Part shown: in pieces, positions 1 through 64,000 of the stretch
Layout: every line of letters begins with the position of its first letter
Numbering within the stretch: the first letter of the stretch is position 1
Source: a virus
Taxonomy: Duplodnaviria; Caudoviricetes
Virus record (IMG/VR): IMGVR_UViG_2744054709_000002
Coordinates: 11,719-75,718 of that record
DNA: 64,000 bases
Strand: one strand, 5' to 3'
Translations under genes and position numbers: made by a program
The notes under the pieces: model-generated
Told to the model about the DNA's origin: nothing
What the model saw: the letters and a program-made list of their open reading frames with translations, nothing else
Database searches by the model: none

Positions 1-49
1 GCGGGTTCCTGCGCATGTTCTGGGCACGCCAGCGCAAGCTGGGGCTGAT

Positions 50-556
50 GTGATGGGGAAGCCTGTCGATCTGATCGGCCGACGCATGGTGCAGCCCATG
101 CCGATCCCGGCGCGTGCCTGCGTCATCAGGGGAGACCATGGGGTGCGTGGGGTGGTTTTCTCGCTGACGCATCGTGGGCGCGCGGGCGTGGAAATCTGGG
201 TCTGTGTGGCAGAAACGCGGGACGTTGCACGGCAATGGTGTGTATCACGGACCGAAAACATCGACCTGCCATCTTTCGCCGCCGCGCGTGTCTGGGTGCA
301 TGCATGGGCTGCGCGCTACGGGCACAGGATCCGCGAGGACATTCCCGCGCGCCGCCGCCCGAAGATCGGGTCGCGGGCCTGCCGTGCCCTGCTGGCTGCG
401 GGCGGCTGCCGGGAGAGCTGGCTGACCAGCGATGCGCCACGTCTGGCGGCGGAAGCCGCTGTGCGCTGCCAGTCACCGGCGGCGGACTGCCACCATTACG
501 GCAGGTGCCAGTACGGGACCTGCGATATGGAGATGGATGTGGACGATGCCTCCTAG
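50..556 (+). CDS. hypothetical protein with Cys-rich C-terminus
   Basis: 168-aa ORF ending CQSPAADCHHYGRCQYGTC; no family recognised. Confidence 0.5.
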   Translation: MMGKPVDLIGRRMVQPMPIPARACVIRGDHGVRGVVFSLTHRGRAGVEIWVCVAETRDVARQWCVSRTENIDLPSFAAARVWVHAWAARYGHRIREDIPARRRPKIGSRACRALLAAGGCRESWLTSDAPRLAAEAAVRCQSPAADCHHYGRCQYGTCDMEMDVDDAS

Positions 557-956
557 ACGCCTTCAGATGCTCCCCGAAAGTCTGTGCGCCCCCTGCCCCG
601 ACTGCGACATGACGATCAGCGTTCTGGCAGCAGAGGATGACGCAGGCCTGTTCTGGCCGGAGGGCGGCGAGGGCATCGGGCCACTTTCCTACATCAACTG
701 CGAACATTGCGGTGCTGCCTTCCATGCCCTGGCCGTTGGCCCTGCACACGCATTACATCCCTACGACCGGAGAAGAATCGATATGGTGTTCCAGAGCGAA
801 AAACTGCCGCAAGGGTTGCGGGACTGTCCTGATTTGGGAACAATAAAAAATGAAGTTCCTGCATCAAACGGTAGATGCACGAGACTTAAAAATTCTGATC
901 CCCAAAATAATGACGATGAAAGGAATGATCGTGACCCAGAACGACAACCCGGCTGA
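546..956 (+). CDS. hypothetical Zn-ribbon protein
   Basis: ATG overlaps the end of the upstream ORF; CPDC and CEHC pairs; the 3' end overlaps the next ORF so limits are uncertain. Confidence 0.35.
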   Translation: MPPRRLQMLPESLCAPCPDCDMTISVLAAEDDAGLFWPEGGEGIGPLSYINCEHCGAAFHALAVGPAHALHPYDRRRIDMVFQSEKLPQGLRDCPDLGTIKNEVPASNGRCTRLKNSDPQNNDDERNDRDPERQPG

Positions 957-1308
957 CAATTTTTTTGCGGAAGTAAGGACGCGCCTCAAACATGATGAAG
1001 AACTTGAAGTCCCCAGTTCTTCATATCGCCATGAGGCTGTCACCCCTCAAGTTGGTCACCTGAGCATTCCAGTCAATATAATTCCATTGCAGGGGGGATA
1101 CGACAAGAAGCGCCTGGATCAACTGTGCCATGATCTGGGGTTTGTGCCCGATCAACTCTCAAAAGACAAAATAAAAAATAGTGATGATGGTCGCAAGGTA
1201 ACAATTACCCGCTATTGTAAATCTGTGCGCAAAGACTATCTCGCAGGAGCAGAAATGACCCTGTCGGTGACTTTCAATATCGCCGATAACCCCTTTTCCC
1301 GAGGGTAG
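850..1308 (+). CDS. hypothetical protein, lower GC
   Basis: 152-aa ORF, AT-richer than flanks; true start may be near 925-931. Confidence 0.45.
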   Translation: MKFLHQTVDARDLKILIPKIMTMKGMIVTQNDNPADNFFAEVRTRLKHDEELEVPSSSYRHEAVTPQVGHLSIPVNIIPLQGGYDKKRLDQLCHDLGFVPDQLSKDKIKNSDDGRKVTITRYCKSVRKDYLAGAEMTLSVTFNIADNPFSRG

Positions 1309-1325
1309 CCCCTGCCGATCTCCTG

Positions 1326-1400
1326 CTGTCGTGGTTTCGGGGACCAAAATCTGTTGTCGTTCGGTATCCGCGACGTTAGGCTGTCGTGGTTTCAGGGACC
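1326..1400 (+). repeat. two RepA iterons upstream of repA
   Basis: CTGTCGTGGTTTCGGGGACC (1326-1345) and CTGTCGTGGTTTCAGGGACC (1381-1400). Confidence 0.8.
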
Positions 1401-1427
1401 TAAGCGGTCCGGGCATCAGATCCGGAG

Positions 1428-2264
1428 GTGGATGTGGCGGCGCAGCAGGTTGATCTTTTTCTTGATTCCATGATGGGGCAGACCCTGCGCGGGGACCGCG
1501 CCCTGATGGAATTCCCTTTCTTTTCATTGGCCAAGCGCCCCCGTCACACGCCCATCACTTATGACGATGGGCGGGTGATGATACGCGTCTCGCCCGGAGA
1601 ACGGGGCATCGCGACCATCTGGGACAAGGACATTCTGATCTATGTGACGTCCCTGATGAACGAGCAGCTGGAGCGTGGAATCGAGCCCGGCCGGACCATT
1701 CAGTTCGCGGCCGTGGATTTTCTGCGCGTGGCGGGCCGCGGGACATCCGGAAAATCCTATGAGCAGCTGAAGGATGCGCTGTTCCGCCTGCGCTCAACGA
1801 CGATCACCACGTCAATCGCGTCGGCCGGAGAGGAGGAGGAGCGCGGTTTTGGCTGGATCGAGGCGTGGCGCATCGTCAAGCGCATGCGCAAGGACGGCAA
1901 CCGGGTCATGGAGGCCATTGAAGTTACCCTCAGCGACTGGATGTACCGCGCCATCGTCAAGGAGCGCCGCGTTCTCGCGATGGATTCCAAATATTTCGAA
2001 CTGACCATGGCAATGGAACGTCGGCTGTATGAACTGGTACGCAAGCATTTGGGCAACCAGCAGACGTGGATGATCTCGCTTCCGCGCCTGGCAGAGAAAA
2101 TTGGCACGCAGATGGAATTAAAGAAGCTGAAGGCGGAACTGGTCGAGATATGCCGCCGCGACAGCCTGATCCATTACCAGATGAACCTGGAGGCACCGCC
2201 CGGGATCGTGCGCGTACCGCCGCGACGTGTGCAGGTCGTATTTTCGCATAGGGACAGGGTTTGA
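1428..2264 (+). CDS. repA: plasmid replication initiator, RPA family
   Basis: MEFPFFSLAK, IATIWDKDILIY, YEQLKDALFRL and ERRLYELVRKH motifs; flanked by iterons. Confidence 0.9.
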   Translation: MDVAAQQVDLFLDSMMGQTLRGDRALMEFPFFSLAKRPRHTPITYDDGRVMIRVSPGERGIATIWDKDILIYVTSLMNEQLERGIEPGRTIQFAAVDFLRVAGRGTSGKSYEQLKDALFRLRSTTITTSIASAGEEEERGFGWIEAWRIVKRMRKDGNRVMEAIEVTLSDWMYRAIVKERRVLAMDSKYFELTMAMERRLYELVRKHLGNQQTWMISLPRLAEKIGTQMELKKLKAELVEICRRDSLIHYQMNLEAPPGIVRVPPRRVQVVFSHRDRV

Positions 2265-2270
2265 CCCATC

Positions 2271-2640
2271 CATCGTGGTTTTACGGACCCAACAGACCAT
2301 CCACTTGTTTATAAAGGGTTTTTATCAAAACCTGGCTGTCCTGATGGCAGTCAATGAACGGCCCTGATGCCGCTCATGCGTGGAATAGCCTCTGGCGGCG
2401 TCACCAGAGGCGGGATTTCTGCCATTTCCTGTGGAAAATCAGATTTTTGTCGTATATCCGGGACCGGGCGTCGTAATATCGCGGACTGAAGCGTCGTAAC
2501 ATCACGGACCGTATGTCGTGGTTTTATGGACTGAAAAACGCGCAATATGCTGATTCGAAACCGGTTTTCAGACCCGTAACTGTTTTAACAAATTTAAATA
2601 ACCTCTTAACGATAATGGTCTGTGGATAACCAGACATTAT
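2271..2640 (+). promoter_or_regulatory. plasmid origin: iterons, AT-rich region, DnaA box
   Basis: Iteron at 2271-2289; four GTCGT-N7/8-GGAC repeats starting 2449, 2470, 2493, 2515 (about 22 bp period); AT-rich 2577-2615; TGTGGATAA (reverse complement of TTATCCACA) at 2621-2629. Confidence 0.85.
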
Positions 2641-2715
2641 TGTCATCACGCCTGCCGCTTTTGGCCTGACAATCAACAATTTTCCGGTTCTTTCTCTTGG
2701 TTTTACGTGGGTATC

Positions 2716-2729
2716 TGGTTAGATAACCA
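2716..2729. promoter_or_regulatory. candidate repressor operator TGGTT-N4-AACCA
   Basis: TGGTTAGATAACCA; near-identical palindrome at 49074-49087 between cI and cro. Confidence 0.5.
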
Positions 2730-2753
2730 TGGTTGACCATAGGGGAGGCATCC

Positions 2754-3263
2754 ATGGAGCTTGTCGAATGTCCGACGCGACAGCTGAAACTCACGGAGGC
2801 AGGATGCGCCGCCCTGTGGAAATCAACCCGCATCAGGCCACCACAGGCGTGGGAAGGACGGCAGGCCTGCAGGGGATGCGCGCTAGGAGCGATGCGTGCT
2901 GGCGTCGCTCCTGAGAAAGCAGCGACGCCTCCAATGCGTGTGGCCCGTATCTGCGTACGCTGTCACAAACAGGCGGAAAGAGTGATCCAGAACCGCCTGT
3001 GCATCTCGTGCTACAATCGCGAGGGAGAGGCCCGTCGTGGACGTGACAGGAACGGACATCGTCCCGTACTGGCAGATCAACTGTACACCGACAGCATTGA
3101 CGTCCACAATTCCAGCAGATCTTACACCGTTACCAGCACAGTTCTGAACCGAAGCGAACTGATGCTCCAGGCACTTCATACCGCAACGGAAAACCTGTGG
3201 TTTACCGCGCGGCGACGGTTGAACATCCCCGTTCCGGGGCTGCAACTGTCATTGCCACTATGA
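2754..3263 (+). CDS. Cys-rich Zn-finger protein
   Basis: GGAGG RBS; CRGC, CVRC, CISC; C-terminal QLSLPL. Confidence 0.7.
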   Translation: MELVECPTRQLKLTEAGCAALWKSTRIRPPQAWEGRQACRGCALGAMRAGVAPEKAATPPMRVARICVRCHKQAERVIQNRLCISCYNREGEARRGRDRNGHRPVLADQLYTDSIDVHNSSRSYTVTSTVLNRSELMLQALHTATENLWFTARRRLNIPVPGLQLSLPL

Positions 3264-3541
3264 ATCTTCCTGCCGATCCGGACGCACATGGATGGTCGAT
3301 AACGCGGCACGTCTGTGCCGTCTGCCAAGGACGCATGCTTCAGCGGGGAGAGGAACTGCGCTGCTCGGGATGCGACCGCCGGGCACGGGGAAAAGTCTCG
3401 GCCCTGTGTGGCTGCGGGATGCGCGTAGGCAAGGACCGGCCATTTATATGCATGCCCAATCCACGGAAATCGGCTGCTGACCCGGTTGAAATTGTGATCG
3501 GCTACCGGCCGGAAAAATCGGAAATTCCCAGAAATGTCTGA
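3260..3541 (+). CDS. Cys-rich Zn-finger protein
   Basis: ATGA overlap; CAVC, CSGC, CGCG. Confidence 0.7.
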   Translation: MNLPADPDAHGWSITRHVCAVCQGRMLQRGEELRCSGCDRRARGKVSALCGCGMRVGKDRPFICMPNPRKSAADPVEIVIGYRPEKSEIPRNV

Positions 3542-4067
3542 CGACGAGGAATTTGAGGCCTTTTCGGCTGCCCCTGAGACTGAAGACAGTCCGCTGGGCG
3601 TGATGACACGCCTGATTGACACCGAGGGGATGTTTTCCTTCCTGAAAACCGGTGAAGTCCGGATTGCCGTGTTCATGAGGCATTTTCCGAAGGAAAAGCA
3701 GGGACGGATCGTATTGGGCGAACTGGCATTGCCACGGTTCCAGGGGGGGCTTGCCCGCCTTGGTTCATGGCTTCTGCAGCGCGCAACGTGGTTTCAGGGA
3801 CCGGATTACATCCTGATGATCGACCAGGACTGGTGGGATGGCGCACGTCCGGAAGCACAGGAAGCACTGGTCTTCCACGAACTGATGCACGCAGAGCATG
3901 CCGTGGACAGGGATGGGGAACTGAAATTCGATGATGAAGGACGCCCGGTCTGGAGCCTGAAAGGCCATGATCTCGAAGAGTTCCGCGAGGTGGTCCGGCG
4001 ATATGGCGACTGGAGCGGAGAGATCGGAGCCTTCGTAGACGCCGCGCGGATCGGGGGCGTGACCTGA
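3534..4067 (+). CDS. putative phage metallopeptidase
   Basis: ALVFHELMH (HExxH) and HDLEEFREVVRRYG. Confidence 0.8.
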   Translation: MSDDEEFEAFSAAPETEDSPLGVMTRLIDTEGMFSFLKTGEVRIAVFMRHFPKEKQGRIVLGELALPRFQGGLARLGSWLLQRATWFQGPDYILMIDQDWWDGARPEAQEALVFHELMHAEHAVDRDGELKFDDEGRPVWSLKGHDLEEFREVVRRYGDWSGEIGAFVDAARIGGVT

Positions 4068-4705
4068 TGGCGAGACCCGCGCTGGACCGCGTCCGCAAGA
4101 AGGAATTGCGTGCCGAATTTGAAAAGGAGGTCATGGCCGCGTTCGCCAATTTTGGACCCGATTTCGACAAATCCGCCCTCATGCGCAAATACACGGCTGC
4201 TGGGCTCAACACGTCGAGCCTGTATCGCTGGTTTGACGCCATCAAATCATCGGGCGCCCCGGGCCGTGCATTTGCCGAGAAGGTTCGAGATAACGTGCGC
4301 GAACGCAGCCAGGCCAGCCAAGAGCCTGCGGTAGCGATCGGCGCGGATATCGTCGCCGAACTGCCGGTGGTGCCCGATCCTGACGAGATCGTGGGGCTGG
4401 GCGTCGGCAAGATCGTTGACCAGATGCAGATGTGCATGAATGTCGCACGCAGGATCCTCAAGCACAGTTTCCATGACGACGGTAAGCCCCGCAACGCCAA
4501 GCTGGCCCTGTCCGCGTCGGAGCACCTGCGCCGCTCGGTCGATACGATGGCACGCCTGTATGAAATGATGATCGCGTACCAACAGGTTGAGACGTTCCAC
4601 AAGACGATTTTCGAGGTCATCCGTGACGTTGATCCGATCGTGGCGGAGACGATCCTCGGGCGTTTGCGGCAACTGAACGCAACCCAGCGCGGAGGGGCGG
4701 GATGA
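4067..4705 (+). CDS. probable terminase small subunit
   Basis: HTH-like SSLYRW; coupled directly upstream of terL; largely a positional call. Confidence 0.55.
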   Translation: MARPALDRVRKKELRAEFEKEVMAAFANFGPDFDKSALMRKYTAAGLNTSSLYRWFDAIKSSGAPGRAFAEKVRDNVRERSQASQEPAVAIGADIVAELPVVPDPDEIVGLGVGKIVDQMQMCMNVARRILKHSFHDDGKPRNAKLALSASEHLRRSVDTMARLYEMMIAYQQVETFHKTIFEVIRDVDPIVAETILGRLRQLNATQRGGAG

Positions 4706-6783
4706 ACCTGCTGCAGCGTTCTCTCGACTGCCAGCTCATGATGCTGGAGGAAACTGCGGCACGGCTGGGCTATGGCGGGACGGGCTCGATCCCGGAGGCC
4801 ATGGGGTTTCTGGAGTGGTGCGAGGACCTGGCGGCAAAGGGGCTGAAAATTGACGGACGCCCTTTCCGCCTGGACAACCGGCCGGCCCTGCGCCCGATCT
4901 ACGATGCAATCCCGACCACCCGCCAGCAGGCCTATGGCAAGACTCTCGTGATCCAGAAGGCGACCCAGCTGGGCCTTACCGTGTGGGAAGTGCTGGCCGA
5001 CCTTTACATGGCCAAGAAATGGTCGCCGGTGAATATCGGGATGTTCCTGCCCGACCAGAACACGGCGGCGTTCAAGTCCGAACGACGGTTCATGCCGATC
5101 ATCCGGTCGTCGCCACAGCTGCTATCGGAACTGATCTATCGCTATGACGGCAAGGGCGGCCGGCAGAAGATCGGTGAAGGCAATGTCCTGACGCGCGAGA
5201 TCGCGGGGTCGCTCCTGATGTTCCTGTGGACGTCGGGCAAGGTCTCCACGGAATCCCGGCCCATGGATATCGTCAGTCTGGACGAAGTCCAGGGTATGAG
5301 CCTGGAGGAAATTGACAAGGTCGCAGCCCGAATGGGTGACAGCGACGTGCGTTTCAAGATGCTGCTGTCCACGGCGAACATGCCGGACGAGGATATCAAC
5401 AACTGGTACAAGCGTGGCACGCAGGAGGTGTGGCACACGCGATGTCCCGGTTGCGGGGCGCTGTCGGACCTGTCCGATCCCAACGGCATATTCCCGTCGC
5501 GCTCGATCGTTTTCAACAAGGGTCAGGTCCGCCCTGCCCCGCCATATCCCGGCGAAACGGCCCAGCACGCGCCGCCTGTTGATGATTATGTGTGGGTCTG
5601 CCCGGAGTGCCAGGGCTACATCCCCGACCCGCAATATGGTGACTATATTGCCCAGAATCCCGGTGCTGGAAATGATATCCGCTCATTCCTGCTGCCCCGG
5701 ACGATCAGCCCGAGGATGACCGCCCGGGAAATGTTCACCGATTTCGGGTTTGCATCGACAGGAGCGCAGAAACAGAGTTTCTTCAATCGCACGCTGGCGC
5801 GCCCCTATGTTGATCCAGACCAGATCCCAGTTTCCTACGAGGTCTGCCAGGCGGGCGTGGAGCGCGGACGTGCCGCTGGCGTGACATGGGAGGAAACGGG
5901 CAGCGGGACCTACATGGGGATCGACCAGATGGGGGGCTTTAACGCCGTCATCATCAAGAAGCGGCTGCCTGACAACCGGCAGGCGGTGATCCATGTGGAG
6001 GCTGTGTTCGACCTGTCCCCGTTTGACCGGTGTGCTGATCTGATGCGGCAGTACGGGGTTGAGGTCTGTGTCGTCGAACAGCTGCCGAATTTCAACGATG
6101 CGCGCAAATTCGCCAACCGCTTCCCCGGCCGCGTGTTCCTGTGCACCGGCTATCAGGACATGGGCGATGAATCCATGCACTGGGGGGACAGCCTGTCGCG
6201 GTCGGAGCGTATGACCAGCGAGGAAGAACGGACGCGCTACACAGTTCGCTTGGACCGATACAAATGCATGCAGACGTCCTTGTACCGCATTCGCGACGGT
6301 ATCTGCCTGTTTCCCGACCCCAACGGGCTGGAGCAGGAAGTCATCGAGAACGGCAGGAAGCGGCGCATCGCGATCCTCTACGACTGGGTTTTCCTGCATT
6401 TTTCCCGTACTGCCCTGGTCACGGTTGCAGATCCGGAAACAGGGAAGACACGGCGCACTGTCCAGAAGATCGGGCTGGACCCGCATTTCAGTTTTGCACT
6501 GATGCTATGTGATGCGGCATGGGCACGTGTGCAGGGCAATTCCACGTTCATCCTTCCTGATGCTGGATTGGCAGGCGTGGGTACCGCCCAGTCGCCGTCT
6601 CCGTCCGCAGCCCAGAACCTGACGTCGCGGCTGGCAGAAATGATGGGAAGCGCCCCGGAGGGTGCCTGCGGGAAATGCCGGTATTTCGGAGGGGGCACCT
6701 GTTCGGAACGGGATCTGCGCGTTGGTGCGCTGGACCCGGGTTGCGTGTTCTACGAGCCCGCTGCGGACGACGTGACATCGTGA
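4702..6783 (+). CDS. terL: terminase large subunit, GpA-like
   Basis: KATQLGLT Walker A, SLDEV Walker B, CxxC insert, MGIDQ nuclease motif, DPHFSFA. Confidence 0.9.
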   Translation: MNLLQRSLDCQLMMLEETAARLGYGGTGSIPEAMGFLEWCEDLAAKGLKIDGRPFRLDNRPALRPIYDAIPTTRQQAYGKTLVIQKATQLGLTVWEVLADLYMAKKWSPVNIGMFLPDQNTAAFKSERRFMPIIRSSPQLLSELIYRYDGKGGRQKIGEGNVLTREIAGSLLMFLWTSGKVSTESRPMDIVSLDEVQGMSLEEIDKVAARMGDSDVRFKMLLSTANMPDEDINNWYKRGTQEVWHTRCPGCGALSDLSDPNGIFPSRSIVFNKGQVRPAPPYPGETAQHAPPVDDYVWVCPECQGYIPDPQYGDYIAQNPGAGNDIRSFLLPRTISPRMTAREMFTDFGFASTGAQKQSFFNRTLARPYVDPDQIPVSYEVCQAGVERGRAAGVTWEETGSGTYMGIDQMGGFNAVIIKKRLPDNRQAVIHVEAVFDLSPFDRCADLMRQYGVEVCVVEQLPNFNDARKFANRFPGRVFLCTGYQDMGDESMHWGDSLSRSERMTSEEERTRYTVRLDRYKCMQTSLYRIRDGICLFPDPNGLEQEVIENGRKRRIAILYDWVFLHFSRTALVTVADPETGKTRRTVQKIGLDPHFSFALMLCDAAWARVQGNSTFILPDAGLAGVGTAQSPSPSAAQNLTSRLAEMMGSAPEGACGKCRYFGGGTCSERDLRVGALDPGCVFYEPAADDVTS

Positions 6784-6792
6784 TGCGACACT
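6778..6792 (+). promoter_or_regulatory. putative late promoter (variant), leaderless portal mRNA
   Basis: TCGTGATG-C-GACACT, then 7 nt, then ATG. Confidence 0.6.
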
Positions 6793-6799
6793 GAACGGC

Positions 6800-8479
6800 A
6801 TGAACGAAACCGTGCGACAGTTGGCCCTCGGCCTCGATACCCCGCCTGACGAACGTTTCGACGCGTCCGTGGAGATGCACAAGGCGTATCGCCCGCTGGC
6901 GTCCCAACTGATCCCGCCTGAAAACCTGCGCCCTGTGATTGACTACATCAACAATGGGTTGATGGACGCTGAGTTCTACAAGGCAACCCCGCGGCAGATC
7001 ATCCGGCTGGGCGACGGCAATGACACGGGCGGCCGCATGCGGTCAGTGCGGCTGGACCCCCAGAAGATATTTTCCCAGGCGCGGTATTTTGAGAGGCCGT
7101 CCGCGCTGGATTTCACCGGACTGCGCGCGATCGTGGCGCAGACGCCGATCCTCAGCGCCATCGTGCGCCGGCGTGTGCGCCAGGTCAGTAGGTTTGCCCA
7201 GATCAGCGAGGATGGCGGCCTCGGGTTTGAAATCCGGCACAAGGATCGCAACCATCTGCTCAAGGGGACGGAGGCCGATGCCGCCGCGCATCTGGCGCGG
7301 TTTTTCCTCAACTGCGGCTGGGAGTTCAATCCACGCCGGCGCAAGCTGATGCACCGCGACAATTTCCGCCAGTTCATGGCCAAGTCGGTGCGGGATTCCC
7401 TGACGCTGGATTCATGCCCCATCGAGACGGAGATGCGTCGGAACGCTGAACTGGGGCTTGACGGGTTCTACGCCGTGGACGGTGCCACGATCCGGCTGTG
7501 TTCCGAGCAGCATTACGAGGGGGATGACCCGATTTATGCCCTGCAGGTCATCGATGGGCGCATCGGGACCACCTACACGATTGATCAGTTGATCTACGAG
7601 GTTCGCAATCCGCGCACCGACGTTGACACGGGTGGATACGGTGAGGCGGAGCCGGAGGTGATGATCAAGGTCATCACGGGCATCCTGAACGCCATGTCCT
7701 ACAACAATGCCGGGTTCGACGAAAATTCCATCCCCAAGGGCATCCTGCAGCTGATCGGCGATTACGGGCAGGAAGATATCGCGGCGTTCAAGCGATACTG
7801 GAACGCCATGGTCAAGGGGACGGCCAACACCTGGGCCCTTCCTGTCATGGTGGCGAAGGACGCGCAGAGCAAGGTCGCGTTCGAGAAGTTCGACACCGAC
7901 TTCAACGAGATGCATTTCGCCAAATGGATGACGTTCCTGACATCCATCGCATGCGCGATCTACGGCATGGCACCGGACGAGATCAATTTCGAGAGTTTCT
8001 CCGCGTCAAAGTCCTCCCTGTCTGGCAGCGATACGGAGGCCAAGCTGGAGAACGGGCAGGACACGGGGCTGCTGCCACTGCTTGCGTTCTATGAGGCTAC
8101 GTTCAGCGATTTCATCGTGTCGGCCTTCAACGATGACTGGTGTTTCCGCTTCGTCGGGCTGGATAGCGAGGATGCCGGGGCCAAGGCGAAGGAAGACGAG
8201 TCTGTCATGACGGTCAACGAACTGCGTGGCCGCCGCGGTGACGCGCCCTTCCCTGACCCCGTGCTGGGCAACGCGCCGCTCAATCCCAGCCTGATCCAGC
8301 CATGGATGGAACTGAACAAACAGCGGTTCGCAGGCGCAGGTACCGACGATGATCAGCGCCCGGGCGATCCCGGCCGTCCGTCCGATCCTCCTCCCGATGG
8401 TGACGCGGATACGCCTCTAGAAACCGATGATCCCGAGCCGGTCAGGAAATCCCTGGCCACTGTCTACACGGTCGAATAG
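6800..8479 (+). CDS. portal protein
   Basis: Follows terL; YNNAGFDENSIPKGIL, IACAIYGMAPDEINF and MTVNELR are typical of portals. Confidence 0.9.
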   Translation: MNETVRQLALGLDTPPDERFDASVEMHKAYRPLASQLIPPENLRPVIDYINNGLMDAEFYKATPRQIIRLGDGNDTGGRMRSVRLDPQKIFSQARYFERPSALDFTGLRAIVAQTPILSAIVRRRVRQVSRFAQISEDGGLGFEIRHKDRNHLLKGTEADAAAHLARFFLNCGWEFNPRRRKLMHRDNFRQFMAKSVRDSLTLDSCPIETEMRRNAELGLDGFYAVDGATIRLCSEQHYEGDDPIYALQVIDGRIGTTYTIDQLIYEVRNPRTDVDTGGYGEAEPEVMIKVITGILNAMSYNNAGFDENSIPKGILQLIGDYGQEDIAAFKRYWNAMVKGTANTWALPVMVAKDAQSKVAFEKFDTDFNEMHFAKWMTFLTSIACAIYGMAPDEINFESFSASKSSLSGSDTEAKLENGQDTGLLPLLAFYEATFSDFIVSAFNDDWCFRFVGLDSEDAGAKAKEDESVMTVNELRGRRGDAPFPDPVLGNAPLNPSLIQPWMELNKQRFAGAGTDDDQRPGDPGRPSDPPPDGDADTPLETDDPEPVRKSLATVYTVE

Positions 8480-8503
8480 GCCCGATAACAGGACTTCCCG
8501 ACG

Positions 8504-9682
8504 GTGAGAATTTACATCCTTCTAAAAGCCACGATCGCGAACCGGCCCGGCATGGCGCTGGTTTACGGGACGGATCGCCGCGGGCGGCGCATGCGGCGCT
8601 GGAAGCGGGTCGCCGCGCCGGATGCTCCCCCCGCCCATGTCCATGCCGCAGCCGAAAAGGAAGGTGGCGTGCATCGCTCCATTCCGCCGGAACATTTCAA
8701 CGCGGTGGATTTCGCAGCGCCCTATAACGATCATGCTGTGTCGTTGCCGGAGGTCTATCACGGATTTCCGGCCGATACGCAGGCCCGGCTGGATCAGTCT
8801 GCTGACGAACTTGCCAAGAAGCCGACGACGGTTGAACTGTTCTGCCATGACGGTGTCTACACGCCTGAGCGTGCAGCACTTCATGAGAGGATACTGGCCG
8901 ATTATACGTCGGCAGAGCGCCTATCCAAGGCTTTCCCTGCCGAAGGGGAAGCGCCGACCTTCATTTTCCTTGGCGGCCGTGGTGGTTCCGGGAAATCCGC
9001 GTTGCGGGGTATCGCATATGGCGACGACGCGCTTGTCATCGATGCAGACGGCATCAAGGCGCGCCTGCCTGGTTATGACGGGACGAACGCACATCTCTAT
9101 CATGAGGAATCGTCAGACATCGCAGAAGAATTGATGCGGCGTCTGAAGGCGATCAAAGCCAATATCGTTTATGATTCCACCATGCGCACGACAGCCAGGG
9201 CTGTAGCCCTTGCAAAGTCGATGAAAGCGGATCATTATCGGCTGGAAGTGCATTACATGTTTCTGCCGCGGCTTGATGCAGCACGTCGCGCCGTGAGCAG
9301 ATATATCGAAGACGGGCGGCTGGTCCCTCCTTCCGTGGTGCTCGGAAACCTGACAAACGAAGCAAGTTTTGATGCCGTGAAAGACCTGGCGGACAGCTGG
9401 TCATTTCGCAGCAATCTGGTGGCGCGGGGCAGTCCGCCTGCCCTGATATCGGAGAAGAAAGATGACCGTACTGAAAAATCCCGAAACGTGGGATTATCCG
9501 GACACGGTGGACATAGCCAGGGAGAGCCGCGTGAAGCTGTCTCCGGAGGCAGAGACGGCCTGGGAGGAACGCGTCAGGAAGGCGCGGCAGATGCGGGCGG
9601 AAGCCGACGCGACCGCCTCACGAAAGGACTGATCCCTTCAGCCCGTATTCTGGTGCTGCTTCCTGACTGTCGGCGTGCATGA
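8504..9682 (+). CDS. zeta-toxin-family P-loop kinase
   Basis: FLGGRGGSGKS, IDADGIK, HEESS, NIVYDSTM, SRYIEDGRLVP. Confidence 0.85.
   Translation: MRIYILLKATIANRPGMALVYGTDRRGRRMRRWKRVAAPDAPPAHVHAAAEKEGGVHRSIPPEHFNAVDFAAPYNDHAVSLPEVYHGFPADTQARLDQSADELAKKPTTVELFCHDGVYTPERAALHERILADYTSAERLSKAFPAEGEAPTFIFLGGRGGSGKSALRGIAYGDDALVIDADGIKARLPGYDGTNAHLYHEESSDIAEELMRRLKAIKANIVYDSTMRTTARAVALAKSMKADHYRLEVHYMFLPRLDAARRAVSRYIEDGRLVPPSVVLGNLTNEASFDAVKDLADSWSFRSNLVARGSPPALISEKKDDRTEKSRNVGLSGHGGHSQGEPREAVSGGRDGLGGTRQEGAADAGGSRRDRLTKGLIPSARILVLLPDCRRA
9462..9632 (+). CDS. 56-aa gene nested in the zeta gene (candidate antitoxin)
   Basis: GGAG RBS; MTVLKNPETWDYPDTVDIARESRVKLSPEAETAWEERVRKARQMRAEADATASRKD in the +1 frame, beneath a low-complexity zeta tail. 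Confidence 0.6.
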   Translation: MTVLKNPETWDYPDTVDIARESRVKLSPEAETAWEERVRKARQMRAEADATASRKD

Positions 9683-10890
9683 CCAGGCGCGCGGAAATTC
9701 TGGTCGATATTGGAGGTATAGCGTCATGCCAGTGCGATGATGCGCTGGAAAGCCTGTTCAAGGCCGCGACGGAAACGCCAGCCCGGAACCCCACCATGCT
9801 GTGGGATGACGTTCCCAATCCGATCATCCGCAGGCTGGTCGAACTGTTCACCCAGAAATATCAGGCGGTCCTGAAGCAACTGCAGGACCGCTTTGGCCAG
9901 ATCCTTACCGGGAAGGGCACAGGCTCGCTCCAGAAGGCGCTATCCCCTGGATGGGGACGGTGGACGCCTGAACAGGAGCAGGAGGCCCGGGCGCATCTGG
10001 AGCGGCATCCTCCCGAAGATTATACCCTTGATGACTGGATGCTGCTGGTCGAGCTGCTGATGCAGGAATACCTGCCGCATGACGTGGCGGTGGACTGGGG
10101 GGACTGGCTGACGGTACGGGCTACGCTCGCGGGAAAGGCGCAGGCTGCGTTCGAGGCGCGGGGCATCCGGGATGCCGAGAGCATCGCGAAAATGGCGGAA
10201 TACATGCCCACGGGGTTCGGGGCGGTTCCGCGCAAGATCCTCACGCCAGTCGAGATGAAGACCATCGAGATTGCGCGGGCACGCGCGGCCGAGAACATCT
10301 CCGCCGTCACCGACGTGGCGCGCCACAAGATGAAGAACCTGATCATCCAGCACATGGAAGCGCAGATGTTCGGGATGAAGCAGGGTCAGTTCACCGCACT
10401 GCGGCAGAGCCTTTTTGATGCGTTCGGGGAACTGAACCGAGATTTCCGGCGCATTGCAGTGACCGAGGCGGGGGAGGCCTGCAACCAGGGCCTGATCGCC
10501 ACCCTCTCGCCCGGGCAGCGGGTCAAGCGCGTGGAAGCTTATCGCGGCGCGTGCGCGTTCTGCAAATCGATCAACGGGAAAATCTTTACCGTCGTTGCGC
10601 CCGACGCGCCGGAGCAGAATGGCCAGACGCAGGTCTGGGTCGGGAAAACCAATATCGGGCGCTCTGCCGCTTCGCGGCGTCGCACTGACGAAGGGCTGAT
10701 GCCCCGCAGCGAAAACGAGATGTGGTGGCCAGCCGCCGGCGTCCAGCACCCGAACTGCCGGGGCAGCTGGGTCACGGTTACGGATCCGGGACCTGATGTT
10801 TCCCCTGAATTCGTCAACTGGATGGACGGAATCCTGCGCAAGCATAGTCTCAAGCCAGTCGGCAGACCAAGCGGGCAGCAACCAACGTAG
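9679..10890 (+). CDS. head morphogenesis protein, MuF/SPP1 gp7-like
   Basis: RIAVTE, CAFC and HPNCRGSW motifs; near portal. Confidence 0.85.
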   Translation: MTRRAEILVDIGGIASCQCDDALESLFKAATETPARNPTMLWDDVPNPIIRRLVELFTQKYQAVLKQLQDRFGQILTGKGTGSLQKALSPGWGRWTPEQEQEARAHLERHPPEDYTLDDWMLLVELLMQEYLPHDVAVDWGDWLTVRATLAGKAQAAFEARGIRDAESIAKMAEYMPTGFGAVPRKILTPVEMKTIEIARARAAENISAVTDVARHKMKNLIIQHMEAQMFGMKQGQFTALRQSLFDAFGELNRDFRRIAVTEAGEACNQGLIATLSPGQRVKRVEAYRGACAFCKSINGKIFTVVAPDAPEQNGQTQVWVGKTNIGRSAASRRRTDEGLMPRSENEMWWPAAGVQHPNCRGSWVTVTDPGPDVSPEFVNWMDGILRKHSLKPVGRPSGQQPT

Positions 10891-10895
10891 CCAGA

Positions 10896-10913
10896 TTGCA
10901 TGCATGCATGCAA
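10896..10913. repeat. (WGCW)n palindrome, candidate centromere site
   Basis: TTGCATGCATGCATGCAA; 24 bp identical to the site upstream of parA. Confidence 0.7.
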
Positions 10914-10925
10914 AACACGCGTCTG

Positions 10926-10940
10926 TCGTGACGGCATGAT
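10926..10940 (+). promoter_or_regulatory. putative late promoter
   Basis: TCGTGACG-G-CATGAT. Confidence 0.7.
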
Positions 10941-10967
10941 GGGACATCATCATGCAGCGGAGCGATT

Positions 10968-11327
10968 ATGCGCGGTTTTCTGACTTTCCTTGCGGTTCTG
11001 GCCTGCCCTGTGCTTGCCCTGGCGGCGAGCGTGGGGCCGTCCAGTCCCATGATGCCCGAGGCTCCGGCGATCATGGCCGCAGCCACGTGGCAGGAGATTT
11101 TCCCGGCTGGCACCCAAAATCATGGCGGCGTGTTCCAGAACACCTCTGCGGCGGTGGAGTATATCTGTCTGACGGGATGCGCGGGGGGCGATCTTGGTTC
11201 CACAGCGATTGCCGTCTATCCGGCATCGGCGACGAACCCCGGCATATTCCGGTGGGGGCCAGTCAGCGGCCCCATTACGGTCTATGGCGCGAAAGCAGGC
11301 CAGACCTACAGCGCGTTTGGAGGCTGA
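10968..11327 (+). CDS. small secreted protein
   Basis: GGAG RBS; Sec-type signal MRGFLTFLAVLACPVLALA. Confidence 0.7.
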   Translation: MRGFLTFLAVLACPVLALAASVGPSSPMMPEAPAIMAAATWQEIFPAGTQNHGGVFQNTSAAVEYICLTGCAGGDLGSTAIAVYPASATNPGIFRWGPVSGPITVYGAKAGQTYSAFGG

Positions 11328-11346
11328 CATGCATGCTTGCAAGCAA
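11328..11346. repeat. (WGCW)n array
   Basis: CATGCATGCTTGCAAGCAA, intergenic. Confidence 0.6.
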
Positions 11347-11372
11347 ATCGGCAAGCGCCGAGGCATTCTGCC

Positions 11373-11924
11373 ATGCTGATCCTCCTCAAAGCCATGCCGC
11401 AGCATCCCCTGTCATGCTTCCATGAACCCACGGAGGGGCAGAAGCGGGCCGGAAATTATCGTAAGACAAAAACCGATTTCGGAGGCTTGCCGATCACCAT
11501 CGAGAACGAGGCCGGAAGTGTCCGGCGCGGTCGCGATCATGGCGGTAAGGAATGGGCCACCACCATGACGTGCCATTACGGATATATCCGGGGCACCGTG
11601 GGGGCGGACGGCGACCATTATGACGTGTTCATCGGCCCGGACGAAAAGTCACGGCGTGTCTGGATCATCCAGACCATGGCGCCGCCTGATTTTCGCAAGA
11701 AGGACGAGGAAAAGGCGATGCTCGGCTTTGGCAGCGAAAGCGAGGCCCGGGCCAGCTTCCTGCGTCATTACGACAATCCTGCCTTCCTGGGGGCAATCCG
11801 CGAGATGCCGTTCGACATCTTCAAGCGACAGGTCATGGCGACCAAGGAGAACGGAGGAAAACTGCGGGGTCCGAAACCGGTGAGAAAATGCTTTATCGTG
11901 CTTGGGCGTGAGAGCCCGGCATGA
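11373..11924 (+). CDS. phage inorganic-pyrophosphatase-like (InPase) protein
   Basis: AGNYRK, ITIENEAGS, HYGYIRGTVGADGDHYDVFIG, DEEKAMLGF. Confidence 0.85.
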   Translation: MLILLKAMPQHPLSCFHEPTEGQKRAGNYRKTKTDFGGLPITIENEAGSVRRGRDHGGKEWATTMTCHYGYIRGTVGADGDHYDVFIGPDEKSRRVWIIQTMAPPDFRKKDEEKAMLGFGSESEARASFLRHYDNPAFLGAIREMPFDIFKRQVMATKENGGKLRGPKPVRKCFIVLGRESPA

Positions 11925-12171
11925 TTGCGCCGCGTCATAGAATGTGGCGCGCACTGATCTGGCTGCTGGTCCGCGAGGAACGCGCACGGACACGGGCATG
12001 GGCCGCGATCATAGAGGCGTCCCGTCGCCAGCGGCGCCCGGGTCGTAAAAAATAGGGGGCTGGCAGGCTGTCTGGTATGTTGACCAGACCGGCGACGACC
12101 ACTACCTATTACGATCATCGTGGTATCACGGACCATCTCCGTCGCCGCGTATCAAGACTGGGGGCACGGTT

Positions 12172-12615
12172 ATGCTGAGCGCGAGGCAGGTCGCTGATTA
12201 TTTTCTGACGTTGGCGGATCCAGACGTTGGGGATGAGATTTCCAATCTGAAGCTCCAGAAGCTCTGCTATTACGCGCAGGGGTTCAGCCTGGCTTTGAAC
12301 GACACGCCCCTGTTTATGGAGCCGATTGTCGCTTGGCAGCATGGCCCCGTGGTGGAATCAATTTACCATGCGTTCAAGATATATGGGTCACAAGGGATTC
12401 CATGTCCTGTGGGGCTGGATTTCTCGGTATATGACGAGGATGACCGGGAACTGCTGAACGAAGTCTATGACGAGTATGGGCAGTTTTCCGCGTGGAAACT
12501 GCGCAATATGACGCATGAGGAAGCGCCGTGGCGCAACGCTGACAAGAGCGGTGCAAATAACGTGATCTCCCAGTCAGCTATGAAAAAATTCTTCAAGAGG
12601 CGGCTGAAGGACTAG
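12172..12615 (+). CDS. Panacea (SocA/DUF4065) antitoxin
   Basis: VADYFL, SNLKLQKLCYYAQG, AWQHGPVV, LRNMTHEEAPW. Confidence 0.9.
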   Translation: MLSARQVADYFLTLADPDVGDEISNLKLQKLCYYAQGFSLALNDTPLFMEPIVAWQHGPVVESIYHAFKIYGSQGIPCPVGLDFSVYDEDDRELLNEVYDEYGQFSAWKLRNMTHEEAPWRNADKSGANNVISQSAMKKFFKRRLKD

Positions 12616-12619
12616 CGTC

Positions 12620-13048
12620 CTGTCGGCCAAGAAAAACAAAAAGCGTATCGCCAGTGCCCCAGCGCGGACATCGGGAAGAATTGCTGCGCCGCAGTCATCA
12701 AGCGGCAGTACTGATCACCTGAAGCCCCATTTCAGTCTGGAAAACCTGCAGCCATCGCATGATATCGAATGCTGCGAGGAGAATGAGCGGGCAAGGTTCG
12801 CTGTGGCAATCGCCAAACGCTCCAAATTAACGTGGAACGAACTGCGCGCATCCGGTCGTCACGGACTTGGATACGAGAAGATCGGCCGATCATCCATGAA
12901 GGTGGCTATTCCGCCATTCATCACTGAAGAAACGCCAATAATCGCTTTTCGATGTGCGGGGATGGCGCCGATGGTCGGTTATCGGGGCGGCCGGGTTTTC
13001 TATGTCGTCTGGATTGACCGCGCGTTTGATGTGTACGATCATGGATAA
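12620..13048 (+). CDS. putative toxin partner of the Panacea antitoxin (probable CTG start)
   Basis: Frame is open from 12608; AAGGA RBS precedes CTG at 12620; C-terminal MVGYR..VFYVVWIDRAFDVYDHG resembles RelE-like toxins. Confidence 0.65.
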   Translation: MSAKKNKKRIASAPARTSGRIAAPQSSSGSTDHLKPHFSLENLQPSHDIECCEENERARFAVAIAKRSKLTWNELRASGRHGLGYEKIGRSSMKVAIPPFITEETPIIAFRCAGMAPMVGYRGGRVFYVVWIDRAFDVYDHG

Positions 13049-13081
13049 TTCGGAAACAATAATGACATATGGTGATATCTA

Positions 13082-13333
13082 ATGACAGAAGTTCCCGTTT
13101 GTAAAAAACGCGTTGAAGACGCCTGCATTGCAGCACTCCAAAACAGTGATGCTGATTTGTTAGTTATTTTTAATAGACTGCAAAAAATTTCAGGAATCGA
13201 AGAAATAGGACCCAAAAGAAAGGAAATAGAAATTTTATTGTTAAAAGCGCAATTATGTGAAGGAAATATAATGAATATTTCAGATCACGATTTTCGTCTC
13301 ATTGCGAGTGAATTGGAAAAGGAAAAAAATTAA
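13082..13333 (+). CDS. hypothetical low-GC protein
   Basis: 83-aa ORF in an AT-rich patch. Confidence 0.55.
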   Translation: MTEVPVCKKRVEDACIAALQNSDADLLVIFNRLQKISGIEEIGPKRKEIEILLLKAQLCEGNIMNISDHDFRLIASELEKEKN

Positions 13334-13379
13334 TTCTATAAGAGTAGGACGCGCCGGACAGTTGGACAGGAGCGCCCGA

Positions 13380-14075
13380 ATGGATGTCTGGGTCGGAAAA
13401 TCGAACATCGGTCGCGCGCCCGAAAAGGCGCTGACACGTGCCGAGATGAAAACCATCGAAATGGCCGAGGTCTTCGGCATGCGTAGCGTGGAGGACGTGT
13501 CCGGTGCGGACAGGGCGCAGATGAAGGCGCTCCTGGTGGAGCACGTCAAGGCGGATGCCTTCGGGATGAAGCAGGGCACGCATCGGGCATTGGCGTCCGC
13601 CCTGTTCGCGGAGTTCGCGGTCCTGAATCTGGATTTCGAGGAAATCGCTGCGACGGAAATGGGAGAGGCGCGCAATCAGGGCATGATCGCGGCGCAGGAG
13701 CCGGGAGCACATGTACGATGGCGTGACGCCTGCGACGGCTGTCCCAGCTGCACGGCGCTCAATGGCAAGACATTCAGGGTCGTCGCGCCGGATAGCCCGG
13801 ACAGGAATGCCCGGACGGATGTCTGGGTAGGGAAATCTAATATCGGTTGCGTGCCCGGCCCGGGATATGGTCCAGACGATGAAGGATACGATCAGGCGTG
13901 GGCGCAGCCGCACTGGTTCCCGGCCGCAGGGCTGCAGCATGTGGGGTGCCGGGGCAACTGGTCAGCGATCCCCAAAGCCGACCCGCGCGTATCGCCGGAG
14001 TTCGTGGAATGGATGGATGAGATCCTGCGCAAGCATCATCTGAAGCCGACAAGCCCGCGCAAGATTGAGGAATAA
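13380..14075 (+). CDS. second, truncated and rearranged MuF-like paralog
   Basis: Shares EMKTIE, FGMKQG, NQG, VWVGKxNIG, AAGxQH and VSPEFVxWMDxILRKH with 9679-10890. Confidence 0.75.
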   Translation: MDVWVGKSNIGRAPEKALTRAEMKTIEMAEVFGMRSVEDVSGADRAQMKALLVEHVKADAFGMKQGTHRALASALFAEFAVLNLDFEEIAATEMGEARNQGMIAAQEPGAHVRWRDACDGCPSCTALNGKTFRVVAPDSPDRNARTDVWVGKSNIGCVPGPGYGPDDEGYDQAWAQPHWFPAAGLQHVGCRGNWSAIPKADPRVSPEFVEWMDEILRKHHLKPTSPRKIEE

Positions 14076-14107
14076 TCTGGCTGCCTCAGTTCCAATACCG
14101 CCTGAGA

Positions 14108-14635
14108 TCAGGCAGCGATGGCCTGGGGAACCGTATCCCACTCGTCCAGTTGTGTGACCTCAGCGGGTAGGGCGCGCCGGACCATCCGGATCCGTGGAGC
14201 GGTCTGGCTGGCACGTGGCTTGAGCGGGGAAAGCGATGTCACGGTTTTCGGGTCCACGCTGAAATGCGGGAAACGGTCACGTAGCGTGGTCACCACCACC
14301 ATGCGCAGCTGCTTGTCAGCCCACTGGCCGACTTCCTGCTTGCCATTCTCCCAACGGGAATAGGTGGCCGGGTTCATCATCAGGATCTTTGCCATATCCC
14401 CCGAAGACAGGTCCAGCACGTCGCGCAGGAACCGGATCTCCAGCGGCAGAAGGCCGGTCGGGATCAGGACACGCGCCATCGCCACGGCGGCCGCAAGCCC
14501 TTCCATGTCGGGCACGGAAACTCCGATCACTTCCCCGGTGGTTTCGTCAATTTCCTCTTCCGCGGCGTCAATCAGCGTCACCGCGTAAGGCAGCCCCAGG
14601 CCGTCTTCCTCGTACGAGGGCAGTGTTCTGAACAT
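14108..14635 (-). CDS. MqsA-like HTH antitoxin
   Basis: EIRFLRDVLDLS..MAKIL..PATYSRWENG HTH; downstream of a small toxin-like gene. Confidence 0.8.
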   Translation of the reverse strand: MFRTLPSYEEDGLGLPYAVTLIDAAEEEIDETTGEVIGVSVPDMEGLAAAVAMARVLIPTGLLPLEIRFLRDVLDLSSGDMAKILMMNPATYSRWENGKQEVGQWADKQLRMVVVTTLRDRFPHFSVDPKTVTSLSPLKPRASQTAPRIRMVRRALPAEVTQLDEWDTVPQAIAA

Positions 14636-14647
14636 GAATTCTTCCTT

Positions 14648-14947
14648 TCAGCGGAGCGCCATGACCGTGATGATACGAATGATACAGACGTCATCTTTCA
14701 AAGTGACAACCACGCCTATCCGGCGACCGTCATTGTCGGTCCCGACCACGCGCCAGGTTTCATCACCGTCCAGTGGTGCTTCGATTTGATCAATGTTGCC
14801 GCGACGGAGCACGCGCTCAGCAATCAGCTTGGAGATATGGCGTTCCCGTGAACGCTGTGTCGCATGGTGCGTCCATACGATCCTTGCCCCTTGCGTGATA
14901 GCGTTCTGCAATCTGCGACGTTCTGCATCGTGCGGCACCGTTATCAA
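14648..14947 (-). CDS. DUF4258-like toxin
   Basis: THHATQRSRERHIS and IRIITV; TTG start. Confidence 0.75.
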   Translation of the reverse strand: MITVPHDAERRRLQNAITQGARIVWTHHATQRSRERHISKLIAERVLRRGNIDQIEAPLDGDETWRVVGTDNDGRRIGVVVTLKDDVCIIRIITVMALR

Positions 14948-14959
14948 GTCCTCGTCGTG

Positions 14960-14988
14960 AAAATAGGTATTTTTTGACGTACCGTCAA
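14960..14988 (-). promoter_or_regulatory. sigma70 promoter with overlapping operator for the TA pair
   Basis: TTGACG-17 bp-TATTTT on the minus strand; palindrome TTGACG-TAC-CGTCAA at 14974-14988. Confidence 0.7.
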
Positions 14989-15043
14989 GTGGGGTAGCTT
15001 CACTCGTGAGTGTCCGCCTGTACGCATCCCCGTTCGTCGGTAT

Positions 15044-16264
15044 TCAGTGTGAACTGCAATTCGAAGAAGGCGCAGACTGTATGGCACCGCTTAGAATTGC
15101 GCGCGCAACGTCACCACAGTCACTTGGTTCGCGATCAAGGTAAGCATATGCACCCTGAGAGGCACAGGCAGTGCACATGCCGGCGTCAATGAGTTTCTCG
15201 ATTGCATCATTGGCGCGAATTTCTGTCTTGTGCTGTTCTGGATGGTCGAAATATAGGCTGAAACCCAGATCGTCAGGGTACACCTTGGGAGCATGCACGA
15301 CGTGGCAGTTCTGTAACTGGATGGTCCCCGCCGGGAACACGATGCCCCCATGTTGTCCATATGCTATCGGAGAGCCGTCTGGAGTAGCTTCAAGCAGGTT
15401 CAGATGATCTGCTTTCATGCCGACTTTGTAATAGTCATTGTTTTCAATAGGCTTTGTGATGGTTCCAATACAGCCATTGTCTGTTTCAGACGGGTCATCT
15501 TTCTCGTCGCTTATGAGAAAATAAGGCGAGAACGTATAAAAAAATTTATCGGACATAATAATATTATTCTTCACGGCATAATATACCATGTCTGTTGCTG
15601 CCTGTGATAATCCATTTCCGATTAGTGGCATAAAAACTTTCTTATTTGGCCCGACAGTAATGTATGAACTGTTTTTTATGGATTTTGCGAACTTATAAGC
15701 ATCGTCACCAAACAGTGTTTTTTCGTATAATGATGATACTATATTAGACTCTGTTGTAAAATTAGACCTTTTCAGGACGATGCTGTCATTTCCGATCTGA
15801 AGTATATGTGTTGGGTCTGAGGTCCCATTTATAAGAAGATTTATATATATTCCATGCAGGCCCTCAGAAAGAATATAGAGATTGATTGGCCCAAAATGAC
15901 CATGTAAAGCAAGGTCATGGGATTGAGACATCATCATGACATCCCAAAATCCCGTGCTTTCTATTACTCGGTCACCTTCAAAATTTGTCTCGTTTATTGG
16001 GACTTTCATATAATACGGGACATAATTATTGAAGTGCATTTTGGCTTCAGGAAGGGGCCGAGGAATTCCTGGAACTGCAGCGCTGGAATGTCCCGATGCG
16101 GGTTCCTCGTGGGATGCGCGTATGTTGACGGCACCTGCACGTGCAGTCGTATGTTGCGCGGTCATATGTGTAGATAGAGCCGTCCACGACACATATGTCA
16201 GACCGCCTCCTGCTATGAGGCTGGCAGTGATGATTGCTGCGAATCTCATGGGGGACAACTGCAT
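15044..16264 (-). CDS. low-GC membrane-anchored hypothetical protein (moron)
   Basis: 406 aa, N-terminal hydrophobic segment, AT-rich. Confidence 0.7.
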   Translation of the reverse strand: MQLSPMRFAAIITASLIAGGGLTYVSWTALSTHMTAQHTTARAGAVNIRASHEEPASGHSSAAVPGIPRPLPEAKMHFNNYVPYYMKVPINETNFEGDRVIESTGFWDVMMMSQSHDLALHGHFGPINLYILSEGLHGIYINLLINGTSDPTHILQIGNDSIVLKRSNFTTESNIVSSLYEKTLFGDDAYKFAKSIKNSSYITVGPNKKVFMPLIGNGLSQAATDMVYYAVKNNIIMSDKFFYTFSPYFLISDEKDDPSETDNGCIGTITKPIENNDYYKVGMKADHLNLLEATPDGSPIAYGQHGGIVFPAGTIQLQNCHVVHAPKVYPDDLGFSLYFDHPEQHKTEIRANDAIEKLIDAGMCTACASQGAYAYLDREPSDCGDVARAILSGAIQSAPSSNCSSH

Positions 16265-16406
16265 GGAGTTCAGCCGATCATCTGCAAGAGATACCGTGCA
16301 TCAATCCTACCATCCATCGCCATGATCCATGTTCCCTACTGTTCTGATCTTCCGATATCACAGAACATTTCGGGAGCGCGTTAACAGGACGGCATGACAG
16401 GGATGC

Positions 16407-16607
16407 TTATGCTGGATGCAGCTTTGCTGCTTCAAGCCCTAACTGGAGCAGGCGACGAAGTGCTTCTGATCGCGTGATGTTCATTTCTTTTGCGTAAGCA
16501 TGAACGGCCTGCACCAGTTCAGCAGGGACTCTTCCCGAGATAAGGGGGTTGGTTCCCGTTGCTGGGCGTCCTCTTCTTTTTACGTGCACGGTAATTGACG
16601 GCTTCAT
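16407..16607 (-). CDS. ribbon-helix-helix (CopG-like) regulator
   Basis: KRRGRPATG..ISGRVP..ITRSEALRRLL; near-palindrome TTTTATGTCTACGTAAAA just upstream. Confidence 0.8.
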   Translation of the reverse strand: MKPSITVHVKRRGRPATGTNPLISGRVPAELVQAVHAYAKEMNITRSEALRRLLQLGLEAAKLHPA

Positions 16608-16690
16608 ATTTTATGTCTACGTAAAAAAACAGGCCGAAGCAAGGTTGCCCCCTTGCCCCGGCCCTAACCAACAGCAAGGGAAAGTACCCC

Positions 16691-17482
16691 ATGCCACCGG
16701 CTGATCATTTTCATAACATTTCCAAGGGGCGTTCGTCGCCCACCCTTTTTGACAGCATTGCGCCTGACACTGGCGATTTAGCTTCCCTTACTATGTCCAG
16801 TCGTGAGATCTCGGAACTGACTGGGAAACAGCATGCCCATGTTATGCGTGACATCCGTGCCATGCTGGAACAGGTTGGAGAGGGCCAATCCAAGTTTGGA
16901 TCGACCTATCTCGATGCCCAAGGAAAGGCACGTGAGTGCTACAATCTCCCCAAAAACCTGACGCTCAACCTCATCACCGGCTACCGGGCGGACATGCGGC
17001 TGAAAATCATCGACCGCTGGCTGGAACTGGAGGCCTCGACGTCGCCCATCCCGGACCCGCGTGTGCCGCGCACCCTGTCGGAGGCGCTGCGCCTTGCCGC
17101 CGACCAGCAGGACCGGATCGCGGCGCAGGCGGACACGATCGCGCAGCAGCAGGTGCGGATCGAACGTGACGCGCCCAAGGTCTCCGCGCTGGCGCGCATT
17201 GCGGGGACCGAGGGGTCGATCGATATGCGGCAGGCGGCGAAGAACCTGCAGGTCAAGCCGATCCTGTTGCGCAATTTCATGCGCGACCGGCGCTGGATCT
17301 ACCGCAAGGGCGAGCACTGGCTGGCGTACCAGACCAAGCTGGACAGTGGCCTGCTGGAGCACAAGCTGGTCACCCTGCATCAGGAGTCAGGGAGGACGAA
17401 AATTGTGACCCGCCTGCGGGTGACCGCGAAAGGCATCTCCCGCCTGGGGGAGATGTTGCACGGATGGGGGGTGGCACGATGA
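16691..17482 (+). CDS. Rha-family/KilAC antirepressor
   Basis: MSSREISELTGKQHAHVMRDI (Rha), PRTLSEALRLAAD, RVTAKG (ANT/KilAC). Confidence 0.9.
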   Translation: MPPADHFHNISKGRSSPTLFDSIAPDTGDLASLTMSSREISELTGKQHAHVMRDIRAMLEQVGEGQSKFGSTYLDAQGKARECYNLPKNLTLNLITGYRADMRLKIIDRWLELEASTSPIPDPRVPRTLSEALRLAADQQDRIAAQADTIAQQQVRIERDAPKVSALARIAGTEGSIDMRQAAKNLQVKPILLRNFMRDRRWIYRKGEHWLAYQTKLDSGLLEHKLVTLHQESGRTKIVTRLRVTAKGISRLGEMLHGWGVAR

Positions 17483-17841
17483 GCGCCGATACCACGATGC
17501 CGCCCGGCCTGCTGGCGGCGAACTATCCCCTCTCCTTCCTTGCGCCGCTGTGGACGCTGACGCAAGAGGCCGCGGCGCGGCTGGAGGCGATGCTGTCGCG
17601 CCCGGATGCAGAGGACTGGCGCGACGACGAGCTGACGCAGGTCTTTGCGGAGATGAAGGCCGTCGAGCGCGACATCATGGACACCGCATCGCCCACGTTC
17701 GGGGGCGTCATGCTGAAAATCGGCGTAGTGCGGGCATTGTCCCGCAACCCGGACTGTCTTGATCTGGTGCGCGATATGGTGGCATCGATTGAGGATGACA
17801 TGCGGCGTCTGCTGGCGGAGGGGTCGGATCACGGAACGTAA
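17479..17841 (+). CDS. hypothetical protein, paralog of 48043-48354
   Basis: ATGA overlap; C-terminal half aligns with the 48043 ORF. Confidence 0.7.
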   Translation: MSADTTMPPGLLAANYPLSFLAPLWTLTQEAAARLEAMLSRPDAEDWRDDELTQVFAEMKAVERDIMDTASPTFGGVMLKIGVVRALSRNPDCLDLVRDMVASIEDDMRRLLAEGSDHGT

Positions 17842-17911
17842 CCCGACCTGATCCCCCTTCCCGCTTCCCCGCCACGGCGGGGGAGCACCCAGATACGAAC
17901 AGGATTTCGAG

Positions 17912-18868
17912 ATGAACCAGATTATTGTTCCGACCCAGCCCGACACCGCCATCGCCATCGTGCCGTCCGCGCGCGCCCGCCGCTTCATCCTGGAGGCCGA
18001 GGCCCCGAGCACGCGCCGCGCCTACATGACCGACATCAACACCTTCACCACCTGGTGCACGGCGCGCGGGGTCAGCCCCATGCCCGCCGCGCCGGAGACG
18101 GTGGCCAATTTCATCGCCGATTCAGCGGAGCAGGGCCTGCGGCCGTCCACGATCGGGCGCCGGGTGGCGGCGATCCGTTACCTGCACCGGCTGGCGGACG
18201 AGGAAACGCCGACCCGGTCCGAACTGGTGTCGAAGACATTGAAAGGCATCCGGCGGGAGATGGGCGGCGCGCCGGACCGCAAGGCCGCCGCCACGGCGGA
18301 TATCGTGGAGCGCATGATCGACACCTGCGATGACAGCCTGAAGGGGCTGCGCGACCGGGCGATCCTCGCGCTGGGCTTTGCCGGGGCGTTCCGGCGCAGC
18401 GAGCTGGTCGCGCTGCGCGTGGAGGATCTGTCGCGCACGGATGACGGATACCGGGTGCTGATCCGCAAGTCGAAGACCGACCAGGAGGGGCAGGGCCAGA
18501 CCATCGCGATCCCGCGCGGCAACCGCCTGCGCCCCGGCCCGGCCATCGAGGCGTGGATGGCGGCGGCCGGGATCGAAAGCGGCTCCCTGTTCCGCCGCGT
18601 GCGCCGGGGCGGCAAGGTCGGCGCGCAACCCCTGCGCCCGGCGGCCGTGGCGGAGATCGTGAAGGAACGGTGCCTGCTGATCAACGAAGACCCGGCGCAG
18701 TTTTCGGGGCACTCCCTGCGGTCAGGCTTTCTGACCAGCGCGGCGCGCGCCGGGGCGACGATCTTCAAGATGCGCGACGTCAGTCGGCACAAAAGTCTGG
18801 AGACGCTGAACGCGTATGTGCGGGATGCGGATCTGTTCAGGAACCACGCTGGTTCAGCGTTTTTGTGA
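17912..18868 (+). CDS. Cre-like tyrosine recombinase
   Basis: RDRAILALGFAGAFRRSEL, KSKTDQ, HSLRSG, RH, AYVR catalytic set. Confidence 0.9.
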   Translation: MNQIIVPTQPDTAIAIVPSARARRFILEAEAPSTRRAYMTDINTFTTWCTARGVSPMPAAPETVANFIADSAEQGLRPSTIGRRVAAIRYLHRLADEETPTRSELVSKTLKGIRREMGGAPDRKAAATADIVERMIDTCDDSLKGLRDRAILALGFAGAFRRSELVALRVEDLSRTDDGYRVLIRKSKTDQEGQGQTIAIPRGNRLRPGPAIEAWMAAAGIESGSLFRRVRRGGKVGAQPLRPAAVAEIVKERCLLINEDPAQFSGHSLRSGFLTSAARAGATIFKMRDVSRHKSLETLNAYVRDADLFRNHAGSAFL

Positions 18869-18883
18869 AAAGGAAGATAATAA

Positions 18884-19390
18884 ATGAATATTTCTGAATT
18901 GCGTAAAGCTAATGCCCTTGCTCTAGAGCTAGAGGAACTTGGTAGAGTGATTTATACATTTAGTCCCGGAGATCAGAAACTGACGATAAATAATCTGCAT
19001 ATAGATTTTGATCCATACATGGCGTGCAAATTATTGATAAAAAAAATGGATTTGATTGAGGATGAGCTTAAAAAGCTAAGTATCGAAGTTGGAAAAAGAG
19101 AATATTCCCCTTGGGTAGTAAAACAAATTATGGAAGAAAATATAACAAAAATCGAGAAGGAATATACAAAAGAAAAAGTAAACGATGTATTTAAAGAATA
19201 CAATGAAGCTTTATTTCCACCCCCCAGCGGGCATGATAAATTTGGAAGGCCGGTGTATGGCACCGTTACTAGCGCACCCGCACCTTCTGGCGGAATTCTG
19301 CCAGAATATAGGGATATCATGAATAAAATATGCGAAGTTACGGGTGGAACTCCTACGCAGTTTGTCCTTTGGTATAAAGAAAATAGATAA
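18884..19390 (+). CDS. hypothetical low-GC protein
   Basis: 168 aa, AAGGA RBS, abrupt drop in GC. Confidence 0.65.
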   Translation: MNISELRKANALALELEELGRVIYTFSPGDQKLTINNLHIDFDPYMACKLLIKKMDLIEDELKKLSIEVGKREYSPWVVKQIMEENITKIEKEYTKEKVNDVFKEYNEALFPPPSGHDKFGRPVYGTVTSAPAPSGGILPEYRDIMNKICEVTGGTPTQFVLWYKENR

Positions 19391-19447
19391 ATTTATTAAT
19401 TGTCTCGTCCATCGTTATGAGTGAATTATGTTAGATCGCAAAAAAAA

Positions 19448-19462
19448 TCGTGACGATATCCT
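19448..19462 (+). promoter_or_regulatory. putative late promoter, leaderless
   Basis: TCGTGACG-A-TATCCT, 6 nt, ATG 19469. Confidence 0.8.
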
Positions 19463-19468
19463 GCCGGG

Positions 19469-22400
19469 ATGCAGGTATTCCGCGATGTGAAGCAGAGGCT
19501 GGTGCTGATCGGCACCAGCCTTCTCAAGGCCCTGGCTCCGGGGGAGCGGTGGCTGACGGTTCATCCCAACGGGCGGGATGACAAGGGTGTGCACGTCCTT
19601 GTGCAGGTGCAGAAGGACGGCAGCGCCAAGGTGATCGGCGGCGCGGGCGGGGCGTTGAACCACCTGCGCCTGACCGGCGTGCGCAGCGAGGCGCAGTACC
19701 GCGAGGAAGCGGCCCAGCGGGCGCAGGAGCACCGCGCGCGGGAGAAAGAACGGCGCAAGGCCGACCGCGAAAAGGGCCTGACCCCCTCCAAGGACGAAGC
19801 TACCCACGCCGTGCGCGCGCAGGAACGCGCGCATGAAGACGCGTTCGTCAAGCAGGTTGGCGATGCGCTGGGCTGGACCGAGGCCGAGACACGGTTCCCG
19901 GAGGAACAGTTCAGCGGCGCGACCGAAGCGGAGAAGACCCGGGCGCGCAACGCGCATGCGCAGATGCTGTTGTCCCGCGCGCGGGAGGCGGTGGGCATGC
20001 AGCGCAAGCGACTGCTGGCGGATGCGGACCTGCGGCGCAAGGCTGGGCTGGGCGAAGTGCCGATGGCGTCGGAGAGCGACCAGACCATCAGCATGCAGGA
20101 TCTGGACCCGTCCGCGCCGTCGGGGGGCGGGCTTGGTTTCACCGCGCATTACCGCGACCGGGCGGAGGCGAACGGCCTGACGCCGGAGGGGCTGGAGCAG
20201 GAGGTCAACGAAGCGCGGGAGGCCTCCCTGCCCGAAGGCCTCCCGAAGGTGACAGCGGACCGGATCGGGCGTGAACTGGACAAGGTGCGCGAGAACCCGC
20301 CGCCGCTGAAGGCAGGGTGGGAGATTGACGGGAGGCGGGCGATCGACCTGCTGCGCGCGGAAAAGACCCTGAAGACGGCAAAGGCCGACGCGCGGAAAAA
20401 ACTGCGCGAAATTTCCACGTCCGAGGCCCCGGTCGAGCCCAAGTCCTTCGTCATCGAGGCGCAGCCGGCCAGCCACGGCGCGGTGGCGGCGGACATCGAG
20501 AAGGACCTGCGCACCATCGGCACGCGGTCCTTCCTGAACGAGGCCAGCCGCATGGGCGGCCGGGAGGCGCTGGAACGCCATGTTGCATCCGGGGCCTACA
20601 ACGCCATGAACGCCCTGTCGCTGGCCAGCACGGGCGCATCGCAGATGGACCGGTCCGTGGTGGACGTGCTGGGCATCGCGGGCGCGGCGCAGGTGCTGGC
20701 GCAGCGGATGCATGGCGACCTGTCGCCCGGGGACATGGCCGACGCCGCCACGGCGATGGAGAGGTTCCACACCGACCATTACATGGACACGTCACGCCGC
20801 GCGCTGGCCGATGCGCGGGAAATGCACGACCAGGCGCAGGCCATCGACCTTTCGCCCGCCATGGACGCCTCGGACCTGACCGTTGCGCAGGAACTCAACA
20901 CGAAGCGCAAGGATCTGGTCAGCGGGGCGCAGCGCAGGCTTGGCACTGCCTATGGCGAGATGGAGGCCAACGCCGCCATGGTCATGGCCATGAAGCAGGG
21001 GCGCAAGGATCACGTCCAGGTGCCGATGGGCAAGACCTCCCTGGAAACCGCGATCGTGCAGCTGCATGCGCTGGGCCTGCAGAAGGGCGATTACGAGGTG
21101 GGCAAGGCGGGGGCATCCACCATCGTCACGCTGAACCGGTCGGGCATCGAGCGCCTGACGAAACCTGTCGATCCGCAGGATCTGGCGCATGTGCGCGGGG
21201 CGCTCGACATCATCGAGGGGCGGCACGACGAGGATGGATGGCTGCCCCATGGCGTGGCCAACCGGCCAGATATGGCGATGGACAGCCAGCCGGGCGTGCT
21301 GCCGCGCCTGGCCGCGCCCTATGCCACCCCGGACGATACGACGTCGGTTGAGGGGCACGAGGCGGCGATCCGTTCGTTCATCGGCAGTCGTATTGCCGAC
21401 GGGGAAACCCCGGCGAAGGCGCTGGCCGACCTGCTGTCGGAAACGACCATGCGGCGCGCGGGCGACCGGCAGGCCTTCATGCAGGCGCTGGGGCGGCAGG
21501 CCCCCCAGTATGACGCCGCCGGGAACATGGTCCGGGCGGAGGAGCATCGCCCCCGTTTCGAGGAAATGGCGGATGAGCATGTCGCCTCCCTCGGGGGGGC
21601 ACGGACATCCCTGCAGCGTCAGAATTTCCCGGTGGACGAGACATCTGTGGATGCTCTGCATCGCGCGCTGGCGGAGCATCCAGACGGGGCGGCAGCGTTC
21701 AAGCCGATTGGCGATCTCACGGATGCGGAGCGGCGGGGCCTGCGTGCGCGCTTTGCGGAGGATTTCGCGCGCTCCGACCCGAAGGTGGCGCAGATGCGCG
21801 CGGATCTGGAGGCGCATGCCGGGCAGGAGCCCGAGCGCGAGACGCAGGACATGTTCGGCACGTCCGTCAATCCGCAGTGGCGTGACTGGAAGAAGGCGCA
21901 CGACGAGAAGGCGGCCGTGCTGGACCGGGCCACGATGTCGTGGGGAAAATACAGCGATGCCATGGGCGGCCCCGCGAACGCCTACGCCGCCATGCAGGAC
22001 GTGGCGCGCTCGCATGTGATCGGGCGTTTCGCGGACCATTACAACCGCCTGCGCCCCGATGCGCCGCTGGCGGTCGGAAAGACGGTCATCGCGCACGACC
22101 TGCGCCATCTGGATGCGCTCGATCCCGGTGCGCGGGAACGGCGCATGGCCGAACACCGCGAGCGCATTGATGCGCTGCGCCAGCGCGAGAACGGGCGATA
22201 TGCCGCGGGCGGCGTAGCGGACCGGCTGGATGCCGCGCGTGCGGCGGAGGAGGGACGCGGCGAAGCGCAGATGCAGTTCTTTGGTGCCGACGCGGCCCCC
22301 TCCCCTGTCGGTGCGGAGGGGCCGGCGCTTGGGGAACGGTGGTCTGTGGGTCATGCGGCGGAACAGACGATCGCACAGATGATGCCGCATGTCGGTTCCC

Positions 22401-23989
22401 AGTTCCGTGCCGGGCAGCCGGTGAAGTTGTGGCGCCCGGACATGAGCGGACGTTTCGTCGGGCGGCAGCGGGCGGTCAAGCTGATCGAGCACAACAGGCG
22501 GGTGGTCGCCGGCCTGGGAGTGGGCTCGGGAAAGACCTCCATCGGGTTGGCGGGGTTCACGCATCTGCAGGGTCAGGGGAAGGCAAAGCGCGGGCTATTT
22601 CTGGTACCGTCCATCGTGCAGGGGCAGTTCCATGGAGAGGCCCTTACCCTGCTCCAGCCCGGGAAATTCCGCTGGCATGCGGATCCGTCGGCAAACCGGG
22701 AGCAGCGGATCGCGGCCTATAAAAACCCGGACGTGCATTTTTCGGTCGTCACCCATCAGGCGTTCCGCGATGACGTCCTGCACATGGCGGCGGGGCAGGA
22801 AGGCGTATCGCCTGCCGAGATCACCCAGAAACTGGATGGCATGGATGCCGACGGGCGGATGAATTACGTGCGCGGCGTTCTGGACCGGGAGGGCATCCAC
22901 CACGATTACCTGAACGTGGACGAGGGGCATAACCTGCTCAACCGGGCAGGCAAGAAAAACTCCAGCCTGGCGAACGTGGTTGACGCCGTGGCGGACAGCA
23001 CCCCGTACTACGTCAACATGACAGCAGACCCGGTCAAGAATGACGCGTCCGAGGCGTTTGACGTGCTGTCGAAGATGGATCGCAAACGCTACGGCGACCG
23101 GGATGCCTTCATGCGCAAATACGGCGGCGATACCAGCGCCGCGCGTGAAGGCCTGCGGCGCGAGATGGCCCGCCACTTCTACACCGGGCGCATCGCCTCG
23201 GGCGTGAACGCCACCAAGACGGAGGAAGTCGTGCCCCTGGGCGCGGCGGAGAGGTCCCGTCTGGCGGAGGTCGAGCAGGCGTCGGCCAGGGCGCGGATCG
23301 CGCGCATGAAGGGCGATGTGGATGTGGAGGCGATGAAAAAGCTGGCGCCCGCCGCGTTCAGCGCGGCCGACGATGCCGACCATCGCGCGATTGCCGAACG
23401 GATGAACCCCTCCATCGGGATCCTGCGCAACACCGCCATCATGCAGGCTTTGGGGGGCGAAGCGAAAACCAATCGCACCGTCACCGTTGCGGAACAGCGT
23501 CGCGGCAGGCCGGGCGTGGTGTTCGCGCGGTCGCTGGACCGGGTCCATGACATCGCGTCACGCCTGCGCGCGGAAGGGCACCGGGTCGTGACCCTGACGG
23601 GGGCTGATTCCTCTGCCGAGAAGGACCGGAAAAAAAGGGCCTACCAGGCTGGCGAGCATGACATCATGGTTGCCAGTGATGCTGCGGCAGTGGGCGCGAA
23701 CCTTCAGCGCGGGAAATGGCTGGCGCAGTATGACACGCCACAGACGGCAATGCTGCATGCGCAGCGCGACGGGCGCATCAACCGTGTGGGTCAGACCAGT
23801 GATGTCGAACTGATCGACATCCTTGCAGATCATCCGGTCGAGCGCCGCAACCGACGGCGGCTGACGGAGAAATACAATCTCCGCGATATCGTGACGTCAC
23901 CCCTTGAGGGGCTGGATGAAACGGGAATCGCCGGATACCTGCATCAGGCACGCTCCGAACGCCGCGATCATGCCTCGCGCGCGGCATAG
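19469..23989 (+). CDS. large SF2/SNF2-like helicase (DarB-like virion cargo candidate)
   Basis: GVGSGKT, VDEGH, TADPVKN and QRDGRINRVGQ in the C-terminal third of 1506 aa. Confidence 0.85.
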   Translation: MQVFRDVKQRLVLIGTSLLKALAPGERWLTVHPNGRDDKGVHVLVQVQKDGSAKVIGGAGGALNHLRLTGVRSEAQYREEAAQRAQEHRAREKERRKADREKGLTPSKDEATHAVRAQERAHEDAFVKQVGDALGWTEAETRFPEEQFSGATEAEKTRARNAHAQMLLSRAREAVGMQRKRLLADADLRRKAGLGEVPMASESDQTISMQDLDPSAPSGGGLGFTAHYRDRAEANGLTPEGLEQEVNEAREASLPEGLPKVTADRIGRELDKVRENPPPLKAGWEIDGRRAIDLLRAEKTLKTAKADARKKLREISTSEAPVEPKSFVIEAQPASHGAVAADIEKDLRTIGTRSFLNEASRMGGREALERHVASGAYNAMNALSLASTGASQMDRSVVDVLGIAGAAQVLAQRMHGDLSPGDMADAATAMERFHTDHYMDTSRRALADAREMHDQAQAIDLSPAMDASDLTVAQELNTKRKDLVSGAQRRLGTAYGEMEANAAMVMAMKQGRKDHVQVPMGKTSLETAIVQLHALGLQKGDYEVGKAGASTIVTLNRSGIERLTKPVDPQDLAHVRGALDIIEGRHDEDGWLPHGVANRPDMAMDSQPGVLPRLAAPYATPDDTTSVEGHEAAIRSFIGSRIADGETPAKALADLLSETTMRRAGDRQAFMQALGRQAPQYDAAGNMVRAEEHRPRFEEMADEHVASLGGARTSLQRQNFPVDETSVDALHRALAEHPDGAAAFKPIGDLTDAERRGLRARFAEDFARSDPKVAQMRADLEAHAGQEPERETQDMFGTSVNPQWRDWKKAHDEKAAVLDRATMSWGKYSDAMGGPANAYAAMQDVARSHVIGRFADHYNRLRPDAPLAVGKTVIAHDLRHLDALDPGARERRMAEHRERIDALRQRENGRYAAGGVADRLDAARAAEEGRGEAQMQFFGADAAPSPVGAEGPALGERWSVGHAAEQTIAQMMPHVGSQFRAGQPVKLWRPDMSGRFVGRQRAVKLIEHNRRVVAGLGVGSGKTSIGLAGFTHLQGQGKAKRGLFLVPSIVQGQFHGEALTLLQPGKFRWHADPSANREQRIAAYKNPDVHFSVVTHQAFRDDVLHMAAGQEGVSPAEITQKLDGMDADGRMNYVRGVLDREGIHHDYLNVDEGHNLLNRAGKKNSSLANVVDAVADSTPYYVNMTADPVKNDASEAFDVLSKMDRKRYGDRDAFMRKYGGDTSAAREGLRREMARHFYTGRIASGVNATKTEEVVPLGAAERSRLAEVEQASARARIARMKGDVDVEAMKKLAPAAFSAADDADHRAIAERMNPSIGILRNTAIMQALGGEAKTNRTVTVAEQRRGRPGVVFARSLDRVHDIASRLRAEGHRVVTLTGADSSAEKDRKKRAYQAGEHDIMVASDAAAVGANLQRGKWLAQYDTPQTAMLHAQRDGRINRVGQTSDVELIDILADHPVERRNRRRLTEKYNLRDIVTSPLEGLDETGIAGYLHQARSERRDHASRAA

Positions 23990-24021
23990 TGCATGCCTCC
24001 GAAGCAACCCGCCACGACGCC

Positions 24022-24043
24022 TTGCTTGCAAGCTTGCAAGCAA
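24022..24043. repeat. (WGCW)n perfect palindrome
   Basis: TTGCTTGCAAGCTTGCAAGCAA. Confidence 0.7.
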
Positions 24044-24065
24044 ATCAGAAAGAAAGGCAGCACAT

Positions 24066-24347
24066 ATGACAGAGCGCAATAACCCCACCCAGGCCGCAAC
24101 CGAAATCAGCGGAATGCTGGGGAGCCTTGGGGAAAGGCAGGCACGGATCCGGGCGGCTGACCAGGCCATTCTTTCGGCGGCGCAGAACCAGCTTGTGGTC
24201 GTGGAGCGTAGGATCGAATCAGCCCGGATGGCATCCCTACTGAGCGATGAAGGCCGCGACAGGTTTCTGGATCTGATTCGTGAGAGAGGCAAACTGCTGC
24301 TGGTCATCGCGGACGCCCAGGCCGCGCTGGAGGCCGCTGGCACCTGA
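24066..24347 (+). CDS. small helical hypothetical protein
   Basis: 93 aa, AAAGG RBS. Confidence 0.6.
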   Translation: MTERNNPTQAATEISGMLGSLGERQARIRAADQAILSAAQNQLVVVERRIESARMASLLSDEGRDRFLDLIRERGKLLLVIADAQAALEAAGT

Positions 24348-24376
24348 GGAATTGCCGCTTGTGTGGGAGGGGTAAA

Positions 24377-24414
24377 AAGAAAGGCGTCGGAATTTTCCTT
24401 CCGACGCCTTTCTT
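24377..24414. terminator. bidirectional terminator-like inverted repeat
   Basis: 16-bp perfect arms AAGAAAGGCGTCGGAA / TTCCGACGCCTTTCTT with a 6-nt loop. Confidence 0.7.
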
Positions 24415-24443
24415 GCAACTTGCCAATCAGGCCGGAAGGGTGC

Positions 24444-24482
24444 GGCACCCAGGCACCCAGGCACCCAGGCACCCAGGCACCC
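24444..24482 (+). repeat. GGCACCCA tandem repeat, about 5 copies
   Basis: Units at 24444, 24452, 24460, 24468, 24476. Confidence 0.9.
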
Positions 24483-24510
24483 GCGACTGACAGACATCCA
24501 GCCCGATAAA

Positions 24511-24536
24511 TTGCATGCATGCATGCATGCATGCAA
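24511..24536. repeat. (WGCW)n palindrome, longest copy
   Basis: T(TGCA)6A. Confidence 0.75.
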
Positions 24537-24616
24537 ACAAGAATGACGGCAGTGCGCCTCGCCGGAAAGGCATAAGGCTGCGATCCGAGATGACCTTCCG
24601 GCTGGAATGACTCATA

Positions 24617-24631
24617 TCGTGACGGCAGCCT
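24617..24631 (+). promoter_or_regulatory. putative late promoter, leaderless
   Basis: TCGTGACG-G-CAGCCT, 6 nt, ATG 24638. Confidence 0.8.
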
Positions 24632-24637
24632 TGGGGC

Positions 24638-25501
24638 ATGAGCGATCAAGAGTTTTTCTGCATCGACAGCATGTTCAAGGCCCAGCCGCGTGAAGAGGGT
24701 GGCCGGCGCTTTGTCTACATGCAGGCGTCGGACGAGAGCGTGGATCATCAGGGCGAAGTTGTCCTGTCGAAAGCGCTTCAGGAAAGCGCGCCCTACTTCC
24801 TGAAATACGGGAACATAGACCTCGATCATCGCACCCAGATGGGGCCGGTGGCCGGGCAGCCGTCACACCATCTGTTCGAGATCGGCAAGCCTGTGGACGT
24901 ACGGGCAGATGGCAAAAAGACGTTCGTGAAGGCCGAAATCTATGGCGGGGAGGGGCCGACCGTCGAGCATGCGAACATGTTCTGGGATTCCCTGACGCGC
25001 CAGCGTCCGCCGAAGCACTGGTTCCCGTCGGTGGGAGGAGACTGCCACCGGAGCAAGATCGCGGACCCGAAAACCGGGCGGCAGCGCCCGGTCATCGATC
25101 GGGTGCGCTGGACCAATATCGGGATGAGCGGGACGCCGGTGAACCTGCACGTGCCCACCGTGGCGGTCGTGCCGTTCGGGGCGCTGGCCAAGAGCATGGC
25201 CGCCGGGGCGTTTTGCATGCGTAAGGCGCTGGAAGCTGGCTACGGCACGGACATGGCGGAACTGAGCGGAGGGGCAGCGCTGCGCTCCGAAATGCCGGAT
25301 CCGCACCTCCAGAATTACTGGGATTTCAGGGACAGGCTGGCGGGGGACATCCGCGCCGGTCGGGTGAAGCCGTCCGTCGATGCGCTCGTCGCGCACGTCG
25401 CGCAGGCTTTTGACGTGGATCCGGACCGGGCCTCGGAGCTGGTCGAACGGTTCCTGGGCGACCTCCAGAGGGGCCGAGAACAAAGGACAAGACATGACTG
25501 A
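24638..25501 (+). CDS. prohead protease
   Basis: ASDESVDHQGE, IDLDH, PSVGG, PVN; precedes scaffold and capsid genes. Confidence 0.8.
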   Translation: MSDQEFFCIDSMFKAQPREEGGRRFVYMQASDESVDHQGEVVLSKALQESAPYFLKYGNIDLDHRTQMGPVAGQPSHHLFEIGKPVDVRADGKKTFVKAEIYGGEGPTVEHANMFWDSLTRQRPPKHWFPSVGGDCHRSKIADPKTGRQRPVIDRVRWTNIGMSGTPVNLHVPTVAVVPFGALAKSMAAGAFCMRKALEAGYGTDMAELSGGAALRSEMPDPHLQNYWDFRDRLAGDIRAGRVKPSVDALVAHVAQAFDVDPDRASELVERFLGDLQRGREQRTRHD

Positions 25502-26231
25502 AAAAACCAACCCGGCGCCCACGGCGGGGGGCTTTGACGCGCTGCTCAATGATCTGAGCGGGATCGAGGAAATGCGCAAGTCGCGCACCACGGATAAGGG
25601 CAAGGACGATCCGAAGGAAGGGGGAAAGCCCCTGACCGAGGAGGAACTTGAAAAGGCCCGCAAGAAAAAAGAGGCGGAGGCCAGGGCGGCCGAGGAAGCG
25701 CGCCGCAAGGCCGGAGAAGGCGGGGAAGAGGATGACGATGACGCCGAGATGTTCGGCAAGTCGCTGACCGTGACGCTGGAAGGCGGCGAGACAGCCGAAG
25801 TTGTTGACGGTGCGGCCCTTGTCACGGGCATGCGTTTCCTCAAGGGGCAGAACACGGCGCTGGCCAGCGAACTGGCAGCCGTTCGCGCAGAGAATGCCGG
25901 CGAGATGGTCAAGGCCCTGTCTGGCATGCAGTCGCTACTGCGGCTGGTGAAGGATCAGGACACGGTCATCAAGTCCCTGTCCGATCGTCTCGATACGTTC
26001 GGCGCGCAGGGCCGCGGGCGCGCTTCGGTCCTGAGCATCATGGAAAAGAGCCAGCCTGCCGGTGCCCCGGCCCAGCCGCAGGGCGCGTCGCGGGCCGAAA
26101 TCATGCAGGCGTCGATGCAGGCCATGAAGAAGGGCCTCATCTCGGCCGTGGACGTGTCGATGATCGAAGGGTGCCTGAACCAGGGCGCCGAGATCCCCGA
26201 ACCCCTCGTCAAGGCGATTCAGTCCGTCTGA
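25494..26231 (+). CDS. probable scaffolding protein
   Basis: Charged, coiled-coil-like; between protease and capsid genes; many K-S/A motifs. Confidence 0.7.
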   Translation: MTEKTNPAPTAGGFDALLNDLSGIEEMRKSRTTDKGKDDPKEGGKPLTEEELEKARKKKEAEARAAEEARRKAGEGGEEDDDDAEMFGKSLTVTLEGGETAEVVDGAALVTGMRFLKGQNTALASELAAVRAENAGEMVKALSGMQSLLRLVKDQDTVIKSLSDRLDTFGAQGRGRASVLSIMEKSQPAGAPAQPQGASRAEIMQASMQAMKKGLISAVDVSMIEGCLNQGAEIPEPLVKAIQSV

Positions 26232-26264
26232 CGTCGGCCTGATCACAGCAAGGAAATACAGACC

Positions 26265-27758
26265 ATGAATTTCAACCCTGCGCTGATCCAGCCGAGTGAT
26301 GCCCGTTCCGGCATGATGTCGGTGAAAGACCTTGAAGGGCTTCGCAAAGCCCTTGAGGCGGGATACGGCACCGACGTCTCGCAGCTGACCGGGGGTGCCG
26401 CGCTGCGTATCCAGTCGCTGGATATGACGATGCAGTCCACCATCCAGTCGAACGAGGATTTCCGCCTGTTCAACATGCTCCTCAAGCAGGGGGCCGGGGC
26501 AACCGTTGACGAATGGACCGAACAGGATAGCGTCGGCGGCTTCCTCGGCGGCAGCACCAATTCGGAAATGGGGAACATTCCCAACTCTGTTGGTGATTAC
26601 AACCGGCGCGTGGGCATGGTCAAATTCCTGATGACCCAGCGTCAGGTGTCGTTCGTGCAGACCCTGCAGAACACGATTTCCGATTCACAGGCCGTTGAGC
26701 AGAACAACGGCGCGCTGCAGTTGCTGACCGACGCTGAATACCTGTCGTTCAGCGGTGATTCCGCCGTGGTGCCGACCGAGTTCGACGGCATTGAGGCGCA
26801 GATCCGTTATGGCGTAGCGGCGGGGCAGGTCGATCCCGGCAATATCCTTGACTGCCGCGGGCAGCAGCTGGCCAGCGTCAACCTGGTCAACAAGGCAGCA
26901 GCGAAGGTGGCCGGGTACGGAAACTTCGGTCGCGCGACCAACCTGTTCTGCTCCTACAACACGCAGGCGGATTTCGACACGAACCTCGACCCGGCCTATC
27001 GCGTGCCGCTGACGGGTGTTTCGGATGGTGGCCTGAAGCTGGGTGCGCCCGTCAACGGTATCCGGACCTCGTTCGGCAATATCTCCAACGACCCGGACGT
27101 GTTCATCCCTGATTCCGAGATGCAGCAGCCGTTCGAGGTGATCTATCCGGCGATTGCGGCGGCGCAGGCCTCCATCGCACCGTCGGCAGTCACGCCCGTT
27201 GCGCTGGCGGACGCGGATGTTTCGTCCCAGTTTACGGCGGCGCAGGCGGGGAACTACTACTATCTGGTGGCGGGCGTGAATGCATCCGGGCAGTCCACCG
27301 GCGTCATCTCCGCCCAGGTAGCGATCGCGTCTGGCATGGGGGCGACCCTGACGATCAAGCGCAGCACAGGTGCCCAGGAGACCGGTTATGCGATCTATCG
27401 TTCCCGCCAGAACGGTCCGGGCGTGGTTGCCGGGTCCGTGCCGGGGCAGGGCAGCGATTTCCGTCTGGTCTGCCGTATCCCCTGCGCCGGAGCCACGACA
27501 GTCTGGACGGACCTGAACCAGGATATCCCGGGCACGTCCAAGGCATTCTTGCTGCCGATGCGGCCCGGAAACAGCGCGGTGGTCTGGCGTCAGCTGCTAC
27601 CGATGATCAAGTTCCCGCTGTATCCGACCAACCAGGCGGTGATCCCGTGGGCCCAGATGCTGTTCGGATACCTGCGCCTGTCCAAGCGCAAGCAGATCGC
27701 GGTGTTCAAGAACATCCTGTCGAACAACGACGTCTGGCGCCCGCACGCCAATAGCTGA
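26265..27758 (+). CDS. major capsid protein
   Basis: KALEAGYGTD..GGAALRIQSLD N-terminus and EFDGI, resembling Twort/SPO1-like capsid proteins; followed by a terminator. Confidence 0.9.
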   Translation: MNFNPALIQPSDARSGMMSVKDLEGLRKALEAGYGTDVSQLTGGAALRIQSLDMTMQSTIQSNEDFRLFNMLLKQGAGATVDEWTEQDSVGGFLGGSTNSEMGNIPNSVGDYNRRVGMVKFLMTQRQVSFVQTLQNTISDSQAVEQNNGALQLLTDAEYLSFSGDSAVVPTEFDGIEAQIRYGVAAGQVDPGNILDCRGQQLASVNLVNKAAAKVAGYGNFGRATNLFCSYNTQADFDTNLDPAYRVPLTGVSDGGLKLGAPVNGIRTSFGNISNDPDVFIPDSEMQQPFEVIYPAIAAAQASIAPSAVTPVALADADVSSQFTAAQAGNYYYLVAGVNASGQSTGVISAQVAIASGMGATLTIKRSTGAQETGYAIYRSRQNGPGVVAGSVPGQGSDFRLVCRIPCAGATTVWTDLNQDIPGTSKAFLLPMRPGNSAVVWRQLLPMIKFPLYPTNQAVIPWAQMLFGYLRLSKRKQIAVFKNILSNNDVWRPHANS

Positions 27759-27762
27759 CGGG

Positions 27763-27790
27763 GAGGGGGCGGCATCGGTCGCCCCTTTTC
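27763..27790 (+). terminator. intrinsic terminator after the capsid gene
   Basis: GGGGGCGGC-ATCG-GTCGCCCC-TTTT. Confidence 0.65.
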
Positions 27791-27823
27791 CGATTTCCCC
27801 ACCAGTCCTGAGGAGACGCGCCG

Positions 27824-28120
27824 ATGCCGCGCATTGTAAGCAAGATCCCGCATACCTCGTCGGAGGTGAACGGTGTGAAGTTCAGCCCCGACAAGGGGCA
27901 GATGGTTTCCGAGGAGGTCAGCGACGACGTCGCCGCCCATTTCAAGGGGATCAAGGGCTATCGCGTGGTCGAGGACAAGAAGAGCACGCCCGCTGTAAGC
28001 AAGGCCGCCGGGAAGACCGACGGCGCAGGAACGGGCGGCGAGGCCGGGACGGACAGTGAAACCGACGCCAGCAAGGACGACCCCGCCGGCGGCAAAGAAC
28101 CGGCTGCGCCCGCTGCGTAA
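27824..28120 (+). CDS. small virion-region protein
   Basis: GAGGAG RBS; 98 aa. Confidence 0.7.
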   Translation: MPRIVSKIPHTSSEVNGVKFSPDKGQMVSEEVSDDVAAHFKGIKGYRVVEDKKSTPAVSKAAGKTDGAGTGGEAGTDSETDASKDDPAGGKEPAAPAA

Positions 28121-28146
28121 CGCGTATTTAACGAGGAGCCGCCTTC

Positions 28147-28362
28147 ATGACGTCCAACACGTTCAAGCCGACCGCGACCCTGCAGGACGAACTGAACCGC
28201 TGCATGCCGATCGCCCGGTCCGTGGGGCTGGGTGACCTGCTGTTTGGTCTGGTGCAGAACCAGAATGCCATCATTGAGCAACTGGCTGCGGCCGGGATCA
28301 CGGGCATCACGGCCGATACGCTGCCCACGCCGCTGACACTGCCGGGGTTTGATCCTCAGTGA
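28147..28362 (+). CDS. small virion-region protein
   Basis: GAGGAG RBS; 71 aa. Confidence 0.65.
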   Translation: MTSNTFKPTATLQDELNRCMPIARSVGLGDLLFGLVQNQNAIIEQLAAAGITGITADTLPTPLTLPGFDPQ

Positions 28363-29174
28363 GCGAAAGCACGACGGCAGCGGGCACGACGGGCACCGTC
28401 GCGCAGGAGCCCAGCATGTTTGATCGTGCGAAGGCCCTGCCACTGCTGCGACAGAACCGCCTGCTGTCCGTCGCCGCGCGTTATTTTCCGCAGGTTGAAA
28501 TCAGCGACGACTTCTTGTGGGAGAAGCTTCGGGCGGAGGAATCACTGGCGGAAGCGCGTTTCCGCACCTTCTTCCATCCCAGGCAGATGTTTCCCCAGGG
28601 CTACGACCAGACGGCTCTGGCGGCCCTGAACACGGCGGGTTATCCAACGTTGGAGGAGCCGGGATACGATTACGATCCGGGATTTTTCTCGGGTGACGAG
28701 TGGGGGTTCCTCCAGCTGCGCCGGACGCACATCGTGACGGTGCAGGAATTGCGGTTCTGCTACCCCAATCCGCAGGCGCCGCTCTACGTCGTTCCGTCGG
28801 ACTGGATCAGGTATGACCGGAAATATGGCCGGATCAACATCGTCGCCACCCAGACGCCGTCCAGCCTGCCGCTGAACGTATTTGTCATGGGGGCACTGTC
28901 GGGCGGCCGCACCATCCCCCTGATGCTGCAGGTCGTTTATCAGGCAGGCCTGACCAACCCGTTCCTGACATGTCCGGAGGTGCCAGATTACGTGCTCAAG
29001 CGCGCCGTGCTGTCGTTGATCGAGGACCAGTTCCTGCCCCAGTCCGGATCAGTTTCAATCGACGGGATTTCGCAGAGCCTGTCCGTTCAGGTCGCGGGGC
29101 TGGCGCAGTCTCTGGAGGGGCGTGAGAGCGTGATCGAAGGACGGCTGAACGGAATCCGCATGGGGTTTGTGTGA
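28359..29174 (+). CDS. head-tail adaptor (neck) protein
   Basis: Position after capsid gene; YQAG and SVSIDGISQS. Confidence 0.65.
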   Translation: MSESTTAAGTTGTVAQEPSMFDRAKALPLLRQNRLLSVAARYFPQVEISDDFLWEKLRAEESLAEARFRTFFHPRQMFPQGYDQTALAALNTAGYPTLEEPGYDYDPGFFSGDEWGFLQLRRTHIVTVQELRFCYPNPQAPLYVVPSDWIRYDRKYGRINIVATQTPSSLPLNVFVMGALSGGRTIPLMLQVVYQAGLTNPFLTCPEVPDYVLKRAVLSLIEDQFLPQSGSVSIDGISQSLSVQVAGLAQSLEGRESVIEGRLNGIRMGFV

Positions 29175-29842
29175 TGCTGCCGAATGTCGCGGTATGCAAT
29201 GCCCTGTTATCCTCCACCGGCGGTCTGGGGCAGAACATTTCGTGGGAACCGTCTGCGCCGTGCCCGTGCATTGGCGGCACGCTGAACGCCCCGCAGCCCA
29301 ACTGCCCGCAATGTCATGGCATCGGCCATATCTGGTTCGCGGCGCAGGCTGCCTGGTCGGCGATGACCTCCATGAAACTGGTCCGGCAATGGGCGCAGTA
29401 CGGGGAATGGATGAGTGGCGACATCGTCATGTCTATCCCGTCCGATTCCCCATTTTTTGCAGCAGGAGAGTATGACCGCGTCACCCTCTCGCAGTCGAGC
29501 GAGCCATTCGGGCGCACCATTACCGTGGGAGAGAACGACCGCCTGGCGTTCACACCCCTGAGCATTGATCGTGTGTTCTGGCTCTCAGCCGATGGCAGCG
29601 AGATCATCACGGGGGGCATTCCCGTGGTGAACGCGGACGGGACGTTGACGTGGCCTGCGGATCTGCCAGTGCCGGCGGCAGGGCAGACCTTCACCATGAC
29701 CGGTCGCCGGTCGCCGCTGTATTTCCTGTTCCGTGACTTCCCCCAGGATCGCGAGCACGCGTCTGGCTTACAATTGCCGCGCCGCGTCGTGTTGCGCAAA
29801 TTCGACCTGCTGGGTGCAACGCAGGGGGGGGTGACGCGGTGA
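29171..29842 (+). CDS. neck/head closure protein
   Basis: PCPC..PNCPQCHGIG Zn motif; synteny. Confidence 0.6.
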   Translation: MMLPNVAVCNALLSSTGGLGQNISWEPSAPCPCIGGTLNAPQPNCPQCHGIGHIWFAAQAAWSAMTSMKLVRQWAQYGEWMSGDIVMSIPSDSPFFAAGEYDRVTLSQSSEPFGRTITVGENDRLAFTPLSIDRVFWLSADGSEIITGGIPVVNADGTLTWPADLPVPAAGQTFTMTGRRSPLYFLFRDFPQDREHASGLQLPRRVVLRKFDLLGATQGGVTR

Positions 29843-30690
29843 GCCGCATCCGGGCCTCTGTCCTGACAGACCTGAACCTGCTGCGTGGTATCGGAGACCT
29901 GGGGGGGGAGTTCCCGACTGTCGCGCACGCCGTTTCCGTTCTGGCGGAGCAGGCACAGGACATGTGGAAGTCGTATGCGAACGGTGCCCCGCTGCCGGGC
30001 GGCGGCGTGATCCGGTCACGCACCGGGGAATACGCGCGCTCGATCAATATCCGGCGGCTGAACGCATTTTCTGCGGAGGTTTATTCCGATCTGGCCTACG
30101 CCAGGGTGATTGAGGAAGGCTGTCCCGAATATGACATGAAGAAGATGCTGGACAGTTCGATCAAGGTCCGCGTCTCAAAGGCCGGCCGCCGGTACCTGAT
30201 CATTCCTTTCCGGTGGGGAACACCCGGGTCCGTGATGGGCAACAACATGCCCAAGTCGGTCCATGGCTGGTGGAAGGGAAAGCGGGAGCGGTCGCATATC
30301 ACCCTGCATACCAGCCGTCCGTCGGGCACCGGCATATACGACATGCGGACCCGGCGGCGAGTGACGGTCGATGCCTGGAAATATAAATGGGGTGACCGGC
30401 TGACCGGAGACACCCTTGATCAACTCGGCCACGGCGGGACGAAGCTGGGTGCGCGCATGGCGGGCATGGTGAATTTCCGAAAGCCCGGCGGTAACGGGGG
30501 CGGCGCGCATTCGAAATACCTGACGTTCCGCGTCATGTCGGAGGGCTCAACCGGCTGGATCCGGCCCGCGCAGCCCGGAAAGTGGCCTGCCAGAACGGTC
30601 TCCGAACAGATGGAGCCTGCGATGGAGGAGATTCTGTCGAAGGCGCTGGAAACCGACATCACCAGCCTGGTCGGCGGCGAAGCATCCTGA
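29839..30690 (+). CDS. tail completion/neck protein
   Basis: RTGEYARSI, YARVIEEG, YLIIPFR, YLTFRVMS. Confidence 0.6.
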   Translation: MSRIRASVLTDLNLLRGIGDLGGEFPTVAHAVSVLAEQAQDMWKSYANGAPLPGGGVIRSRTGEYARSINIRRLNAFSAEVYSDLAYARVIEEGCPEYDMKKMLDSSIKVRVSKAGRRYLIIPFRWGTPGSVMGNNMPKSVHGWWKGKRERSHITLHTSRPSGTGIYDMRTRRRVTVDAWKYKWGDRLTGDTLDQLGHGGTKLGARMAGMVNFRKPGGNGGGAHSKYLTFRVMSEGSTGWIRPAQPGKWPARTVSEQMEPAMEEILSKALETDITSLVGGEAS

Positions 30691-30720
30691 CATGGTGCCC
30701 GCTTGGTATTGAGACGGGAA

Positions 30721-30742
30721 GATTGCATGCATGCATGCAATC
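30721..30742. repeat. (WGCW)n perfect palindrome
   Basis: GATTGCATGCATGCATGCAATC. Confidence 0.75.
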
Positions 30743-30789
30743 CAACCAGCAAGACGACAGCGAGGACTGATTGACTGTTGGCCGCCATG

Positions 30790-30804
30790 TCGTGACGGCA
30801 TCAT
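30790..30804 (+). promoter_or_regulatory. putative late promoter, leaderless
   Basis: TCGTGACG-G-CATCAT, 6 nt, ATG 30811. Confidence 0.8.
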
Positions 30805-30810
30805 GCGGGC

Positions 30811-31632
30811 ATGAGCATTGTCGCATCTCCCCTGGCCTGTGGTTCTGCCGTGCGCCTGATTGTTTCGCCTCCTATAGGGGCACGGTACTGGCGGTTGCTG
30901 CGTGGCACGGTTGCCCCGACCGGCCCTGACGATCAGGCCGCCACGGTGCTGGCGTCGTGCAGCACAGTGACGGACCGGCTGGACTGGCAGGGGCTGACTG
31001 ACGGGACGCCCTACAGCTACGCCGTCTATTATTGGGACGGGTCAGAGTGGAGCGCGCCGGATACGGCCCAGGCAACGCCTGCGCAGGCCATGGATTTCGA
31101 TGCAGTCGAGCCCGTTTCCGTTCTGCTGGAGCGATTCCGCAAAGGGGTAGCGGCAGAACTGGCGGCGGCCCGGATGCAGGTTCCCTCCGGGGAAATCAAG
31201 GTCGTGTCGTCTCCGCTGATGTCAGACGGCCGCGCCACGTGGCCGATGGTGGTCGTCCACCTCAACAGCAGCACGCCGTTTGCCCAGTTCGTGGGTGACG
31301 AGGTGCGCCCTCCGACCGACAACGGCGACGGGACTGTGTCGGTCTGGAAGGGCGAGATCTACGATTACAACGTCACGGTCTCCGGATGGTCTCCCAACGA
31401 GGTCGAGAGGCTGTCATTGCGCAAGATGATCTGGCGCATCTTCGAGGCCAATCGCCTGCTGCTCGCTGATCTGGGGTTCATGAACGCCACGCTGTCGCAG
31501 CGGGATTCCGAGGACCTTGAGCAGAAGAACTGCCCCCTGTTCATTTCGGAAGGGGTCATCTCCTTCCAGATGATGCACTGGACAGCCGAGATCGTGCCGA
31601 AACTCCAGTCAATTACCGTGAAATATGCCTGA
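30811..31632 (+). CDS. probable tail terminator protein
   Basis: WPMVVV motif; upstream of sheath; positional call. Confidence 0.55.
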   Translation: MSIVASPLACGSAVRLIVSPPIGARYWRLLRGTVAPTGPDDQAATVLASCSTVTDRLDWQGLTDGTPYSYAVYYWDGSEWSAPDTAQATPAQAMDFDAVEPVSVLLERFRKGVAAELAAARMQVPSGEIKVVSSPLMSDGRATWPMVVVHLNSSTPFAQFVGDEVRPPTDNGDGTVSVWKGEIYDYNVTVSGWSPNEVERLSLRKMIWRIFEANRLLLADLGFMNATLSQRDSEDLEQKNCPLFISEGVISFQMMHWTAEIVPKLQSITVKYA

Positions 31633-31646
31633 CCGGGAAACACACG

Positions 31647-31958
31647 ATGACCGATGAGTCCACCCAATCCGCCACTGCCGCATCGAGTGCAACGGCGAAT
31701 GCCAAACCGGCAGCATCCTCTGCTTCCGGCACGGGGGGCGCAGCCGCCCAATCTACTGCGGTCCCTGCGGCGCGCGCGGGCGCATCCCCGGCGCAGCCCC
31801 GCATGTCGGCCGCCATGTACTGCGCGCGGCTTGCACGAACGCGCGGGCAGGAGATCGCGGGGCTTTTCCGCTCCTATTGCGCGAAAAACAACCTGCATTT
31901 TGCAACGGTGGCGGATTTTGACGCGCGTGTCGCGGACGTCCTGAAGACGGAGGCCTGA
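31647..31958 (+). CDS. hypothetical protein
   Basis: 103 aa, directly upstream of sheath. Confidence 0.55.
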   Translation: MTDESTQSATAASSATANAKPAASSASGTGGAAAQSTAVPAARAGASPAQPRMSAAMYCARLARTRGQEIAGLFRSYCAKNNLHFATVADFDARVADVLKTEA

Positions 31959-31959
31959 T

Positions 31960-33750
31960 ATGGCGGACAGCACCCTGATCAACGGATCGGCGACATACAC
32001 GCCGGGCGTTTTCTCCTCCACCTCCGACACGGCGATGAACCCGGTTTCGGCCGGGACAGGCAATATCCTATGCGTGATGGGGATTTCCACTGGTGGAAAG
32101 CCGAACACGCTGCTCGGGCCGTTCGCGACGCCGGCGGCGGCAGCGGACGTCCTTGTGGGCGGAGAACTGCTGACGGCGGTCCAGAAATGTTTTTCCGTCT
32201 CCGACCAGGTGGACGCGCCCTCGACCATCTATGCGGTCAACGTGGGATCGGCTCCTGCCGGGACGCTGACCCTGAAGGACACCGCCGGGAACGACGCGAT
32301 CAATCTGGTCACGGACCAGTATGGGACGGTCGCCAATACCGCTCAGATCGCGGTTTATGCCGGGACCGTGCAGGGCAGCGAGATCAGCGTGGGCTATGCC
32401 GGGCAGCAGGCCATCACGCAGGACAATATTGCCCGGGGTGCGTTTGGGGTCGCCTACACGGGGGCGGGAACGGGTGCTACGATCACCGTGGCGTCCGAAA
32501 GCGTGACGCTCGCCGTCGGCACCACTACCACCGTACTGGACCTGAACCAGTATCAGTCCATCGCGCAGTTGGTGGATGCCATCAACACCGTCTCCGGGTT
32601 TGAGGCGACGATCGTCGCGACAGCGGTCAACCAGACGGCGCTCAACTCTCTCGATCCTGTCACGGCGGAGGCGCTGACATCCACGCCATACGCTGTCACG
32701 GCCAACCTGCAGGCACAGATCGATTTCCTCAACAGCACCGCAGGCGGCGGTATTTTCACCGCGACGCGCGCGACCACGGCCACAGGACCTGCGGCCCCCG
32801 CCGGATGGCAGTCGCCCGCGCCGGTCACGGTGCCTGCGCCACTGGTGACGGACTGGACGAATGCCCTGACGATGCTGCAGTCCTCGGACGTGAACTGGCT
32901 GGCGATCCTGTCGCCGAACCCGGCGGTATGGGCCGCCGTGGATGCGCATGTGCAGTACATGTCCAAGACCGCACAGCGGGAGCGGCGGGCGTGGGTCGGG
33001 CCGGATGTGGGGATGTCCCTGTCGGATGCGGCGGCACTCGGCGTGCAGCTCAACAGCGATCGCGTGTCCATCGCATGGCCCGGTTTCTACGGCTACGACG
33101 CGAACGGCAACGAGACGCTCTATCCGCCCTATATGACCGCGGCGCTGATCGCATCGGGATTTGCCGGCCTTTCGCCGGGACAGACTATGACGAACGTCGC
33201 GCTGGACGTCATCGGGCCGGAGGTCGCGGTGAACATCCCGACGGATACCGACGTGCTGATCCCGGCCGGGATCACGCCCATTGCGCAGGGACGCAGCGGC
33301 ACGACGATTGTGGTGCGGGCGATTACCTCCTGGTTGAACGACAATTATTACGACCGGGTCGAGGTCAGCACCGGGGCTGCGGCCGATTTCACCAACCAGC
33401 AGGTCAGGAGCGCCGTGGAGGCGCGCCTGGGGTCGGATGCCGCGCAGGGAACGGGCGTTTCTCCTGTCACGATGAACGGCTGCCTGTCCGATGCCGAAAC
33501 GGCCCTGAACTATTGCGCGACGCCGCGTCCGCTTGGTCCCGGGGTGATCGTCGGCGATTCCAGTTCCCCGGCATGGGATGCCCTTACTGCGGTTGCCAGT
33601 GGCGACACCATTGAGATCACGTTCAATTCGCAGCCGGTTATCCCGCTGAATTTCATCAAAACCAACAATGCCCTGCGCCCCTACACGGGCACGGTAACCG
33701 TCAACGTCTCGTCCACCGGTAGCGCCTCCGGCGGCACGACCAGCAGCTGA
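31960..33750 (+). CDS. tail sheath protein
   Basis: YTPGVFS N-terminus, HVQYMS..ERR, PVIPLNFI C-terminus. Confidence 0.9.
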   Translation: MADSTLINGSATYTPGVFSSTSDTAMNPVSAGTGNILCVMGISTGGKPNTLLGPFATPAAAADVLVGGELLTAVQKCFSVSDQVDAPSTIYAVNVGSAPAGTLTLKDTAGNDAINLVTDQYGTVANTAQIAVYAGTVQGSEISVGYAGQQAITQDNIARGAFGVAYTGAGTGATITVASESVTLAVGTTTTVLDLNQYQSIAQLVDAINTVSGFEATIVATAVNQTALNSLDPVTAEALTSTPYAVTANLQAQIDFLNSTAGGGIFTATRATTATGPAAPAGWQSPAPVTVPAPLVTDWTNALTMLQSSDVNWLAILSPNPAVWAAVDAHVQYMSKTAQRERRAWVGPDVGMSLSDAAALGVQLNSDRVSIAWPGFYGYDANGNETLYPPYMTAALIASGFAGLSPGQTMTNVALDVIGPEVAVNIPTDTDVLIPAGITPIAQGRSGTTIVVRAITSWLNDNYYDRVEVSTGAAADFTNQQVRSAVEARLGSDAAQGTGVSPVTMNGCLSDAETALNYCATPRPLGPGVIVGDSSSPAWDALTAVASGDTIEITFNSQPVIPLNFIKTNNALRPYTGTVTVNVSSTGSASGGTTSS

Positions 33751-33761
33751 GGGAGCGCGTC

Positions 33762-34193
33762 ATGATCACCACACGGACGAACGTCCATACCCAGTCGGGG
33801 AACCGCATCATCATCGAGATGGGCGGCGCGCGGGTCGGGCTGATCCAGAGCTGCTCCCCCAGCGACGATTACGGTCTGGAACCTGCGACAGGGGTGGGTG
33901 ACATCCATGTGTCGGAGTGGGTGCCCACGCTTGCGCGGCATACCCTGTCCGTTCGCCGGATGATGCTGATCACTCAGTCGCTGCGCAATCTCGGGATTGC
34001 CACCATCAACGGCGATAACGCGCTTCAGGGTCTGGTGTTCGACATCCTTTTCTTCAGCCGCGACAGTGGCGAGGTCATGCGGAAATACGTCAGCTGCTCG
34101 TGGGGGCGTGGCGCGGTTGATGTCAGCGCCAACCGGATCACGATGGAGGAGGGGACGCTCTACGCCCTTGATGCAGCGGGGGTTGACCTGTGA
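33762..34193 (+). CDS. tail tube protein
   Basis: 143 aa after sheath; VGLIQS..DDYGLEP..GVGDI. Confidence 0.8.
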   Translation: MITTRTNVHTQSGNRIIIEMGGARVGLIQSCSPSDDYGLEPATGVGDIHVSEWVPTLARHTLSVRRMMLITQSLRNLGIATINGDNALQGLVFDILFFSRDSGEVMRKYVSCSWGRGAVDVSANRITMEEGTLYALDAAGVDL

Positions 34194-34597
34194 ACAAAAC
34201 GCTGTCGGTGCCGGTCGAGGGGATCGGTGATTTCGTATTCCGCCATCGCACGATGCGCGACGATATCCGCATCCAGGCGGAGATCGGGCGACTGCTGGGA
34301 GGTGATGCGGGTGAAGTGGGGGAGGTCGCGGTGGTGCGCGCGGAATCCTTCGCCACGATTTCCATTCTTCTGCAGGAGGGGCCGCCGGGGTGGAATGCGG
34401 AGGCCCTGGACCCGCTGGATCGGGACGCATCGAAGGACATCCTGAAGGTATGGGGAGCCCTCCGCAATGCGGAGGACGAATTTCGTGGCGTCACTGCCAC
34501 GAATGGCGCGGGAACGGGCGCTGGAGCGGTGCGATCAGATCCGGTTCCGGTGGCGGCGCCAGTACAACCTGCCCCCGACGGACCCGCGATACCTTGA
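34190..34597 (+). CDS. tail assembly chaperone (G-like)
   Basis: Between tube and tape measure; in-frame TTT CGT at 34481. Confidence 0.75.
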   Translation: MNKTLSVPVEGIGDFVFRHRTMRDDIRIQAEIGRLLGGDAGEVGEVAVVRAESFATISILLQEGPPGWNAEALDPLDRDASKDILKVWGALRNAEDEFRGVTATNGAGTGAGAVRSDPVPVAAPVQPAPDGPAIP

Positions 34598-34793
34598 AAT
34601 GACGGTGGGCGAGATGCTGGAGGACCTTCTGTGCCACCAGTTCCTCGACCACCCCGAAACCCGGGCCACGATGATCACCGACGACTTTGATGAGGAACTG
34701 GCGCGTCTGGAAGCAGAGGCTGCCAGGGACCCGGCGTCCCCTGCTGATGGAGGGACGGATATCCCTGATGATTTCATCGACCCGGTGGTGTGA
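34467..34793 (+). CDS. tail chaperone extension (T-like), probably reached by +1 frameshift
   Basis: +1 frame overlapping the previous gene; WRRQYNLPPTDPRYL. Confidence 0.7.
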   Translation: MRRTNFVASLPRMARERALERCDQIRFRWRRQYNLPPTDPRYLEMTVGEMLEDLLCHQFLDHPETRATMITDDFDEELARLEAEAARDPASPADGGTDIPDDFIDPVV

Positions 34794-34802
34794 GGAAGTA
34801 GC

Positions 34803-37718
34803 GTGAGCGTCAAGATCCCCATTGAGGCGGACGTCCAGCAGTCCGTCCGTGAAATCGACCAGATCGCGGCCGCCCTGAGCCGGGCCGGGCAGCAGGCGCA
34901 GAAGCTGTCCGATGTCGATTTCAGCCACCCGGAACTGAAGGAGTTGCAGGCGGACCTCACCCGGATCCAGAAGCAGTGGGAAGATGTCCTGCGCCTGAAA
35001 CAGGGGCAGACCAGCCAGCGGGTCCAGCAGGGCGTCGCGGAGGGCGCGTTCACGGGACCGCTCGACTTTCCTGCCGGCGCAGCCCGGCAGGTGCCCGATC
35101 CCGCGCAGCAGCGGGCCTATATCGACAATGTGCTGGGGCGTGTTCTGGAGGGAACGCGTTTTGATCCCGACCTGACCCCTGTTCCCCGTCGCGCGCCAAC
35201 CGGCGGAAGTGGTCCTGCCGAGACGTCCGAGGAAAAGGAAAACGACCGGGAGGAGGGAGAGGCCGAAAACCGTGTCCGGTCTGGATCCGGGCCAGCGCCC
35301 GAACCGACCGTCATCAATGCTGGCGGCGCTGGCGGGGCGGGCGGCGCAGCAGGGGGAGCATCAAGAGGCGCGGGAGGGGCCGGAGGCGGGGTCGATCCCA
35401 AACTCGCTGCCCTGTCCCGTTTCCGGGGCGGCCCCGTTGTCGGCGCGATGCTGGGGGCGGCGGGCATTGGCGGCGGCCTGCGGTCCATCACGTCGCATGT
35501 CCAGCAGGCCGAGCGCGAACAGGTCATGAATGACAGCCTGATGCGGCGCATGGGAGACACCAGCACCGGGTTCGCGGAACTGTTGCATAACGTGCGCAAC
35601 GTGTCGTCGTCGCTGCATGTCCTGCAGACGGAGGGGCAGTCCCTGACCGAGGAGTGGGTCAGGATTGCGAACGAAAGCCGGTCCGGTGCGGCGTTGGCCA
35701 ATGTCGAGATGGCGGGGAATGTCGCCCGCGGGTATGGCGTTGCCCCCTCCACCATGGTGCAGGGTTTCGCCCGGGCAAGCTTCGCGGGGGAGGACCCGCG
35801 CAGGTTCGCGCTGATGCTGGCGGACGCGGTCCAGGACGGCCACATGAACGGCCAGATGGAAAACGTCATGCAGTCCATGCTGCGCTGGTCGGAGAACGCG
35901 AACCGGCAGGGGCAGGAACGTGGACTGGGTGATTTCGCACATCTGATGACCGCCATGAACGCCAGCGGCGATCCGGCGGTGCGTGGTGAGAACGGGGAGA
36001 ACCTGATCAACACAGCGAATGCCGCCATTTCCCACGGCGGCGGGGCAGGGATGGCGGGGCAGGTGATGTCGCTGATGTCGATGTCGCGGCACGGATCGCG
36101 CAGTGTCTACCAGTCCCAGTATCTTTTGTCGCAGGGCATGTTCGCGCGCGCGCCGGATGGCTCCATGGTGCTCGACGACATCATGGGCACGATCAGCCAG
36201 ATGTATCGTGGACGCCCCGATGAGGACAGGTTCGTCGGTGGGGGCAATTACATGGGCATGAGCCCCGCACATTACCAGCAATTCGAACGGTACTGGAGGA
36301 GTGCCCAGACATCTCAGGCTGCGAACGGGGGCGTGGACGGATATCTTCGTAAAATCGGCGTTGACGCAAGTACGCTCAATATGAGCGGCCTGAACGATAT
36401 CATGCAGACCATGGACAGCCACGCGGACCTTGGGGCGATCCGTCAGCGGCTGATGGCCCGTACAGACCTGAGCACGGCAGACCGCACCGCCCTCAGGGAT
36501 GCCGGGACGAATAACCCTGAAGCCTTGCGTGCTGCGGAGGTGCGTGCGTTTGCCAACTCCGGTCTGGAAAATACCATGGGGCGTCGTGTCGCGGATTCCG
36601 GTGCTGATGCTTCCAATGTCCTGACCAATGCGGCGAGTACACTGGTGGGGCCGATTACCCAGTTGCGTGAGGAAATCGGCAAACTGCAGGGACCCGTGCA
36701 GACGATTGCCGAGCATCTGGGAGACGGAACAACTGGCGAAAGTCTTACGTCCGTGGCGGGCTGGATGACGGCGGGCGCCGCCGGGATCCTTGGGCCTGGG
36801 ATTGCAAGAAAAGTCCTGACGTCTGGTTTCCGGGGCATGTTCGGTGCGGCCCGCGCTGCTGGTGCCGGAGCCAAAGCCGTCGAGGGTGGCGCGGCCGCTG
36901 CAGGCGCCGCAGTGGGGGCTGGCGCTGCGGTGACGGCGGGGGTTGGGTTGGGGGCCGTTGTTCCAGGCGTGGTGGGGGGATACCAGAGTTATCGGCAGCA
37001 ACAGAATATCCAGGCATTTCGGAACAACCCGGAGCAAATTGCTAAGGCACGTCAGATGATGACGTATTTCGAGCGGCGGGATCATTTGACCCATGCTGGG
37101 GCATCTGTGCTCGTCGGAGGACTGATGCAGGAATCTGGTCTGCAGGCAAACCGTGCGGAGGTCGGTGGCTCTGGATATGGATTGGGCCAGTGGACAGACC
37201 CCAGCCGTGTGCGTGCGTTTGCAGTTGCCGAGGGCGTAGACCTGCGCCATTCTACTGAGGAGCAGCAGTTAGATTTTATCCACCGCGAACTGAATACGAA
37301 ATATCGAGCCCAGTTAAATCAACTGCAATCCTTGGGGCCTTACGCAGACATAGGGGCTGCCTCACGTTCGTTTGGTCATGGATATGAAGGATACGGCATT
37401 GAAGGCGCGCGCGGAGGGTACGCAGACGTCCTGAACAACCTGCCGCGGGATCTGCGTCCTGCGGATCCGGCGATGCCAAAGGCGATGCGCTCCTCAGGGC
37501 AGCCCGGGCAGGGGAGTGTTGGTGGTGGCAGATCGGGCGATACCACCCACCACGTCAGGGGATCTGTTACTCTGCTATATCCCAACGGGGCTACGCAGGA
37601 TGTGCCGCTCAACATGTTCTCCCTCGCGAGCGGTCCTCCAGTCTCCCCTACGCCCGCAGGGATGCCGTCGCACGAGGCCAGTGCGTACGGACAGCCCCGG
37701 CGGCAGGGGGTCTACTGA
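34803..37718 (+). CDS. tape measure protein with C-terminal tail lysozyme domain
   Basis: 971 aa, Ala/Gly-rich; LMQESGL, GYGLGQWT, QQLDFIHREL. Confidence 0.85.
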   Translation: MSVKIPIEADVQQSVREIDQIAAALSRAGQQAQKLSDVDFSHPELKELQADLTRIQKQWEDVLRLKQGQTSQRVQQGVAEGAFTGPLDFPAGAARQVPDPAQQRAYIDNVLGRVLEGTRFDPDLTPVPRRAPTGGSGPAETSEEKENDREEGEAENRVRSGSGPAPEPTVINAGGAGGAGGAAGGASRGAGGAGGGVDPKLAALSRFRGGPVVGAMLGAAGIGGGLRSITSHVQQAEREQVMNDSLMRRMGDTSTGFAELLHNVRNVSSSLHVLQTEGQSLTEEWVRIANESRSGAALANVEMAGNVARGYGVAPSTMVQGFARASFAGEDPRRFALMLADAVQDGHMNGQMENVMQSMLRWSENANRQGQERGLGDFAHLMTAMNASGDPAVRGENGENLINTANAAISHGGGAGMAGQVMSLMSMSRHGSRSVYQSQYLLSQGMFARAPDGSMVLDDIMGTISQMYRGRPDEDRFVGGGNYMGMSPAHYQQFERYWRSAQTSQAANGGVDGYLRKIGVDASTLNMSGLNDIMQTMDSHADLGAIRQRLMARTDLSTADRTALRDAGTNNPEALRAAEVRAFANSGLENTMGRRVADSGADASNVLTNAASTLVGPITQLREEIGKLQGPVQTIAEHLGDGTTGESLTSVAGWMTAGAAGILGPGIARKVLTSGFRGMFGAARAAGAGAKAVEGGAAAAGAAVGAGAAVTAGVGLGAVVPGVVGGYQSYRQQQNIQAFRNNPEQIAKARQMMTYFERRDHLTHAGASVLVGGLMQESGLQANRAEVGGSGYGLGQWTDPSRVRAFAVAEGVDLRHSTEEQQLDFIHRELNTKYRAQLNQLQSLGPYADIGAASRSFGHGYEGYGIEGARGGYADVLNNLPRDLRPADPAMPKAMRSSGQPGQGSVGGGRSGDTTHHVRGSVTLLYPNGATQDVPLNMFSLASGPPVSPTPAGMPSHEASAYGQPRRQGVY

Positions 37719-39175
37719 TGGTGGACCTGCACGCGTTCAGCGTTTCGGTCATGCTCTACAAGGTGACGGCGGGGGGAACGCCAGGGCGTGTCATTCAGGC
37801 ATACGACCTGACGCCATACCTGGGGGACGGCGGGAGCGTGCGCATGGCGACCTCCGTGCGTAGCCTGGTGGGAAACGTGTTTTCCGTATCGTTCTCCGAT
37901 CGTATCCCTCCCGATCTGGCGGATTCCATCTATGCCTATGTGGCGCCCATGGACCTGATCGAGATCCGTGCCAGCCGGAAGCCATGGAAATATCAGGGCC
38001 AGAAGCTGCCTCTGCTGATGCGCGGGTTCGTGCGCCGCGTGCGCCGGCCCCGCGCCATGCAGGGGGAGGGGGCGCCCATGCAGACGGTGGTGATTGAGGG
38101 GAAGGATTGCGGGCGGCTGCTGGAAACCAACCAGATCCTCTATCCGCTCCTCAATACCAAGGGGGAGCAGTATCTGGATCAGTTTCCCCTGCAGGCGCAG
38201 TTCGGCATTTCCCCGGTGATCGAAGGGGTGGGCGATTTCGTGCGTGAGGTCGTGACGAAGATCATCAATCCCAAGATCAACCAGATGGCCGCGTTTTCAA
38301 CTGGCGCGATCAAGCCCTTCCTGACCTCCGACATTACCGTCGCGGAGGGGTCGTTCAGCCCGTTCAACACCATGACCTTCCAGGGATCGGTTGCGGACCT
38401 GCTGGCCGCCGCGCGCGACGCGCCGTGGAATGAAATGTTCGTCCGTACGACGGAGGCGGGGCCGTCACTGGTGTTCAGGCCGGTACCTTTCCGGGATCTG
38501 AACGGGAAACTGATCATGGACGGCGCGGCAGACCCGGGCCTGGTCAGCATTTCGGACCGCACGGTGAGCAGTTGCGAGGTAGGGCGCAGCGACGACGGGG
38601 CGGCCAACTATTTCTGGGTTCCTCCCGGGGCCGCCTCCCTCGATGGGCAGTTTGCTGCCACGATCGCCTATATCGACAGCCAGTCCGACATGTCCTACGC
38701 CAACAACCGCCCGGAAATACTCGGGCTGCGCCTGATGAGCACGTCGAGTTATCTCTTGCCAACCGGGTTTGCGTGTGCGCCGTCGATGATGCCAGCGGAC
38801 CTGCAGCAGCAGGCACCGCAGTTGATTGACGACTGGATCACGAAACGGGCGACCGATCTCAAGATGCTGAACCGCGACAATGTGGTGTTTGAAAGCGGCT
38901 CGCTGACATGCATGGGGCGCGAGGATCTGGCCTGTGGGCAGGAACTAGAGGTCGCATTCGGGGCGACCACGCTGCGTGGCTACATGCCGGCGGTGGAGCA
39001 TACGATCATGCCAACGGCATCGTGGACGTGTTCCGTCCAGCTGGAGCGCGGGATGAGTTATGTTGACCGGGCGACGATGGCCGGTGTGCGCCCCGGTTGG
39101 GCGGAGGGGCGGCCGGGTGTTTACGCGCCACGACGCGGGCGCGTCAGTGTGCGTGAAACGGGAGGAACGCCGTGA
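37718..39175 (+). CDS. baseplate hub-like protein
   Basis: After tape measure; IEGKDCGRLL, PWNEMFV, LVFRPVPF. Confidence 0.65.
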   Translation: MVDLHAFSVSVMLYKVTAGGTPGRVIQAYDLTPYLGDGGSVRMATSVRSLVGNVFSVSFSDRIPPDLADSIYAYVAPMDLIEIRASRKPWKYQGQKLPLLMRGFVRRVRRPRAMQGEGAPMQTVVIEGKDCGRLLETNQILYPLLNTKGEQYLDQFPLQAQFGISPVIEGVGDFVREVVTKIINPKINQMAAFSTGAIKPFLTSDITVAEGSFSPFNTMTFQGSVADLLAAARDAPWNEMFVRTTEAGPSLVFRPVPFRDLNGKLIMDGAADPGLVSISDRTVSSCEVGRSDDGAANYFWVPPGAASLDGQFAATIAYIDSQSDMSYANNRPEILGLRLMSTSSYLLPTGFACAPSMMPADLQQQAPQLIDDWITKRATDLKMLNRDNVVFESGSLTCMGREDLACGQELEVAFGATTLRGYMPAVEHTIMPTASWTCSVQLERGMSYVDRATMAGVRPGWAEGRPGVYAPRRGRVSVRETGGTP

Positions 39176-39870
39176 TCCGGTTCGGGCAGGTTGTTGCCGT
39201 CTACCCTGAAATCGGCCGGGTTGACCTGGTTGATCTGGATTCCGGGATACCTGTGGGCAATGCCATCGTGCTGTCGGCCGACGGGTCAACCGACGGGGGG
39301 TCATGGTCGATCCCTGACGTTCCGCGGCCGCCAGCCGGCAGGGTTGGCGGTATCAACCCAGACGGTCGCACCATGATCGCAGCGTACGAATTCGGGGCGG
39401 GGGCGCGGGCGGTCGTGCATGGGTTTGCACGGTTTGCAGGCAGCCAGATTGTTTTCAAACAGCAGGACCGTACCATCACGCGCCATGCCGCAAGCGGGGC
39501 CTACACCACCATCGCGCCCGACGGGTCGATCGAGGCATGGCATCCATCGGGTACGTACTTCAGGATCGGAACGGGAGGGCACGAGGACCTCACGGCTCTA
39601 TGCGCTGCGAAATGGGTCACCCCGGCTGAAGCCCCGGAGCCAACTGTTACGCTGGCGACGCCGAATTTCTCGTTTGTCGTAGCGCCGGGCGGAAACGTCA
39701 CCACCAAATATACGTCGTGGAAAATGACCGGACCGGTCGAGCTAGACGGCCCTCTGACGGTGAAAGACAGCATTACGGCCAGCGGAGACGTCACGGCGAA
39801 TGGCGTCAGTCTGGACGACCATACGCACACCGAGAGCACAGGCGGGACAACCAGCAAGCCAACGGGATAG
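39172..39870 (+). CDS. baseplate spike (gpV-like)
   Basis: GDVTANGVSLDDHTH with HxH tip motif. Confidence 0.85.
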   Translation: MIRFGQVVAVYPEIGRVDLVDLDSGIPVGNAIVLSADGSTDGGSWSIPDVPRPPAGRVGGINPDGRTMIAAYEFGAGARAVVHGFARFAGSQIVFKQQDRTITRHAASGAYTTIAPDGSIEAWHPSGTYFRIGTGGHEDLTALCAAKWVTPAEAPEPTVTLATPNFSFVVAPGGNVTTKYTSWKMTGPVELDGPLTVKDSITASGDVTANGVSLDDHTHTESTGGTTSKPTG

Positions 39871-39901
39871 ATTGCATGCGAAATTGCATGCTTGCATGCA
39901 A
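39871..39901. repeat. (WGCW)n array
   Basis: ATTGCATGCG then TTGCATGCTTGCATGCAA (39884-39901). Confidence 0.7.
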
Positions 39902-39941
39902 ATATGCCTTCGAGCAGGACATCGATCTTTCTGGATGACTG

Positions 39942-39956
39942 TCGTGACGGCAGCAT
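39942..39956 (+). promoter_or_regulatory. putative late promoter, leaderless
   Basis: TCGTGACG-G-CAGCAT, 6 nt, ATG 39963. Confidence 0.8.
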
Positions 39957-39962
39957 TGAGGG

Positions 39963-41117
39963 ATGGCAGCACCTCCGTCACAGAGATATCGGCAGATTTC
40001 ATTCCTGCTGACAGGCGGATCGGGCGCGGACGTGCAATTCACGTTTGCCCTGCGGCCGGAGGAACTGAGCGTTACCGACCCCACGCGCCTGACCACCAAC
40101 CAGACCCTTGGCGGCGCGTGGACTGACGTGTTCGGCCGTGGCATCCGCACCATCACGCTGACAGGGAATAACGGCTGGCGGGGCGGCCTGCTGCAAAGTG
40201 GGGAGGACATGTTCCTGTCCCTACGGCAGGCCGTATATGACGGCTGGCACCAACGGCGTCGCCTGCTGCTGGCATCCGGTCAGGATCCATCCGCGGTAGA
40301 ACTGATTTTTACGGACAATCTCGACGGTATCCACGACGTGGTGGTGCCGCGCACGTTCTCGCTGCACAGGAGCCGCTCGCGCCCCCTGCTGATGCAGTAC
40401 AGCATCCAGTTGGACGTGCTGCGCGACGCGACCACCGCGCTGTCGCTGTCGGACGAGATCACGGATGCCCTGTCCAATCCCCTGCGCTGGCTGCTGGCTC
40501 AGACAGGACTGGGCAACGTCGTGACGATGTTGGGGCAGTTCCAGGACTATCTGACGCAGGGCCTGAACATACTGGGGGCAGCGCGCGGCGTGCTCGCGCA
40601 GTTGGTGGATACCGCCATCCAGTTGTTTCAGGGTGTGGCGGATATCGCGGGCGAGACGGAGGGCATTTTCACAGGGCAGAATTCCCTGTTGCTGGAATTC
40701 TCGACGCAATATGCGCTTGCAGCGACCAGCGGTCTTGAAGCGCTCGGTGCCGACAGCACGCTGCCGATGGATGACCGGATCGCGCTGATGCAGGCGGCGT
40801 CCACGTTTGCGGACGGTGCATGCACGATGGCCAACGGGTTCAACGTCAATCAGACCATTCCGCTGATCACGCCCCTGTTCGGAGCATCGATGTGTTCCTC
40901 CACCGGCGGAGGGGACGCTGCAAGCCAGTTCATGCTGGACAACACGTCGCCATTTGAATCGATGCTTGACCCGGGCACCTCAATCTTGACCGTCTCATCA
41001 GGGGCCCAGGCGGCTATCTCAGGGCTGCGCCTCGACCCGCTTCTCCTGATCGGCCATTCCGATGACGTGATCTCCAATTTTGATGCAATGGGCAACGGTG
41101 TGCAGGTGGCAGCATGA
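39963..41117 (+). CDS. baseplate/tube initiator-like protein
   Basis: RPEELS, QTLGGAW, ITLTGNNG, RSRSRPLLMQY. Confidence 0.6.
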   Translation: MAAPPSQRYRQISFLLTGGSGADVQFTFALRPEELSVTDPTRLTTNQTLGGAWTDVFGRGIRTITLTGNNGWRGGLLQSGEDMFLSLRQAVYDGWHQRRRLLLASGQDPSAVELIFTDNLDGIHDVVVPRTFSLHRSRSRPLLMQYSIQLDVLRDATTALSLSDEITDALSNPLRWLLAQTGLGNVVTMLGQFQDYLTQGLNILGAARGVLAQLVDTAIQLFQGVADIAGETEGIFTGQNSLLLEFSTQYALAATSGLEALGADSTLPMDDRIALMQAASTFADGACTMANGFNVNQTIPLITPLFGASMCSSTGGGDAASQFMLDNTSPFESMLDPGTSILTVSSGAQAAISGLRLDPLLLIGHSDDVISNFDAMGNGVQVAA

Positions 41118-41767
41118 CGACAGACACCTCTACGCCACAGTGGACGGGTCCGCTCAGTGGCACGCGCAAGGCCCGGACCCTGATTGGCGATACGCCCGAA
41201 CGCATCGCCCTGCGTGAAACCGGGGATGCCGCAAACTGGTACACGCTGATCTGGCTCAATGGCCTCCGCGCGCCCTATATCACCGACAACCCGGCGCACA
41301 GGTCCGACACCGTCCTTCTGGCAGGGCAGGATGAGATCGTGGTTCCGGCCACGGGTACGACGCCAACCGGCGTGGCGGACAGCAGTGACCTGTTCGGAAC
41401 CGATATTGCCCTGACCGGTGGCGTCGTTACCACTGGGGAGAACGGAGATCTGGCGACCGTGTCAGGGGTCAGTAACCTGGTGCAGGCAGTTGACAACCGC
41501 ATGGCCAGCCAGCCGGGTGATCTCGTCTACGAGCCGTCCTACGGGAACGGGGTCTACGCGCTGCTCGGACGGTCAACCGATCCCATCAATGCCGACCTGG
41601 CAGGTGTGTTTGTCGGACGCTGCATCTCGGCCGATCCCCGCATTGATTCGATCACGTCGATCACGGTCGGGGTGAACGGAGGCAGTCTGGACGTGGATGG
41701 GCAATACATGACGATCGGAGGCAAGTCGGTTCCGGTCGGCGGCGTACTGACCGGAGGGGGGAACTGA
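41114..41767 (+). CDS. LysM-like plus gp25-like baseplate protein
   Basis: GDTPERIA..W..LNGL then NLVQAV..PSYG..DPRI. Confidence 0.75.
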   Translation: MTTDTSTPQWTGPLSGTRKARTLIGDTPERIALRETGDAANWYTLIWLNGLRAPYITDNPAHRSDTVLLAGQDEIVVPATGTTPTGVADSSDLFGTDIALTGGVVTTGENGDLATVSGVSNLVQAVDNRMASQPGDLVYEPSYGNGVYALLGRSTDPINADLAGVFVGRCISADPRIDSITSITVGVNGGSLDVDGQYMTIGGKSVPVGGVLTGGGN

Positions 41768-42882
41768 TGGCATTCCAGATCAAATCGCGGCTTTCGATCC
41801 TCGCCTCCATGATCAACCGCGCCCGCATGGTATGCTCGCTGACAGATTATAACGTCGGCGGCGTCATGCGGACGTTTCTGGATGCCGTCGCGCAGGAGAT
41901 TGATCGCCTCTATCAGGATCTGGTCCTGGCCCTGAAGGATGCCATCCAGACCTCGACCTATACGACCTTTGATTTTCCCGCCCTTGCGGCCGTGGCGGCG
42001 TCCGGTACATTGACCGTGACGATCAGCGTGCAGTCCAGCGATACGGTAATCCCGGCCGGGAGCGTCTTCACGCCGGCGGAGGGGACGTTGACCTATGCCA
42101 GCGTGGCGGCCGTGACGATTCCGGCCGGCCTGACCACGGGGATCGTCCAGGTCGCGTGCACCACGACGGGGACCGCCGGGAATGTGGCGGCAGGCACGAC
42201 ATTTTCCATGGGGGCACCGGTCGCGGGGTTCGTGTCTGCGGTCAACGGCACCCTTTTCTCCAATGGCGCGCCGGCAGAGACGGCGCAGGCGCGACAGGCG
42301 CGGTTCGCGCGTTTCATCCTTGGGTTGGCCCGCAGCACGACGGCGGGCGTGACAACGGGACTGTCCACCGTCCAGTTGACGGATTCAAACGGGAATGTCA
42401 CGGAGGCAGCCAAATTCCAGTACGTGTATGAGCCGTATCTGACCGATCCGACGCAGCCGACCGCGAAGATCTACGGGTATATCCACAATGGCGTCGGGAG
42501 CACATCAACGGCGCTGGTGGCAGAGGCGCAATCGACGATAGACGGCTATTACGAGACTGATGGCACACCCGTACCGGGCTACGTGGCGGCGGGCGTAACG
42601 TTTATCGCCCAGGCTGCGCCAGAGATGCTCGTCGCCGTAGCCGGGAGCATTACCGCTGAAACCGGATATACGGTCGCGGATCTGGACGCATTGGTGCAGG
42701 CCGCACATCAGGCATACATTCTGGCGTTGCCGCTAGGAGCCACGGTTGAAGTCGCAAAACTCGATGCGCTGGCCATGGGAATAGATGGCGTCCAGAATTT
42801 CGTGCGTACCGCGCCGGCGGCGGATGTCGTGGCAACTACGGCGTGGACAAAGCCGATGCCCGGCACGGGCACCTATACATGA
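41767..42882 (+). CDS. baseplate J-like protein
   Basis: TDYNVGG, CTTTGTAGNV, NGAPAET..RF, AAGV. Confidence 0.85.
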   Translation: MAFQIKSRLSILASMINRARMVCSLTDYNVGGVMRTFLDAVAQEIDRLYQDLVLALKDAIQTSTYTTFDFPALAAVAASGTLTVTISVQSSDTVIPAGSVFTPAEGTLTYASVAAVTIPAGLTTGIVQVACTTTGTAGNVAAGTTFSMGAPVAGFVSAVNGTLFSNGAPAETAQARQARFARFILGLARSTTAGVTTGLSTVQLTDSNGNVTEAAKFQYVYEPYLTDPTQPTAKIYGYIHNGVGSTSTALVAEAQSTIDGYYETDGTPVPGYVAAGVTFIAQAAPEMLVAVAGSITAETGYTVADLDALVQAAHQAYILALPLGATVEVAKLDALAMGIDGVQNFVRTAPAADVVATTAWTKPMPGTGTYT

Positions 42883-43964
42883 GCATCCTGAAACGACTGC
42901 TCGGTCGTCTGACCCGGGCATATGACGTTTCCCCACGCGGGCGGCAGGCCCTGTCATTTGGCGCCATGCTGGATTTTGGCTGGGAACTGGCGGATGATGC
43001 GCTGGTGCTGTCTCCCTCCGGCCGTGGAACCGTGACGATCACATTGACCGATCTGACGGTAATGGGCCTTGCCATGGCGATCAGCGCGGTGCCCGGTTTT
43101 TTTGTCCTGAATGACATCGGGGCAAATGTTTCCGCCATGAGCGCGCTGCGTTGCATTGTCGGAACCGGCAGCGTGACGGGCAGCGCCGGATACCGGTTTT
43201 CGGATACCGCATATCCTGGAGGAAATGACTGCCTCGGTGGGGCGCTCTGGGTTGACGCCTCGTACCCCCTCCAGACACTGACAGTGTTCACCAGCGACAA
43301 CTGGGGACTGCTGGACGGCCCGAGGGCGGAACTGCAGGCTGCTCGCGATCTGATCAGGATTGCTCCGAACCAGATGGCCATTCCGTCAGCCGAGGACGAT
43401 TGGCTGAATTATCTGGGTGCGATCTACGGGAATATTGCGCGCAACACTGATGAGCCAGACGTGACCTACGGGGCGCGCATCATTTCCACCATTTTACGCC
43501 CGGCGTGCAACAACAAGGCGCTTGAACTGGCGATAGAGGCTTACTCCGGGCAGTCGGCGCGTGTCACCAATTCTGCCCAGGCACCGGCGACGTCCGTGGT
43601 TTATGGCGGGACTTTCCGTTTCGACGGAAGCCAGACGTACGATAATCCGGCAACAACGCCGATTTATGGATTGTTCGATATTGCTGCCAATTACGATACG
43701 GCCGCATCCGGCGTGTCCCCTACTGATTTCCGGGCGGCCATCATCTGGATTGCGAACAGCCTGAGGGCAGCGGGGACGTACCTGCGGAACACGGTTATCG
43801 ACAATGCAGATCCGGCCCTGACCGATGCCGACCCGGTCACGTCGGACAGTGCATTCGCACTGACGGAGGCATGGAACACGACCTATGACGGCGTGCGCAA
43901 ATACGACGGTAGCGCGGCGTTCCGGGGAGAAGCGGTCGTCAGCGATCTGGAGGATGGAAACTGA
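42879..43964 (+). CDS. baseplate wedge protein (gpI-like)
   Basis: WLNYLGAIYG..R..EPD..Y..RII, RAAGT. Confidence 0.7.
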   Translation: MSILKRLLGRLTRAYDVSPRGRQALSFGAMLDFGWELADDALVLSPSGRGTVTITLTDLTVMGLAMAISAVPGFFVLNDIGANVSAMSALRCIVGTGSVTGSAGYRFSDTAYPGGNDCLGGALWVDASYPLQTLTVFTSDNWGLLDGPRAELQAARDLIRIAPNQMAIPSAEDDWLNYLGAIYGNIARNTDEPDVTYGARIISTILRPACNNKALELAIEAYSGQSARVTNSAQAPATSVVYGGTFRFDGSQTYDNPATTPIYGLFDIAANYDTAASGVSPTDFRAAIIWIANSLRAAGTYLRNTVIDNADPALTDADPVTSDSAFALTEAWNTTYDGVRKYDGSAAFRGEAVVSDLEDGN

Positions 43965-43965
43965 T

Positions 43966-44418
43966 ATGGTGCACTTATCCGAGAAAATGCGCAGGGAACA
44001 TGGGCGCGTAGATCTGAAAATCTGGCGTGCTGGTGTGCTGATCGCGCATGAAACCGACAGCAACCTGATTGTCGAGGGAGCAGCCAATATGAAAGCGGCG
44101 CTGCTGTCGGGCGATACAACCGGGAAATACGCGATAGCCCAGATCGGGTTCGGGACCAATGCCGCCGCTGCGCAGGAGACGGACAGTGCGCTGACTGGCG
44201 CATATGTCAAACCGGTAGATGGTATCACACCCAATTCAGCGACGGGACAGCTCACCGTGGCTTTTTCACTGGCTGCGACGGAGGCGAATGGAATCAGTAT
44301 TTCCGAATATGGCCTCCTGTCAGCAAACGGTGTGCTGTTCGCGCGAAGGGTGCGGGATCTGCCGCTGTTGAAGGCCTCTGACCTGTCATTCAGCGGGACA
44401 TGGCAGATCACGTTCTGA
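43966..44418 (+). CDS. tail fibre attachment-type protein
   Basis: NLIV, EANG..ISEYGL..LFARR, W.ITF. Confidence 0.7.
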   Translation: MVHLSEKMRREHGRVDLKIWRAGVLIAHETDSNLIVEGAANMKAALLSGDTTGKYAIAQIGFGTNAAAAQETDSALTGAYVKPVDGITPNSATGQLTVAFSLAATEANGISISEYGLLSANGVLFARRVRDLPLLKASDLSFSGTWQITF

Positions 44419-44451
44419 ATTTTACGCAGAGAGAGAGAGGGAGAGAACTGC

Positions 44452-44667
44452 ATGGCCAATCGTAAAAAGAAGGGAAAGTTTATGGCGTCGAGTGGTGATG
44501 GCGGTCAAGGTCACATGAAAGACCATTCCGGGGGCGCCATCGTCATGGTGGCGAATGGTCGCGGAGGTCCGGGCTTCCTGGGCGCGGAGAGAGGGGAAAG
44601 TTACGTTTACGAGGTTCGGCCAGGCGACACCCTGACATTCGTAATCGGCTCTCGGGACCATTGCTGA
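44452..44667 (+). CDS. small ORF resembling part of the fibre Gly-rich domain
   Basis: YEVRPGDTLTFVIG vs YAVTPGDKLTFTIG in the next gene. Confidence 0.4.
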   Translation: MANRKKKGKFMASSGDGGQGHMKDHSGGAIVMVANGRGGPGFLGAERGESYVYEVRPGDTLTFVIGSRDHC

Positions 44668-44716
44668 TCCCATATCGTGACTGAATAGACAGGAGAGATA
44701 GATCGGGAGCGAAGAC

Positions 44717-45853
44717 ATGTCGGGAACTACAAGCACTACGTCATCCACGACATCTTCATCGCTCCCGCCGACCGGTTTTACCTCGCTGACCGAAACTGCC
44801 GATTTTGAGGCGGGGATCTACCAGATTGCGACTGATGACCCGGTGCTGGGGGGGCCGGGGGGGCTTGCAAATTATCAGGCGCAGGGGTTGGCCAACCGAA
44901 CGAAGTATCTGTTGCAGCAGACGACTGCGCTCCAGGCATCGCTCGCATCACTGTCGTCTGGATACTCGTCTCTCCAGAGTGCGCTGTCGGCGGAAACGAC
45001 ACGGGCGGAAGCCGCAGAGTCCACGCTCTCGGGCAGTATCTCCGCCGAAACCACCCGTGCCGAAGGAGCGGAATCCTCCCTCCAGAGTGCTCTGTCGGCG
45101 GAAACGACGCGGGCGGAAGCCGCAGAGTCCACGCTGTCGAGCGGTATCTCCGCCGAAACCACCCGTGCCGAAGCAGCGGAATCTGCTCTTGCATCAAACA
45201 TTACCATCATCATCAACACGTTCTATCCGATCACCGCATCTACGACCGTGCTCGTTCCCGCCGGGGTGACAAAAGTTTACCTGCGTGGCAAGGGGGCAGG
45301 CGCAGGCGCAACGGGATGTGCGGCGACGTCGAACACCCAGACTTATTCTGGCGCGGGCGGCGGCGGCGGCGGAGAAATGGAGGGCATCTACGCTGTCACT
45401 CCCGGCGATAAACTGACATTCACGATCGGTGCCGGAGGGGCCGGAAACATTGGCCCAGGCTCAGGATATACCGGGGGCGTAACATCGTGCGTGAATGGCG
45501 CGGGGGAACGCCTGCAATCCCTCCCTAGCGCCAGTCCCGGGACAAAATCCAGTACGACGAACACTGCGGGTGGTGCCGGGGCAGGTCAGGGTACGTCAGA
45601 CGTGTCCGGCACATTCCGCAACGATGCGGGAAACGACGGCCAGGATGGACAGGCCGGGACCGCGCAGCTGTCTGGTGCTGGCGGTCTGGGACCTGGAGGC
45701 CTCGGCGGTGCGCGATCCGGCCTGCAGGGCGGCCAAAATGGCTCTGCTCCCGGAGCAGGTGGCGGCGGGGCCTACGATACCGGTTTTACCGGGAACAATT
45801 ATCCTGGTGGCAACGGAGCGCCGGGGGAATTTCTTTACAAATGGCTGCCCTGA
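44717..45853 (+). CDS. tail fibre protein
   Basis: DPVLGG..AN.QA..LANRTKYL N-terminus, coiled-coil repeats, Gly-rich C-terminus. Confidence 0.85.
   Translation: MSGTTSTTSSTTSSSLPPTGFTSLTETADFEAGIYQIATDDPVLGGPGGLANYQAQGLANRTKYLLQQTTALQASLASLSSGYSSLQSALSAETTRAEAAESTLSGSISAETTRAEGAESSLQSALSAETTRAEAAESTLSSGISAETTRAEAAESALASNITIIINTFYPITASTTVLVPAGVTKVYLRGKGAGAGATGCAATSNTQTYSGAGGGGGGEMEGIYAVTPGDKLTFTIGAGGAGNIGPGSGYTGGVTSCVNGAGERLQSLPSASPGTKSSTTNTAGGAGAGQGTSDVSGTFRNDAGNDGQDGQAGTAQLSGAGGLGPGGLGGARSGLQGGQNGSAPGAGGGGAYDTGFTGNNYPGGNGAPGEFLYKWLP
44972..45183 (+). repeat. tandem coding repeat (2 x 108 bp, 4 x SAETTRAE)
   Basis: LQSALSAETTRAEAAESTLSxxISAETTRAE occurs twice. Confidence 0.9.
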
Positions 45854-45865
45854 TGGAGCGTTGAA

Positions 45866-46063
45866 ATGGCAACAGTTGAAACGTACGCCGTATATCTGAC
45901 CACGGCAACCGGCACCAACTCTGTTGGATACGTGGTTGATAATGTCCTGTGGGATGGCGCGTCCGCATGGACGCCTCCGGAAGGGACCGCCGTCGTCGCC
46001 GATCCCGATCGCAAATACCCGATCGGCAGCACTTATGATCCCGCGACAAGCACGACGACGTGA
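45866..46063 (+). CDS. small fibre-associated protein
   Basis: VLWDG..WTPPEG..IG.TYD; follows the fibre gene. Confidence 0.65.
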   Translation: MATVETYAVYLTTATGTNSVGYVVDNVLWDGASAWTPPEGTAVVADPDRKYPIGSTYDPATSTTT

Positions 46064-46077
46064 GCGGGTGTCCCATA

Positions 46078-46494
46078 ATGGCTGACGACGACGATCTGGC
46101 CGAGGTCGTGGGAAGGCATTCCCACGAAATCAATGATAACCGCAGAAACATTTCAGAACTGCGGGAGGACTTCCGGCAGATTGAACTGCGCGTGGAACGC
46201 AGTCAGGAGGAGCAGAGGCGCACGTTTGCAGATTTTGCGGGCGAGATGCGCGGCCGCTGGGACGAGGCCAGAAAATACGATACTGAAGCCGCGCGCGCGC
46301 GGGATGAAAAGATCGGCAAAGTCGCCACCCAGACGGATCAGATCCTCGGGGGGCTGTTGCTGATCAAATGGGCGCTCGCTGCGCTGGCTGTGCCATTTCT
46401 GCTCGGAGCGCTGACATTGCTGATTGAAATTGTCGGAGCACTTCTCGGCTGGGGGGAGTTCGGCACCTGGGTTTGGCACAAAGCGTTTGGTTGA
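46078..46494 (+). CDS. membrane protein, holin or antiholin candidate
   Basis: N-terminal coiled coil, C-terminal hydrophobic segment; last gene of the tail operon. Confidence 0.5.
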   Translation: MADDDDLAEVVGRHSHEINDNRRNISELREDFRQIELRVERSQEEQRRTFADFAGEMRGRWDEARKYDTEAARARDEKIGKVATQTDQILGGLLLIKWALAALAVPFLLGALTLLIEIVGALLGWGEFGTWVWHKAFG

Positions 46495-46766
46495 CCGGCG
46501 CTTGTGATCTGCACCAGCGCATCGAATGATGCCTGATCCTGCAGAACAATCACCGGTCCACTCTCCCGACACTCGTGCATGAGGCGCTGTCGTTGTATCT
46601 GCACGGACCGTTTGAGGTGGCCCCGGGTAATATGCGCCTGGCGCGCCCAGCTGATACGCCACACGCGACCGTCGGCATGGAGTGTATCAACGTGGAACGC
46701 ATCATCGCTGCCCTTTTTTCCCGAGATCACAGGACCGATCCCGATCACCCGCGGACGCATGCCGTG

Positions 46767-47081
46767 TTACTGCCGGTCGGAGGGGACGCCGCGCTTGGTC
46801 AATTCCTTGTGCACGTAGGCCTCCACCGCCGCAATCACGAACGTTTGCTTGTACTGCCGGGCATGCAGCCGCCGTCCTGCTGATTTACTCAGGAGCCACT
46901 CCATCTGCAGCATCAGTTTTTCCGGCACACGCGTGCTCATGCTGACCAGCAGGTCAGAACGCACGTCCTGATGCTCCCATGGATAAATTTCCTTGTTGGG
47001 AGCGCCGCCAATAAATGCCTCTGCCTCGGCAGAGGAGGGCTGCGTAGAGGGAAGGGAGGGGAGTTTTTTCGGGATGCTCAT
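46767..47081 (-). CDS. small partition partner (type Ib centromere-binding candidate)
   Basis: Coupled to parA; EAFIGGA N-terminal motif and RHH-like C-terminus. Confidence 0.7.
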   Translation of the reverse strand: MSIPKKLPSLPSTQPSSAEAEAFIGGAPNKEIYPWEHQDVRSDLLVSMSTRVPEKLMLQMEWLLSKSAGRRLHARQYKQTFVIAAVEAYVHKELTKRGVPSDRQ

Positions 47082-47749
47082 TGTGAAATAGCCTCATAGA
47101 CAGCACGCATTTCGTTCGCCGCTTTTGCGTCCAGCTCGCGCCCCTTCAATTCACATACACCGACCCCTTCTCCGGTTGCGCGGCCATACGCCGCGCGCGC
47201 GACCAGGGTGGTAAACGGGTGGGTGGCCAGCGTGGGCGTTTCCTGCAACATCCATTCGCGCAGTTCGGCGGGTGCGCGTTCCGCAGATTGGTGCAGGATC
47301 CGGTTGACGACAATGCGCGCCTGGAGTTTGGGATTCAGTTGCTGTGCCCGGTCATATATATTGGCGATCGTCGGGAGCGCCCAGACGTCCAGCGCGTCTG
47401 GTTGCACTGGTACGACCAAGGTATCGGCAACCATTGCACATGCCCGGAGGGCAGGTGAATCCACAGCCCCCGTATCAACAATCAGGGTCTGGTACCGTGT
47501 CGCCAGATCTTCAATCACGGGACCGATCGTGCGGCCGTCGGACCGCTCGACGCAACTGATGCGGGGATAGTCCGGATGCCCTTCCAGACGATGCGACGCC
47601 CACAATGCGCTCGATTTCTGGCCTGGGTCCGCGTCTACCAGCAGGGTGTCGATACCATTCAGCGCCGACAGGACGGCCAGGTTCGTGGCAATCGTGGTTT
47701 TGCCCGACCCGCCTTTTTCGTTTCCGACCACGATGATTCGAGCCGTCAT
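47078..47749 (-). CDS. parA: ParA partition ATPase, short type Ib form
   Basis: KGGSGKTT, LVDADP, IVDT, VPVQP; GGAGG RBS before ATG 47749. Confidence 0.92.
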   Translation of the reverse strand: MTARIIVVGNEKGGSGKTTIATNLAVLSALNGIDTLLVDADPGQKSSALWASHRLEGHPDYPRISCVERSDGRTIGPVIEDLATRYQTLIVDTGAVDSPALRACAMVADTLVVPVQPDALDVWALPTIANIYDRAQQLNPKLQARIVVNRILHQSAERAPAELREWMLQETPTLATHPFTTLVARAAYGRATGEGVGVCELKGRELDAKAANEMRAVYEAISQ

Positions 47750-47791
47750 TCCGCCCTCCGAGCAACAATCTATGCCAGCACATCTGCCAGA

Positions 47792-47809
47792 TTGCATGCA
47801 TGCATGCAA
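47792..47809. repeat. (WGCW)n palindrome upstream of parA
   Basis: TTGCATGCATGCATGCAA about 43 bp before the parA start. Confidence 0.75.
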
Positions 47810-48042
47810 GTGGAAGCGATATAATCCGGGTATGCGGAAGAACGCTGCGATTAAAGCATGCCGTAAATATAGAATTAAGATGGGGCGCATATTTTATAAA
47901 GAAAGATAGGCAGATACAAAAAATAAAGAAATGAAACAAAAATATGCAAAATCACTTTACGATGTAAATATGTGGTGTTATTTCAATTTAGAGACTTACC
48001 GGTATTTCTGATATTTTACGTTTATTGCAATGCGGGGAAGTT

Positions 48043-48354
48043 ATGCATTTCATAGATCAGAAAAATAAATGGATTGAACTGAACCGGAGGCTACAAAAAC
48101 TTGAGGGTGCGTCTTCTGATCGCGCGATGCCATGCCTGCATATCTGCAGCGAACTAGAACTTGTCTGTGGGGAGATGGCGTCCATTGAGGATGCCGCGAT
48201 CTCTGCGCCATCGGGCAGTCGGGCGGACATTCTGGCCAAACTTGGGCTTGCCCGTGTCATGCTGGCCAACCCTGATGCCAGTTTCAAGGTGGGCCAGTTA
48301 CTGGAAACGATAGAGTCCGATCTGATCAGGGTACCTCAATCCACCGCACCTTGA
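48043..48354 (+). CDS. hypothetical protein, paralog of 17479-17841
   Basis: EMASIE..K.G..R....NPD..IESDL aligns with the 17479 ORF. Confidence 0.6.
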   Translation: MHFIDQKNKWIELNRRLQKLEGASSDRAMPCLHICSELELVCGEMASIEDAAISAPSGSRADILAKLGLARVMLANPDASFKVGQLLETIESDLIRVPQSTAP

Positions 48355-49018
48355 GGGCCTTGCTGGCTGACAGGTCAACCGTTGTTTCATTGCCGGGGGC
48401 CGGGCAGACAACGGCCATGCCCTCGGTCTGTTCTGTCAGGTCGCCTATCGTCTCAATGTTCCCGTCCCGCACGACTACGACCGTGTCGCCGATGCGCGGA
48501 GAACGGGTCAGGTCAACGTACGCAATATCGCCTGCACGAAGTCTCCCGCGCGGTGTGCTGATCCAGACGGCCAACAGATCGGTGGCAGGCACACGGGCAC
48601 CTGGTTTTATAGCGTATGTGGGAGGAGGCTGGTCCAGGTTATCCGTTTCACGGAATGCGGGAATATCGCCTGCCGATGATGGTACAGGCCGCCCCTCCGC
48701 GATGGGGCGTTCACTGATGCGTCCGGACGTGATCGACGCGAAAACCGGGATTTGTTTGTGCGCGTCAGGGTCCGCGAGGTCTGCAGGATCAAGTTCCAGA
48801 ATTACGCCAACGGCCTCGCGTATTTCCGCCGGAAGATATCGCGGCACTCCACGGGTCAGATACTGGTGGATATAGCCGTCGCTTTTGCCAACCGCACGAC
48901 TCAGGCTGACCAGGCTCATGCGTTTGTAGTCCAGGGCATCACGTATCAACAGACGCGCCGAATCCAGTTTTTTTTGCCCTTCAAGGCTTTTTTCGTTCGT
49001 TTCCATGCGTTCCGTCAT
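48326..49018 (-). CDS. CI-like repressor (HTH plus S24-like domain)
   Basis: SLVSLSRAVGKSDGYIHQYL..GVP HTH; GDIAYVD..P..GD.VVV; divergent from a cro-like gene. Confidence 0.8.
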   Translation of the reverse strand: MTERMETNEKSLEGQKKLDSARLLIRDALDYKRMSLVSLSRAVGKSDGYIHQYLTRGVPRYLPAEIREAVGVILELDPADLADPDAHKQIPVFASITSGRISERPIAEGRPVPSSAGDIPAFRETDNLDQPPPTYAIKPGARVPATDLLAVWISTPRGRLRAGDIAYVDLTRSPRIGDTVVVVRDGNIETIGDLTEQTEGMAVVCPAPGNETTVDLSASKALKVRWIEVP

Positions 49019-49073
49019 ATGGGCGAACGATGGATCAAACCAGACATAAATAACATTGTTATGGTTGGCGTAA

Positions 49074-49087
49074 TGGTTTAATAACCA
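49074..49087. promoter_or_regulatory. candidate operator TGGTT-N4-AACCA
   Basis: TGGTTTAATAACCA in the cI/cro intergenic region. Confidence 0.55.
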
Positions 49088-49090
49088 CGG

Positions 49091-49768
49091 ATGGACGATA
49101 TATTAACCCAGATCGATGCGTTCCTGACCGAGCAGGGGATGGCCCCCAGCACGTTTGGGAAAATGGCCGTTAATGACGAGCATTATGTCGCGCATCTGCG
49201 TAACGGTCGCGAGAATTTTTCGCGCACCCGGGCAAAGGTGTTGGCGTTCATGGACGCATTTCGTCAGCGCAAGCTCAACGAGAAAAGCGAGGCCGAACAG
49301 ATGCTGGAGGGTCGGATTCCAGCGCGATCCCTCCGCTTTACATTGCCCCGGCCCTACCTGCTGCTGAACCCATACCTGCGCCTGCACTGGTCAGCACGGC
49401 GGAAATATATGCGCTCGCTGGTGTGGGACATCAAAATGGCGACCGTGACGCCGCCAGACCATGCGCAGCCATTCGATTATGCCCGTGTCACGATCCACCG
49501 CTACTCCCCTGGAACCGCCGACAAGGATGGAGTGGAGGGCGGCGCGAAGCCGGTGATCGACTGCCTGACGACGCCCATACCGATGCGCATGAAAAAAGGT
49601 GCGACAGCGGTGAAAATGCGCAATCCGTATGGTCTCGGCTTTATCCGCGACGACAGCCCCCGCCATTGTTTCCAGATTGCTCTCGGATTTCGCAGCAGCC
49701 AGCAGACTGCGCGGACAGAGATCCTGATCGAGGAAATGGTCTATCCGGACCGTGACGAACCTCCCTGA
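49091..49768 (+). CDS. Cro-like HTH fused to a RusA-like resolvase
   Basis: IDAFL..GMAPSTFGK.AVND..LRNGR, then DKDG..K.VIDCL..GFIRDD. Confidence 0.7.
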   Translation: MDDILTQIDAFLTEQGMAPSTFGKMAVNDEHYVAHLRNGRENFSRTRAKVLAFMDAFRQRKLNEKSEAEQMLEGRIPARSLRFTLPRPYLLLNPYLRLHWSARRKYMRSLVWDIKMATVTPPDHAQPFDYARVTIHRYSPGTADKDGVEGGAKPVIDCLTTPIPMRMKKGATAVKMRNPYGLGFIRDDSPRHCFQIALGFRSSQQTARTEILIEEMVYPDRDEPP

Positions 49769-49798
49769 CGTGAAAATCACGTCAAAACCACGTTCATA

Positions 49799-50083
49799 AT
49801 GGTTTTATTGATGGGGAAACAAATGGTTGCATCCTTTGAAAGTCTGGTTTCTGGTTTCAGTCCATTTCCGGCCGCCTATAGCTTCGACCAGATCGGGCCA
49901 ACATGGGTCGCTGTTGGCGCTCTGGATCCGGAAACCAACAAATGGACCCACACATTCCGGGGTCTGGGGCCGGTTCTGGCGGTACAGCGCGAAATGGGAC
50001 TCTATCTGACCTCTCAGAAACGCGCCGGGAACGGGATCATGCTGCTGCTGGCGTGCCGCGCGACGGGGAGGTCCCGGTCATGA
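49799..50083 (+). CDS. hypothetical protein
   Basis: 94-aa ORF in the early operon. Confidence 0.5.
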   Translation: MVLLMGKQMVASFESLVSGFSPFPAAYSFDQIGPTWVAVGALDPETNKWTHTFRGLGPVLAVQREMGLYLTSQKRAGNGIMLLLACRATGRSRS

Positions 50084-50292
50084 ATACCTGCGCGCCATGC
50101 GCAGGTAACGGCTGGTACCACACTACATGGACTGGTGGTGATCTCCTGTCGCGTAAGACGGTGCCAGCCCTCGCGATCTGCCACGCATGCGACGGATGCG
50201 GTGTCATTGCCGTCCCACATCCTCCCGAGCCTCACCAATCCCTTGGCCCCGCGCGCCTGGCGCTGCCAGCGCCCGTGCCGAAAGGAGCCTGA
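50080..50292 (+). CDS. small Zn-finger protein
   Basis: CAPCAGNG and CHACDGCG (CxxCxGxG repeats); ATGA overlap. Confidence 0.6.
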   Translation: MNTCAPCAGNGWYHTTWTGGDLLSRKTVPALAICHACDGCGVIAVPHPPEPHQSLGPARLALPAPVPKGA

Positions 50293-50295
50293 TCT

Positions 50296-51222
50296 ATGAC
50301 AGGACATACAGACCTGGGGGAGCAACTGCCCTGGTCGAAATTCCACTGGGCAGATTACGAGCGTGATCCCGATCTGCTCGTGTGTTCGTTCGCGGCGCAG
50401 GGGCTCTGGATGCGAATGCTGTGTTTCATGGCCCGTGCGGAACGGCATGGATACCTGATTCACAAGGGGCGTGCCCTGCCGATTGACCGCCTCCTACGCG
50501 TGGTGGGTGGCACAGCGGACGAGGTTATGCCCCTGCTGCATGAACTGGAGGACCAGGGCGTCCTCGCACGTGATGCAGAAGGCGTGATCTACAGTCGCCG
50601 CATGGTCCGTGACCGTGAGCGCCTGGAGCGCGATCGGGCGAACGGCCGCACGGGCGGCAATCCGGCACTGCTTGGCCGTCGTCGCGCGCGCGCCGCGCAT
50701 GCGGCGCAGGAAGAACTCGACCTCACTGAGAAGCATGACCTTCAGTCTGTGCGCGAAGCCTTAAATAAGGGGGTTAACCCCAGAGAAGATAAGAATAAGA
50801 ACAGAATAGAAGATACTTCTCCCGGCCGAGAGCGCGTGGATGCCGACGTTATTAACCTGACAGGTCAGGTAGGCGATGCTGTTCGGCAGGCCGTTGCCGC
50901 TTGGAACGCGCTGGCGGAACGGGAAGGCCTGCCGGTGGCACAGCGCCTGACGACGCGGCGCAGCAGGTCCATCCGCGCCCGGTTGGCAGATGCCGGCGGC
51001 CTGTCCGGATGGAACGCAGCGCTGGAGAAGGTCGCGGGCAGCGCATTCCTGAAAGGGGGCGGGGCCAACGGCTGGAAAATCACGCTGGACGATCTGCTGA
51101 CGCCTGATCGCTTCACGCGCCTGATGGAAGGCGCGTACGCAGACCGGACGCCTGCCCTGAAAACTGCACGCACGCTGGGCAACGAGGAGTGGCGCCGCCA
51201 GTGTCTGGAGGGTGTCGCGTGA
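50296..51222 (+). CDS. phage replication initiator-like protein
   Basis: WSKFHWADY, AAQGLW..MLC, IYSRRMVRD, GGNP; C-terminal FLKG..W..TLD.L..F..LMEG.Y. Confidence 0.75.
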   Translation: MTGHTDLGEQLPWSKFHWADYERDPDLLVCSFAAQGLWMRMLCFMARAERHGYLIHKGRALPIDRLLRVVGGTADEVMPLLHELEDQGVLARDAEGVIYSRRMVRDRERLERDRANGRTGGNPALLGRRRARAAHAAQEELDLTEKHDLQSVREALNKGVNPREDKNKNRIEDTSPGRERVDADVINLTGQVGDAVRQAVAAWNALAEREGLPVAQRLTTRRSRSIRARLADAGGLSGWNAALEKVAGSAFLKGGGANGWKITLDDLLTPDRFTRLMEGAYADRTPALKTARTLGNEEWRRQCLEGVA

Positions 51223-51767
51223 ACAGTGTGGCAGAGAAAACCACCGTCAGTCGTGTCGTGATCGAGTGGCTGATGCAGCTGGCGCTCCTGTTCATTGCGG
51301 ATGGCGCTGTGACGCCGGAGCGGCTGCGCCTCTACGCGAAGGTACTCGGAGCGGAGTTCGGAGACCATATCTTCACGGACGCTGCCCTGCAACGGGCGGC
51401 CATTGGAGAGGGGCGTGGATATTTCCCGGCGTGCGAGGTGATCGCGCAGCGCCTGCGGGAATACCAGCTTGAACTGGACCCGGCGACCGCGCCGGATGAC
51501 GGCAAGAGGAATTACTGGCTGCGGGTCATGGAGAGGCGACGTGTCGCCATCCAGCGGGGACCGGAAGAACTGCGCCCGCAGGAAATCCGCTCTGCTCGTA
51601 TCTGGCTTGTCTGGCTGGAGAACAATGAGCCCCTGATCTACCGCGATCTGATGGCTGGACCGCACTCGGACGAGTGGGCCGCCGTGCAGGAATGGCCGGG
51701 CGCAGACCTTCATCAATTCCCAACTCAAATAGCACGTAAACAACTGAAAACAGGCGCAAAAGCATGA
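51219..51767 (+). CDS. hypothetical protein (possible helicase loader)
   Basis: Coupled to the initiator; YFP..EV motif; positional call. Confidence 0.5.
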   Translation: MNSVAEKTTVSRVVIEWLMQLALLFIADGAVTPERLRLYAKVLGAEFGDHIFTDAALQRAAIGEGRGYFPACEVIAQRLREYQLELDPATAPDDGKRNYWLRVMERRRVAIQRGPEELRPQEIRSARIWLVWLENNEPLIYRDLMAGPHSDEWAAVQEWPGADLHQFPTQIARKQLKTGAKA

Positions 51768-52423
51768 GCAATGGGAACGGTTCCCATCCAGAATGGGAAA
51801 ATGGGAAAGCGCATGGGAATGGCGAGGATGGGAAGCCGGCGCGAAATTCCGATGAAAATCCCATGAGCTGCCCGATGGCGGACGTCATGTTCGGCTGGCC
51901 GGAAATTGCCATGTTGGCTGACCTACTGCGGTGCCCGCTGACAGTGCTTACGAAATCGGACGTCCTCAGCATCTGTGGGCATTTCAGGGGTGCCACGGAC
52001 TGGTTGTTGTCGCATGGGATGTTGCGATCTCGTTTAACCAATGCGCTGGAGGTAAACCGGCCCCTCCTCTGGAGGTTCGGAAGTGCCCTTGCGTCCTCAC
52101 GGACAAAACCGGTTTCCGGGAATGCGGTGATAAGTGAACTTCTCGCCGGTAAAAAACAGGATGATCTGCGGAGCGTCCTCAAGGTCATTGACCAGATCCC
52201 GACGGATTTTGCCGGAGCCATTTTGGTCACGCCCCCCAGTCCTCTGGAGCCGGAGGATATGGAATACCTCGCCAGGCAGTTCGCCAAGCAGTTGCAGGCC
52301 CACGGGCTGCTTTCCGTATCCGTTTGCCTGATCCCTTCGGGTGTGCAGGTATCGACGTTGTCGCGCGTCGCGATGGAGCAGTTGCTCGCGTCAAAGGCGC
52401 AGGAGAGCGACGATGTTTCTTGA
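51764..52423 (+). CDS. hypothetical protein
   Basis: 219 aa, ATGA overlap. Confidence 0.6.
   Translation: MSNGNGSHPEWENGKAHGNGEDGKPARNSDENPMSCPMADVMFGWPEIAMLADLLRCPLTVLTKSDVLSICGHFRGATDWLLSHGMLRSRLTNALEVNRPLLWRFGSALASSRTKPVSGNAVISELLAGKKQDDLRSVLKVIDQIPTDFAGAILVTPPSPLEPEDMEYLARQFAKQLQAHGLLSVSVCLIPSGVQVSTLSRVAMEQLLASKAQESDDVS
51771..51864. repeat. ATGGGAA repeat cluster
   Basis: Direct copies at 51771, 51793, 51801, 51813, 51828; inverted at 51781 and 51858 (one mismatch). Confidence 0.8.
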
Positions 52424-53543
52424 GGCGCGCAATGACACCCTGATCGGGGCGCTGTCCGCGATCAGGGGGGCGATATCGAAGGCGCACACCATCCCGGTGT
52501 TGGAATGCGTCCTGATCGCCGTGCGTCCGTCGGGCGTGGTGCTGACGGCTACGGACATGATGATCCGCGCGGAAATCCGCATCCAGGCGGACAGGACGCA
52601 GGATGGCAGCGTGGCCGTGCCGCTCGGGGCGCTCCTGGAGGCCCTGAAATCCCAGCCGCGCGATCGCACGGTATCCGTTGGCATTGAGGACCAGACGGGC
52701 CGTGTCACAGTCCGCAGCGGGAAATTTTCCAGCCACCTGAGCGCCTATGAGCCGGATGATTTCCCCAGTCTGGCAGGAGCAGTTGGTCAGGAGAAAGCCA
52801 TCGGCATCGCATTGCCCCAGTCGCGGCTGGTGCGTCTGCTGAAAACAGTCCGGTTTGCCGCGTCTACGGAAGAAACACGGTACTACCTGTGCGGCGTGTA
52901 CCTGCACCCGGTTGACGGTCCGGATGGCGTGGCCATGGTCCGTACCGTCGCCACCGATGGCCATCGCCTGGCGTGGTGTCAGGACGTGCCCGAGAAGATG
53001 GCCAGTGCGCCCGATCCGGTGATCCTGCCGACACGGCTCGTGACCGAGATGCTGGCGCATCTGGATGACAAAAGCGATGATAGCGTTACGCTGGAAATCT
53101 GGGGACGCCGCGTCGGGATCTGGATCGGGAATTACTATCTGACCTCGACAGTCATTGACGGCACATATCCCGAATACGCGCGGGTGATCCCGACAGATCA
53201 CCCCAATACGGCCCGGATGCCTGCGCGTGCTCTGGAACACTGCGTGCAGGCCGCGTCCTCTGTCATTCAGGAGCGCAGCAAACCGGTCAAGATGACGTTT
53301 TCCGATACGCTGACCGTGGCGTCGCAGGACGAGCGCGGCAGCGCTGTTGACGTCGTGGAGGAAGGATATTCCCTGCGCGGCCGCCGGACGGAAATCGGTT
53401 TCCAGGCGCGCTATGTGCTGGATGTCCTGCAGCATGTCGGCGAAACCGTTGAATTTCATCTGCACAATGAAACGGCGCCAGCCGTGGTGCGCGACGTGGA
53501 TGATGCGAACAAACTGTTCGTTGTCATGCCAATGCGCGTCTGA
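52413..53543 (+). CDS. dnaN: DNA polymerase III beta sliding clamp
   Basis: TIPVL, EETRYYLCGVY, VATDGHRLA, IDGTYPEY.RVIP, VVMPMRV. Confidence 0.95.
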   Translation: MFLEARNDTLIGALSAIRGAISKAHTIPVLECVLIAVRPSGVVLTATDMMIRAEIRIQADRTQDGSVAVPLGALLEALKSQPRDRTVSVGIEDQTGRVTVRSGKFSSHLSAYEPDDFPSLAGAVGQEKAIGIALPQSRLVRLLKTVRFAASTEETRYYLCGVYLHPVDGPDGVAMVRTVATDGHRLAWCQDVPEKMASAPDPVILPTRLVTEMLAHLDDKSDDSVTLEIWGRRVGIWIGNYYLTSTVIDGTYPEYARVIPTDHPNTARMPARALEHCVQAASSVIQERSKPVKMTFSDTLTVASQDERGSAVDVVEEGYSLRGRRTEIGFQARYVLDVLQHVGETVEFHLHNETAPAVVRDVDDANKLFVVMPMRV

Positions 53544-54916
53544 TGATCCATGCCGCGACAATGTGCAGTGGTATCGGCGCGCCAGAAGCGGCCATGCCCG
53601 GCTGGGACTGGCGCTGGTGTGCCGAGATCGAGCCATTCCCTGCGCGTGTCCTCGCCCGCAGGTTTCCCGGGTCGGTCAACATGGGCGACCTGATGGCAGA
53701 AGATTTCAGCGCCCGGTCGTGCGCGCTGGGGCCTCTCGACGTAGTGGTCGCCGGCACACCCTGTCAGGATTTCAGCGTGGCAGGCCCACGCGACGGGCTG
53801 GATGGCATGCGCGGGAACCTGAGCCTGCGCGCAATCCAGATATACGAGGACCACTGTGATGCAGCCCGATCTGCTGGACGCCCTGAGCCCCTCTACGTCT
53901 GGGAAAACGTTCCCGGCGTCCTGTCGGACAAAACCAACGCGTTCGGAAATATCATTGCAGCGCTTGCAGGATGCGAGACCCCCATCGTTCCGCCATCAGG
54001 ACTGCACTGGACCCGCGCGGGTGTGGTTGCTGGACCCCGACGAACAGTCACATGGCGTGTGCTGGACGCTCAATATTTCGGCCTGGCCCAACGACGCGAG
54101 CGTGTGTTCGTTGTGGCAGGTGCTGTGGGGGGGGCAGATCCCACAGCGATACTTTTTGAGCCCGAAAGCCTGCCGGGGAATCCTGCGCCGCGCCGCGGCA
54201 CGGGGGAAAACATTGCCCCGACAGTTGCACGCGGCTCTCCAGGCGGTCGCGTCTACGGGTTAGATGCCGACACGGTAGAGAGCCTGCAGGTACACCCGGT
54301 CGCATTCGGTGGCGGAAACTGCTCGGGTCCGATCGATGTGGCGAGATCGCTTTTAACGAGTGGCCTTCATCAGGATTTTGAAACTGAAACGTTCATCACC
54401 CATACCCTGCGCGGCGAAGGATTTGACGCCAGTGAAGACGGTACCGGACGCGGGACACCTCTGGTCCCGGTTGCGTTCGACTGCAAAGCGTCGGGACAAA
54501 ACGGTTTTGGCGTAGGCGATATTGCCAGCACGATGCGCGCGATGGGGCACGCAGGCAGCTATTCCAACGGCGGCGGTCATCTGGCGGTCATGCAGCCGCT
54601 TTCCGTCGCATTGCGTGGCCGGGACGGTGGCAGCCAGATCGAGGTTGGCGACGATGTGGCACACACCCTGCGCGCCAGTCAGGGCGGGTCGGACAAACCG
54701 CACGTCCTGACCAGTGCCGTACGACGCCTGATGCCCGTCGAGTGCGAACGCCTGCAGGGTTTCGCCGACGACCATACCGACGTGCCCAATGGCAACAGGC
54801 CGGCGGCAGACGGCCCACGATACAAGGCACTGGGCAATTCAATGCCCGTGCCGGTGTTGCACTGGATCTTGACGCGCGTGGAGCGGGAGATTGCCCAGGT
54901 GAGGGAAATACGATGA
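53543..54916 (+). CDS. C5 cytosine DNA methyltransferase
   Basis: CSGIG, GTPCQDFS, WENVPG, QRRERVF, ECERLQGF, YKALGNS. Confidence 0.95.
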   Translation: MIHAATMCSGIGAPEAAMPGWDWRWCAEIEPFPARVLARRFPGSVNMGDLMAEDFSARSCALGPLDVVVAGTPCQDFSVAGPRDGLDGMRGNLSLRAIQIYEDHCDAARSAGRPEPLYVWENVPGVLSDKTNAFGNIIAALAGCETPIVPPSGLHWTRAGVVAGPRRTVTWRVLDAQYFGLAQRRERVFVVAGAVGGADPTAILFEPESLPGNPAPRRGTGENIAPTVARGSPGGRVYGLDADTVESLQVHPVAFGGGNCSGPIDVARSLLTSGLHQDFETETFITHTLRGEGFDASEDGTGRGTPLVPVAFDCKASGQNGFGVGDIASTMRAMGHAGSYSNGGGHLAVMQPLSVALRGRDGGSQIEVGDDVAHTLRASQGGSDKPHVLTSAVRRLMPVECERLQGFADDHTDVPNGNRPAADGPRYKALGNSMPVPVLHWILTRVEREIAQVREIR

Positions 54917-55899
54917 AACCAGCCGATAATGACGGTAATCCAGTCCCCTCTTACCCCCGTGAACTGGCCCTGCCGGTCGTATCGCTATCTGGCTGGAAAG
55001 ATAGCCTCGCGACCGCATTGCTGGCGATCGAACGGCACGGCCGGGATCGGGTGCGATTGCAGTATGCGGACACAGGAAACGAACATCCCTTGGTCGAGGA
55101 GTATGTTTACGAATATCTGCCTGATGCACTGGGTGTAACAATCGAGACGGTGCGTGCTGATTTTTCAAAGGAAATCGAACGGAAACGCACATACATTGAT
55201 ACGGTCTGGCGCGATGAAGGTGTCGCCGAAGATACCATCAAAACAGCGCTCGAATTTCTTGTCCCAACAGGCATTCCTTTTCTTGATCTGTGCGTATGGA
55301 AAGGGAGGTTTCCCTCCCGCCGTGCCCAGTTTTGCACACAGGAACTGAAAACCAGGCCGCTCACGCGCGCATTGTTCGATATCGCCCGGAGCACAAATCT
55401 CTACGTCGAAAACTGGCAGGGCGTGCGCCGTGACGAATCATCTGCCCGGAAAAATGCGCTGGTCTGGGAGGACGGGGATTGTGGTCTCTGGATTCACCGG
55501 CCGATTGCGACGTGGACAGCTCAGGACACGTTTGATATTGCGCGCCGCCACGGAATCAAGAGCAATCCACTCTATTCGTTTGGATGTACACGTGTTGGAT
55601 GCATGATGTGCATCAATACAAGCAAATCTGAAATTTCTAATGTTCAGTCACGCTGGCCATTCGTAATCGAAAAGATAGAAAAATGGGAGTTTATTGTTAG
55701 AAAATGCTCGAAAAGGCAGCTTGCAACCTTCTTTTTCTTTGACTCTAAAGAAGGACGGACCGACATCGAGCATTATCAGGCCAACAATATTCGGCAGGCG
55801 GTCGCTTGGTCGCAGACAAGCCGCGGTGGTCAGCAGTTCGACCTCGAACATTTTATGCCCAGATCCGAATGCTCCTCTCAATATGGTCTGTGTGAATAA
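54913..55899 (+). CDS. PAPS reductase family protein
   Basis: SG(W)KDS, ADTGNEH, FCTQELK, GVRRDES..R, NPLY..G..RVGC..C. Confidence 0.85.
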   Translation: MKPADNDGNPVPSYPRELALPVVSLSGWKDSLATALLAIERHGRDRVRLQYADTGNEHPLVEEYVYEYLPDALGVTIETVRADFSKEIERKRTYIDTVWRDEGVAEDTIKTALEFLVPTGIPFLDLCVWKGRFPSRRAQFCTQELKTRPLTRALFDIARSTNLYVENWQGVRRDESSARKNALVWEDGDCGLWIHRPIATWTAQDTFDIARRHGIKSNPLYSFGCTRVGCMMCINTSKSEISNVQSRWPFVIEKIEKWEFIVRKCSKRQLATFFFFDSKEGRTDIEHYQANNIRQAVAWSQTSRGGQQFDLEHFMPRSECSSQYGLCE

Positions 55900-55937
55900 A
55901 CGCCGACTGGCAACGATAATTCATATTCCCGAAGGTA

Positions 55938-56402
55938 ATGACCATGGCAAACGAAGTGAAGATGTATCTCGTGCCGGATCAAGCAACGCCCGAGCAGGAA
56001 CATCGGGCGGAAACAGTCGTAATTGACAGGTATGGGCACCAAATTACGTGGCCCGAGTTCCATGCCTACATGACGGCCATCGCCACCCCCATCCAGCCGT
56101 GCGCGGATGTGGAGACAATAACCCATGAAATGAAAACGTGTATTGAAGTCGATGAGATGACCGGAATGTCTTACCCGGTTGACTATCCAATAAATGAATT
56201 AGTCCGCCGCACCGACATGGAGGCGCAGGTTGCCCGTGTGGCGGCTGAGAAGGATGCGGAGATTGCGCGGTTGCGAGACGGATTAACGCGGATCATGGCG
56301 GTCCCCGACGACGGCGGAATCAGCCCCGAAGACGGGTACGGGATTGGTGCTAAAATGACAGAGATCGCCCGCGCAACTCGCGACGAAGGAGCAGCGGGAT
56401 GA
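55938..56402 (+). CDS. hypothetical protein
   Basis: 154-aa ORF. Confidence 0.55.
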   Translation: MTMANEVKMYLVPDQATPEQEHRAETVVIDRYGHQITWPEFHAYMTAIATPIQPCADVETITHEMKTCIEVDEMTGMSYPVDYPINELVRRTDMEAQVARVAAEKDAEIARLRDGLTRIMAVPDDGGISPEDGYGIGAKMTEIARATRDEGAAG

Positions 56403-56803
56403 TCACTCTCATGGTCTGTTCTCGTTGTGGGGTTGCATCCACACTCACCAGTCAGTTTGTTTTTCGTGACAACAATCCGGAATGCCTCCCATGCTACCGG
56501 CGTCTATCCGGTAGTGGTGCAGGAGGCGCCATATGGAACGGCCCATCGGAAGTGCGGGAATATGCACGCAAGCAGGTAGACGAAGCCTTCCAGCGCGGGC
56601 GTGAACAGGAGCGCGCGGAGAGAAAAACGGATGATACCTGCCGGTTGGACTTCATGGAACATACGCAGATCGATGCCATGAAGGTAAATGGGCAATGGGA
56701 AATTCTATCTATGAGCGGCGACACGGCGGAAACGATAGGAACTGGCGACACCTTACGTGCCGCCATTGACGCCGCCATGAACGCGGAGAACGGGGATGTT
56801 TGA
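56399..56803 (+). CDS. hypothetical protein
   Basis: CSRC/CLPC and TLRAAIDAAM; ATGA overlap. Confidence 0.6.
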   Translation: MITLMVCSRCGVASTLTSQFVFRDNNPECLPCYRRLSGSGAGGAIWNGPSEVREYARKQVDEAFQRGREQERAERKTDDTCRLDFMEHTQIDAMKVNGQWEILSMSGDTAETIGTGDTLRAAIDAAMNAENGDV

Positions 56804-56996
56804 CAAAATATTCCTCTATTTGTGGCTTGTTTTAATTTCTGCATGGGTCGGAAGCTTTGATCTGTGTGCAGCCAATAGTATTTTGCTTTCGAGACCTTGG
56901 ATTGCGATGTATTTCTACGTCAATACCGCAGCATGTTTTGCTGTCGCGCTATTTTCCTCAGAAAACGTCATGAAAATATGGCAGGAACGGAAATGA
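56796..56996 (+). CDS. small membrane protein
   Basis: Two hydrophobic segments. Confidence 0.5.
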   Translation: MFDKIFLYLWLVLISAWVGSFDLCAANSILLSRPWIAMYFYVNTAACFAVALFSSENVMKIWQERK

Positions 56997-57226
56997 CCAG
57001 TCCTCCCTATGTCACCACCATATTTGCTCTGTATTGGGCGTTCGGCATGTATCTGGTTTCAAGAAAGAAATTCCAGATGGGCATGCGTGAGAAAATGAAC
57101 GAACTGGCCTGCCGGCCGGATTTCATAGGTCGGGAGTATATTGTGCAGGCGGCCGGTTGCCTCTGTATGCTTATCGCATCTCTCACATATCCATGGTTTC
57201 TGATCATGAAGTCGAAGCGCGGCTGA
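56993..57226 (+). CDS. small membrane protein
   Basis: ATGA overlap; two hydrophobic segments. Confidence 0.5.
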   Translation: MTSPPYVTTIFALYWAFGMYLVSRKKFQMGMREKMNELACRPDFIGREYIVQAAGCLCMLIASLTYPWFLIMKSKRG

Positions 57227-57272
57227 TCGAATGTCAGCCGACGGGAAACTCTCTTATCGCGGATAGAAGCCC

Positions 57273-58283
57273 CTATGCGGAGCTTGTCGGCTTATCCAGC
57301 ACCACGATCCGGGTGCTGATCATCGTGCCCGCCGCCTTGAACATGCCATCGTCTATATCCGCCAGATCGACCATGCGTTCGGCCGTATCGACCGGGGTAG
57401 GGTAGAAATCCTCCGACCATGTATCCTTGCGCCCGGCGGTCGGGTCCGCCTTTCGCCTGGCACCTGCGGCATCCGGTCCGGCACCAATCGTCTCACCGTA
57501 AAATTCAGCGATAATCCTGTTGGCCTTTTCCACGAGGTCGGGCCGGAGGAAATAGAACTGCGCATTGCCGTTCTTGAAGAACTTCACCCGGAAATAGTCG
57601 GTCTCGACAGTGCCAGCACCGGGAGAGAAGGAAGAAGACGTCTGTATAGCTGCTGCCAGCGCGCCACGCAGACCTTCATTATAGCTGGTGGGTGGCTCCC
57701 GGCCGTCCAGGACATAGAAAATCCGGTCCAGATCACGAATTGAATCGTCCCGGTAGGAGTTAAGCAACCCGTAGGAGGTCTGGACGCCGGTCATGACGAT
57801 CCGCTTGGCCAGCCGGAACCCGTTGTTGGACCGGTATTCCCGGCAGAGCCCCCGGAATACCTCAACCAGACCACGCCGGAAAATCATGTCGGACTCTGCA
57901 AACAGCCCTTCCATCGTGACCCGCAGGTTGTCGGGACTGGCCTCCGGCGGCACGCCCTCCATGTCTTTTTCGAACTGGGCGCGTGCGGTTGCGTCCATCA
58001 TGCCCCACAGTGGGGTGCCGATCACGAATGACCGCCACATGGCCCGGTCCACCTCGATGCGGACCTGCTCTGGTAAGCACTTGTTGTCCGACCAGCCTTT
58101 CAGGGATCGTTCGATCACCTGGTCGATCTTACTGCCCACGGCATTTGTGCCCACGCAGGCGCCCTGCATGTCCGCACGCGCCTGCCGGATCTGTTCCACG
58201 CCAGACAGAAAGCCTTGGATCGCCTTCGCCCGGTTCGCGCACAGCTCATCGACAGAGGCCTTGATGGCAAGTTGTTGGGTCAT
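57273..58283 (-). CDS. DUF4942-like protein with remnant methyltransferase tail
   Basis: IFRRGLVEVFR.L..Y.SN, DLDRIF..LDG, YFRVKFFKNGN; C-terminal FYPTP then F..AGT. Confidence 0.8.
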   Translation of the reverse strand: MTQQLAIKASVDELCANRAKAIQGFLSGVEQIRQARADMQGACVGTNAVGSKIDQVIERSLKGWSDNKCLPEQVRIEVDRAMWRSFVIGTPLWGMMDATARAQFEKDMEGVPPEASPDNLRVTMEGLFAESDMIFRRGLVEVFRGLCREYRSNNGFRLAKRIVMTGVQTSYGLLNSYRDDSIRDLDRIFYVLDGREPPTSYNEGLRGALAAAIQTSSSFSPGAGTVETDYFRVKFFKNGNAQFYFLRPDLVEKANRIIAEFYGETIGAGPDAAGARRKADPTAGRKDTWSEDFYPTPVDTAERMVDLADIDDGMFKAAGTMISTRIVVLDKPTSSA

Positions 58284-58377
58284 TTTCTGCCCCTCTTCGA
58301 TTGTCGGTAATGGGGTGCGGCGATGATTTCCGGAAGAACCGGGGATCAGGGTATTTCCTGTCCGCCGCATACTCATT

Positions 58378-58394
58378 ATATACGTGACGTATAT
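58378..58394. promoter_or_regulatory. palindromic operator overlapping a minus-strand TATAAT
   Basis: ATATACGT-G-ACGTATAT between divergent genes. Confidence 0.55.
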
Positions 58395-58455
58395 TAAAAA
58401 GGCAAGGAAAATAAAACACGTTGCGTTGATTATTATTGGCCCATAGAGTTGAGGA

Positions 58456-58686
58456 ATGGGACGAGCACCGACATCACCGTGGGGACGTCGCGCACGCGAC
58501 GCAGGCCTTGACCAGAAGACACTCGCGGCACTGACTGGCCTTGCGCCGAACTCGGTGTCGCGCGGGTTGCGCGGGGAGTGGGAGAAAGGTGTTCCGGCCT
58601 ATCTCCGGGCAATTATAATCGTCTGGGAGATGCTGGATGAAGGGCAACGCGCGGCGCTTCTTGCCCAGGCTGAAAGGACGAAATGA
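58456..58686 (+). CDS. XRE-type HTH regulator
   Basis: AGLDQKTLAALTGLAPNSVSR. Confidence 0.75.
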   Translation: MGRAPTSPWGRRARDAGLDQKTLAALTGLAPNSVSRGLRGEWEKGVPAYLRAIIIVWEMLDEGQRAALLAQAERTK

Positions 58687-58886
58687 TGCCACCGCAGTAC
58701 AGGGAATGTGATTATTCGATCAGGAAAATAAGACGCAGTTACTGGGAATGGACGGCCTACAACGGGACGGGTGCTGCCGCGAAACCTATTAAAAGCGGAA
58801 GCACGACCGAGAGCGAAGCGCATGCACTGGATCTGATACGGAACCACATTGACCGGTATCTCAAGACGAAACAGATAACCCTTTGA
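58683..58886 (+). CDS. hypothetical protein
   Basis: 67 aa, ATGA overlap. Confidence 0.5.
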   Translation: MMPPQYRECDYSIRKIRRSYWEWTAYNGTGAAAKPIKSGSTTESEAHALDLIRNHIDRYLKTKQITL

Positions 58887-58929
58887 TAAAAACCGGCGAG
58901 AATAACAGTTATCGCCGGTAAACGGCGGA

Positions 58930-58944
58930 TCGTGACGATAGGCT
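58930..58944 (+). promoter_or_regulatory. putative late promoter
   Basis: TCGTGACG-A-TAGGCT. Confidence 0.75.
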
Positions 58945-58982
58945 GGGGCATCCCGTTCCCATCATCGTCATGAGGCCGCATC

Positions 58983-59615
58983 ATGCCCGATCTCGTCAAA
59001 ATCGAAGCCGTGCGCGGCACACGCCGCAATTTTCTCGGCTTCGCGTTCCTGTCCGGCCTGGCCGTCGCCTCCCTTGCGGCGCTGCCCGGGTGCTCGTCCA
59101 GTAAGGATGGCAACGTCACCACCATCACCGTCAACGTGTCCGAGATCGATACCGACGGCACGGCCGCATTGAATATCCTCAAAACCGTTCTCGCGTTCAC
59201 CGGTCTGCCGCTGGCCGTTGCTGATGTCGTGGATGATGCGATCGACGGTGTCGAGGCGGCATTGGCCACCTGGGACAAATATTGCAGCGGCAAGCAGACG
59301 GTCGTTTTTGACGCCACCAGCGTCCCGACGGAAGCGTCCAGCGTGATCGCAGCGCTGCAGAATGCCGCCACGACCATCGGAAACGTCGCGACGTCGGAGG
59401 CGGCCACCCTCGGCACCACCCTGACGTCCAAAATCACCTCCGTATCGTCGGACATCGCGTCGCTTGCGGCGATCGTCTCCAGCATCGTCCGGACAACGGC
59501 GGGACTGTCGCTGGGCGCGCAGGCGAGCACGCTGACCCCGACGCAGGCCCGCATGCTGCAGGTCAACGGCATCCTTGCGCGGCATGGCCTGCCGCCGGTC
59601 GCCGTCAAGGGCTGA
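58983..59615 (+). CDS. twin-arginine (Tat) lipoprotein
   Basis: TRRNFLG, hydrophobic core, LPGC lipobox. Confidence 0.75.
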   Translation: MPDLVKIEAVRGTRRNFLGFAFLSGLAVASLAALPGCSSSKDGNVTTITVNVSEIDTDGTAALNILKTVLAFTGLPLAVADVVDDAIDGVEAALATWDKYCSGKQTVVFDATSVPTEASSVIAALQNAATTIGNVATSEAATLGTTLTSKITSVSSDIASLAAIVSSIVRTTAGLSLGAQASTLTPTQARMLQVNGILARHGLPPVAVKG

Positions 59616-59617
59616 CG

Positions 59618-59710
59618 TTGCTGATCGCCTGCGTCGCGCTGGCGGCGTTCGTCGGGGGTGCCGTATTCGGTGCCGCCGCTTTCATGGTCCTCTCTTCCTG
59701 GTATCTCTGA
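59618..59710 (+). CDS. 30-aa hydrophobic micropeptide
   Basis: TTG start after AAGGG; MLIACVALAAFVGGAVFGAAAFMVLSSWYL fills the intergenic gap. Confidence 0.5.
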   Translation: MLIACVALAAFVGGAVFGAAAFMVLSSWYL

Positions 59711-59711
59711 C

Positions 59712-60716
59712 ATGCTCAAGCCTTCCGACCTGCACGTTGTCTCCGTTTTCTCCAACAACCGGCGCTGGCGCTCGCGTGAGCGTCTGCTGCGCAGGTTCAT
59801 TCCCCATATGCAGGCGTCGGGCGTGACCCTGACGATGGTCGAGCATGTGATGGGCGAGCGCGATTTCGTGCTGGATCCTGATGACCCGGACTTGGCCGGG
59901 GTGCGCCTGTTCCAGGTCCGCGGCGACAGTCGGCAGGAGAACTGGCTGAAGGAAGGGCTGATCCGCTATGGCGTCAGCCGCCTGCCGGCCGACGCGAAGT
60001 ATCTGGCCGTGATCGACGCCGACGTGTTTTTCCAGCGACAGGACTGGGCACTGGCCACGCTCGACATGCTTCAGGTGCATCGCGTGGGGCAGCCCTGGTC
60101 CTATTCCGTTGACCTCGGCCCCGATGAAAACCCGGTCTGCGACGAGCATGGGCGGCAGATGGACCGCTCGTTCTGCGCCGCGTGGGCGGCGGGCGACATC
60201 ATCGTCACCGACGAGGATTACGGCATCGGGCAGTCCAGCGCCCAGTGGCTGCTGGACCCGGAGCGTAAGCGCGACTGGCGGCAGCATTACGGATACGCCT
60301 GGGCGTTCCGTCTGGATGTCTGGAACGATTTCGGCGGCCTGCCCGACTGGCTGGTGACGGGTGCTGCCGATTATATCGCCGCCATGGCGTTCGCGGGGAA
60401 GCTGGATACCTCGGACGCCTACACGTCACCCGCCTGCGCGCGGCGTCTGCGCCATTTTGCCGCGGCCTGCGACCGGGCCGTGCGTCAGGATATCGGCGTC
60501 GTGCCCGGGTTGCTGTCGCATGGATTCCACGGATCGAAGAAAAAGCGGTTTTACCTCGACCGCAAGGACATCCTGCGGGAGGCCAATTTCGATCCGGACG
60601 TGGATATCGGATATGACCGCCACGGGCTGCCATTCCTCGCCAGCGACAATCGCATCCTGCGCGACGGCCTGCGGCGCCTGTCGGTCGCCCGGGATGAAGA
60701 CAGCAACGCGCTGTAG
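59712..60716 (+). CDS. glycosyltransferase-like (GT-A, DxD) protein
   Basis: W.KE.LI..G, YLAVIDADV, GYAWA.R..GGL.D..GAAD, H.FHG. Confidence 0.6.
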   Translation: MLKPSDLHVVSVFSNNRRWRSRERLLRRFIPHMQASGVTLTMVEHVMGERDFVLDPDDPDLAGVRLFQVRGDSRQENWLKEGLIRYGVSRLPADAKYLAVIDADVFFQRQDWALATLDMLQVHRVGQPWSYSVDLGPDENPVCDEHGRQMDRSFCAAWAAGDIIVTDEDYGIGQSSAQWLLDPERKRDWRQHYGYAWAFRLDVWNDFGGLPDWLVTGAADYIAAMAFAGKLDTSDAYTSPACARRLRHFAAACDRAVRQDIGVVPGLLSHGFHGSKKKRFYLDRKDILREANFDPDVDIGYDRHGLPFLASDNRILRDGLRRLSVARDEDSNAL

Positions 60717-60726
60717 GAGGCCGGCC

Positions 60727-60828
60727 ATGAACCCGACGGTCGCCGTCCTTCTCTGGCTCAGTGGCGTCGTGAGCGGCGTTGCTGGCGCGTTCTTCCTTTA
60801 CGCATATCTGGCGAGCAATTCACGATGA
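60727..60828 (+). CDS. 33-aa single-TM micropeptide
   Basis: AGGAGG RBS; MNPTVAVLLWLSGVVSGVAGAFFLYAYLASNSR. Confidence 0.65.
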   Translation: MNPTVAVLLWLSGVVSGVAGAFFLYAYLASNSR

Positions 60829-60884
60829 GCAGTTCTGAAGATCCGGGGGGCTATCTGCTTCGGCAGCGGCTTCGTGACGCATGA
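60825..60884 (+). CDS. 19-aa coupling micro-ORF
   Basis: ATGA overlaps at both ends; MSSSEDPGGYLLRQRLRDA. Confidence 0.4.
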   Translation: MSSSEDPGGYLLRQRLRDA

Positions 60885-61045
60885 CGGTGCAATTTCTGGC
60901 AGCGGTCGGTCTTTTCCTGACCGGCTGCGCATTCTCGCAGGTCGTCGCGTTCGCTCTGGCCGCGTGGCGGGAGCGCGCCCGTGAGCGAAAAATCGACGCC
61001 ACACTGGGTCCTCCTCCGCCTGATCCATCGGATGCCCCACGATGA
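60881..61045 (+). CDS. 54-aa membrane micropeptide
   Basis: ATGA overlaps at both ends; MTVQFLAAVGLFLTGCAFSQVVAFALAAWRERARERK... Confidence 0.55.
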   Translation: MTVQFLAAVGLFLTGCAFSQVVAFALAAWRERARERKIDATLGPPPPDPSDAPR

Positions 61046-61845
61046 TGCTCCGCAAATTTGGCTGCAAGCCGCCAGAGACCCGTGCTGGCCAGCCGACCAT
61101 GGCGGTCATGCGCAGCTTCATGGCCCGCAGGGCGCCAAGCAGTCTGATCCGGTCCCATATTGACCCCGGCGTTCTCATGCTGGGGAACGACACGACGAAT
61201 GACTGTACCAGCGCGGGTATCGGGAATCATATCCGCGCCACGGCGGCGCTCAACCGGTTCCAGGTGGACGTGACCACGGCGCAGGCGCTGACGTTCTACG
61301 GCCGCCACACGGGGTTCGTGCCGGGCAATCCTGCCACGGACACCGGCGCAGTAGAGGTGGACATGCTCACCGCGGCGGCCCGGGACGGATACGACGTGAC
61401 CAACCAGACGCTGTTCCCGATCTGGGGCAGCACGGACCCGCATGACCGCAACGGGCTGTGCAACATCATGGCGGACCTGACGGCTCCATATTTCGGGGTG
61501 CAGTTCGCCGATGCGGATCTGTACGAGGATGAGGCTGGCCAGCTGCCGCCCGTCTGGGACACGCGCACACCGGCCAGATATGGCGATCCCACTCCCAATC
61601 CCCGCAAGGGGCATTGCCTGCTGGGCTGGTCCTATACCGGGATGGCCGACGATGATCTCGTCGAACTGCTGACCTGGGGCGGACAGCAGCGCGCGACGTG
61701 GCGCTGGTTGCGCAGTCGCACAGTAGAGGCGCATGCCCTGGCATGGCGTCAACTGCTGGCCGCCGACAGTCTGCTCCCGCTGTGGGAGGAGTGGCAGAAC
61801 CTGGTAGCGGCCAACGACAACTATCTGCGTGCGGCGGCGGCCTGA
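61042..61845 (+). CDS. papain-like cysteine peptidase candidate
   Basis: MLGND..NDCTSAG (Cys), GHCLLG.SY (His), LTWG. Confidence 0.6.
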   Translation: MMLRKFGCKPPETRAGQPTMAVMRSFMARRAPSSLIRSHIDPGVLMLGNDTTNDCTSAGIGNHIRATAALNRFQVDVTTAQALTFYGRHTGFVPGNPATDTGAVEVDMLTAAARDGYDVTNQTLFPIWGSTDPHDRNGLCNIMADLTAPYFGVQFADADLYEDEAGQLPPVWDTRTPARYGDPTPNPRKGHCLLGWSYTGMADDDLVELLTWGGQQRATWRWLRSRTVEAHALAWRQLLAADSLLPLWEEWQNLVAANDNYLRAAAA

Positions 61846-61923
61846 TGCCGAGGCTTGTACCGGCCCGAGCCTTCCGGTAAGATTCTGCAAGTTCATCCTC
61901 TGGTTCCGTCAGTGGTTGAATCA

Positions 61924-61962
61924 GAAGGCCGCTAGCGTTCCACGCGCTGGCGGCCTTCGTTT
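61924..61962. terminator. terminator between convergent operons
   Basis: GAAGGCCGCTAGCG..CGCTGGCGGCCTTC-GTTT. Confidence 0.7.
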
Positions 61963-62020
61963 AGGCTGTCGTCACGGTATTAAGGGCGCGGGAATGTGCG
62001 TTATCGCCGGTAAACAGGTG

Positions 62021-63292
62021 TCACCATGCATGGACCTGCATGATGTCCTCAAACCGCGTGGTATAGGCAGGTGACAGGAAGGCCTGCCGCGGGCGCCAGT
62101 CCTGCCGCGTGCCGGTCGCCAGCGGGCGCACGGTCCCGCGGCCAAACCGGGCATTGAGGGCGTCCATCGCTGCCATCACGCTTTCGGCGCGTTGTGGATC
62201 GCGGGTTGAGAACAGCGCGCCCTGCCGCGCGGCCGGTGCCAGAGCGTCAAGAATGACGCCAGCCTTGAAATACCGATATCCCGGTTTCCAGATTTTTCGC
62301 AGCAGCCGCAGTGATGCCGCGATCAGCGCCATCGTATCATTGGTCGGCTCGATGCTGATCGATTGCTGGTTGGCATACCATCCCGCCTCGGTCGATGTGC
62401 GGGGGTTGGTCCGTATGAAAACACTGATGCTGCCGGCATGCAGCCGATCGCGTCGGAGTTTGGCTGCGACCGTCGTCGCATATGAAGCGACGGCCTCGCG
62501 CAGATCCGACCAGTTGTCGATCGGCCTGCCGAATGTGCGCGTACAAGCGAGTCCCTGTCGTGGAGCTGCCAGATCCGCCAGGGGGAGGCACGATTGCCCC
62601 TGCAGTTCCGCCTGCACCCGCGCGCCCACGACCGTAAGCAGGTTGCGGACGGCGCGTGTATCCATCTCGACAAAATCCGCGATCGTGTGGATGCCTGCCC
62701 GCCGGAGGCGTTCGGCCCCCTTGTGGCCTATGCCCCACACATCCTCGATGTCAGTCCGGCGGTACCAGTCATGCCGGAGGGCCGTATCATTGAGATCGCA
62801 CAGCCCCTGTAGCGCGGGATCCGCTTTCGCGATGCGGTTGGCCACCTTGGCTATGGTCTTCGTTGGCCCCCAGCCAATGCAGGTCGGAATCTTGGAGATT
62901 TCCAGAACGTCACGCCGCAGGTCCGCGCAGAAGGTGGCCAGATCATATGGGAGCGCCGTGAGGTCGAGGAACATTTCATCGATCGAGTAGGGTTCGACGC
63001 GGGGAACCCGATATTCCAGCACCTGGAACATGCGTCGGCTCATGTCAGCATACAGCGGATAATTGCTCGAGTACCACTGTACGGCGCGGAGTGCTGGGCG
63101 CCTGCGTGCCAGATGCCACGGCTCGCCCATCTTGATGCCCAACTGCTTGGCCTCGGCCGTCCGGGCGATCGCGCACCCGTCGTTGTTGCTTAGAACCACG
63201 ACGGGTGAATGTCTGATGCTGGCGTCAAAGGCCCGCTGGCAGGAACAGTAAAACGAGTTCCCATCGATGAGGCCAAAGACCGGCACATTCAC
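62021..63292 (-). CDS. umuC: Y-family DNA polymerase V catalytic subunit
   Basis: LIDGNSFYCSC, VLSNNDGC, SSNY.LYADMS, YSIDE, LSPAYTT. Confidence 0.95.
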   Translation of the reverse strand: MNVPVFGLIDGNSFYCSCQRAFDASIRHSPVVVLSNNDGCAIARTAEAKQLGIKMGEPWHLARRRPALRAVQWYSSNYPLYADMSRRMFQVLEYRVPRVEPYSIDEMFLDLTALPYDLATFCADLRRDVLEISKIPTCIGWGPTKTIAKVANRIAKADPALQGLCDLNDTALRHDWYRRTDIEDVWGIGHKGAERLRRAGIHTIADFVEMDTRAVRNLLTVVGARVQAELQGQSCLPLADLAAPRQGLACTRTFGRPIDNWSDLREAVASYATTVAAKLRRDRLHAGSISVFIRTNPRTSTEAGWYANQQSISIEPTNDTMALIAASLRLLRKIWKPGYRYFKAGVILDALAPAARQGALFSTRDPQRAESVMAAMDALNARFGRGTVRPLATGTRQDWRPRQAFLSPAYTTRFEDIMQVHAW

Positions 63293-63675
63293 ACCTCGGT
63301 CCGCACCACGGCGCAGACCACGGCCCATATCCCCGCATTCTGGTCTCCGTCCACCGGGCGAAGGGCATCGCCATCGCCCGAGCGGCCCGACCTCAGGAAC
63401 CATCCATCCCGGTTGCGGGTAATCTCGCAGACAATGGTCTGATCCTGCCAGCGTGCGATGACCACGTTGCCCGTACGTGGCGATGCCGCCGTATCCACGA
63501 TCAGCACATCCCCATGCAGGATCCCGCGAGCAGACAGGGCATCTCCTACGACGCGCACCGGATACCGATTGGGGCGATAGAGGTCGAGCACGGCGCCCAG
63601 ATCAATAGGCCCCTCAGCGCTGTCCGCAGCAGGCGATGCAAATCCGGTTGTCCTGTCGCCTGCGTATCCAGACAT
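63289..63675 (-). CDS. umuD: UmuD-like S24 protein, catalytic residues degenerate
   Basis: GFASPAAD, VRV.GD, GI..GD.LIVD; coupled to umuC. Confidence 0.8.
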   Translation of the reverse strand: MSGYAGDRTTGFASPAADSAEGPIDLGAVLDLYRPNRYPVRVVGDALSARGILHGDVLIVDTAASPRTGNVVIARWQDQTIVCEITRNRDGWFLRSGRSGDGDALRPVDGDQNAGIWAVVCAVVRTEV

Positions 63676-63703
63676 AGCATGTTCCCCTTTCATTCGCAGA
63701 ACC

Positions 63704-63718
63704 GAACGTAACATGAAC
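63704..63718. promoter_or_regulatory. alphaproteobacterial LexA (SOS) box
   Basis: GAAC-GTAACAT-GAAC upstream of umuD. Confidence 0.85.
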
Positions 63719-63902
63719 AATATGGAAGAAGTCAAGAGGCCCGATGCGTCCGGAGGTCGAGCGCGGCGCTCGGAGCGACTGGGGCTGCATTACTGTCTCC
63801 CGCTGTCGTCGCATATGAAGCGACGGCCCCATACCGATCGCGGCCATTTTCGCCGCACGGAGAAAATGGTTGTCAGGCGCCCGATGTGCGGGGCGGCCTA
63901 GG

Positions 63903-63917
63903 TCGTGACGATAGGAT
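63903..63917 (+). promoter_or_regulatory. putative late promoter
   Basis: TCGTGACG-A-TAGGAT; downstream AAGGAG RBS and ATG at 63985 (gene runs off the window). Confidence 0.7.
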
Positions 63918-64000
63918 GAACGAGCGAGAATACCATTTATCGCGCGTAAAGCGCGACCTGCCGCATGCGGCCGAAGGAGATATCATGAGCGTCGAACGGA

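Follow-up and report, generated by a model that had tools for sequence, protein, structure and literature searches.

A signal of 15 bases, TCGTGAYG-N-nAnnnT, fronts the particle-building and lysis genes of the phage studied here, and we asked what this signal is and what might read it. The source replicon is a circular 76-kb phage-plasmid of an acetic acid bacterium with a temperate gene content (RepA, ParA, an integrase-like recombinase, and an anti-repressor), of which the window analyzed covers 64,000 nucleotides. The initial annotation had interpreted the signal as a late promoter with a box abutting the −10 and mostly leaderless mRNAs, and every in silico test agrees with and supports this promoter interpretation. 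Our literature searches did not find the motif described.

The full pattern, TCGTGAYGNNANNNT, occurs eight times in the window against 0.23 copies expected, and none of 100 shuffles reached eight. The octamer TCGTGAYG alone is only mildly enriched (13 copies on both strands versus 6.93 ± 2.61 expected, with 13 reached in 3/100 shuffles), and the full pattern followed by six nucleotides (N6) and ATG occurs four times versus 0.00 expected. All eight sites lie where they had been reported, on the plus strand, which is the coding strand. The octamers noted earlier inside coding sequences, at 23889, 28732, 38250, and 40519, indeed lack the hexamer, as does a fifth one at 60872 that was missing from the earlier list. 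A motif scan of the full replicon, which had been suggested as a check, yielded a ninth site outside the window (minus strand, genome position 2496), ∼50 nt 5′ of a GH108 endolysin gene; the orientation of all nine sites matches that of the genes, including this sole minus-strand site. The consensus reads G-TCGTGAC-G, followed after one base by a minimal −10 hexamer, (c/g)Ann(a/c)T, and the sites precede the genes that open the head, tail, baseplate, cargo, and lysis operons.

At five sites of the window, all on the plus strand, an ATG follows the hexamer by 6 or 7 nt, as had been claimed, and these ATGs open ORFs of 273 to 1506 codons. The promoter before the portal gene (6778 to 6792) consists of the box TCGTGATG, 1 nt, and GACACT, with ATG 6800 at N7. 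This box shares bases with the TGA that ends the large terminase gene (4702 to 6783); the terminase gene itself lacks a late box and is apparently cotranscribed with the gene CR1 described below. The other four have their ATG at N6: TCGTGACG-a-TATCCT (19448 to 19462) with ATG 19469 of a 1506-aa SF2 helicase (19469 to 23989); TCGTGACG-g-CAGCCT (24617 to 24631) with ATG 24638 of the head maturation protease, in an operon that runs on to the major capsid protein; TCGTGACG-g-CATCAT (30790 to 30804) with ATG 30811 of a 273-aa gene (30811 to 31632), 3′ of which lie the sheath, tube, and tape-measure genes; and TCGTGACG-g-CAGCAT (39942 to 39956) with ATG 39963 of the baseplate operon. The mRNA from each of these five promoters is predicted to be leaderless, that from 6778 starting at the A of ATG 6800. 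PHROGs bore out the gene labels portal, helicase, protease, and virion/baseplate, but the label "tail terminator" given to 30811 to 31632 found no family match.

The remaining three promoters of the window, likewise on the plus strand, lead to more distant ATGs through leaders with a Shine-Dalgarno sequence, again as described initially. The one at 10926 to 10940 (TCGTGACG-g-CATGAT) likely serves the gene at 10968 to 11327, whose ATG is preceded by GGAG and was preferred over the 10952 frame because of its higher GC3 and signal-peptide-like N terminus. The promoter at 58930 to 58944 (TCGTGACG-a-TAGGCT) serves ATG 58983, that is, the gene at 58983 to 59615 and later genes without assigned function. 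From 63903 to 63917 (TCGTGACG-a-TAGGAT), the leadered mRNA would cross the circular junction toward a 231-aa gene (genome positions 53 to 748), also with GGAG before its ATG. Over the whole genome, four of nine promoters have leaders of ∼20 to 60 nt with a Shine-Dalgarno sequence. Copies of a par-operator palindrome, TTGCATGCATGCATGCAA, are found upstream of four late promoters in this phage-plasmid.

Conservation in related genomes, another of the suggested checks, was evident: the architecture recurs in ∼20 metagenomic relatives and in cultured phages, across alpha-, beta-, and gammaproteobacterial hosts, and is kept in relatives whose major capsid protein is just 53 to 63% identical. In Bordetella phage PHB04 and Pseudomonas phage Dolphis, it stands before portal, protease, helicase, tail, and baseplate genes, and the position before the protease (24617 here) is kept in most of 17 related viral loci. 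The pattern is strand biased, with 0 forward and 9 reverse matches in Escherichia coli phage ECML-606-1, 1 and 9 in Aeromonas phage ST4, and 8 and 0 in Yersinia phage fHe-Yen8-01. In this genome and 21 related loci, nAnnnT follows at the fixed spacing in 65/106 octamers on the coding strand versus 1/24 on the other strand.

We aligned 60 nonredundant sites chosen on the box, A(−11), and T(−7). At positions that had not been selected, G occupies −22 in 54/60 sites and C occupies −1 in 41/60, and A, T, and G stand at +1 to +3; the flanks, the unselected hexamer positions, and the −35 region vary, and the 60 sites carry no information from −56 to −23 that would point to a −35 element. The ATG sits at the canonical +1 distance from the hexamer. 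A start codon lies at N6 or N7 in 34 of the sites, and in all 34 it is ATG, which fits leaderless mRNAs, as these need a 5′ AUG. With just 6 to 7 nt separating hexamer and ATG, no Shine-Dalgarno sequence stands at a functional spacing before these starts. In 21/60 sites, the start codon is at other, mostly larger distances (0 to 50 nt), several with a Shine-Dalgarno sequence; in this genome and the 21 related loci, the more distant start codons are spaced by 9 to 50 nt and have a Shine-Dalgarno sequence. This variable distance, together with the Shine-Dalgarno sequences of the distant starts, favors a transcription signal over a translation signal. The leaderless feature is not universal, since just 1/9 sites is leaderless in ECML-606-1.

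We propose that the motif is probably a phage-specific class of late promoter that lacks a −35, is recognized by a phage factor at the box, and often yields leaderless mRNAs; that the class is late we infer from the genes it serves. Host RNA polymerase with the primary sigma factor would use the A(−11)/T(−7) hexamer, a phage-encoded factor on the box at −22 to −14 would substitute for the −35 contact, and transcription would start 7 nt after the hexamer. The predicted +1 is the A of the ATG in five of the nine promoters, and the portal, helicase, protease-capsid, tail, and baseplate first genes would therefore be leaderless.

Host RNA polymerase might instead read the promoter alone, its primary sigma factor or an alternative one from the host using the box as an extended −10 or as a spacer element; no phage factor would then be required, and timing would come from repression or read-through. 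The retention of A(−11) and T(−7), the G-rich discriminator, and the canonical +1 distance are in keeping with this, and the TCGTGATG variant, found at 6778 and in most ECML-606-1 and ST4 sites, ends in a true TGn extended −10. However, TG is present at −15/−14 only at site 6778, CG being found there in 8/9 sites of this genome, and position −14 is variable in PHB04 and Dolphis. The same box is used across hosts of three proteobacterial classes, though the early regions share just CR1. Moreover, sigma region 3.0 is not known to read anything as far upstream as the invariant (G)TCGTGA, which counts against the polymerase acting alone, and we consider this explanation unlikely.

That the box is an operator, at which a phage repressor would keep weak promoters and hence the particle genes silent in the plasmid prophage, is quite improbable in our estimation, even though the phage-plasmid is temperate by the genes listed above, a protein bound to the box, right next to the −10, could block polymerase, and the P1 record lists many C1 operators, single and asymmetric, across that genome. 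Without a −35 or an extended −10, hexamers like CAGCCT would be very poor promoters and leave little to repress; in addition, box, spacing, and +1 geometry are conserved together in the 60-site set, and the same box is kept in family members whose early and immunity regions differ considerably. The motif might also act in RNA, as a processing site or translation signal, for instance through cleavage creating 5′-AUG ends. Its fixed position relative to the ATG at the 34 sites mentioned would suit such a role, as would the pairing of the box with the start region that read-through RNA can form at 19448 (z = −4.1) and weakly at 24617 and 58930. Yet folding revealed no unusual structure at four of the seven sites folded, the 21 start codons at other distances, several with a Shine-Dalgarno sequence, speak against it, the two conserved bases, A and T, coincide precisely with the key positions of a −10, and the box in relatives often follows terminator-like T-runs; we regard an RNA-level action as highly improbable.

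If the promoter is recognized by a phage factor, as we prefer, which protein reads the box? Family searches with Pfam on 80 ORFs and PHROGs on 81 window ORFs (the first 11.7 kb being covered by Pfam only) detected no sigma factor, gp55-like protein, RNA polymerase, or known activator family, and divergent factors could escape both searches; the reader has therefore to be inferred. CR1 (2754 to 3263, plus strand) encodes a 169-aa protein with the conserved motif CxSCYNRxRE..GRNxKG; seven of its cysteines are invariant and one is nearly so. It is the first gene of an operon in the order CR1-CR2-metallopeptidase-like-212 aa-TerL and has a Shine-Dalgarno sequence (GGGGAGG) of its own, but no late box lies upstream of it. 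CR2 (3260 to 3541, plus strand) encodes a zinc-ribbon-like protein of 93 aa in which seven cysteines are invariant. The overlap of its ATG with the CR1 stop (ATGA) points to translational coupling of the two genes, and CR2 is present in 72/85 CR1 loci.

CR1 is widespread (571 cluster representatives in metagenomes) and was found in 5/5 whole records of capsid relatives. Of the non-virion ORFs of this genome, it alone has homologues in each of PHB04, Dolphis, and ECML-606-1, and the early regions of these phages have no other gene in common. We evaluated its co-occurrence with the motif in 28 long contigs picked among the 80 motif-scan matches listed. Among the 17 of these that are at least 90% complete, CR1 is present in 15/15 with at least eight motif hits and in 0/2 with a single hit; among the 11 less complete ones, it is absent from 3/7 with at least five hits, and these three records are fragments, so that the gene may lie in the missing part. 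In 80 CR1 loci (1.18 Mb), the motif matched 113 times and its reversed control 4 times. On the CR1 strand, 100 matches are downstream of CR1 and 9 upstream, and the first late box often lies directly 3′ of CR2. The co-occurrence is confounded by shared ancestry, because any core gene would show it.

Neither CR1 nor CR2 gave a family or fold match pointing to DNA or polymerase binding. The CR2 homologue of fHe-Yen8-01 is annotated as a "particle associated protein," with which a virion role for CR2 would fit better than a regulatory one. We tentatively regard CR1, possibly with its coupled neighbor CR2, as the most likely reader of the box, an assignment that may well prove wrong. More speculatively, CR1 and CR2 could represent a new class of late-transcription factor, a pair of zinc proteins that would bind GTCGTGAC at −22 to −14 and replace the −35 contact, so that the RNA polymerase of alpha-, beta-, and gammaproteobacterial hosts would start exactly at the AUG, with TTGCATGCATGCATGCAA tying late-gene silencing to plasmid partition; this we see as possible rather than probable.

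If our reading is correct, the motif is how the large (∼75- to 100-kb) temperate phages and phage-plasmids of a widespread lineage switch on their particle and lysis genes; hosts of this lineage include acetic acid bacteria, Bordetella, Pseudomonas, Aeromonas, Yersinia, Morganella, and E. coli. At 15 bp and with no −35 box, such a promoter would be compact as well as portable between proteobacterial classes, and it would offer a natural system outside Thermus and actinobacteria in which most structural operons are leaderless at their start. The candidate reader CR1 is new here and makes the question testable; ECML-606-1, a family member infecting E. coli, contains the motif, CR1, and CR2. The motif is also of use in annotating these genomes, where it pins down start codons and the limits of operons.

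How does this promoter compare with known late systems? The late promoters of T4 (gp55, gp33, TATAAATA) and the Ogr/Delta system of P2/P4 lack a normal −35, and small phage proteins redirect the host RNA polymerase to them; Ogr and Delta are small zinc proteins whose sites lie near −55. Motif and geometry differ in both systems from those of the late promoter described here, and gp55, gp33, and Ogr_Delta had no match by Pfam or PHROGs among the ORFs scanned.

For Thermus phage Lalka27a, a preprint describes late promoters with mapped starts 6 nt after the −10 and mostly leaderless transcripts, the authors inferring a phage factor yet to be identified (bioRxiv 10.64898/2026.04.20.719267). Lalka27a and, according to the same source, phiYS40 resemble our phage in having no −35, a distinctive −10, and a conserved position upstream. 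The Lalka motif given there is TAGGGT with C at −25 and not GTCGTGAC (bioRxiv 10.64898/2026.04.20.719267). By that description we rejected a Lalka-type late promoter, as our phage has hexamers such as CAGCCT, CATCAT, and TATCCT and position −25 shows no conservation. The portal genes show weak DNA similarity to the window, and a single-sequence tblastn search of a phage collection gave no match to CR1 in Thermus phages.

The initial annotation had likened the signal to the late promoters of P1 (LPmat, LPpro, LPlyz, LPdar, LPs, LPsit, and others, with the activator Lpa), for which the P1 record annotates a 9-bp "−22 region" and a −10 without a −35. Promoters of this Lpa-dependent type also require host SspA and are active late. 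The P1 box AAGTGACTT is separated by 4 nt from a TAnnnT hexamer and centered near −22, whereas GTCGTGACG here is separated by 1 nt and centered near −18, which places the GTGAC core 4 bp closer to the −10; the first base of the hexamer is T in P1 but mostly C or G here, and the six P1 late promoters extracted from the record annotation are all leadered, whereas five of nine are predicted to be leaderless here. No Lpa homologue was found by single-sequence tblastn against this genome, PHB04, Dolphis, and the 21 related loci (best E = 1.2; a very distant relative could escape), CR1 is absent from P1, and P1 Lpa contains no cysteine. On box, spacing, and Lpa, we rejected a P1-type Lpa-dependent promoter, while the lack of a −35 and the placement before late operons agree with one. 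The comparison with P1 thus does not hold as homology, but as an analogy it is apt: both sets of promoters belong to temperate myovirus-type phage-plasmids, combine an nAnnnT −10 without a −35 with a short conserved box just upstream that contains GTGAC, precede portal, lysis, tail, baseplate, and anti-restriction operons, and have a regulator gene, here the candidate CR1, adjoining the packaging genes.

The late box, an octamer (TCGTGAYG) followed after 1 nt by an nAnnnT hexamer at -10, was present at all eight positions listed in the initial annotation (6778, 10926, 19448, 24617, 30790, 39942, 58930, and 63903). The octamer by itself was mildly enriched (13 copies versus 6.93 ± 2.61 expected); with the hexamer at the fixed spacing it occurred 8 times versus 0.23 expected, a count reached in 0/100 shuffles, and with an additional ATG 6 nt after the hexamer it occurred 4 times versus 0.00 expected. 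The leaderless geometry claimed for five sites held, with an ATG at 6 nt from the hexamer at 19448, 24617, 30790, and 39942 and at 7 nt at 6778, and these ATGs open ORFs of 273 to 1506 codons. The other three sites (10926, 58930, and 63903) have, as described, leaders with a Shine-Dalgarno sequence. For site 10926, the frame starting at 10952 was rejected in favor of 10968-11327, which has a GGAG, a higher GC3, and a signal-peptide-like start, and the leader of site 63903 spans the circular junction, its gene lying at genome positions 53-748. The octamers within coding sequences at 23889, 28732, 38250, and 40519 were correctly said to lack the hexamer, and a fifth one of this kind, at 60872, had been overlooked. 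Scanning the whole genome with a weight matrix derived from the family sites returned nine strong sites, namely, the eight known ones and one outside the window, on the minus strand at genome position 2496, ∼50 nt before a GH108 endolysin gene.

The architecture was conserved in metagenomic loci and cultured phages. Relatives retrieved with the capsid protein comprised 17 viral contigs (53 to 63% identity) and another 4 genome contigs, which belong to Oxalobacteraceae, Azospirillaceae, Acetobacteraceae, and Rhodovarius. Across this genome and the 21 related loci, nAnnnT stood at the fixed spacing after 65/106 coding-strand octamers versus 1/24 on the other strand. Leaving out the duplicate loci L003 and L023 gave 60 nonredundant sites, in which positions outside the selecting pattern were also conserved, with G at -22 (54/60), A or C at -8 (51/60), C at -1 (41/60), and A, T, and G at +1 to +3; there was no conservation between -56 and -23. 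The start codon lies 6 or 7 nt after the hexamer in 34/60 sites and is ATG in all 34; it lies elsewhere in 21 sites, 0 to 50 nt away and mostly at 9 nt or more, and 5 sites are followed by no ORF of at least 60 codons. Most of the viral loci (17 in all) have the orthologous protease promoter, and the cultured phages PHB04 (Bordetella) and Dolphis (Pseudomonas) carry the architecture before portal, protease, helicase, tail, and baseplate genes. Since the base at -14 is variable in these two phages, the core of the family is (G)TCGTGAY-N2-nAnnnT. In Escherichia coli phage ECML-606-1, the pattern occurred 0 times on the forward and 9 times on the reverse strand (reversed control, 1), with the leaderless geometry at only one of the nine sites; a strong strand bias was also seen in Aeromonas phage ST4 (1 forward and 9 reverse) and in Yersinia phage fHe-Yen8-01 (8 and 0). 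The homologue of the gene at 29839-30690 is inverted in PHB04 and Dolphis, and both phages have two back-to-back late promoters ∼20 bp apart (near 13998-14016 of the PHB04 locus and 14279-14299 of the Dolphis locus), each leaderless by its geometry. This arrangement explains why several metagenomic loci have an inverted GTCACG ahead of their tail promoter.

Judged from sequence, the motif is most likely a promoter for a sigma-70-type holoenzyme. The hexamer is conserved at two positions, A(-11) and T(-7), which are the key ones of a -10 element; a G-rich discriminator follows, a -35 element is absent, and the ATG falls exactly at the expected +1. Moreover, the box in relatives often follows T-runs resembling terminators, and in leadered mRNAs the start codon lies at variable distances. 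The box itself, at -22 to -14, would then be read by something other than the holoenzyme. As it is shared by phages of alpha-, beta-, and gammaproteobacteria whose early regions are otherwise unrelated, a phage-encoded reader appears more likely than a host-encoded one. The genes served are those for portal and head, capsid, tail, baseplate, endolysin, and a large helicase (which adjoins a DarB-like methyltransferase in PHB04), plus two operons without assigned function. These virion and lysis genes make "late" the natural class for the promoters.

A comparison of all ORFs of at least 40 aa of this genome with the three complete genomes of PHB04, Dolphis, and ECML-606-1 showed that a single nonvirion gene, CR1 (2754-3263), is common to all four. 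CR1 starts at ATG 2754 after a GGGGAGG Shine-Dalgarno sequence and encodes a cysteine-rich protein of 169 aa, with homologues in 571 cluster representatives at an E value of ≤0.001 in an exhaustive HMMER search. An alignment of 60 of these representatives showed seven invariant cysteines, an eighth nearly so, and a conserved CxSCYNRxRE..GRNxKG motif. Its structure was predicted with confidence (pLDDT, 90.0; pTM, 0.68). CR1 had no Pfam or PHROG match, no PDB sequence match below an E value of 0.19, and no Foldseek match against PDB at an E value of ≤0.001; a wide VIA-align search reached a best Z of 3.2, and matches in Atlas were to viral hypothetical clusters only. The start codon of the downstream gene, CR2 (3260-3541; 93 aa), overlaps the stop codon of CR1 (ATGA). 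CR2 is present in 72/85 CR1 loci and also encodes seven invariant cysteines in a confidently modeled protein (pLDDT, 85.4). For CR2, Foldseek gave nothing at an E value of ≤0.001, and VIA-align returned generic zinc ribbons, including Elf1, a topoisomerase I zinc ribbon, and TFIIS, with a best Z of 2.8, too low for any useful threshold. One record annotates a CR2 homologue as "particle associated." Another ORF, of 257 aa (13302-14075, in the accessory region), was rejected as a second conserved nonvirion gene, because it is paralogous to the minor head protein (9679-10890), duplicating its C-terminal two thirds as a separate ORF (48% identity over 218 aa).

CR1 accompanies the motif. It is present in 5/5 whole records of capsid relatives and, within the cultured-phage collection, only in the nine phages of this lineage (10 records). 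From a motif scan of viral contigs, we picked 28 long contigs among the 80 matches listed; of the 17 that were at least 90% complete, CR1 was found in 15/15 with 8 or more motif matches and in 0/2 with a single match, and of the 11 fragments, in 4/7 with 5 or more matches and in 0/4 with 3 or fewer. This co-occurrence is confounded by common descent. In 80 loci centered on CR1 (1.18 Mb), there were 113 motif matches versus 4 for the reversed control, and those on the CR1 strand numbered 100 downstream of the gene versus 9 upstream (∼0.14 versus 0.02 per kb). The first motif often comes directly after CR2, and in only one locus does a box lie just before CR1; in this genome, a sigma-70 consensus scan of the region upstream of CR1 (2200-2800) found no promoter. 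Late activators are usually encoded at the boundary between early and late regions and have their own, nonlate expression signals. The gene for the P1 late activator, lpa, lies directly before LPpac in the P1 record, and CR1 is likewise at the early/late boundary. By this position and its own nonlate expression signals, CR1 sits where late activators usually do, and we tentatively propose CR1, with or without CR2, as a candidate reader of the late box.

The virus record is a single sequence of 75,718 bp (GC, 0.60), of which the window is bases 11719-75718, and its 68-bp terminal overlap indicates that the assembly is circular or circularly permuted. A 75,702-bp contig of Novacetimonas hansenii JCM 7643 encodes a major capsid protein identical to that of the record, which places the host among the acetic acid bacteria, within the alphaproteobacteria. 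Matches in PHROGs and Pfam assign a structural module of the myovirus type. It runs from the large terminase gene at 4702-6783 and the portal gene at 6800-8479 through the genes for protease (24638-25501), capsid (26265-27758), sheath (31960-33750), and tape measure (34803-37718) to the baseplate genes at 39963-43964. The plasmid functions assigned are RepA (RPA family, 1428-2264) and, on the minus strand near 47.1-47.7 kb, ParA; an antirepressor (16691-17482) and a tyrosine recombinase (17912-18868) were assigned as well. With plasmid and lysogeny functions next to its structural module, the element is a phage-plasmid. Near-identity DNA searches of 19000-43900 against phage and plasmid collections gave no match. 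Iteron-like direct repeats between repA and CR1 (2273-2531; TCGTGGTTTTAYGGAC in 2 to 3 copies and GCGTCGTAAYATCRCGGAC in 2 copies) are probably the plasmid replication origin. Within the portal operon, between portal and minor head protein, 8504-9682 encodes a protein of 392 aa that has a Zeta-toxin/AAA_33 kinase-like domain and may be a virion cargo protein. Accessory genes between late operons (12172-12615 and 14108-14947; minus strand) encode a SocA/Panacea-domain protein and a DUF4258/BrnT-like toxin adjoining an HTH protein, and the element also carries a gene for a UmuC-like Y-family DNA polymerase (IMS, IMS_C, and DUF4113 domains; 62021-63403, minus strand).

There are five copies of a perfect 18-bp palindrome, TTGCATGCATGCATGCAA (10896-10913, 24511-24536, 30723-30740, 39884-39901, and 47792-47809); with up to 2 mismatches there were 7 matches versus 0.00 expected, and the palindrome was absent from all relatives examined. 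Four copies lie 13 to 81 nt upstream of late boxes 10926, 24617, 30790, and 39942, and the fifth lies ∼44 nt before the likely true start of parA (ATG near 47748, preceded by GGAGGG). A gene for a small protein (46767-47081) is located downstream of parA. The N15 prophage has a par operator with dispersed centromere-like copies, and by analogy TTGCATGCATGCATGCAA may have the same role here, in which case it could link the partition proteins to silencing of the late promoters. Folding of read-through RNA showed the box of site 19448 pairing with sequence immediately past the start codon (19443-19520; z = -4.1, with 0/200 shuffles as stable). The same pairing was weak at 24617 (24612-24689; z = -2.0) and 58930 (58925-59002; z = -1.9), and the other four late sites folded had no unusual structure. 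The predicted pairing could keep read-through RNA untranslated and does not appear to be general in this genome.

The RNA evidence consists of contigs assembled from four RNA-seq runs of one study, which show neither starts nor expression levels. The four runs contain 99% of the sampled words of 19300-29200, and contigs of up to 58 kb cover all 30 bins of 6501-26500. Contig breaks near 10890-10913 and 24453-24547 were rejected as RNA ends, since they coincide with (GCAT)n palindrome copies and are thus read as assembly-graph branches. In one run, a contig breaks at 19440-19447, just before box 19448. In two of the four runs, contigs end at 24369-24374, where they pass into sequencing adapter; from 24453 the next long contig begins in three runs, and a short one in the fourth. 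The position 24369-24374 lies downstream of the helicase gene and may reflect either a genuine RNA end or an artifact of the nearby (GCAT)n repeat.

Literature searches found no description of the motif (TCGTGACG; GTCGTGAC-N2-[-10]), the matches listed being primers or unrelated; searches on leaderless bacteriophage late promoters gave nothing on this phage family, nothing was found on phage fHe-Yen8-01, and the Mecenats66 paper, which mentions PHB04, mentions neither promoter nor leaderless. A late promoter lacking a -35 element, with an upstream factor box and predicted leaderless late mRNAs, would be a variant of a known promoter type; its broad occurrence, its leaderless feature, and a testable candidate factor are what make it of interest. 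The initial annotation had compared the box with the late promoters of phage P1, for which the P1 record annotates a 9-bp "-22 region" separated by 4 nt from the -10. The six P1 late promoters that we extracted read AAGTGACTT-N4-TAnnnT and share with the late box the GTGAC core and the same logic. However, the P1 core lies 4 bp further upstream, the P1 hexamers begin with T, and all six P1 promoters are leadered. In addition, a tblastn search with P1 Lpa found no homologue here, in PHB04 or Dolphis, or among the related loci (best E value, 1.2), and CR1 is absent from P1. The late box would thus work like the P1 late promoters but is outside that family. For the leaderless part, the nearest experimental precedent is the Thermus phage Lalka27a. 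In its 2026 preprint, late promoters consist of TAGGGT and a C at -25, half of them have starts mapped at 6 nt from the -10, transcripts are mostly leaderless, and the authors infer a phage factor that they do not identify; the Lalka27a motif differs from the late box.

Follow-up and report, generated by a model that had tools for sequence, protein, structure and literature searches.

We describe here a gene of 56 codons that lies, in another reading frame, inside the gene of a zeta-toxin-like P-loop kinase, and whose product we propose to be a partner, and plausibly an inhibitor, of this kinase. Taken as a whole (embedded gene, zeta partner, kinase inhibitor), this explanation has in our estimate a probability of about one half. 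The window, that is, the whole stretch of 64,000 nucleotides that was analysed, comes from an element whose host is Novacetimonas hansenii, and the kinase gene sits in this prophage among genes of the head module (Table 1).

Table 1. Kinase gene, nested gene and neighbouring features, in window positions.
Feature	Position	Strand	Remarks
Portal protein gene	6800..8479	+	Directly 5' of the kinase gene; Pfam Phage_portal 8.2e-11; PHROG portal families to 7.3e-33
Zeta-toxin-like P-loop kinase gene, host of the nested gene	8504..9682	+	392 aa, GTG start; Pfam Zeta_toxin
Junction motif at the kinase N-terminus, (V/M)RIYILLKATIANRPG	8504..8551	+	Same motif opens homologous proteins
Folded core of the kinase (about residues 56-331 of zeta)	8669..9496	+	AF2 pLDDT mostly >90
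CTGATATCGGAG, LISE codons closing the kinase domain	9443..9454	+	Contain the +1-frame TGA and GGAG
Putative small gene nested in zeta (+1 frame; 56 aa)	9462..9632	+	Profile match, GC by codon position, AF2
Zeta-frame linker, residues 332-381, overlapping the small gene	9497..9646	+	G/R/S-rich; predicted disordered (AF2)
Zeta C-terminal junction motif LTKGLIPSARILVLL	9617..9661	+	Reached only via the zeta frame read through the small gene
Cys-rich head-module gene 3' of zeta	9679..10890	+	ATG and zeta stop overlap in ATGA

The outer gene belongs to the zeta/PezT family by profile score above threshold, by its Walker A motif and D-x-D Asp, and by fold. The Pfam match to PF06414 Zeta_toxin covers residues 144-285 (7.5e-22, 78.2 bits for a cut-off of 22.3), and a profile built from 65 homologs matches the PDB sequences of zeta (1gvn_B, 7.3e-13) and PezT (2p5t_B, 1.6e-6). 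The Walker A motif G157-S165 (GGRGGSGKS) and residues D180 and D182 are invariant across the 65 sequences; in the profile alignment the D-x-D stretch falls on VIDNDTFK of zeta, and its Asp is presumably catalytic. Compared with the PDB, the AF2 model comes closest to 1gvn_B (4.4e-9), 3q8x, 2p5t and 4z8t_A, the last being AvrRxo1-ORF1 (E=3.4e-7); the match to the NCBIfam model XopAJ/AvrRxo1 is weak (1e-05, 24.9 bits, far under the cut-off of 300). The earlier note had remarked that no epsilon-type gene flanks this kinase, and this holds: the neighbours are the portal gene upstream and the head gene downstream, and Epsilon_antitox (PF08998) has no match anywhere in the whole 75,718-base record.

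Two junction motifs delimit the kinase protein. The N-terminal one, IPLLFIKS.IANRPG.AL, opens homologous kinase proteins and resembles the C-terminal one. A role of these motifs in processing or packaging can be envisaged, and the C-terminal motif may be the packaging tag that the earlier note took it for. In relatives, the kinase is fused to portal (L002), to InPase (L033) or to an SNF2 helicase (L069), and such fusions would be typical of packaged polyvalent cargo, by analogy with the proteins treated in the available part of PMC5512222. A supposed MuF-zeta fusion at another locus (L073) was dropped, Pfam showing only Zeta_toxin there. The gene that follows the kinase is called MuF-like as a working name only: its match to the minor-head-protein family PHROG 581 is weak (E=0.025), and a Pfam search, MuF included, gave no match. 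An alignment-based search found its homologs in 295 IMG/VR stretches at 37-52% identity, and a single-protein search for relatives found none.

The nested reading frame has the properties that the earlier note had read from the letters. It starts with ATG in the +1 frame, ends 56 codons later at TGA 9630-9632, and is preceded by a ribosome-binding site of its own, GGAG 9451-9454, 7 nt 5' of the ATG; this GGAG is at the same time part of the Ser-Glu codons of the conserved LISE end of the kinase, and the +1 frame is closed just upstream by TGA 9444-9446. The arrangement is that of an embedded pair, the inner gene being wholly inside the outer open reading frame, on the same strand, in another frame and with GGAG-N7-ATG. 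Its codons are GC3-rich (third position 0.77 vs 0.50 for the zeta frame over the same stretch), and the peptide described as helical-looking is modelled by AF2, from an alignment of 47 rows, with a helix at residues 28-55 (mean pLDDT 85.9): an extended acidic and aromatic N-terminal motif (NPETWDYPD) is followed by a long basic helix. On the zeta side, the tail is indeed rich in G, R and S (24.6%, 14.0% and 8.8% of residues 320-376, as compared with 6.2%, 7.3% and 6.9% in the kinase core), and the frame stays open past the nested one, ending in ...LTKGLIPSARILVLLPDCRRA. Two single-base changes would break the small frame and leave the zeta protein as it is: T9463C (ATG to ACG, with Asp retained in zeta) and G9490A (Trp10 to stop, with Val retained).

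Independent metagenome contigs span 9353-9660 with no difference within the overlap and no indel; those covering the overlap (X16, X18) carry zero variants in 9353-9660, and another (X19) leaves 9384-9623 uncovered. Since a second genome (L115) has the identical two-frame structure as well, the reading frame is no sequencing artefact. The region is also contained in RNA libraries, namely four runs of one study, in one of which (X1) a contig of 31,482 letters at word depth 300 spans it; these contigs were not counted as expression because such a library may contain DNA and because the contigs show neither strand nor level. All records of the exact peptide come from short contigs (558-7948 bases). 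Gene callers overlook the small gene where the zeta gene is whole.

By itself, the nested reading frame is not above chance expectation. The window contains 53 ATG-initiated frames of at least 56 aa nested, out of frame and on the same strand, in open reading frames of at least 200 aa, four of which have an SD-like tetramer. It is its conservation in relatives that sets it apart from chance. We compared 15 nested loci, 12 of which have the small gene wholly nested in the +1 frame, the other 3 being special cases. A profile made from 22 free-standing copies matched the +1 frame at E<0.01 in 8 of the 15 (Z=1194) and at E<1 in 14, and the other five frames in none (0/15 each, best E 7.4). When the family profile was built without the window and L115, the open frame 9447-9629 came first among the 1194 of the window (E=3.4e-4; runner-up 1.6). 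GC by codon position is about 0.65/0.40/0.80 in the zeta frame of the kinase region; within the overlap, the periodicity follows the +1 frame instead, at all 15 loci. Pairwise similarity z-scores average 4.56 in the small frame (above 3 in 46 of 78 pairs), 1.43 in the zeta frame (12/78) and 0.76 in the third frame (7/78). Changes silent in the small frame only occur at 0.204 per possible change and the reverse at 0.134 (odds ratio 1.66, p=6e-4), on a codon alignment built along the small frame and hence biased towards it, in this test as in the per-position counts. An ATG is present at 15 of the 15 nested loci and GGAG lies 3-10 nt upstream of it at 10, exactly 7 nt at 7. The earlier note had proposed looking for frame-specific conservation in homologs; profile, GC periodicity and z-scores all find it for the small frame.

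That GC-rich DNA merely happens to be open in this frame, with no product made, would be in keeping with the 53 comparable nested frames, with the E=0.18 that is all the free-standing-only profile gives to the window's own peptide, and with per-position differences that did not separate the frames (0.549, 0.513 and 0.592 per site, saturated). We nevertheless hold it to be very improbable, because frame, ATG and motif are kept across kinases just 39-48% identical, homologous free-standing genes exist while the five control frames are blank, and both GC periodicity and z-scores favour the small frame. According to these comparisons, the small frame is very probably a real conserved coding gene. 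It is rare for an embedded protein gene of a bacterium or phage to have more than an open frame in its favour; here, related phages carry the homologs as ordinary genes standing alone, and therefore the embedded and unembedded states can be directly compared.

The small frame could in principle be reached by ribosomal frameshifting from zeta, and the kinase would then exist in another isoform that ends in the small domain. A natural in-frame fusion of kinase and small domain does occur, in L091. However, the +1-frame TGA leaves merely 15 nt in which a shift could occur. Between this TGA and the ATG, the sequence is unconserved among the nested loci and offers no shared slippery site, and the ATG of all 15 loci and the GGAG of 10 speak against a shift as well. 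We find frameshifting hardly credible.

In the window, zeta has to be read through the small gene if the C-terminal motif is to be reached, as the earlier note had seen, and this motif is conserved in 11 of the 15 nested loci. The zeta frame is open in 14 of the 15, and a regular expression for the junction motif, applied just past the small-gene stop, found it in the zeta frame of those 11 and in 0/15 for each other forward frame. For comparison, the corresponding frame over free-standing small genes is open by chance in 7 of 32. The junction motif is found at the C-terminus of non-nested homologs too. Two relatives of Acetobacter type (P0002 and P0008, 42-44% identical) have a conserved tail. 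The small-frame statistics, together with the openness of the zeta frame and its motif, point to selection on both frames, as in an embedded pair. AF2 gives pLDDT below 50 at zeta residues 332-381 and 385-392, so that model and alignments together describe the toxin tail in the overlap as a putatively disordered, poorly conserved linker. The direction of overprinting is thus the reverse of what the earlier note had assumed, namely an immunity gene written over a toxin tail. Homologs that stand free, a GC periodicity of the coding kind and the higher z (4.56 vs 1.43) all mark the small gene as the constrained frame, and the toxin tail rides on it.

The small proteins form, on sequence grounds, what appears to be an undescribed family that accompanies a clade of phage head-module zeta kinases. 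At E<=1e-3, 179 representative clusters (50% identity) were collected from 1.84 billion proteins, nearly all of 46-80 aa. Residues D11 and D14 are nearly invariant among 47 family members, none of which matches any Pfam family at E<=0.01 (0/47). One of the 47 matches phrog_13846 (E=0.0031), and the match of the window peptide to phrog_3058 is not significant (E=0.042). NCBIfam gave no match for the two members submitted to it, and the best ESM Atlas scores of the window and L011 peptides, 0.75 and 0.78, are under the useful level. In L091 (hhalign E=8.4e-11) and, as judged by eye, in L069 and L092, the small domain is an in-frame extension of the kinase protein, placed after the junction motif. 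A search of a set of 5.8 billion proteins for longer, fused relatives gave none at E<=0.001, which is weak evidence.

Among 93 distinct zeta loci, the small gene directly follows the kinase domain in 51, linkage being defined as a same-strand position from -30 to +400 nt relative to the end of that domain. Of these 51 small genes, 39 are separate and 12 lie entirely within zeta, in the +1 frame. In most relatives the small gene begins right at the zeta stop codon or shortly past it. The family profile detects no small gene in 37 of the 93 loci; either it has diverged beyond detection there or the kinase can dispense with it. In a quick kinase-domain tree of 66 rows the nested or non-nested state needs 6 changes, and the starred branches force just 1; therefore the tree does not fix the number or the direction of origins. 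The place of the window's row is unsure, since its long branch is joined to another long branch.

The association was also counted at loci picked only via the downstream head gene. In 72 such distinct loci, zeta and small gene were found together in 17, zeta only in 2, the small gene only in 1 and neither in 52 (p=2e-13 for co-occurrence, uncorrected for shared ancestry); with full flanks the counts were 14, 1, 0 and 25 (p=6e-10, likewise uncorrected). The motif Px[EQ]RPDLYD gave 13 confirmed matches in IMG/VR, all 13 on zeta contigs. The small gene could be a general head-module gene that merely adjoins zeta with no functional tie: it sits in a head-morphogenesis operon, with the portal on one side and the head gene on the other, and the co-occurrence could reflect two genes inherited as one block. 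Against this stand its absence from 25 of 25 zeta-less relatives with full flanks and its presence in 14 of 15 with zeta. Moreover, when zeta and the head gene come apart, it is zeta that the small gene stays with, be the head gene upstream (L068) or about 1 kb off (L005, L008, L021), and it does so again in polyvalent contexts and where zeta is fused to the portal (L002). A mere neighbour is thus very improbable, and a zeta-specific partner is strongly favoured by these gene-content data, the small gene occurring with zeta (14 vs 1) and never without it (0/25).

What this partner does is less certain. Synthesis of the small protein would probably be initiated at its own GGAG-N7-ATG within the zeta mRNA, and hence occur whenever the kinase message is translated. 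The small protein would then bind the kinase and keep it inactive in the producing cell, as an immunity or antitoxin-like partner, and the kinase, lying between its junction motifs, would be a processed cargo enzyme packaged in the virion. In the arrangement of the window, zeta has no stop at the small gene and reads through it, one base out of register, as a linker to the motif. A promoter scan of 6500-11000 (4.5 kb) gave 1 site for 1.1 expected, and the small gene has no promoter-like site of its own; lying in a late head operon, it may therefore be unexpressed in lysogens.

Several observations, all of them indirect, make an inhibitor plausible, about as likely as not. A small ORF directly follows 89.4% of 191 MuF toxin genes, the usual place of an immunity gene, according to the accessible part of PMC5576092. 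For the zeta-like AvrRxo1, the available text of PMC4938570 places the antitoxin gene arc1 downstream and reports it intact beside avrRxo1 pseudogenes. In our set, an intact small ORF persists beside two of three decayed zeta copies (L117, cut by an IS, and L116, without a P-loop), and L134 has a small gene with no zeta in view. The peptide shows no likeness to epsilon, PezA or Arc1 in Pfam, NCBIfam or the fold search, in which the best PDB hit of its model had E=5.0 and none reached E<=0.001. The in-frame fusion in L091 is unusual for an immunity protein.

A zeta-specific partner that is no inhibitor, such as a chaperone or adaptor (for folding, prohead loading or processing) or an activating or specificity subunit travelling along, rests on the same linkage evidence, and we consider it rather unlikely, though a serious competitor. 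A cis-acting accessory domain would fit the L091 fusion (and, by eye, L069 and L092) better than an immunity protein would, and the fusions to portal, InPase and SNF2 helicase are those of typical polyvalent cargo, as far as the available part of PMC5512222 goes. On the other hand, the small ORFs kept beside decayed zeta copies and the small gene without zeta in view in L134 fit protection better than assistance, although these arguments too are indirect. If the inhibitor reading is right, the antidote would lie inside the toxin reading frame, each ribosome-loaded message would yield both proteins, and the linker would be an out-of-frame reading of the antidote; we put this forward tentatively, with slightly more doubt than the inhibition itself. 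We know of no protein toxin-antitoxin pair in which the antitoxin is embedded in the toxin ORF, and among the papers listed in a literature search, none dealt, by title or abstract start, with a zeta toxin gene that contains the gene of its partner. An inhibitory peptide would explain how a cell-wall- or NAD-directed toxin kinase comes to stand among structural genes with no recognisable antitoxin, and would make it worthwhile, in annotation, to search for partners within toxin genes.

Known systems resemble this one only in part. Like epsilon/zeta and PezA/PezT, it combines a conserved small adjacent partner with a P-loop kinase that Pfam, PDB sequences and fold assign to the zeta family. The epsilon fold is a helical bundle, whereas the peptide is modelled as an extended N-terminal part with one helix, 28-55. 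Unlike epsilon and PezA, the small gene is inside or after the kinase gene in 51 of 51 loci and not upstream, and Epsilon_antitox matches 0 of 47 family members. The kinase also differs from zeta in its place in a phage head operon, in its junction motifs and in its fusions elsewhere to portal and polyvalent domains. AvrRxo1-Arc1 is closer in layout, with a zeta-like kinase, to whose structure our kinase model is similar, and a small antitoxin gene immediately downstream (PMC4938570, in its available text). However, the peptide has 56 aa as against 98 for Arc1, it matches no PDB entry at E<=0.001 although AvrRxo1-ORF2 entries are included there, and the context is a phage here and a secreted effector there.

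MuF polymorphic toxins share the setting, a toxin-type domain in the portal and minor-head region of temperate phages followed by a small ORF without known domain (PMC5576092, in the part available). By the rule used for their immunity genes, a small ORF (<150 aa) right after the toxin domain, 39 separate and 12 nested genes qualify among the 93 loci. In contrast to MuF toxins, the kinase is a gene of its own upstream of the head gene and no C-terminal extension of MuF. Zeta-toxin-like kinases fused to MuF domains are on record in phages, with delivery along with DNA proposed, in the accessible portion of PMC5512222; zeta is mentioned 0 times in the available text of Jamet 2017 (PMC5576092), and neither the small family nor an embedded partner is described in the available parts of these two papers.

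As a genetic arrangement, the nearest parallel is the Rz/Rz1 spanins, a small phage gene wholly inside a larger one, on the same strand, out of frame and with its own start; the zeta and small-gene proteins and their function are unrelated to lysis. In the available part of PMC6139136, the overlapped part of the outer spanin protein is enriched in disorder-promoting residues, loss of the upstream gene's stop codon is proposed as a route to embedding, and no spanin family has members both in the embedded class and in another. Unlike spanins, the small zeta-linked family has separate (39), embedded (12-15) and in-frame fused (L091) forms, and would, if this is true, provide a natural series for embedding by stop-codon loss.

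The zeta-toxin-like kinase gene lies among the head genes of the prophage, in a virus record of 75,718 bases that has direct terminal repeats, and L081, a contig of Novacetimonas hansenii JCM 7643, carries the window's DNA at 100% identity. The earlier note had described an ATG frame of 56 codons nested, in the +1 frame, within the zeta tail, and the description was borne out in full. The ORF is present, with a GGAG 7 nt 5' of its ATG that is formed by Ser-Glu codons of LISE, the conserved residues closing the kinase domain. The zeta tail is rich in G (24.6%), R (14.0%) and S (8.8%), third-position GC is 0.77 in the nested frame versus 0.50 in the zeta frame, the zeta frame stays open past the nested ORF to ...LTKGLIPSARILVLLPDCRRA, and no epsilon-type gene was found anywhere in the 75,718-base record. 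By itself such an ORF proves nothing, because the window holds 53 comparable ones. The two-frame structure is not an assembly error, since it recurs in a second genome and in independent contigs from metagenomes; over 9353-9660 the metagenome contigs show zero differences from the window. At 8587-8635, in the part of the kinase gene that encodes the N-terminal region, contigs from food-fermentation and wine metagenomes show 8 differences from the window in 50 bases. An RNA-seq library, run X1, gave a 31,482-letter contig at a word depth of 300 spanning the head region 8504-10890, which means that the prophage was active or that phage DNA was present in the library.

Positions of the features discussed, in the window and at relative loci
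Locus	Feature	Position	Strand	Remark
Window	portal gene	6800-8479	+	
Window	zeta-toxin-like kinase gene	8504-9682	+	
Window	motif at kinase start	8504-8551		RIYILLKATIANRPG
Window	ORF in another frame of the kinase domain	8622-9134		170 aa, ATG
Window	nested small gene	9462-9632	+	+1 frame of kinase gene
Window	motif at kinase end	9617-9661		LTKGLIPSARILVLL
Window	Cys-rich head-module gene	9679-10890	+	ATG overlaps zeta stop
L002	portal-zeta ORF	2330-4792		820 aa
L017	portal-zeta ORF	2336-4801		820 aa
L057	small-family gene	3602-3754	minus	
L111	decayed kinase end and small gene	~1467-1831	minus	
L116	truncated kinase and small ORF	1404-2100	minus	
L117	decayed kinase and nested ORF	~730-1861		
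L134	small gene	3417-3560	(coordinates of the reverse complement)	strand opposite head gene

The window kinase belongs securely to the zeta/PezT family. It matches Pfam Zeta_toxin at 78.2 bits (cut-off 22.3), a profile of 65 kinase homologs matches the PDB entries for zeta and PezT at 7.3e-13 and 1.6e-6, the best matches of its AF2 model are zeta, PezT and AvrRxo1-ORF1, and neither the Walker A loop nor the D-x-D stretch varies. Nothing suggests that the 170-aa ORF in the kinase domain is other than an open frame arising by chance in GC-rich DNA.

Zeta-kinase loci were gathered from IMG/VR, GTDB species genomes and the host's bacterial family. In kinases just 39-48% identical to that of the window, the +1 frame past LISE is again an ATG ORF, of 50-65 codons, and the nested ORFs share a motif that reads roughly [ED]-x-[YFLMW]-D-x-x-D-(C/S)-R-P, then P-x-x-[IL]-x-K. 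At many more loci the same small protein has an ordinary gene to itself, beginning at the zeta stop or just 3' of it. The census with the family profile covered 209 loci, with the kinase matched in 150, of which 93 were distinct: the small gene was wholly nested in 12 (always in the +1 frame), separate in 39 (frame +2 in 35, +1 in 3, 0 in 1) and not found in 37, and the kinase was cut by a contig end in 5. Outside the 12 are three further nested cases, namely L071, tallied with the cut kinases, L115, the near-copy of the window region, where the contig begins within the kinase, and L117, whose zeta frame is broken. At L091 the small domain is an in-frame fusion behind the kinase (hhalign E=8.4e-11), an arrangement that L069 and L092 resemble as judged by eye only. 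At L057 a small-family gene abuts the zeta stop from the opposite strand, the sole convergent case seen. Among 1.84 billion proteins the small family has 179 representatives at E<=1e-3, nearly all of 46-80 aa, and it matched no Pfam or PHROG family. The exact window peptide is already public: protein sets list it, without a name, as a 56-aa entry derived from short contigs, and neither this entry nor the family carries a description.

The small gene is closely linked to the kinase. When 80 IMG/VR loci, the best 80 of 295, were chosen purely by homology to the downstream head gene and searched for both genes, the 72 distinct loci comprised 17 with zeta and the small gene, 2 with zeta only (one of them with a kinase truncated by the end of its contig), 1 with the small gene only and 52 with neither (p=2e-13, shared descent uncorrected). 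Restricting the set to loci that show at least 5 kb on the upstream and 3 kb on the downstream side gave counts of 14, 1, 0 and 25 in the same order (p=6e-10, again uncorrected for shared descent). Moreover, the small gene keeps its place next to the kinase in rearranged loci, both when the head gene is upstream (L068) or some 1 kb farther downstream (L005, L008, L021) and when zeta forms one protein with a portal (L002) or runs on into InPase (L033). In a scan with a narrow DNA pattern, all of its occurrences were on zeta contigs (13/13). The portal-zeta proteins of L002 and L017 are single ORFs with a complete portal domain and a C-terminal zeta kinase, followed by the small gene; a Pfam scan, run for L002 alone, gave Phage_portal_3 at 1.3e-82.

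A profile built from 22 free-standing small genes, with no nested copies, matched the +1-frame translation of the nested loci in 8 of 15 cases at E<0.01 and in 14 at E<1, and gave nothing in their other five frames (best E 7.4). The window's peptide is the most divergent (E=0.18 with this profile); with a family profile lacking both the window and L115 it scored E=3.4e-4, first of the 1194 window ORFs. GC by codon position is about 0.65/0.40/0.80 in the kinase domain, and in the overlap this shape falls in the +1 frame at all 15 loci. Pairwise similarity compared with shuffles gave a mean z of 4.56 for the small frame, 1.43 for the zeta frame and 0.76 for the third, the small frame being ahead in 64 of 78 non-independent pairs. 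Accepted changes per possible change reached 0.204 in the class that alters zeta while silent in the small frame, 0.134 in the reverse class and 0.149 when silent in neither frame; the first two classes differ with an odds ratio of 1.66 (p=6e-4, on an alignment guided by the small frame). The earlier note had proposed frame-specific conservation in homologs as a check, and profile, GC, z-scores and substitution classes all favour the nested frame. According to these four sequence tests, it is really coding.

The zeta frame is needed too, but only as an open frame, since it is open in 14 of the 15 nested loci, versus chance-open in 7 of 32 free-standing small genes for the corresponding frame, and since it reaches a motif past the small-gene stop. 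Of the 15 nested loci, 11 have this motif, [LIVMF]-x-K-[ASGCT] and then, after 2-13 residues, four hydrophobic residues, in the zeta frame directly 3' of the small-gene stop, and the remaining four narrowly miss it; in each other forward frame it occurs in 0/15. It is seen just past the nested genes of L001, L033 and L103. Non-nested homologs carry the same motif at the C-terminus. It is similar to the motif with which these proteins begin, and in polyvalent relatives it links the kinase to the next domain (for example LRKAFDGDARIIFLKAQIPSGAAGDLF). The kinase-end motif looks like a module junction and is perhaps a protease site. In the AF2 model, pLDDT is below 50 for zeta residues 332-381, which form the overlap, and above 90 in the core. 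The earlier note held that the immunity gene is overprinted; the direction is the reverse, the small gene being the constrained frame and the kinase crossing it as a predicted disordered spacer.

Altogether, our comparisons establish at the sequence level a small gene that is conserved, tied to zeta and equipped with an SD and ATG of its own, inside the message of a kinase that has intact catalytic motifs and a linker and terminal motif in the other frame. We propose that the peptide would be made from the same late mRNA as the kinase and would bind it, holding it inactive in the producing cell, and that the kinase may be a capsid cargo processed at the junction motifs. The cargo idea draws on kinase fusions to portal, InPase and SNF2 helicase in relatives, and on the zeta-like kinases fused to MuF in phages that the cited part of Iyer et al. 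describes (PMC5512222). The putative inhibitor role is drawn from analogy and anecdotes. In the portions of the literature cited here, small immunity ORFs come after 89.4% of 191 MuF toxin genes (PMC5576092), and the zeta-like avrRxo1 is followed by arc1, which is intact beside pseudogenes (PMC4938570). Among decayed kinases, L117 has an IS-type transposase gene in place of the kinase up to residue 258 and a TAG in the zeta tail, with its nested 58-aa ORF intact, and L116 lacks the P-loop half and retains an intact 80-aa small ORF. At L134 one gene clearly belongs to the family (..KPTEENSDGMDSRPLTGPVELDEVPEFLRERM..), and the visible 9.3 kb contain no zeta kinase; the contig breaks off 1.2 kb 5' of the head gene. 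A second, decayed kinase end with a small gene occurs in the host genome of L081 (L111, G001:C64), where the kinase is in pieces across frames and the small frame is recognisable (NNPEMWDYPDMVDVTKESRMKISPE...), with CTG for ATG and its stop lost. Against an inhibitor role, the peptide is unlike any known antitoxin, the in-frame fusion of L091 exists, and 37 of the 93 zeta loci are without a detectable partner.

As for known systems, membership tests place the small peptide outside epsilon/PezA. The gene order of zeta followed by the small gene is like that of AvrRxo1-Arc1 and of the MuF-toxin-immunity pairs. The nested pair has the same architecture as lambda Rz/Rz1. Spanin pairs may be embedded, overlapped or separated, and stop-codon loss has been suggested as a path to embedding; in the cited part of that survey by Kongari et al. 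no spanin family occurs in both the embedded class and another (PMC6139136), whereas the small family described here does span those classes.
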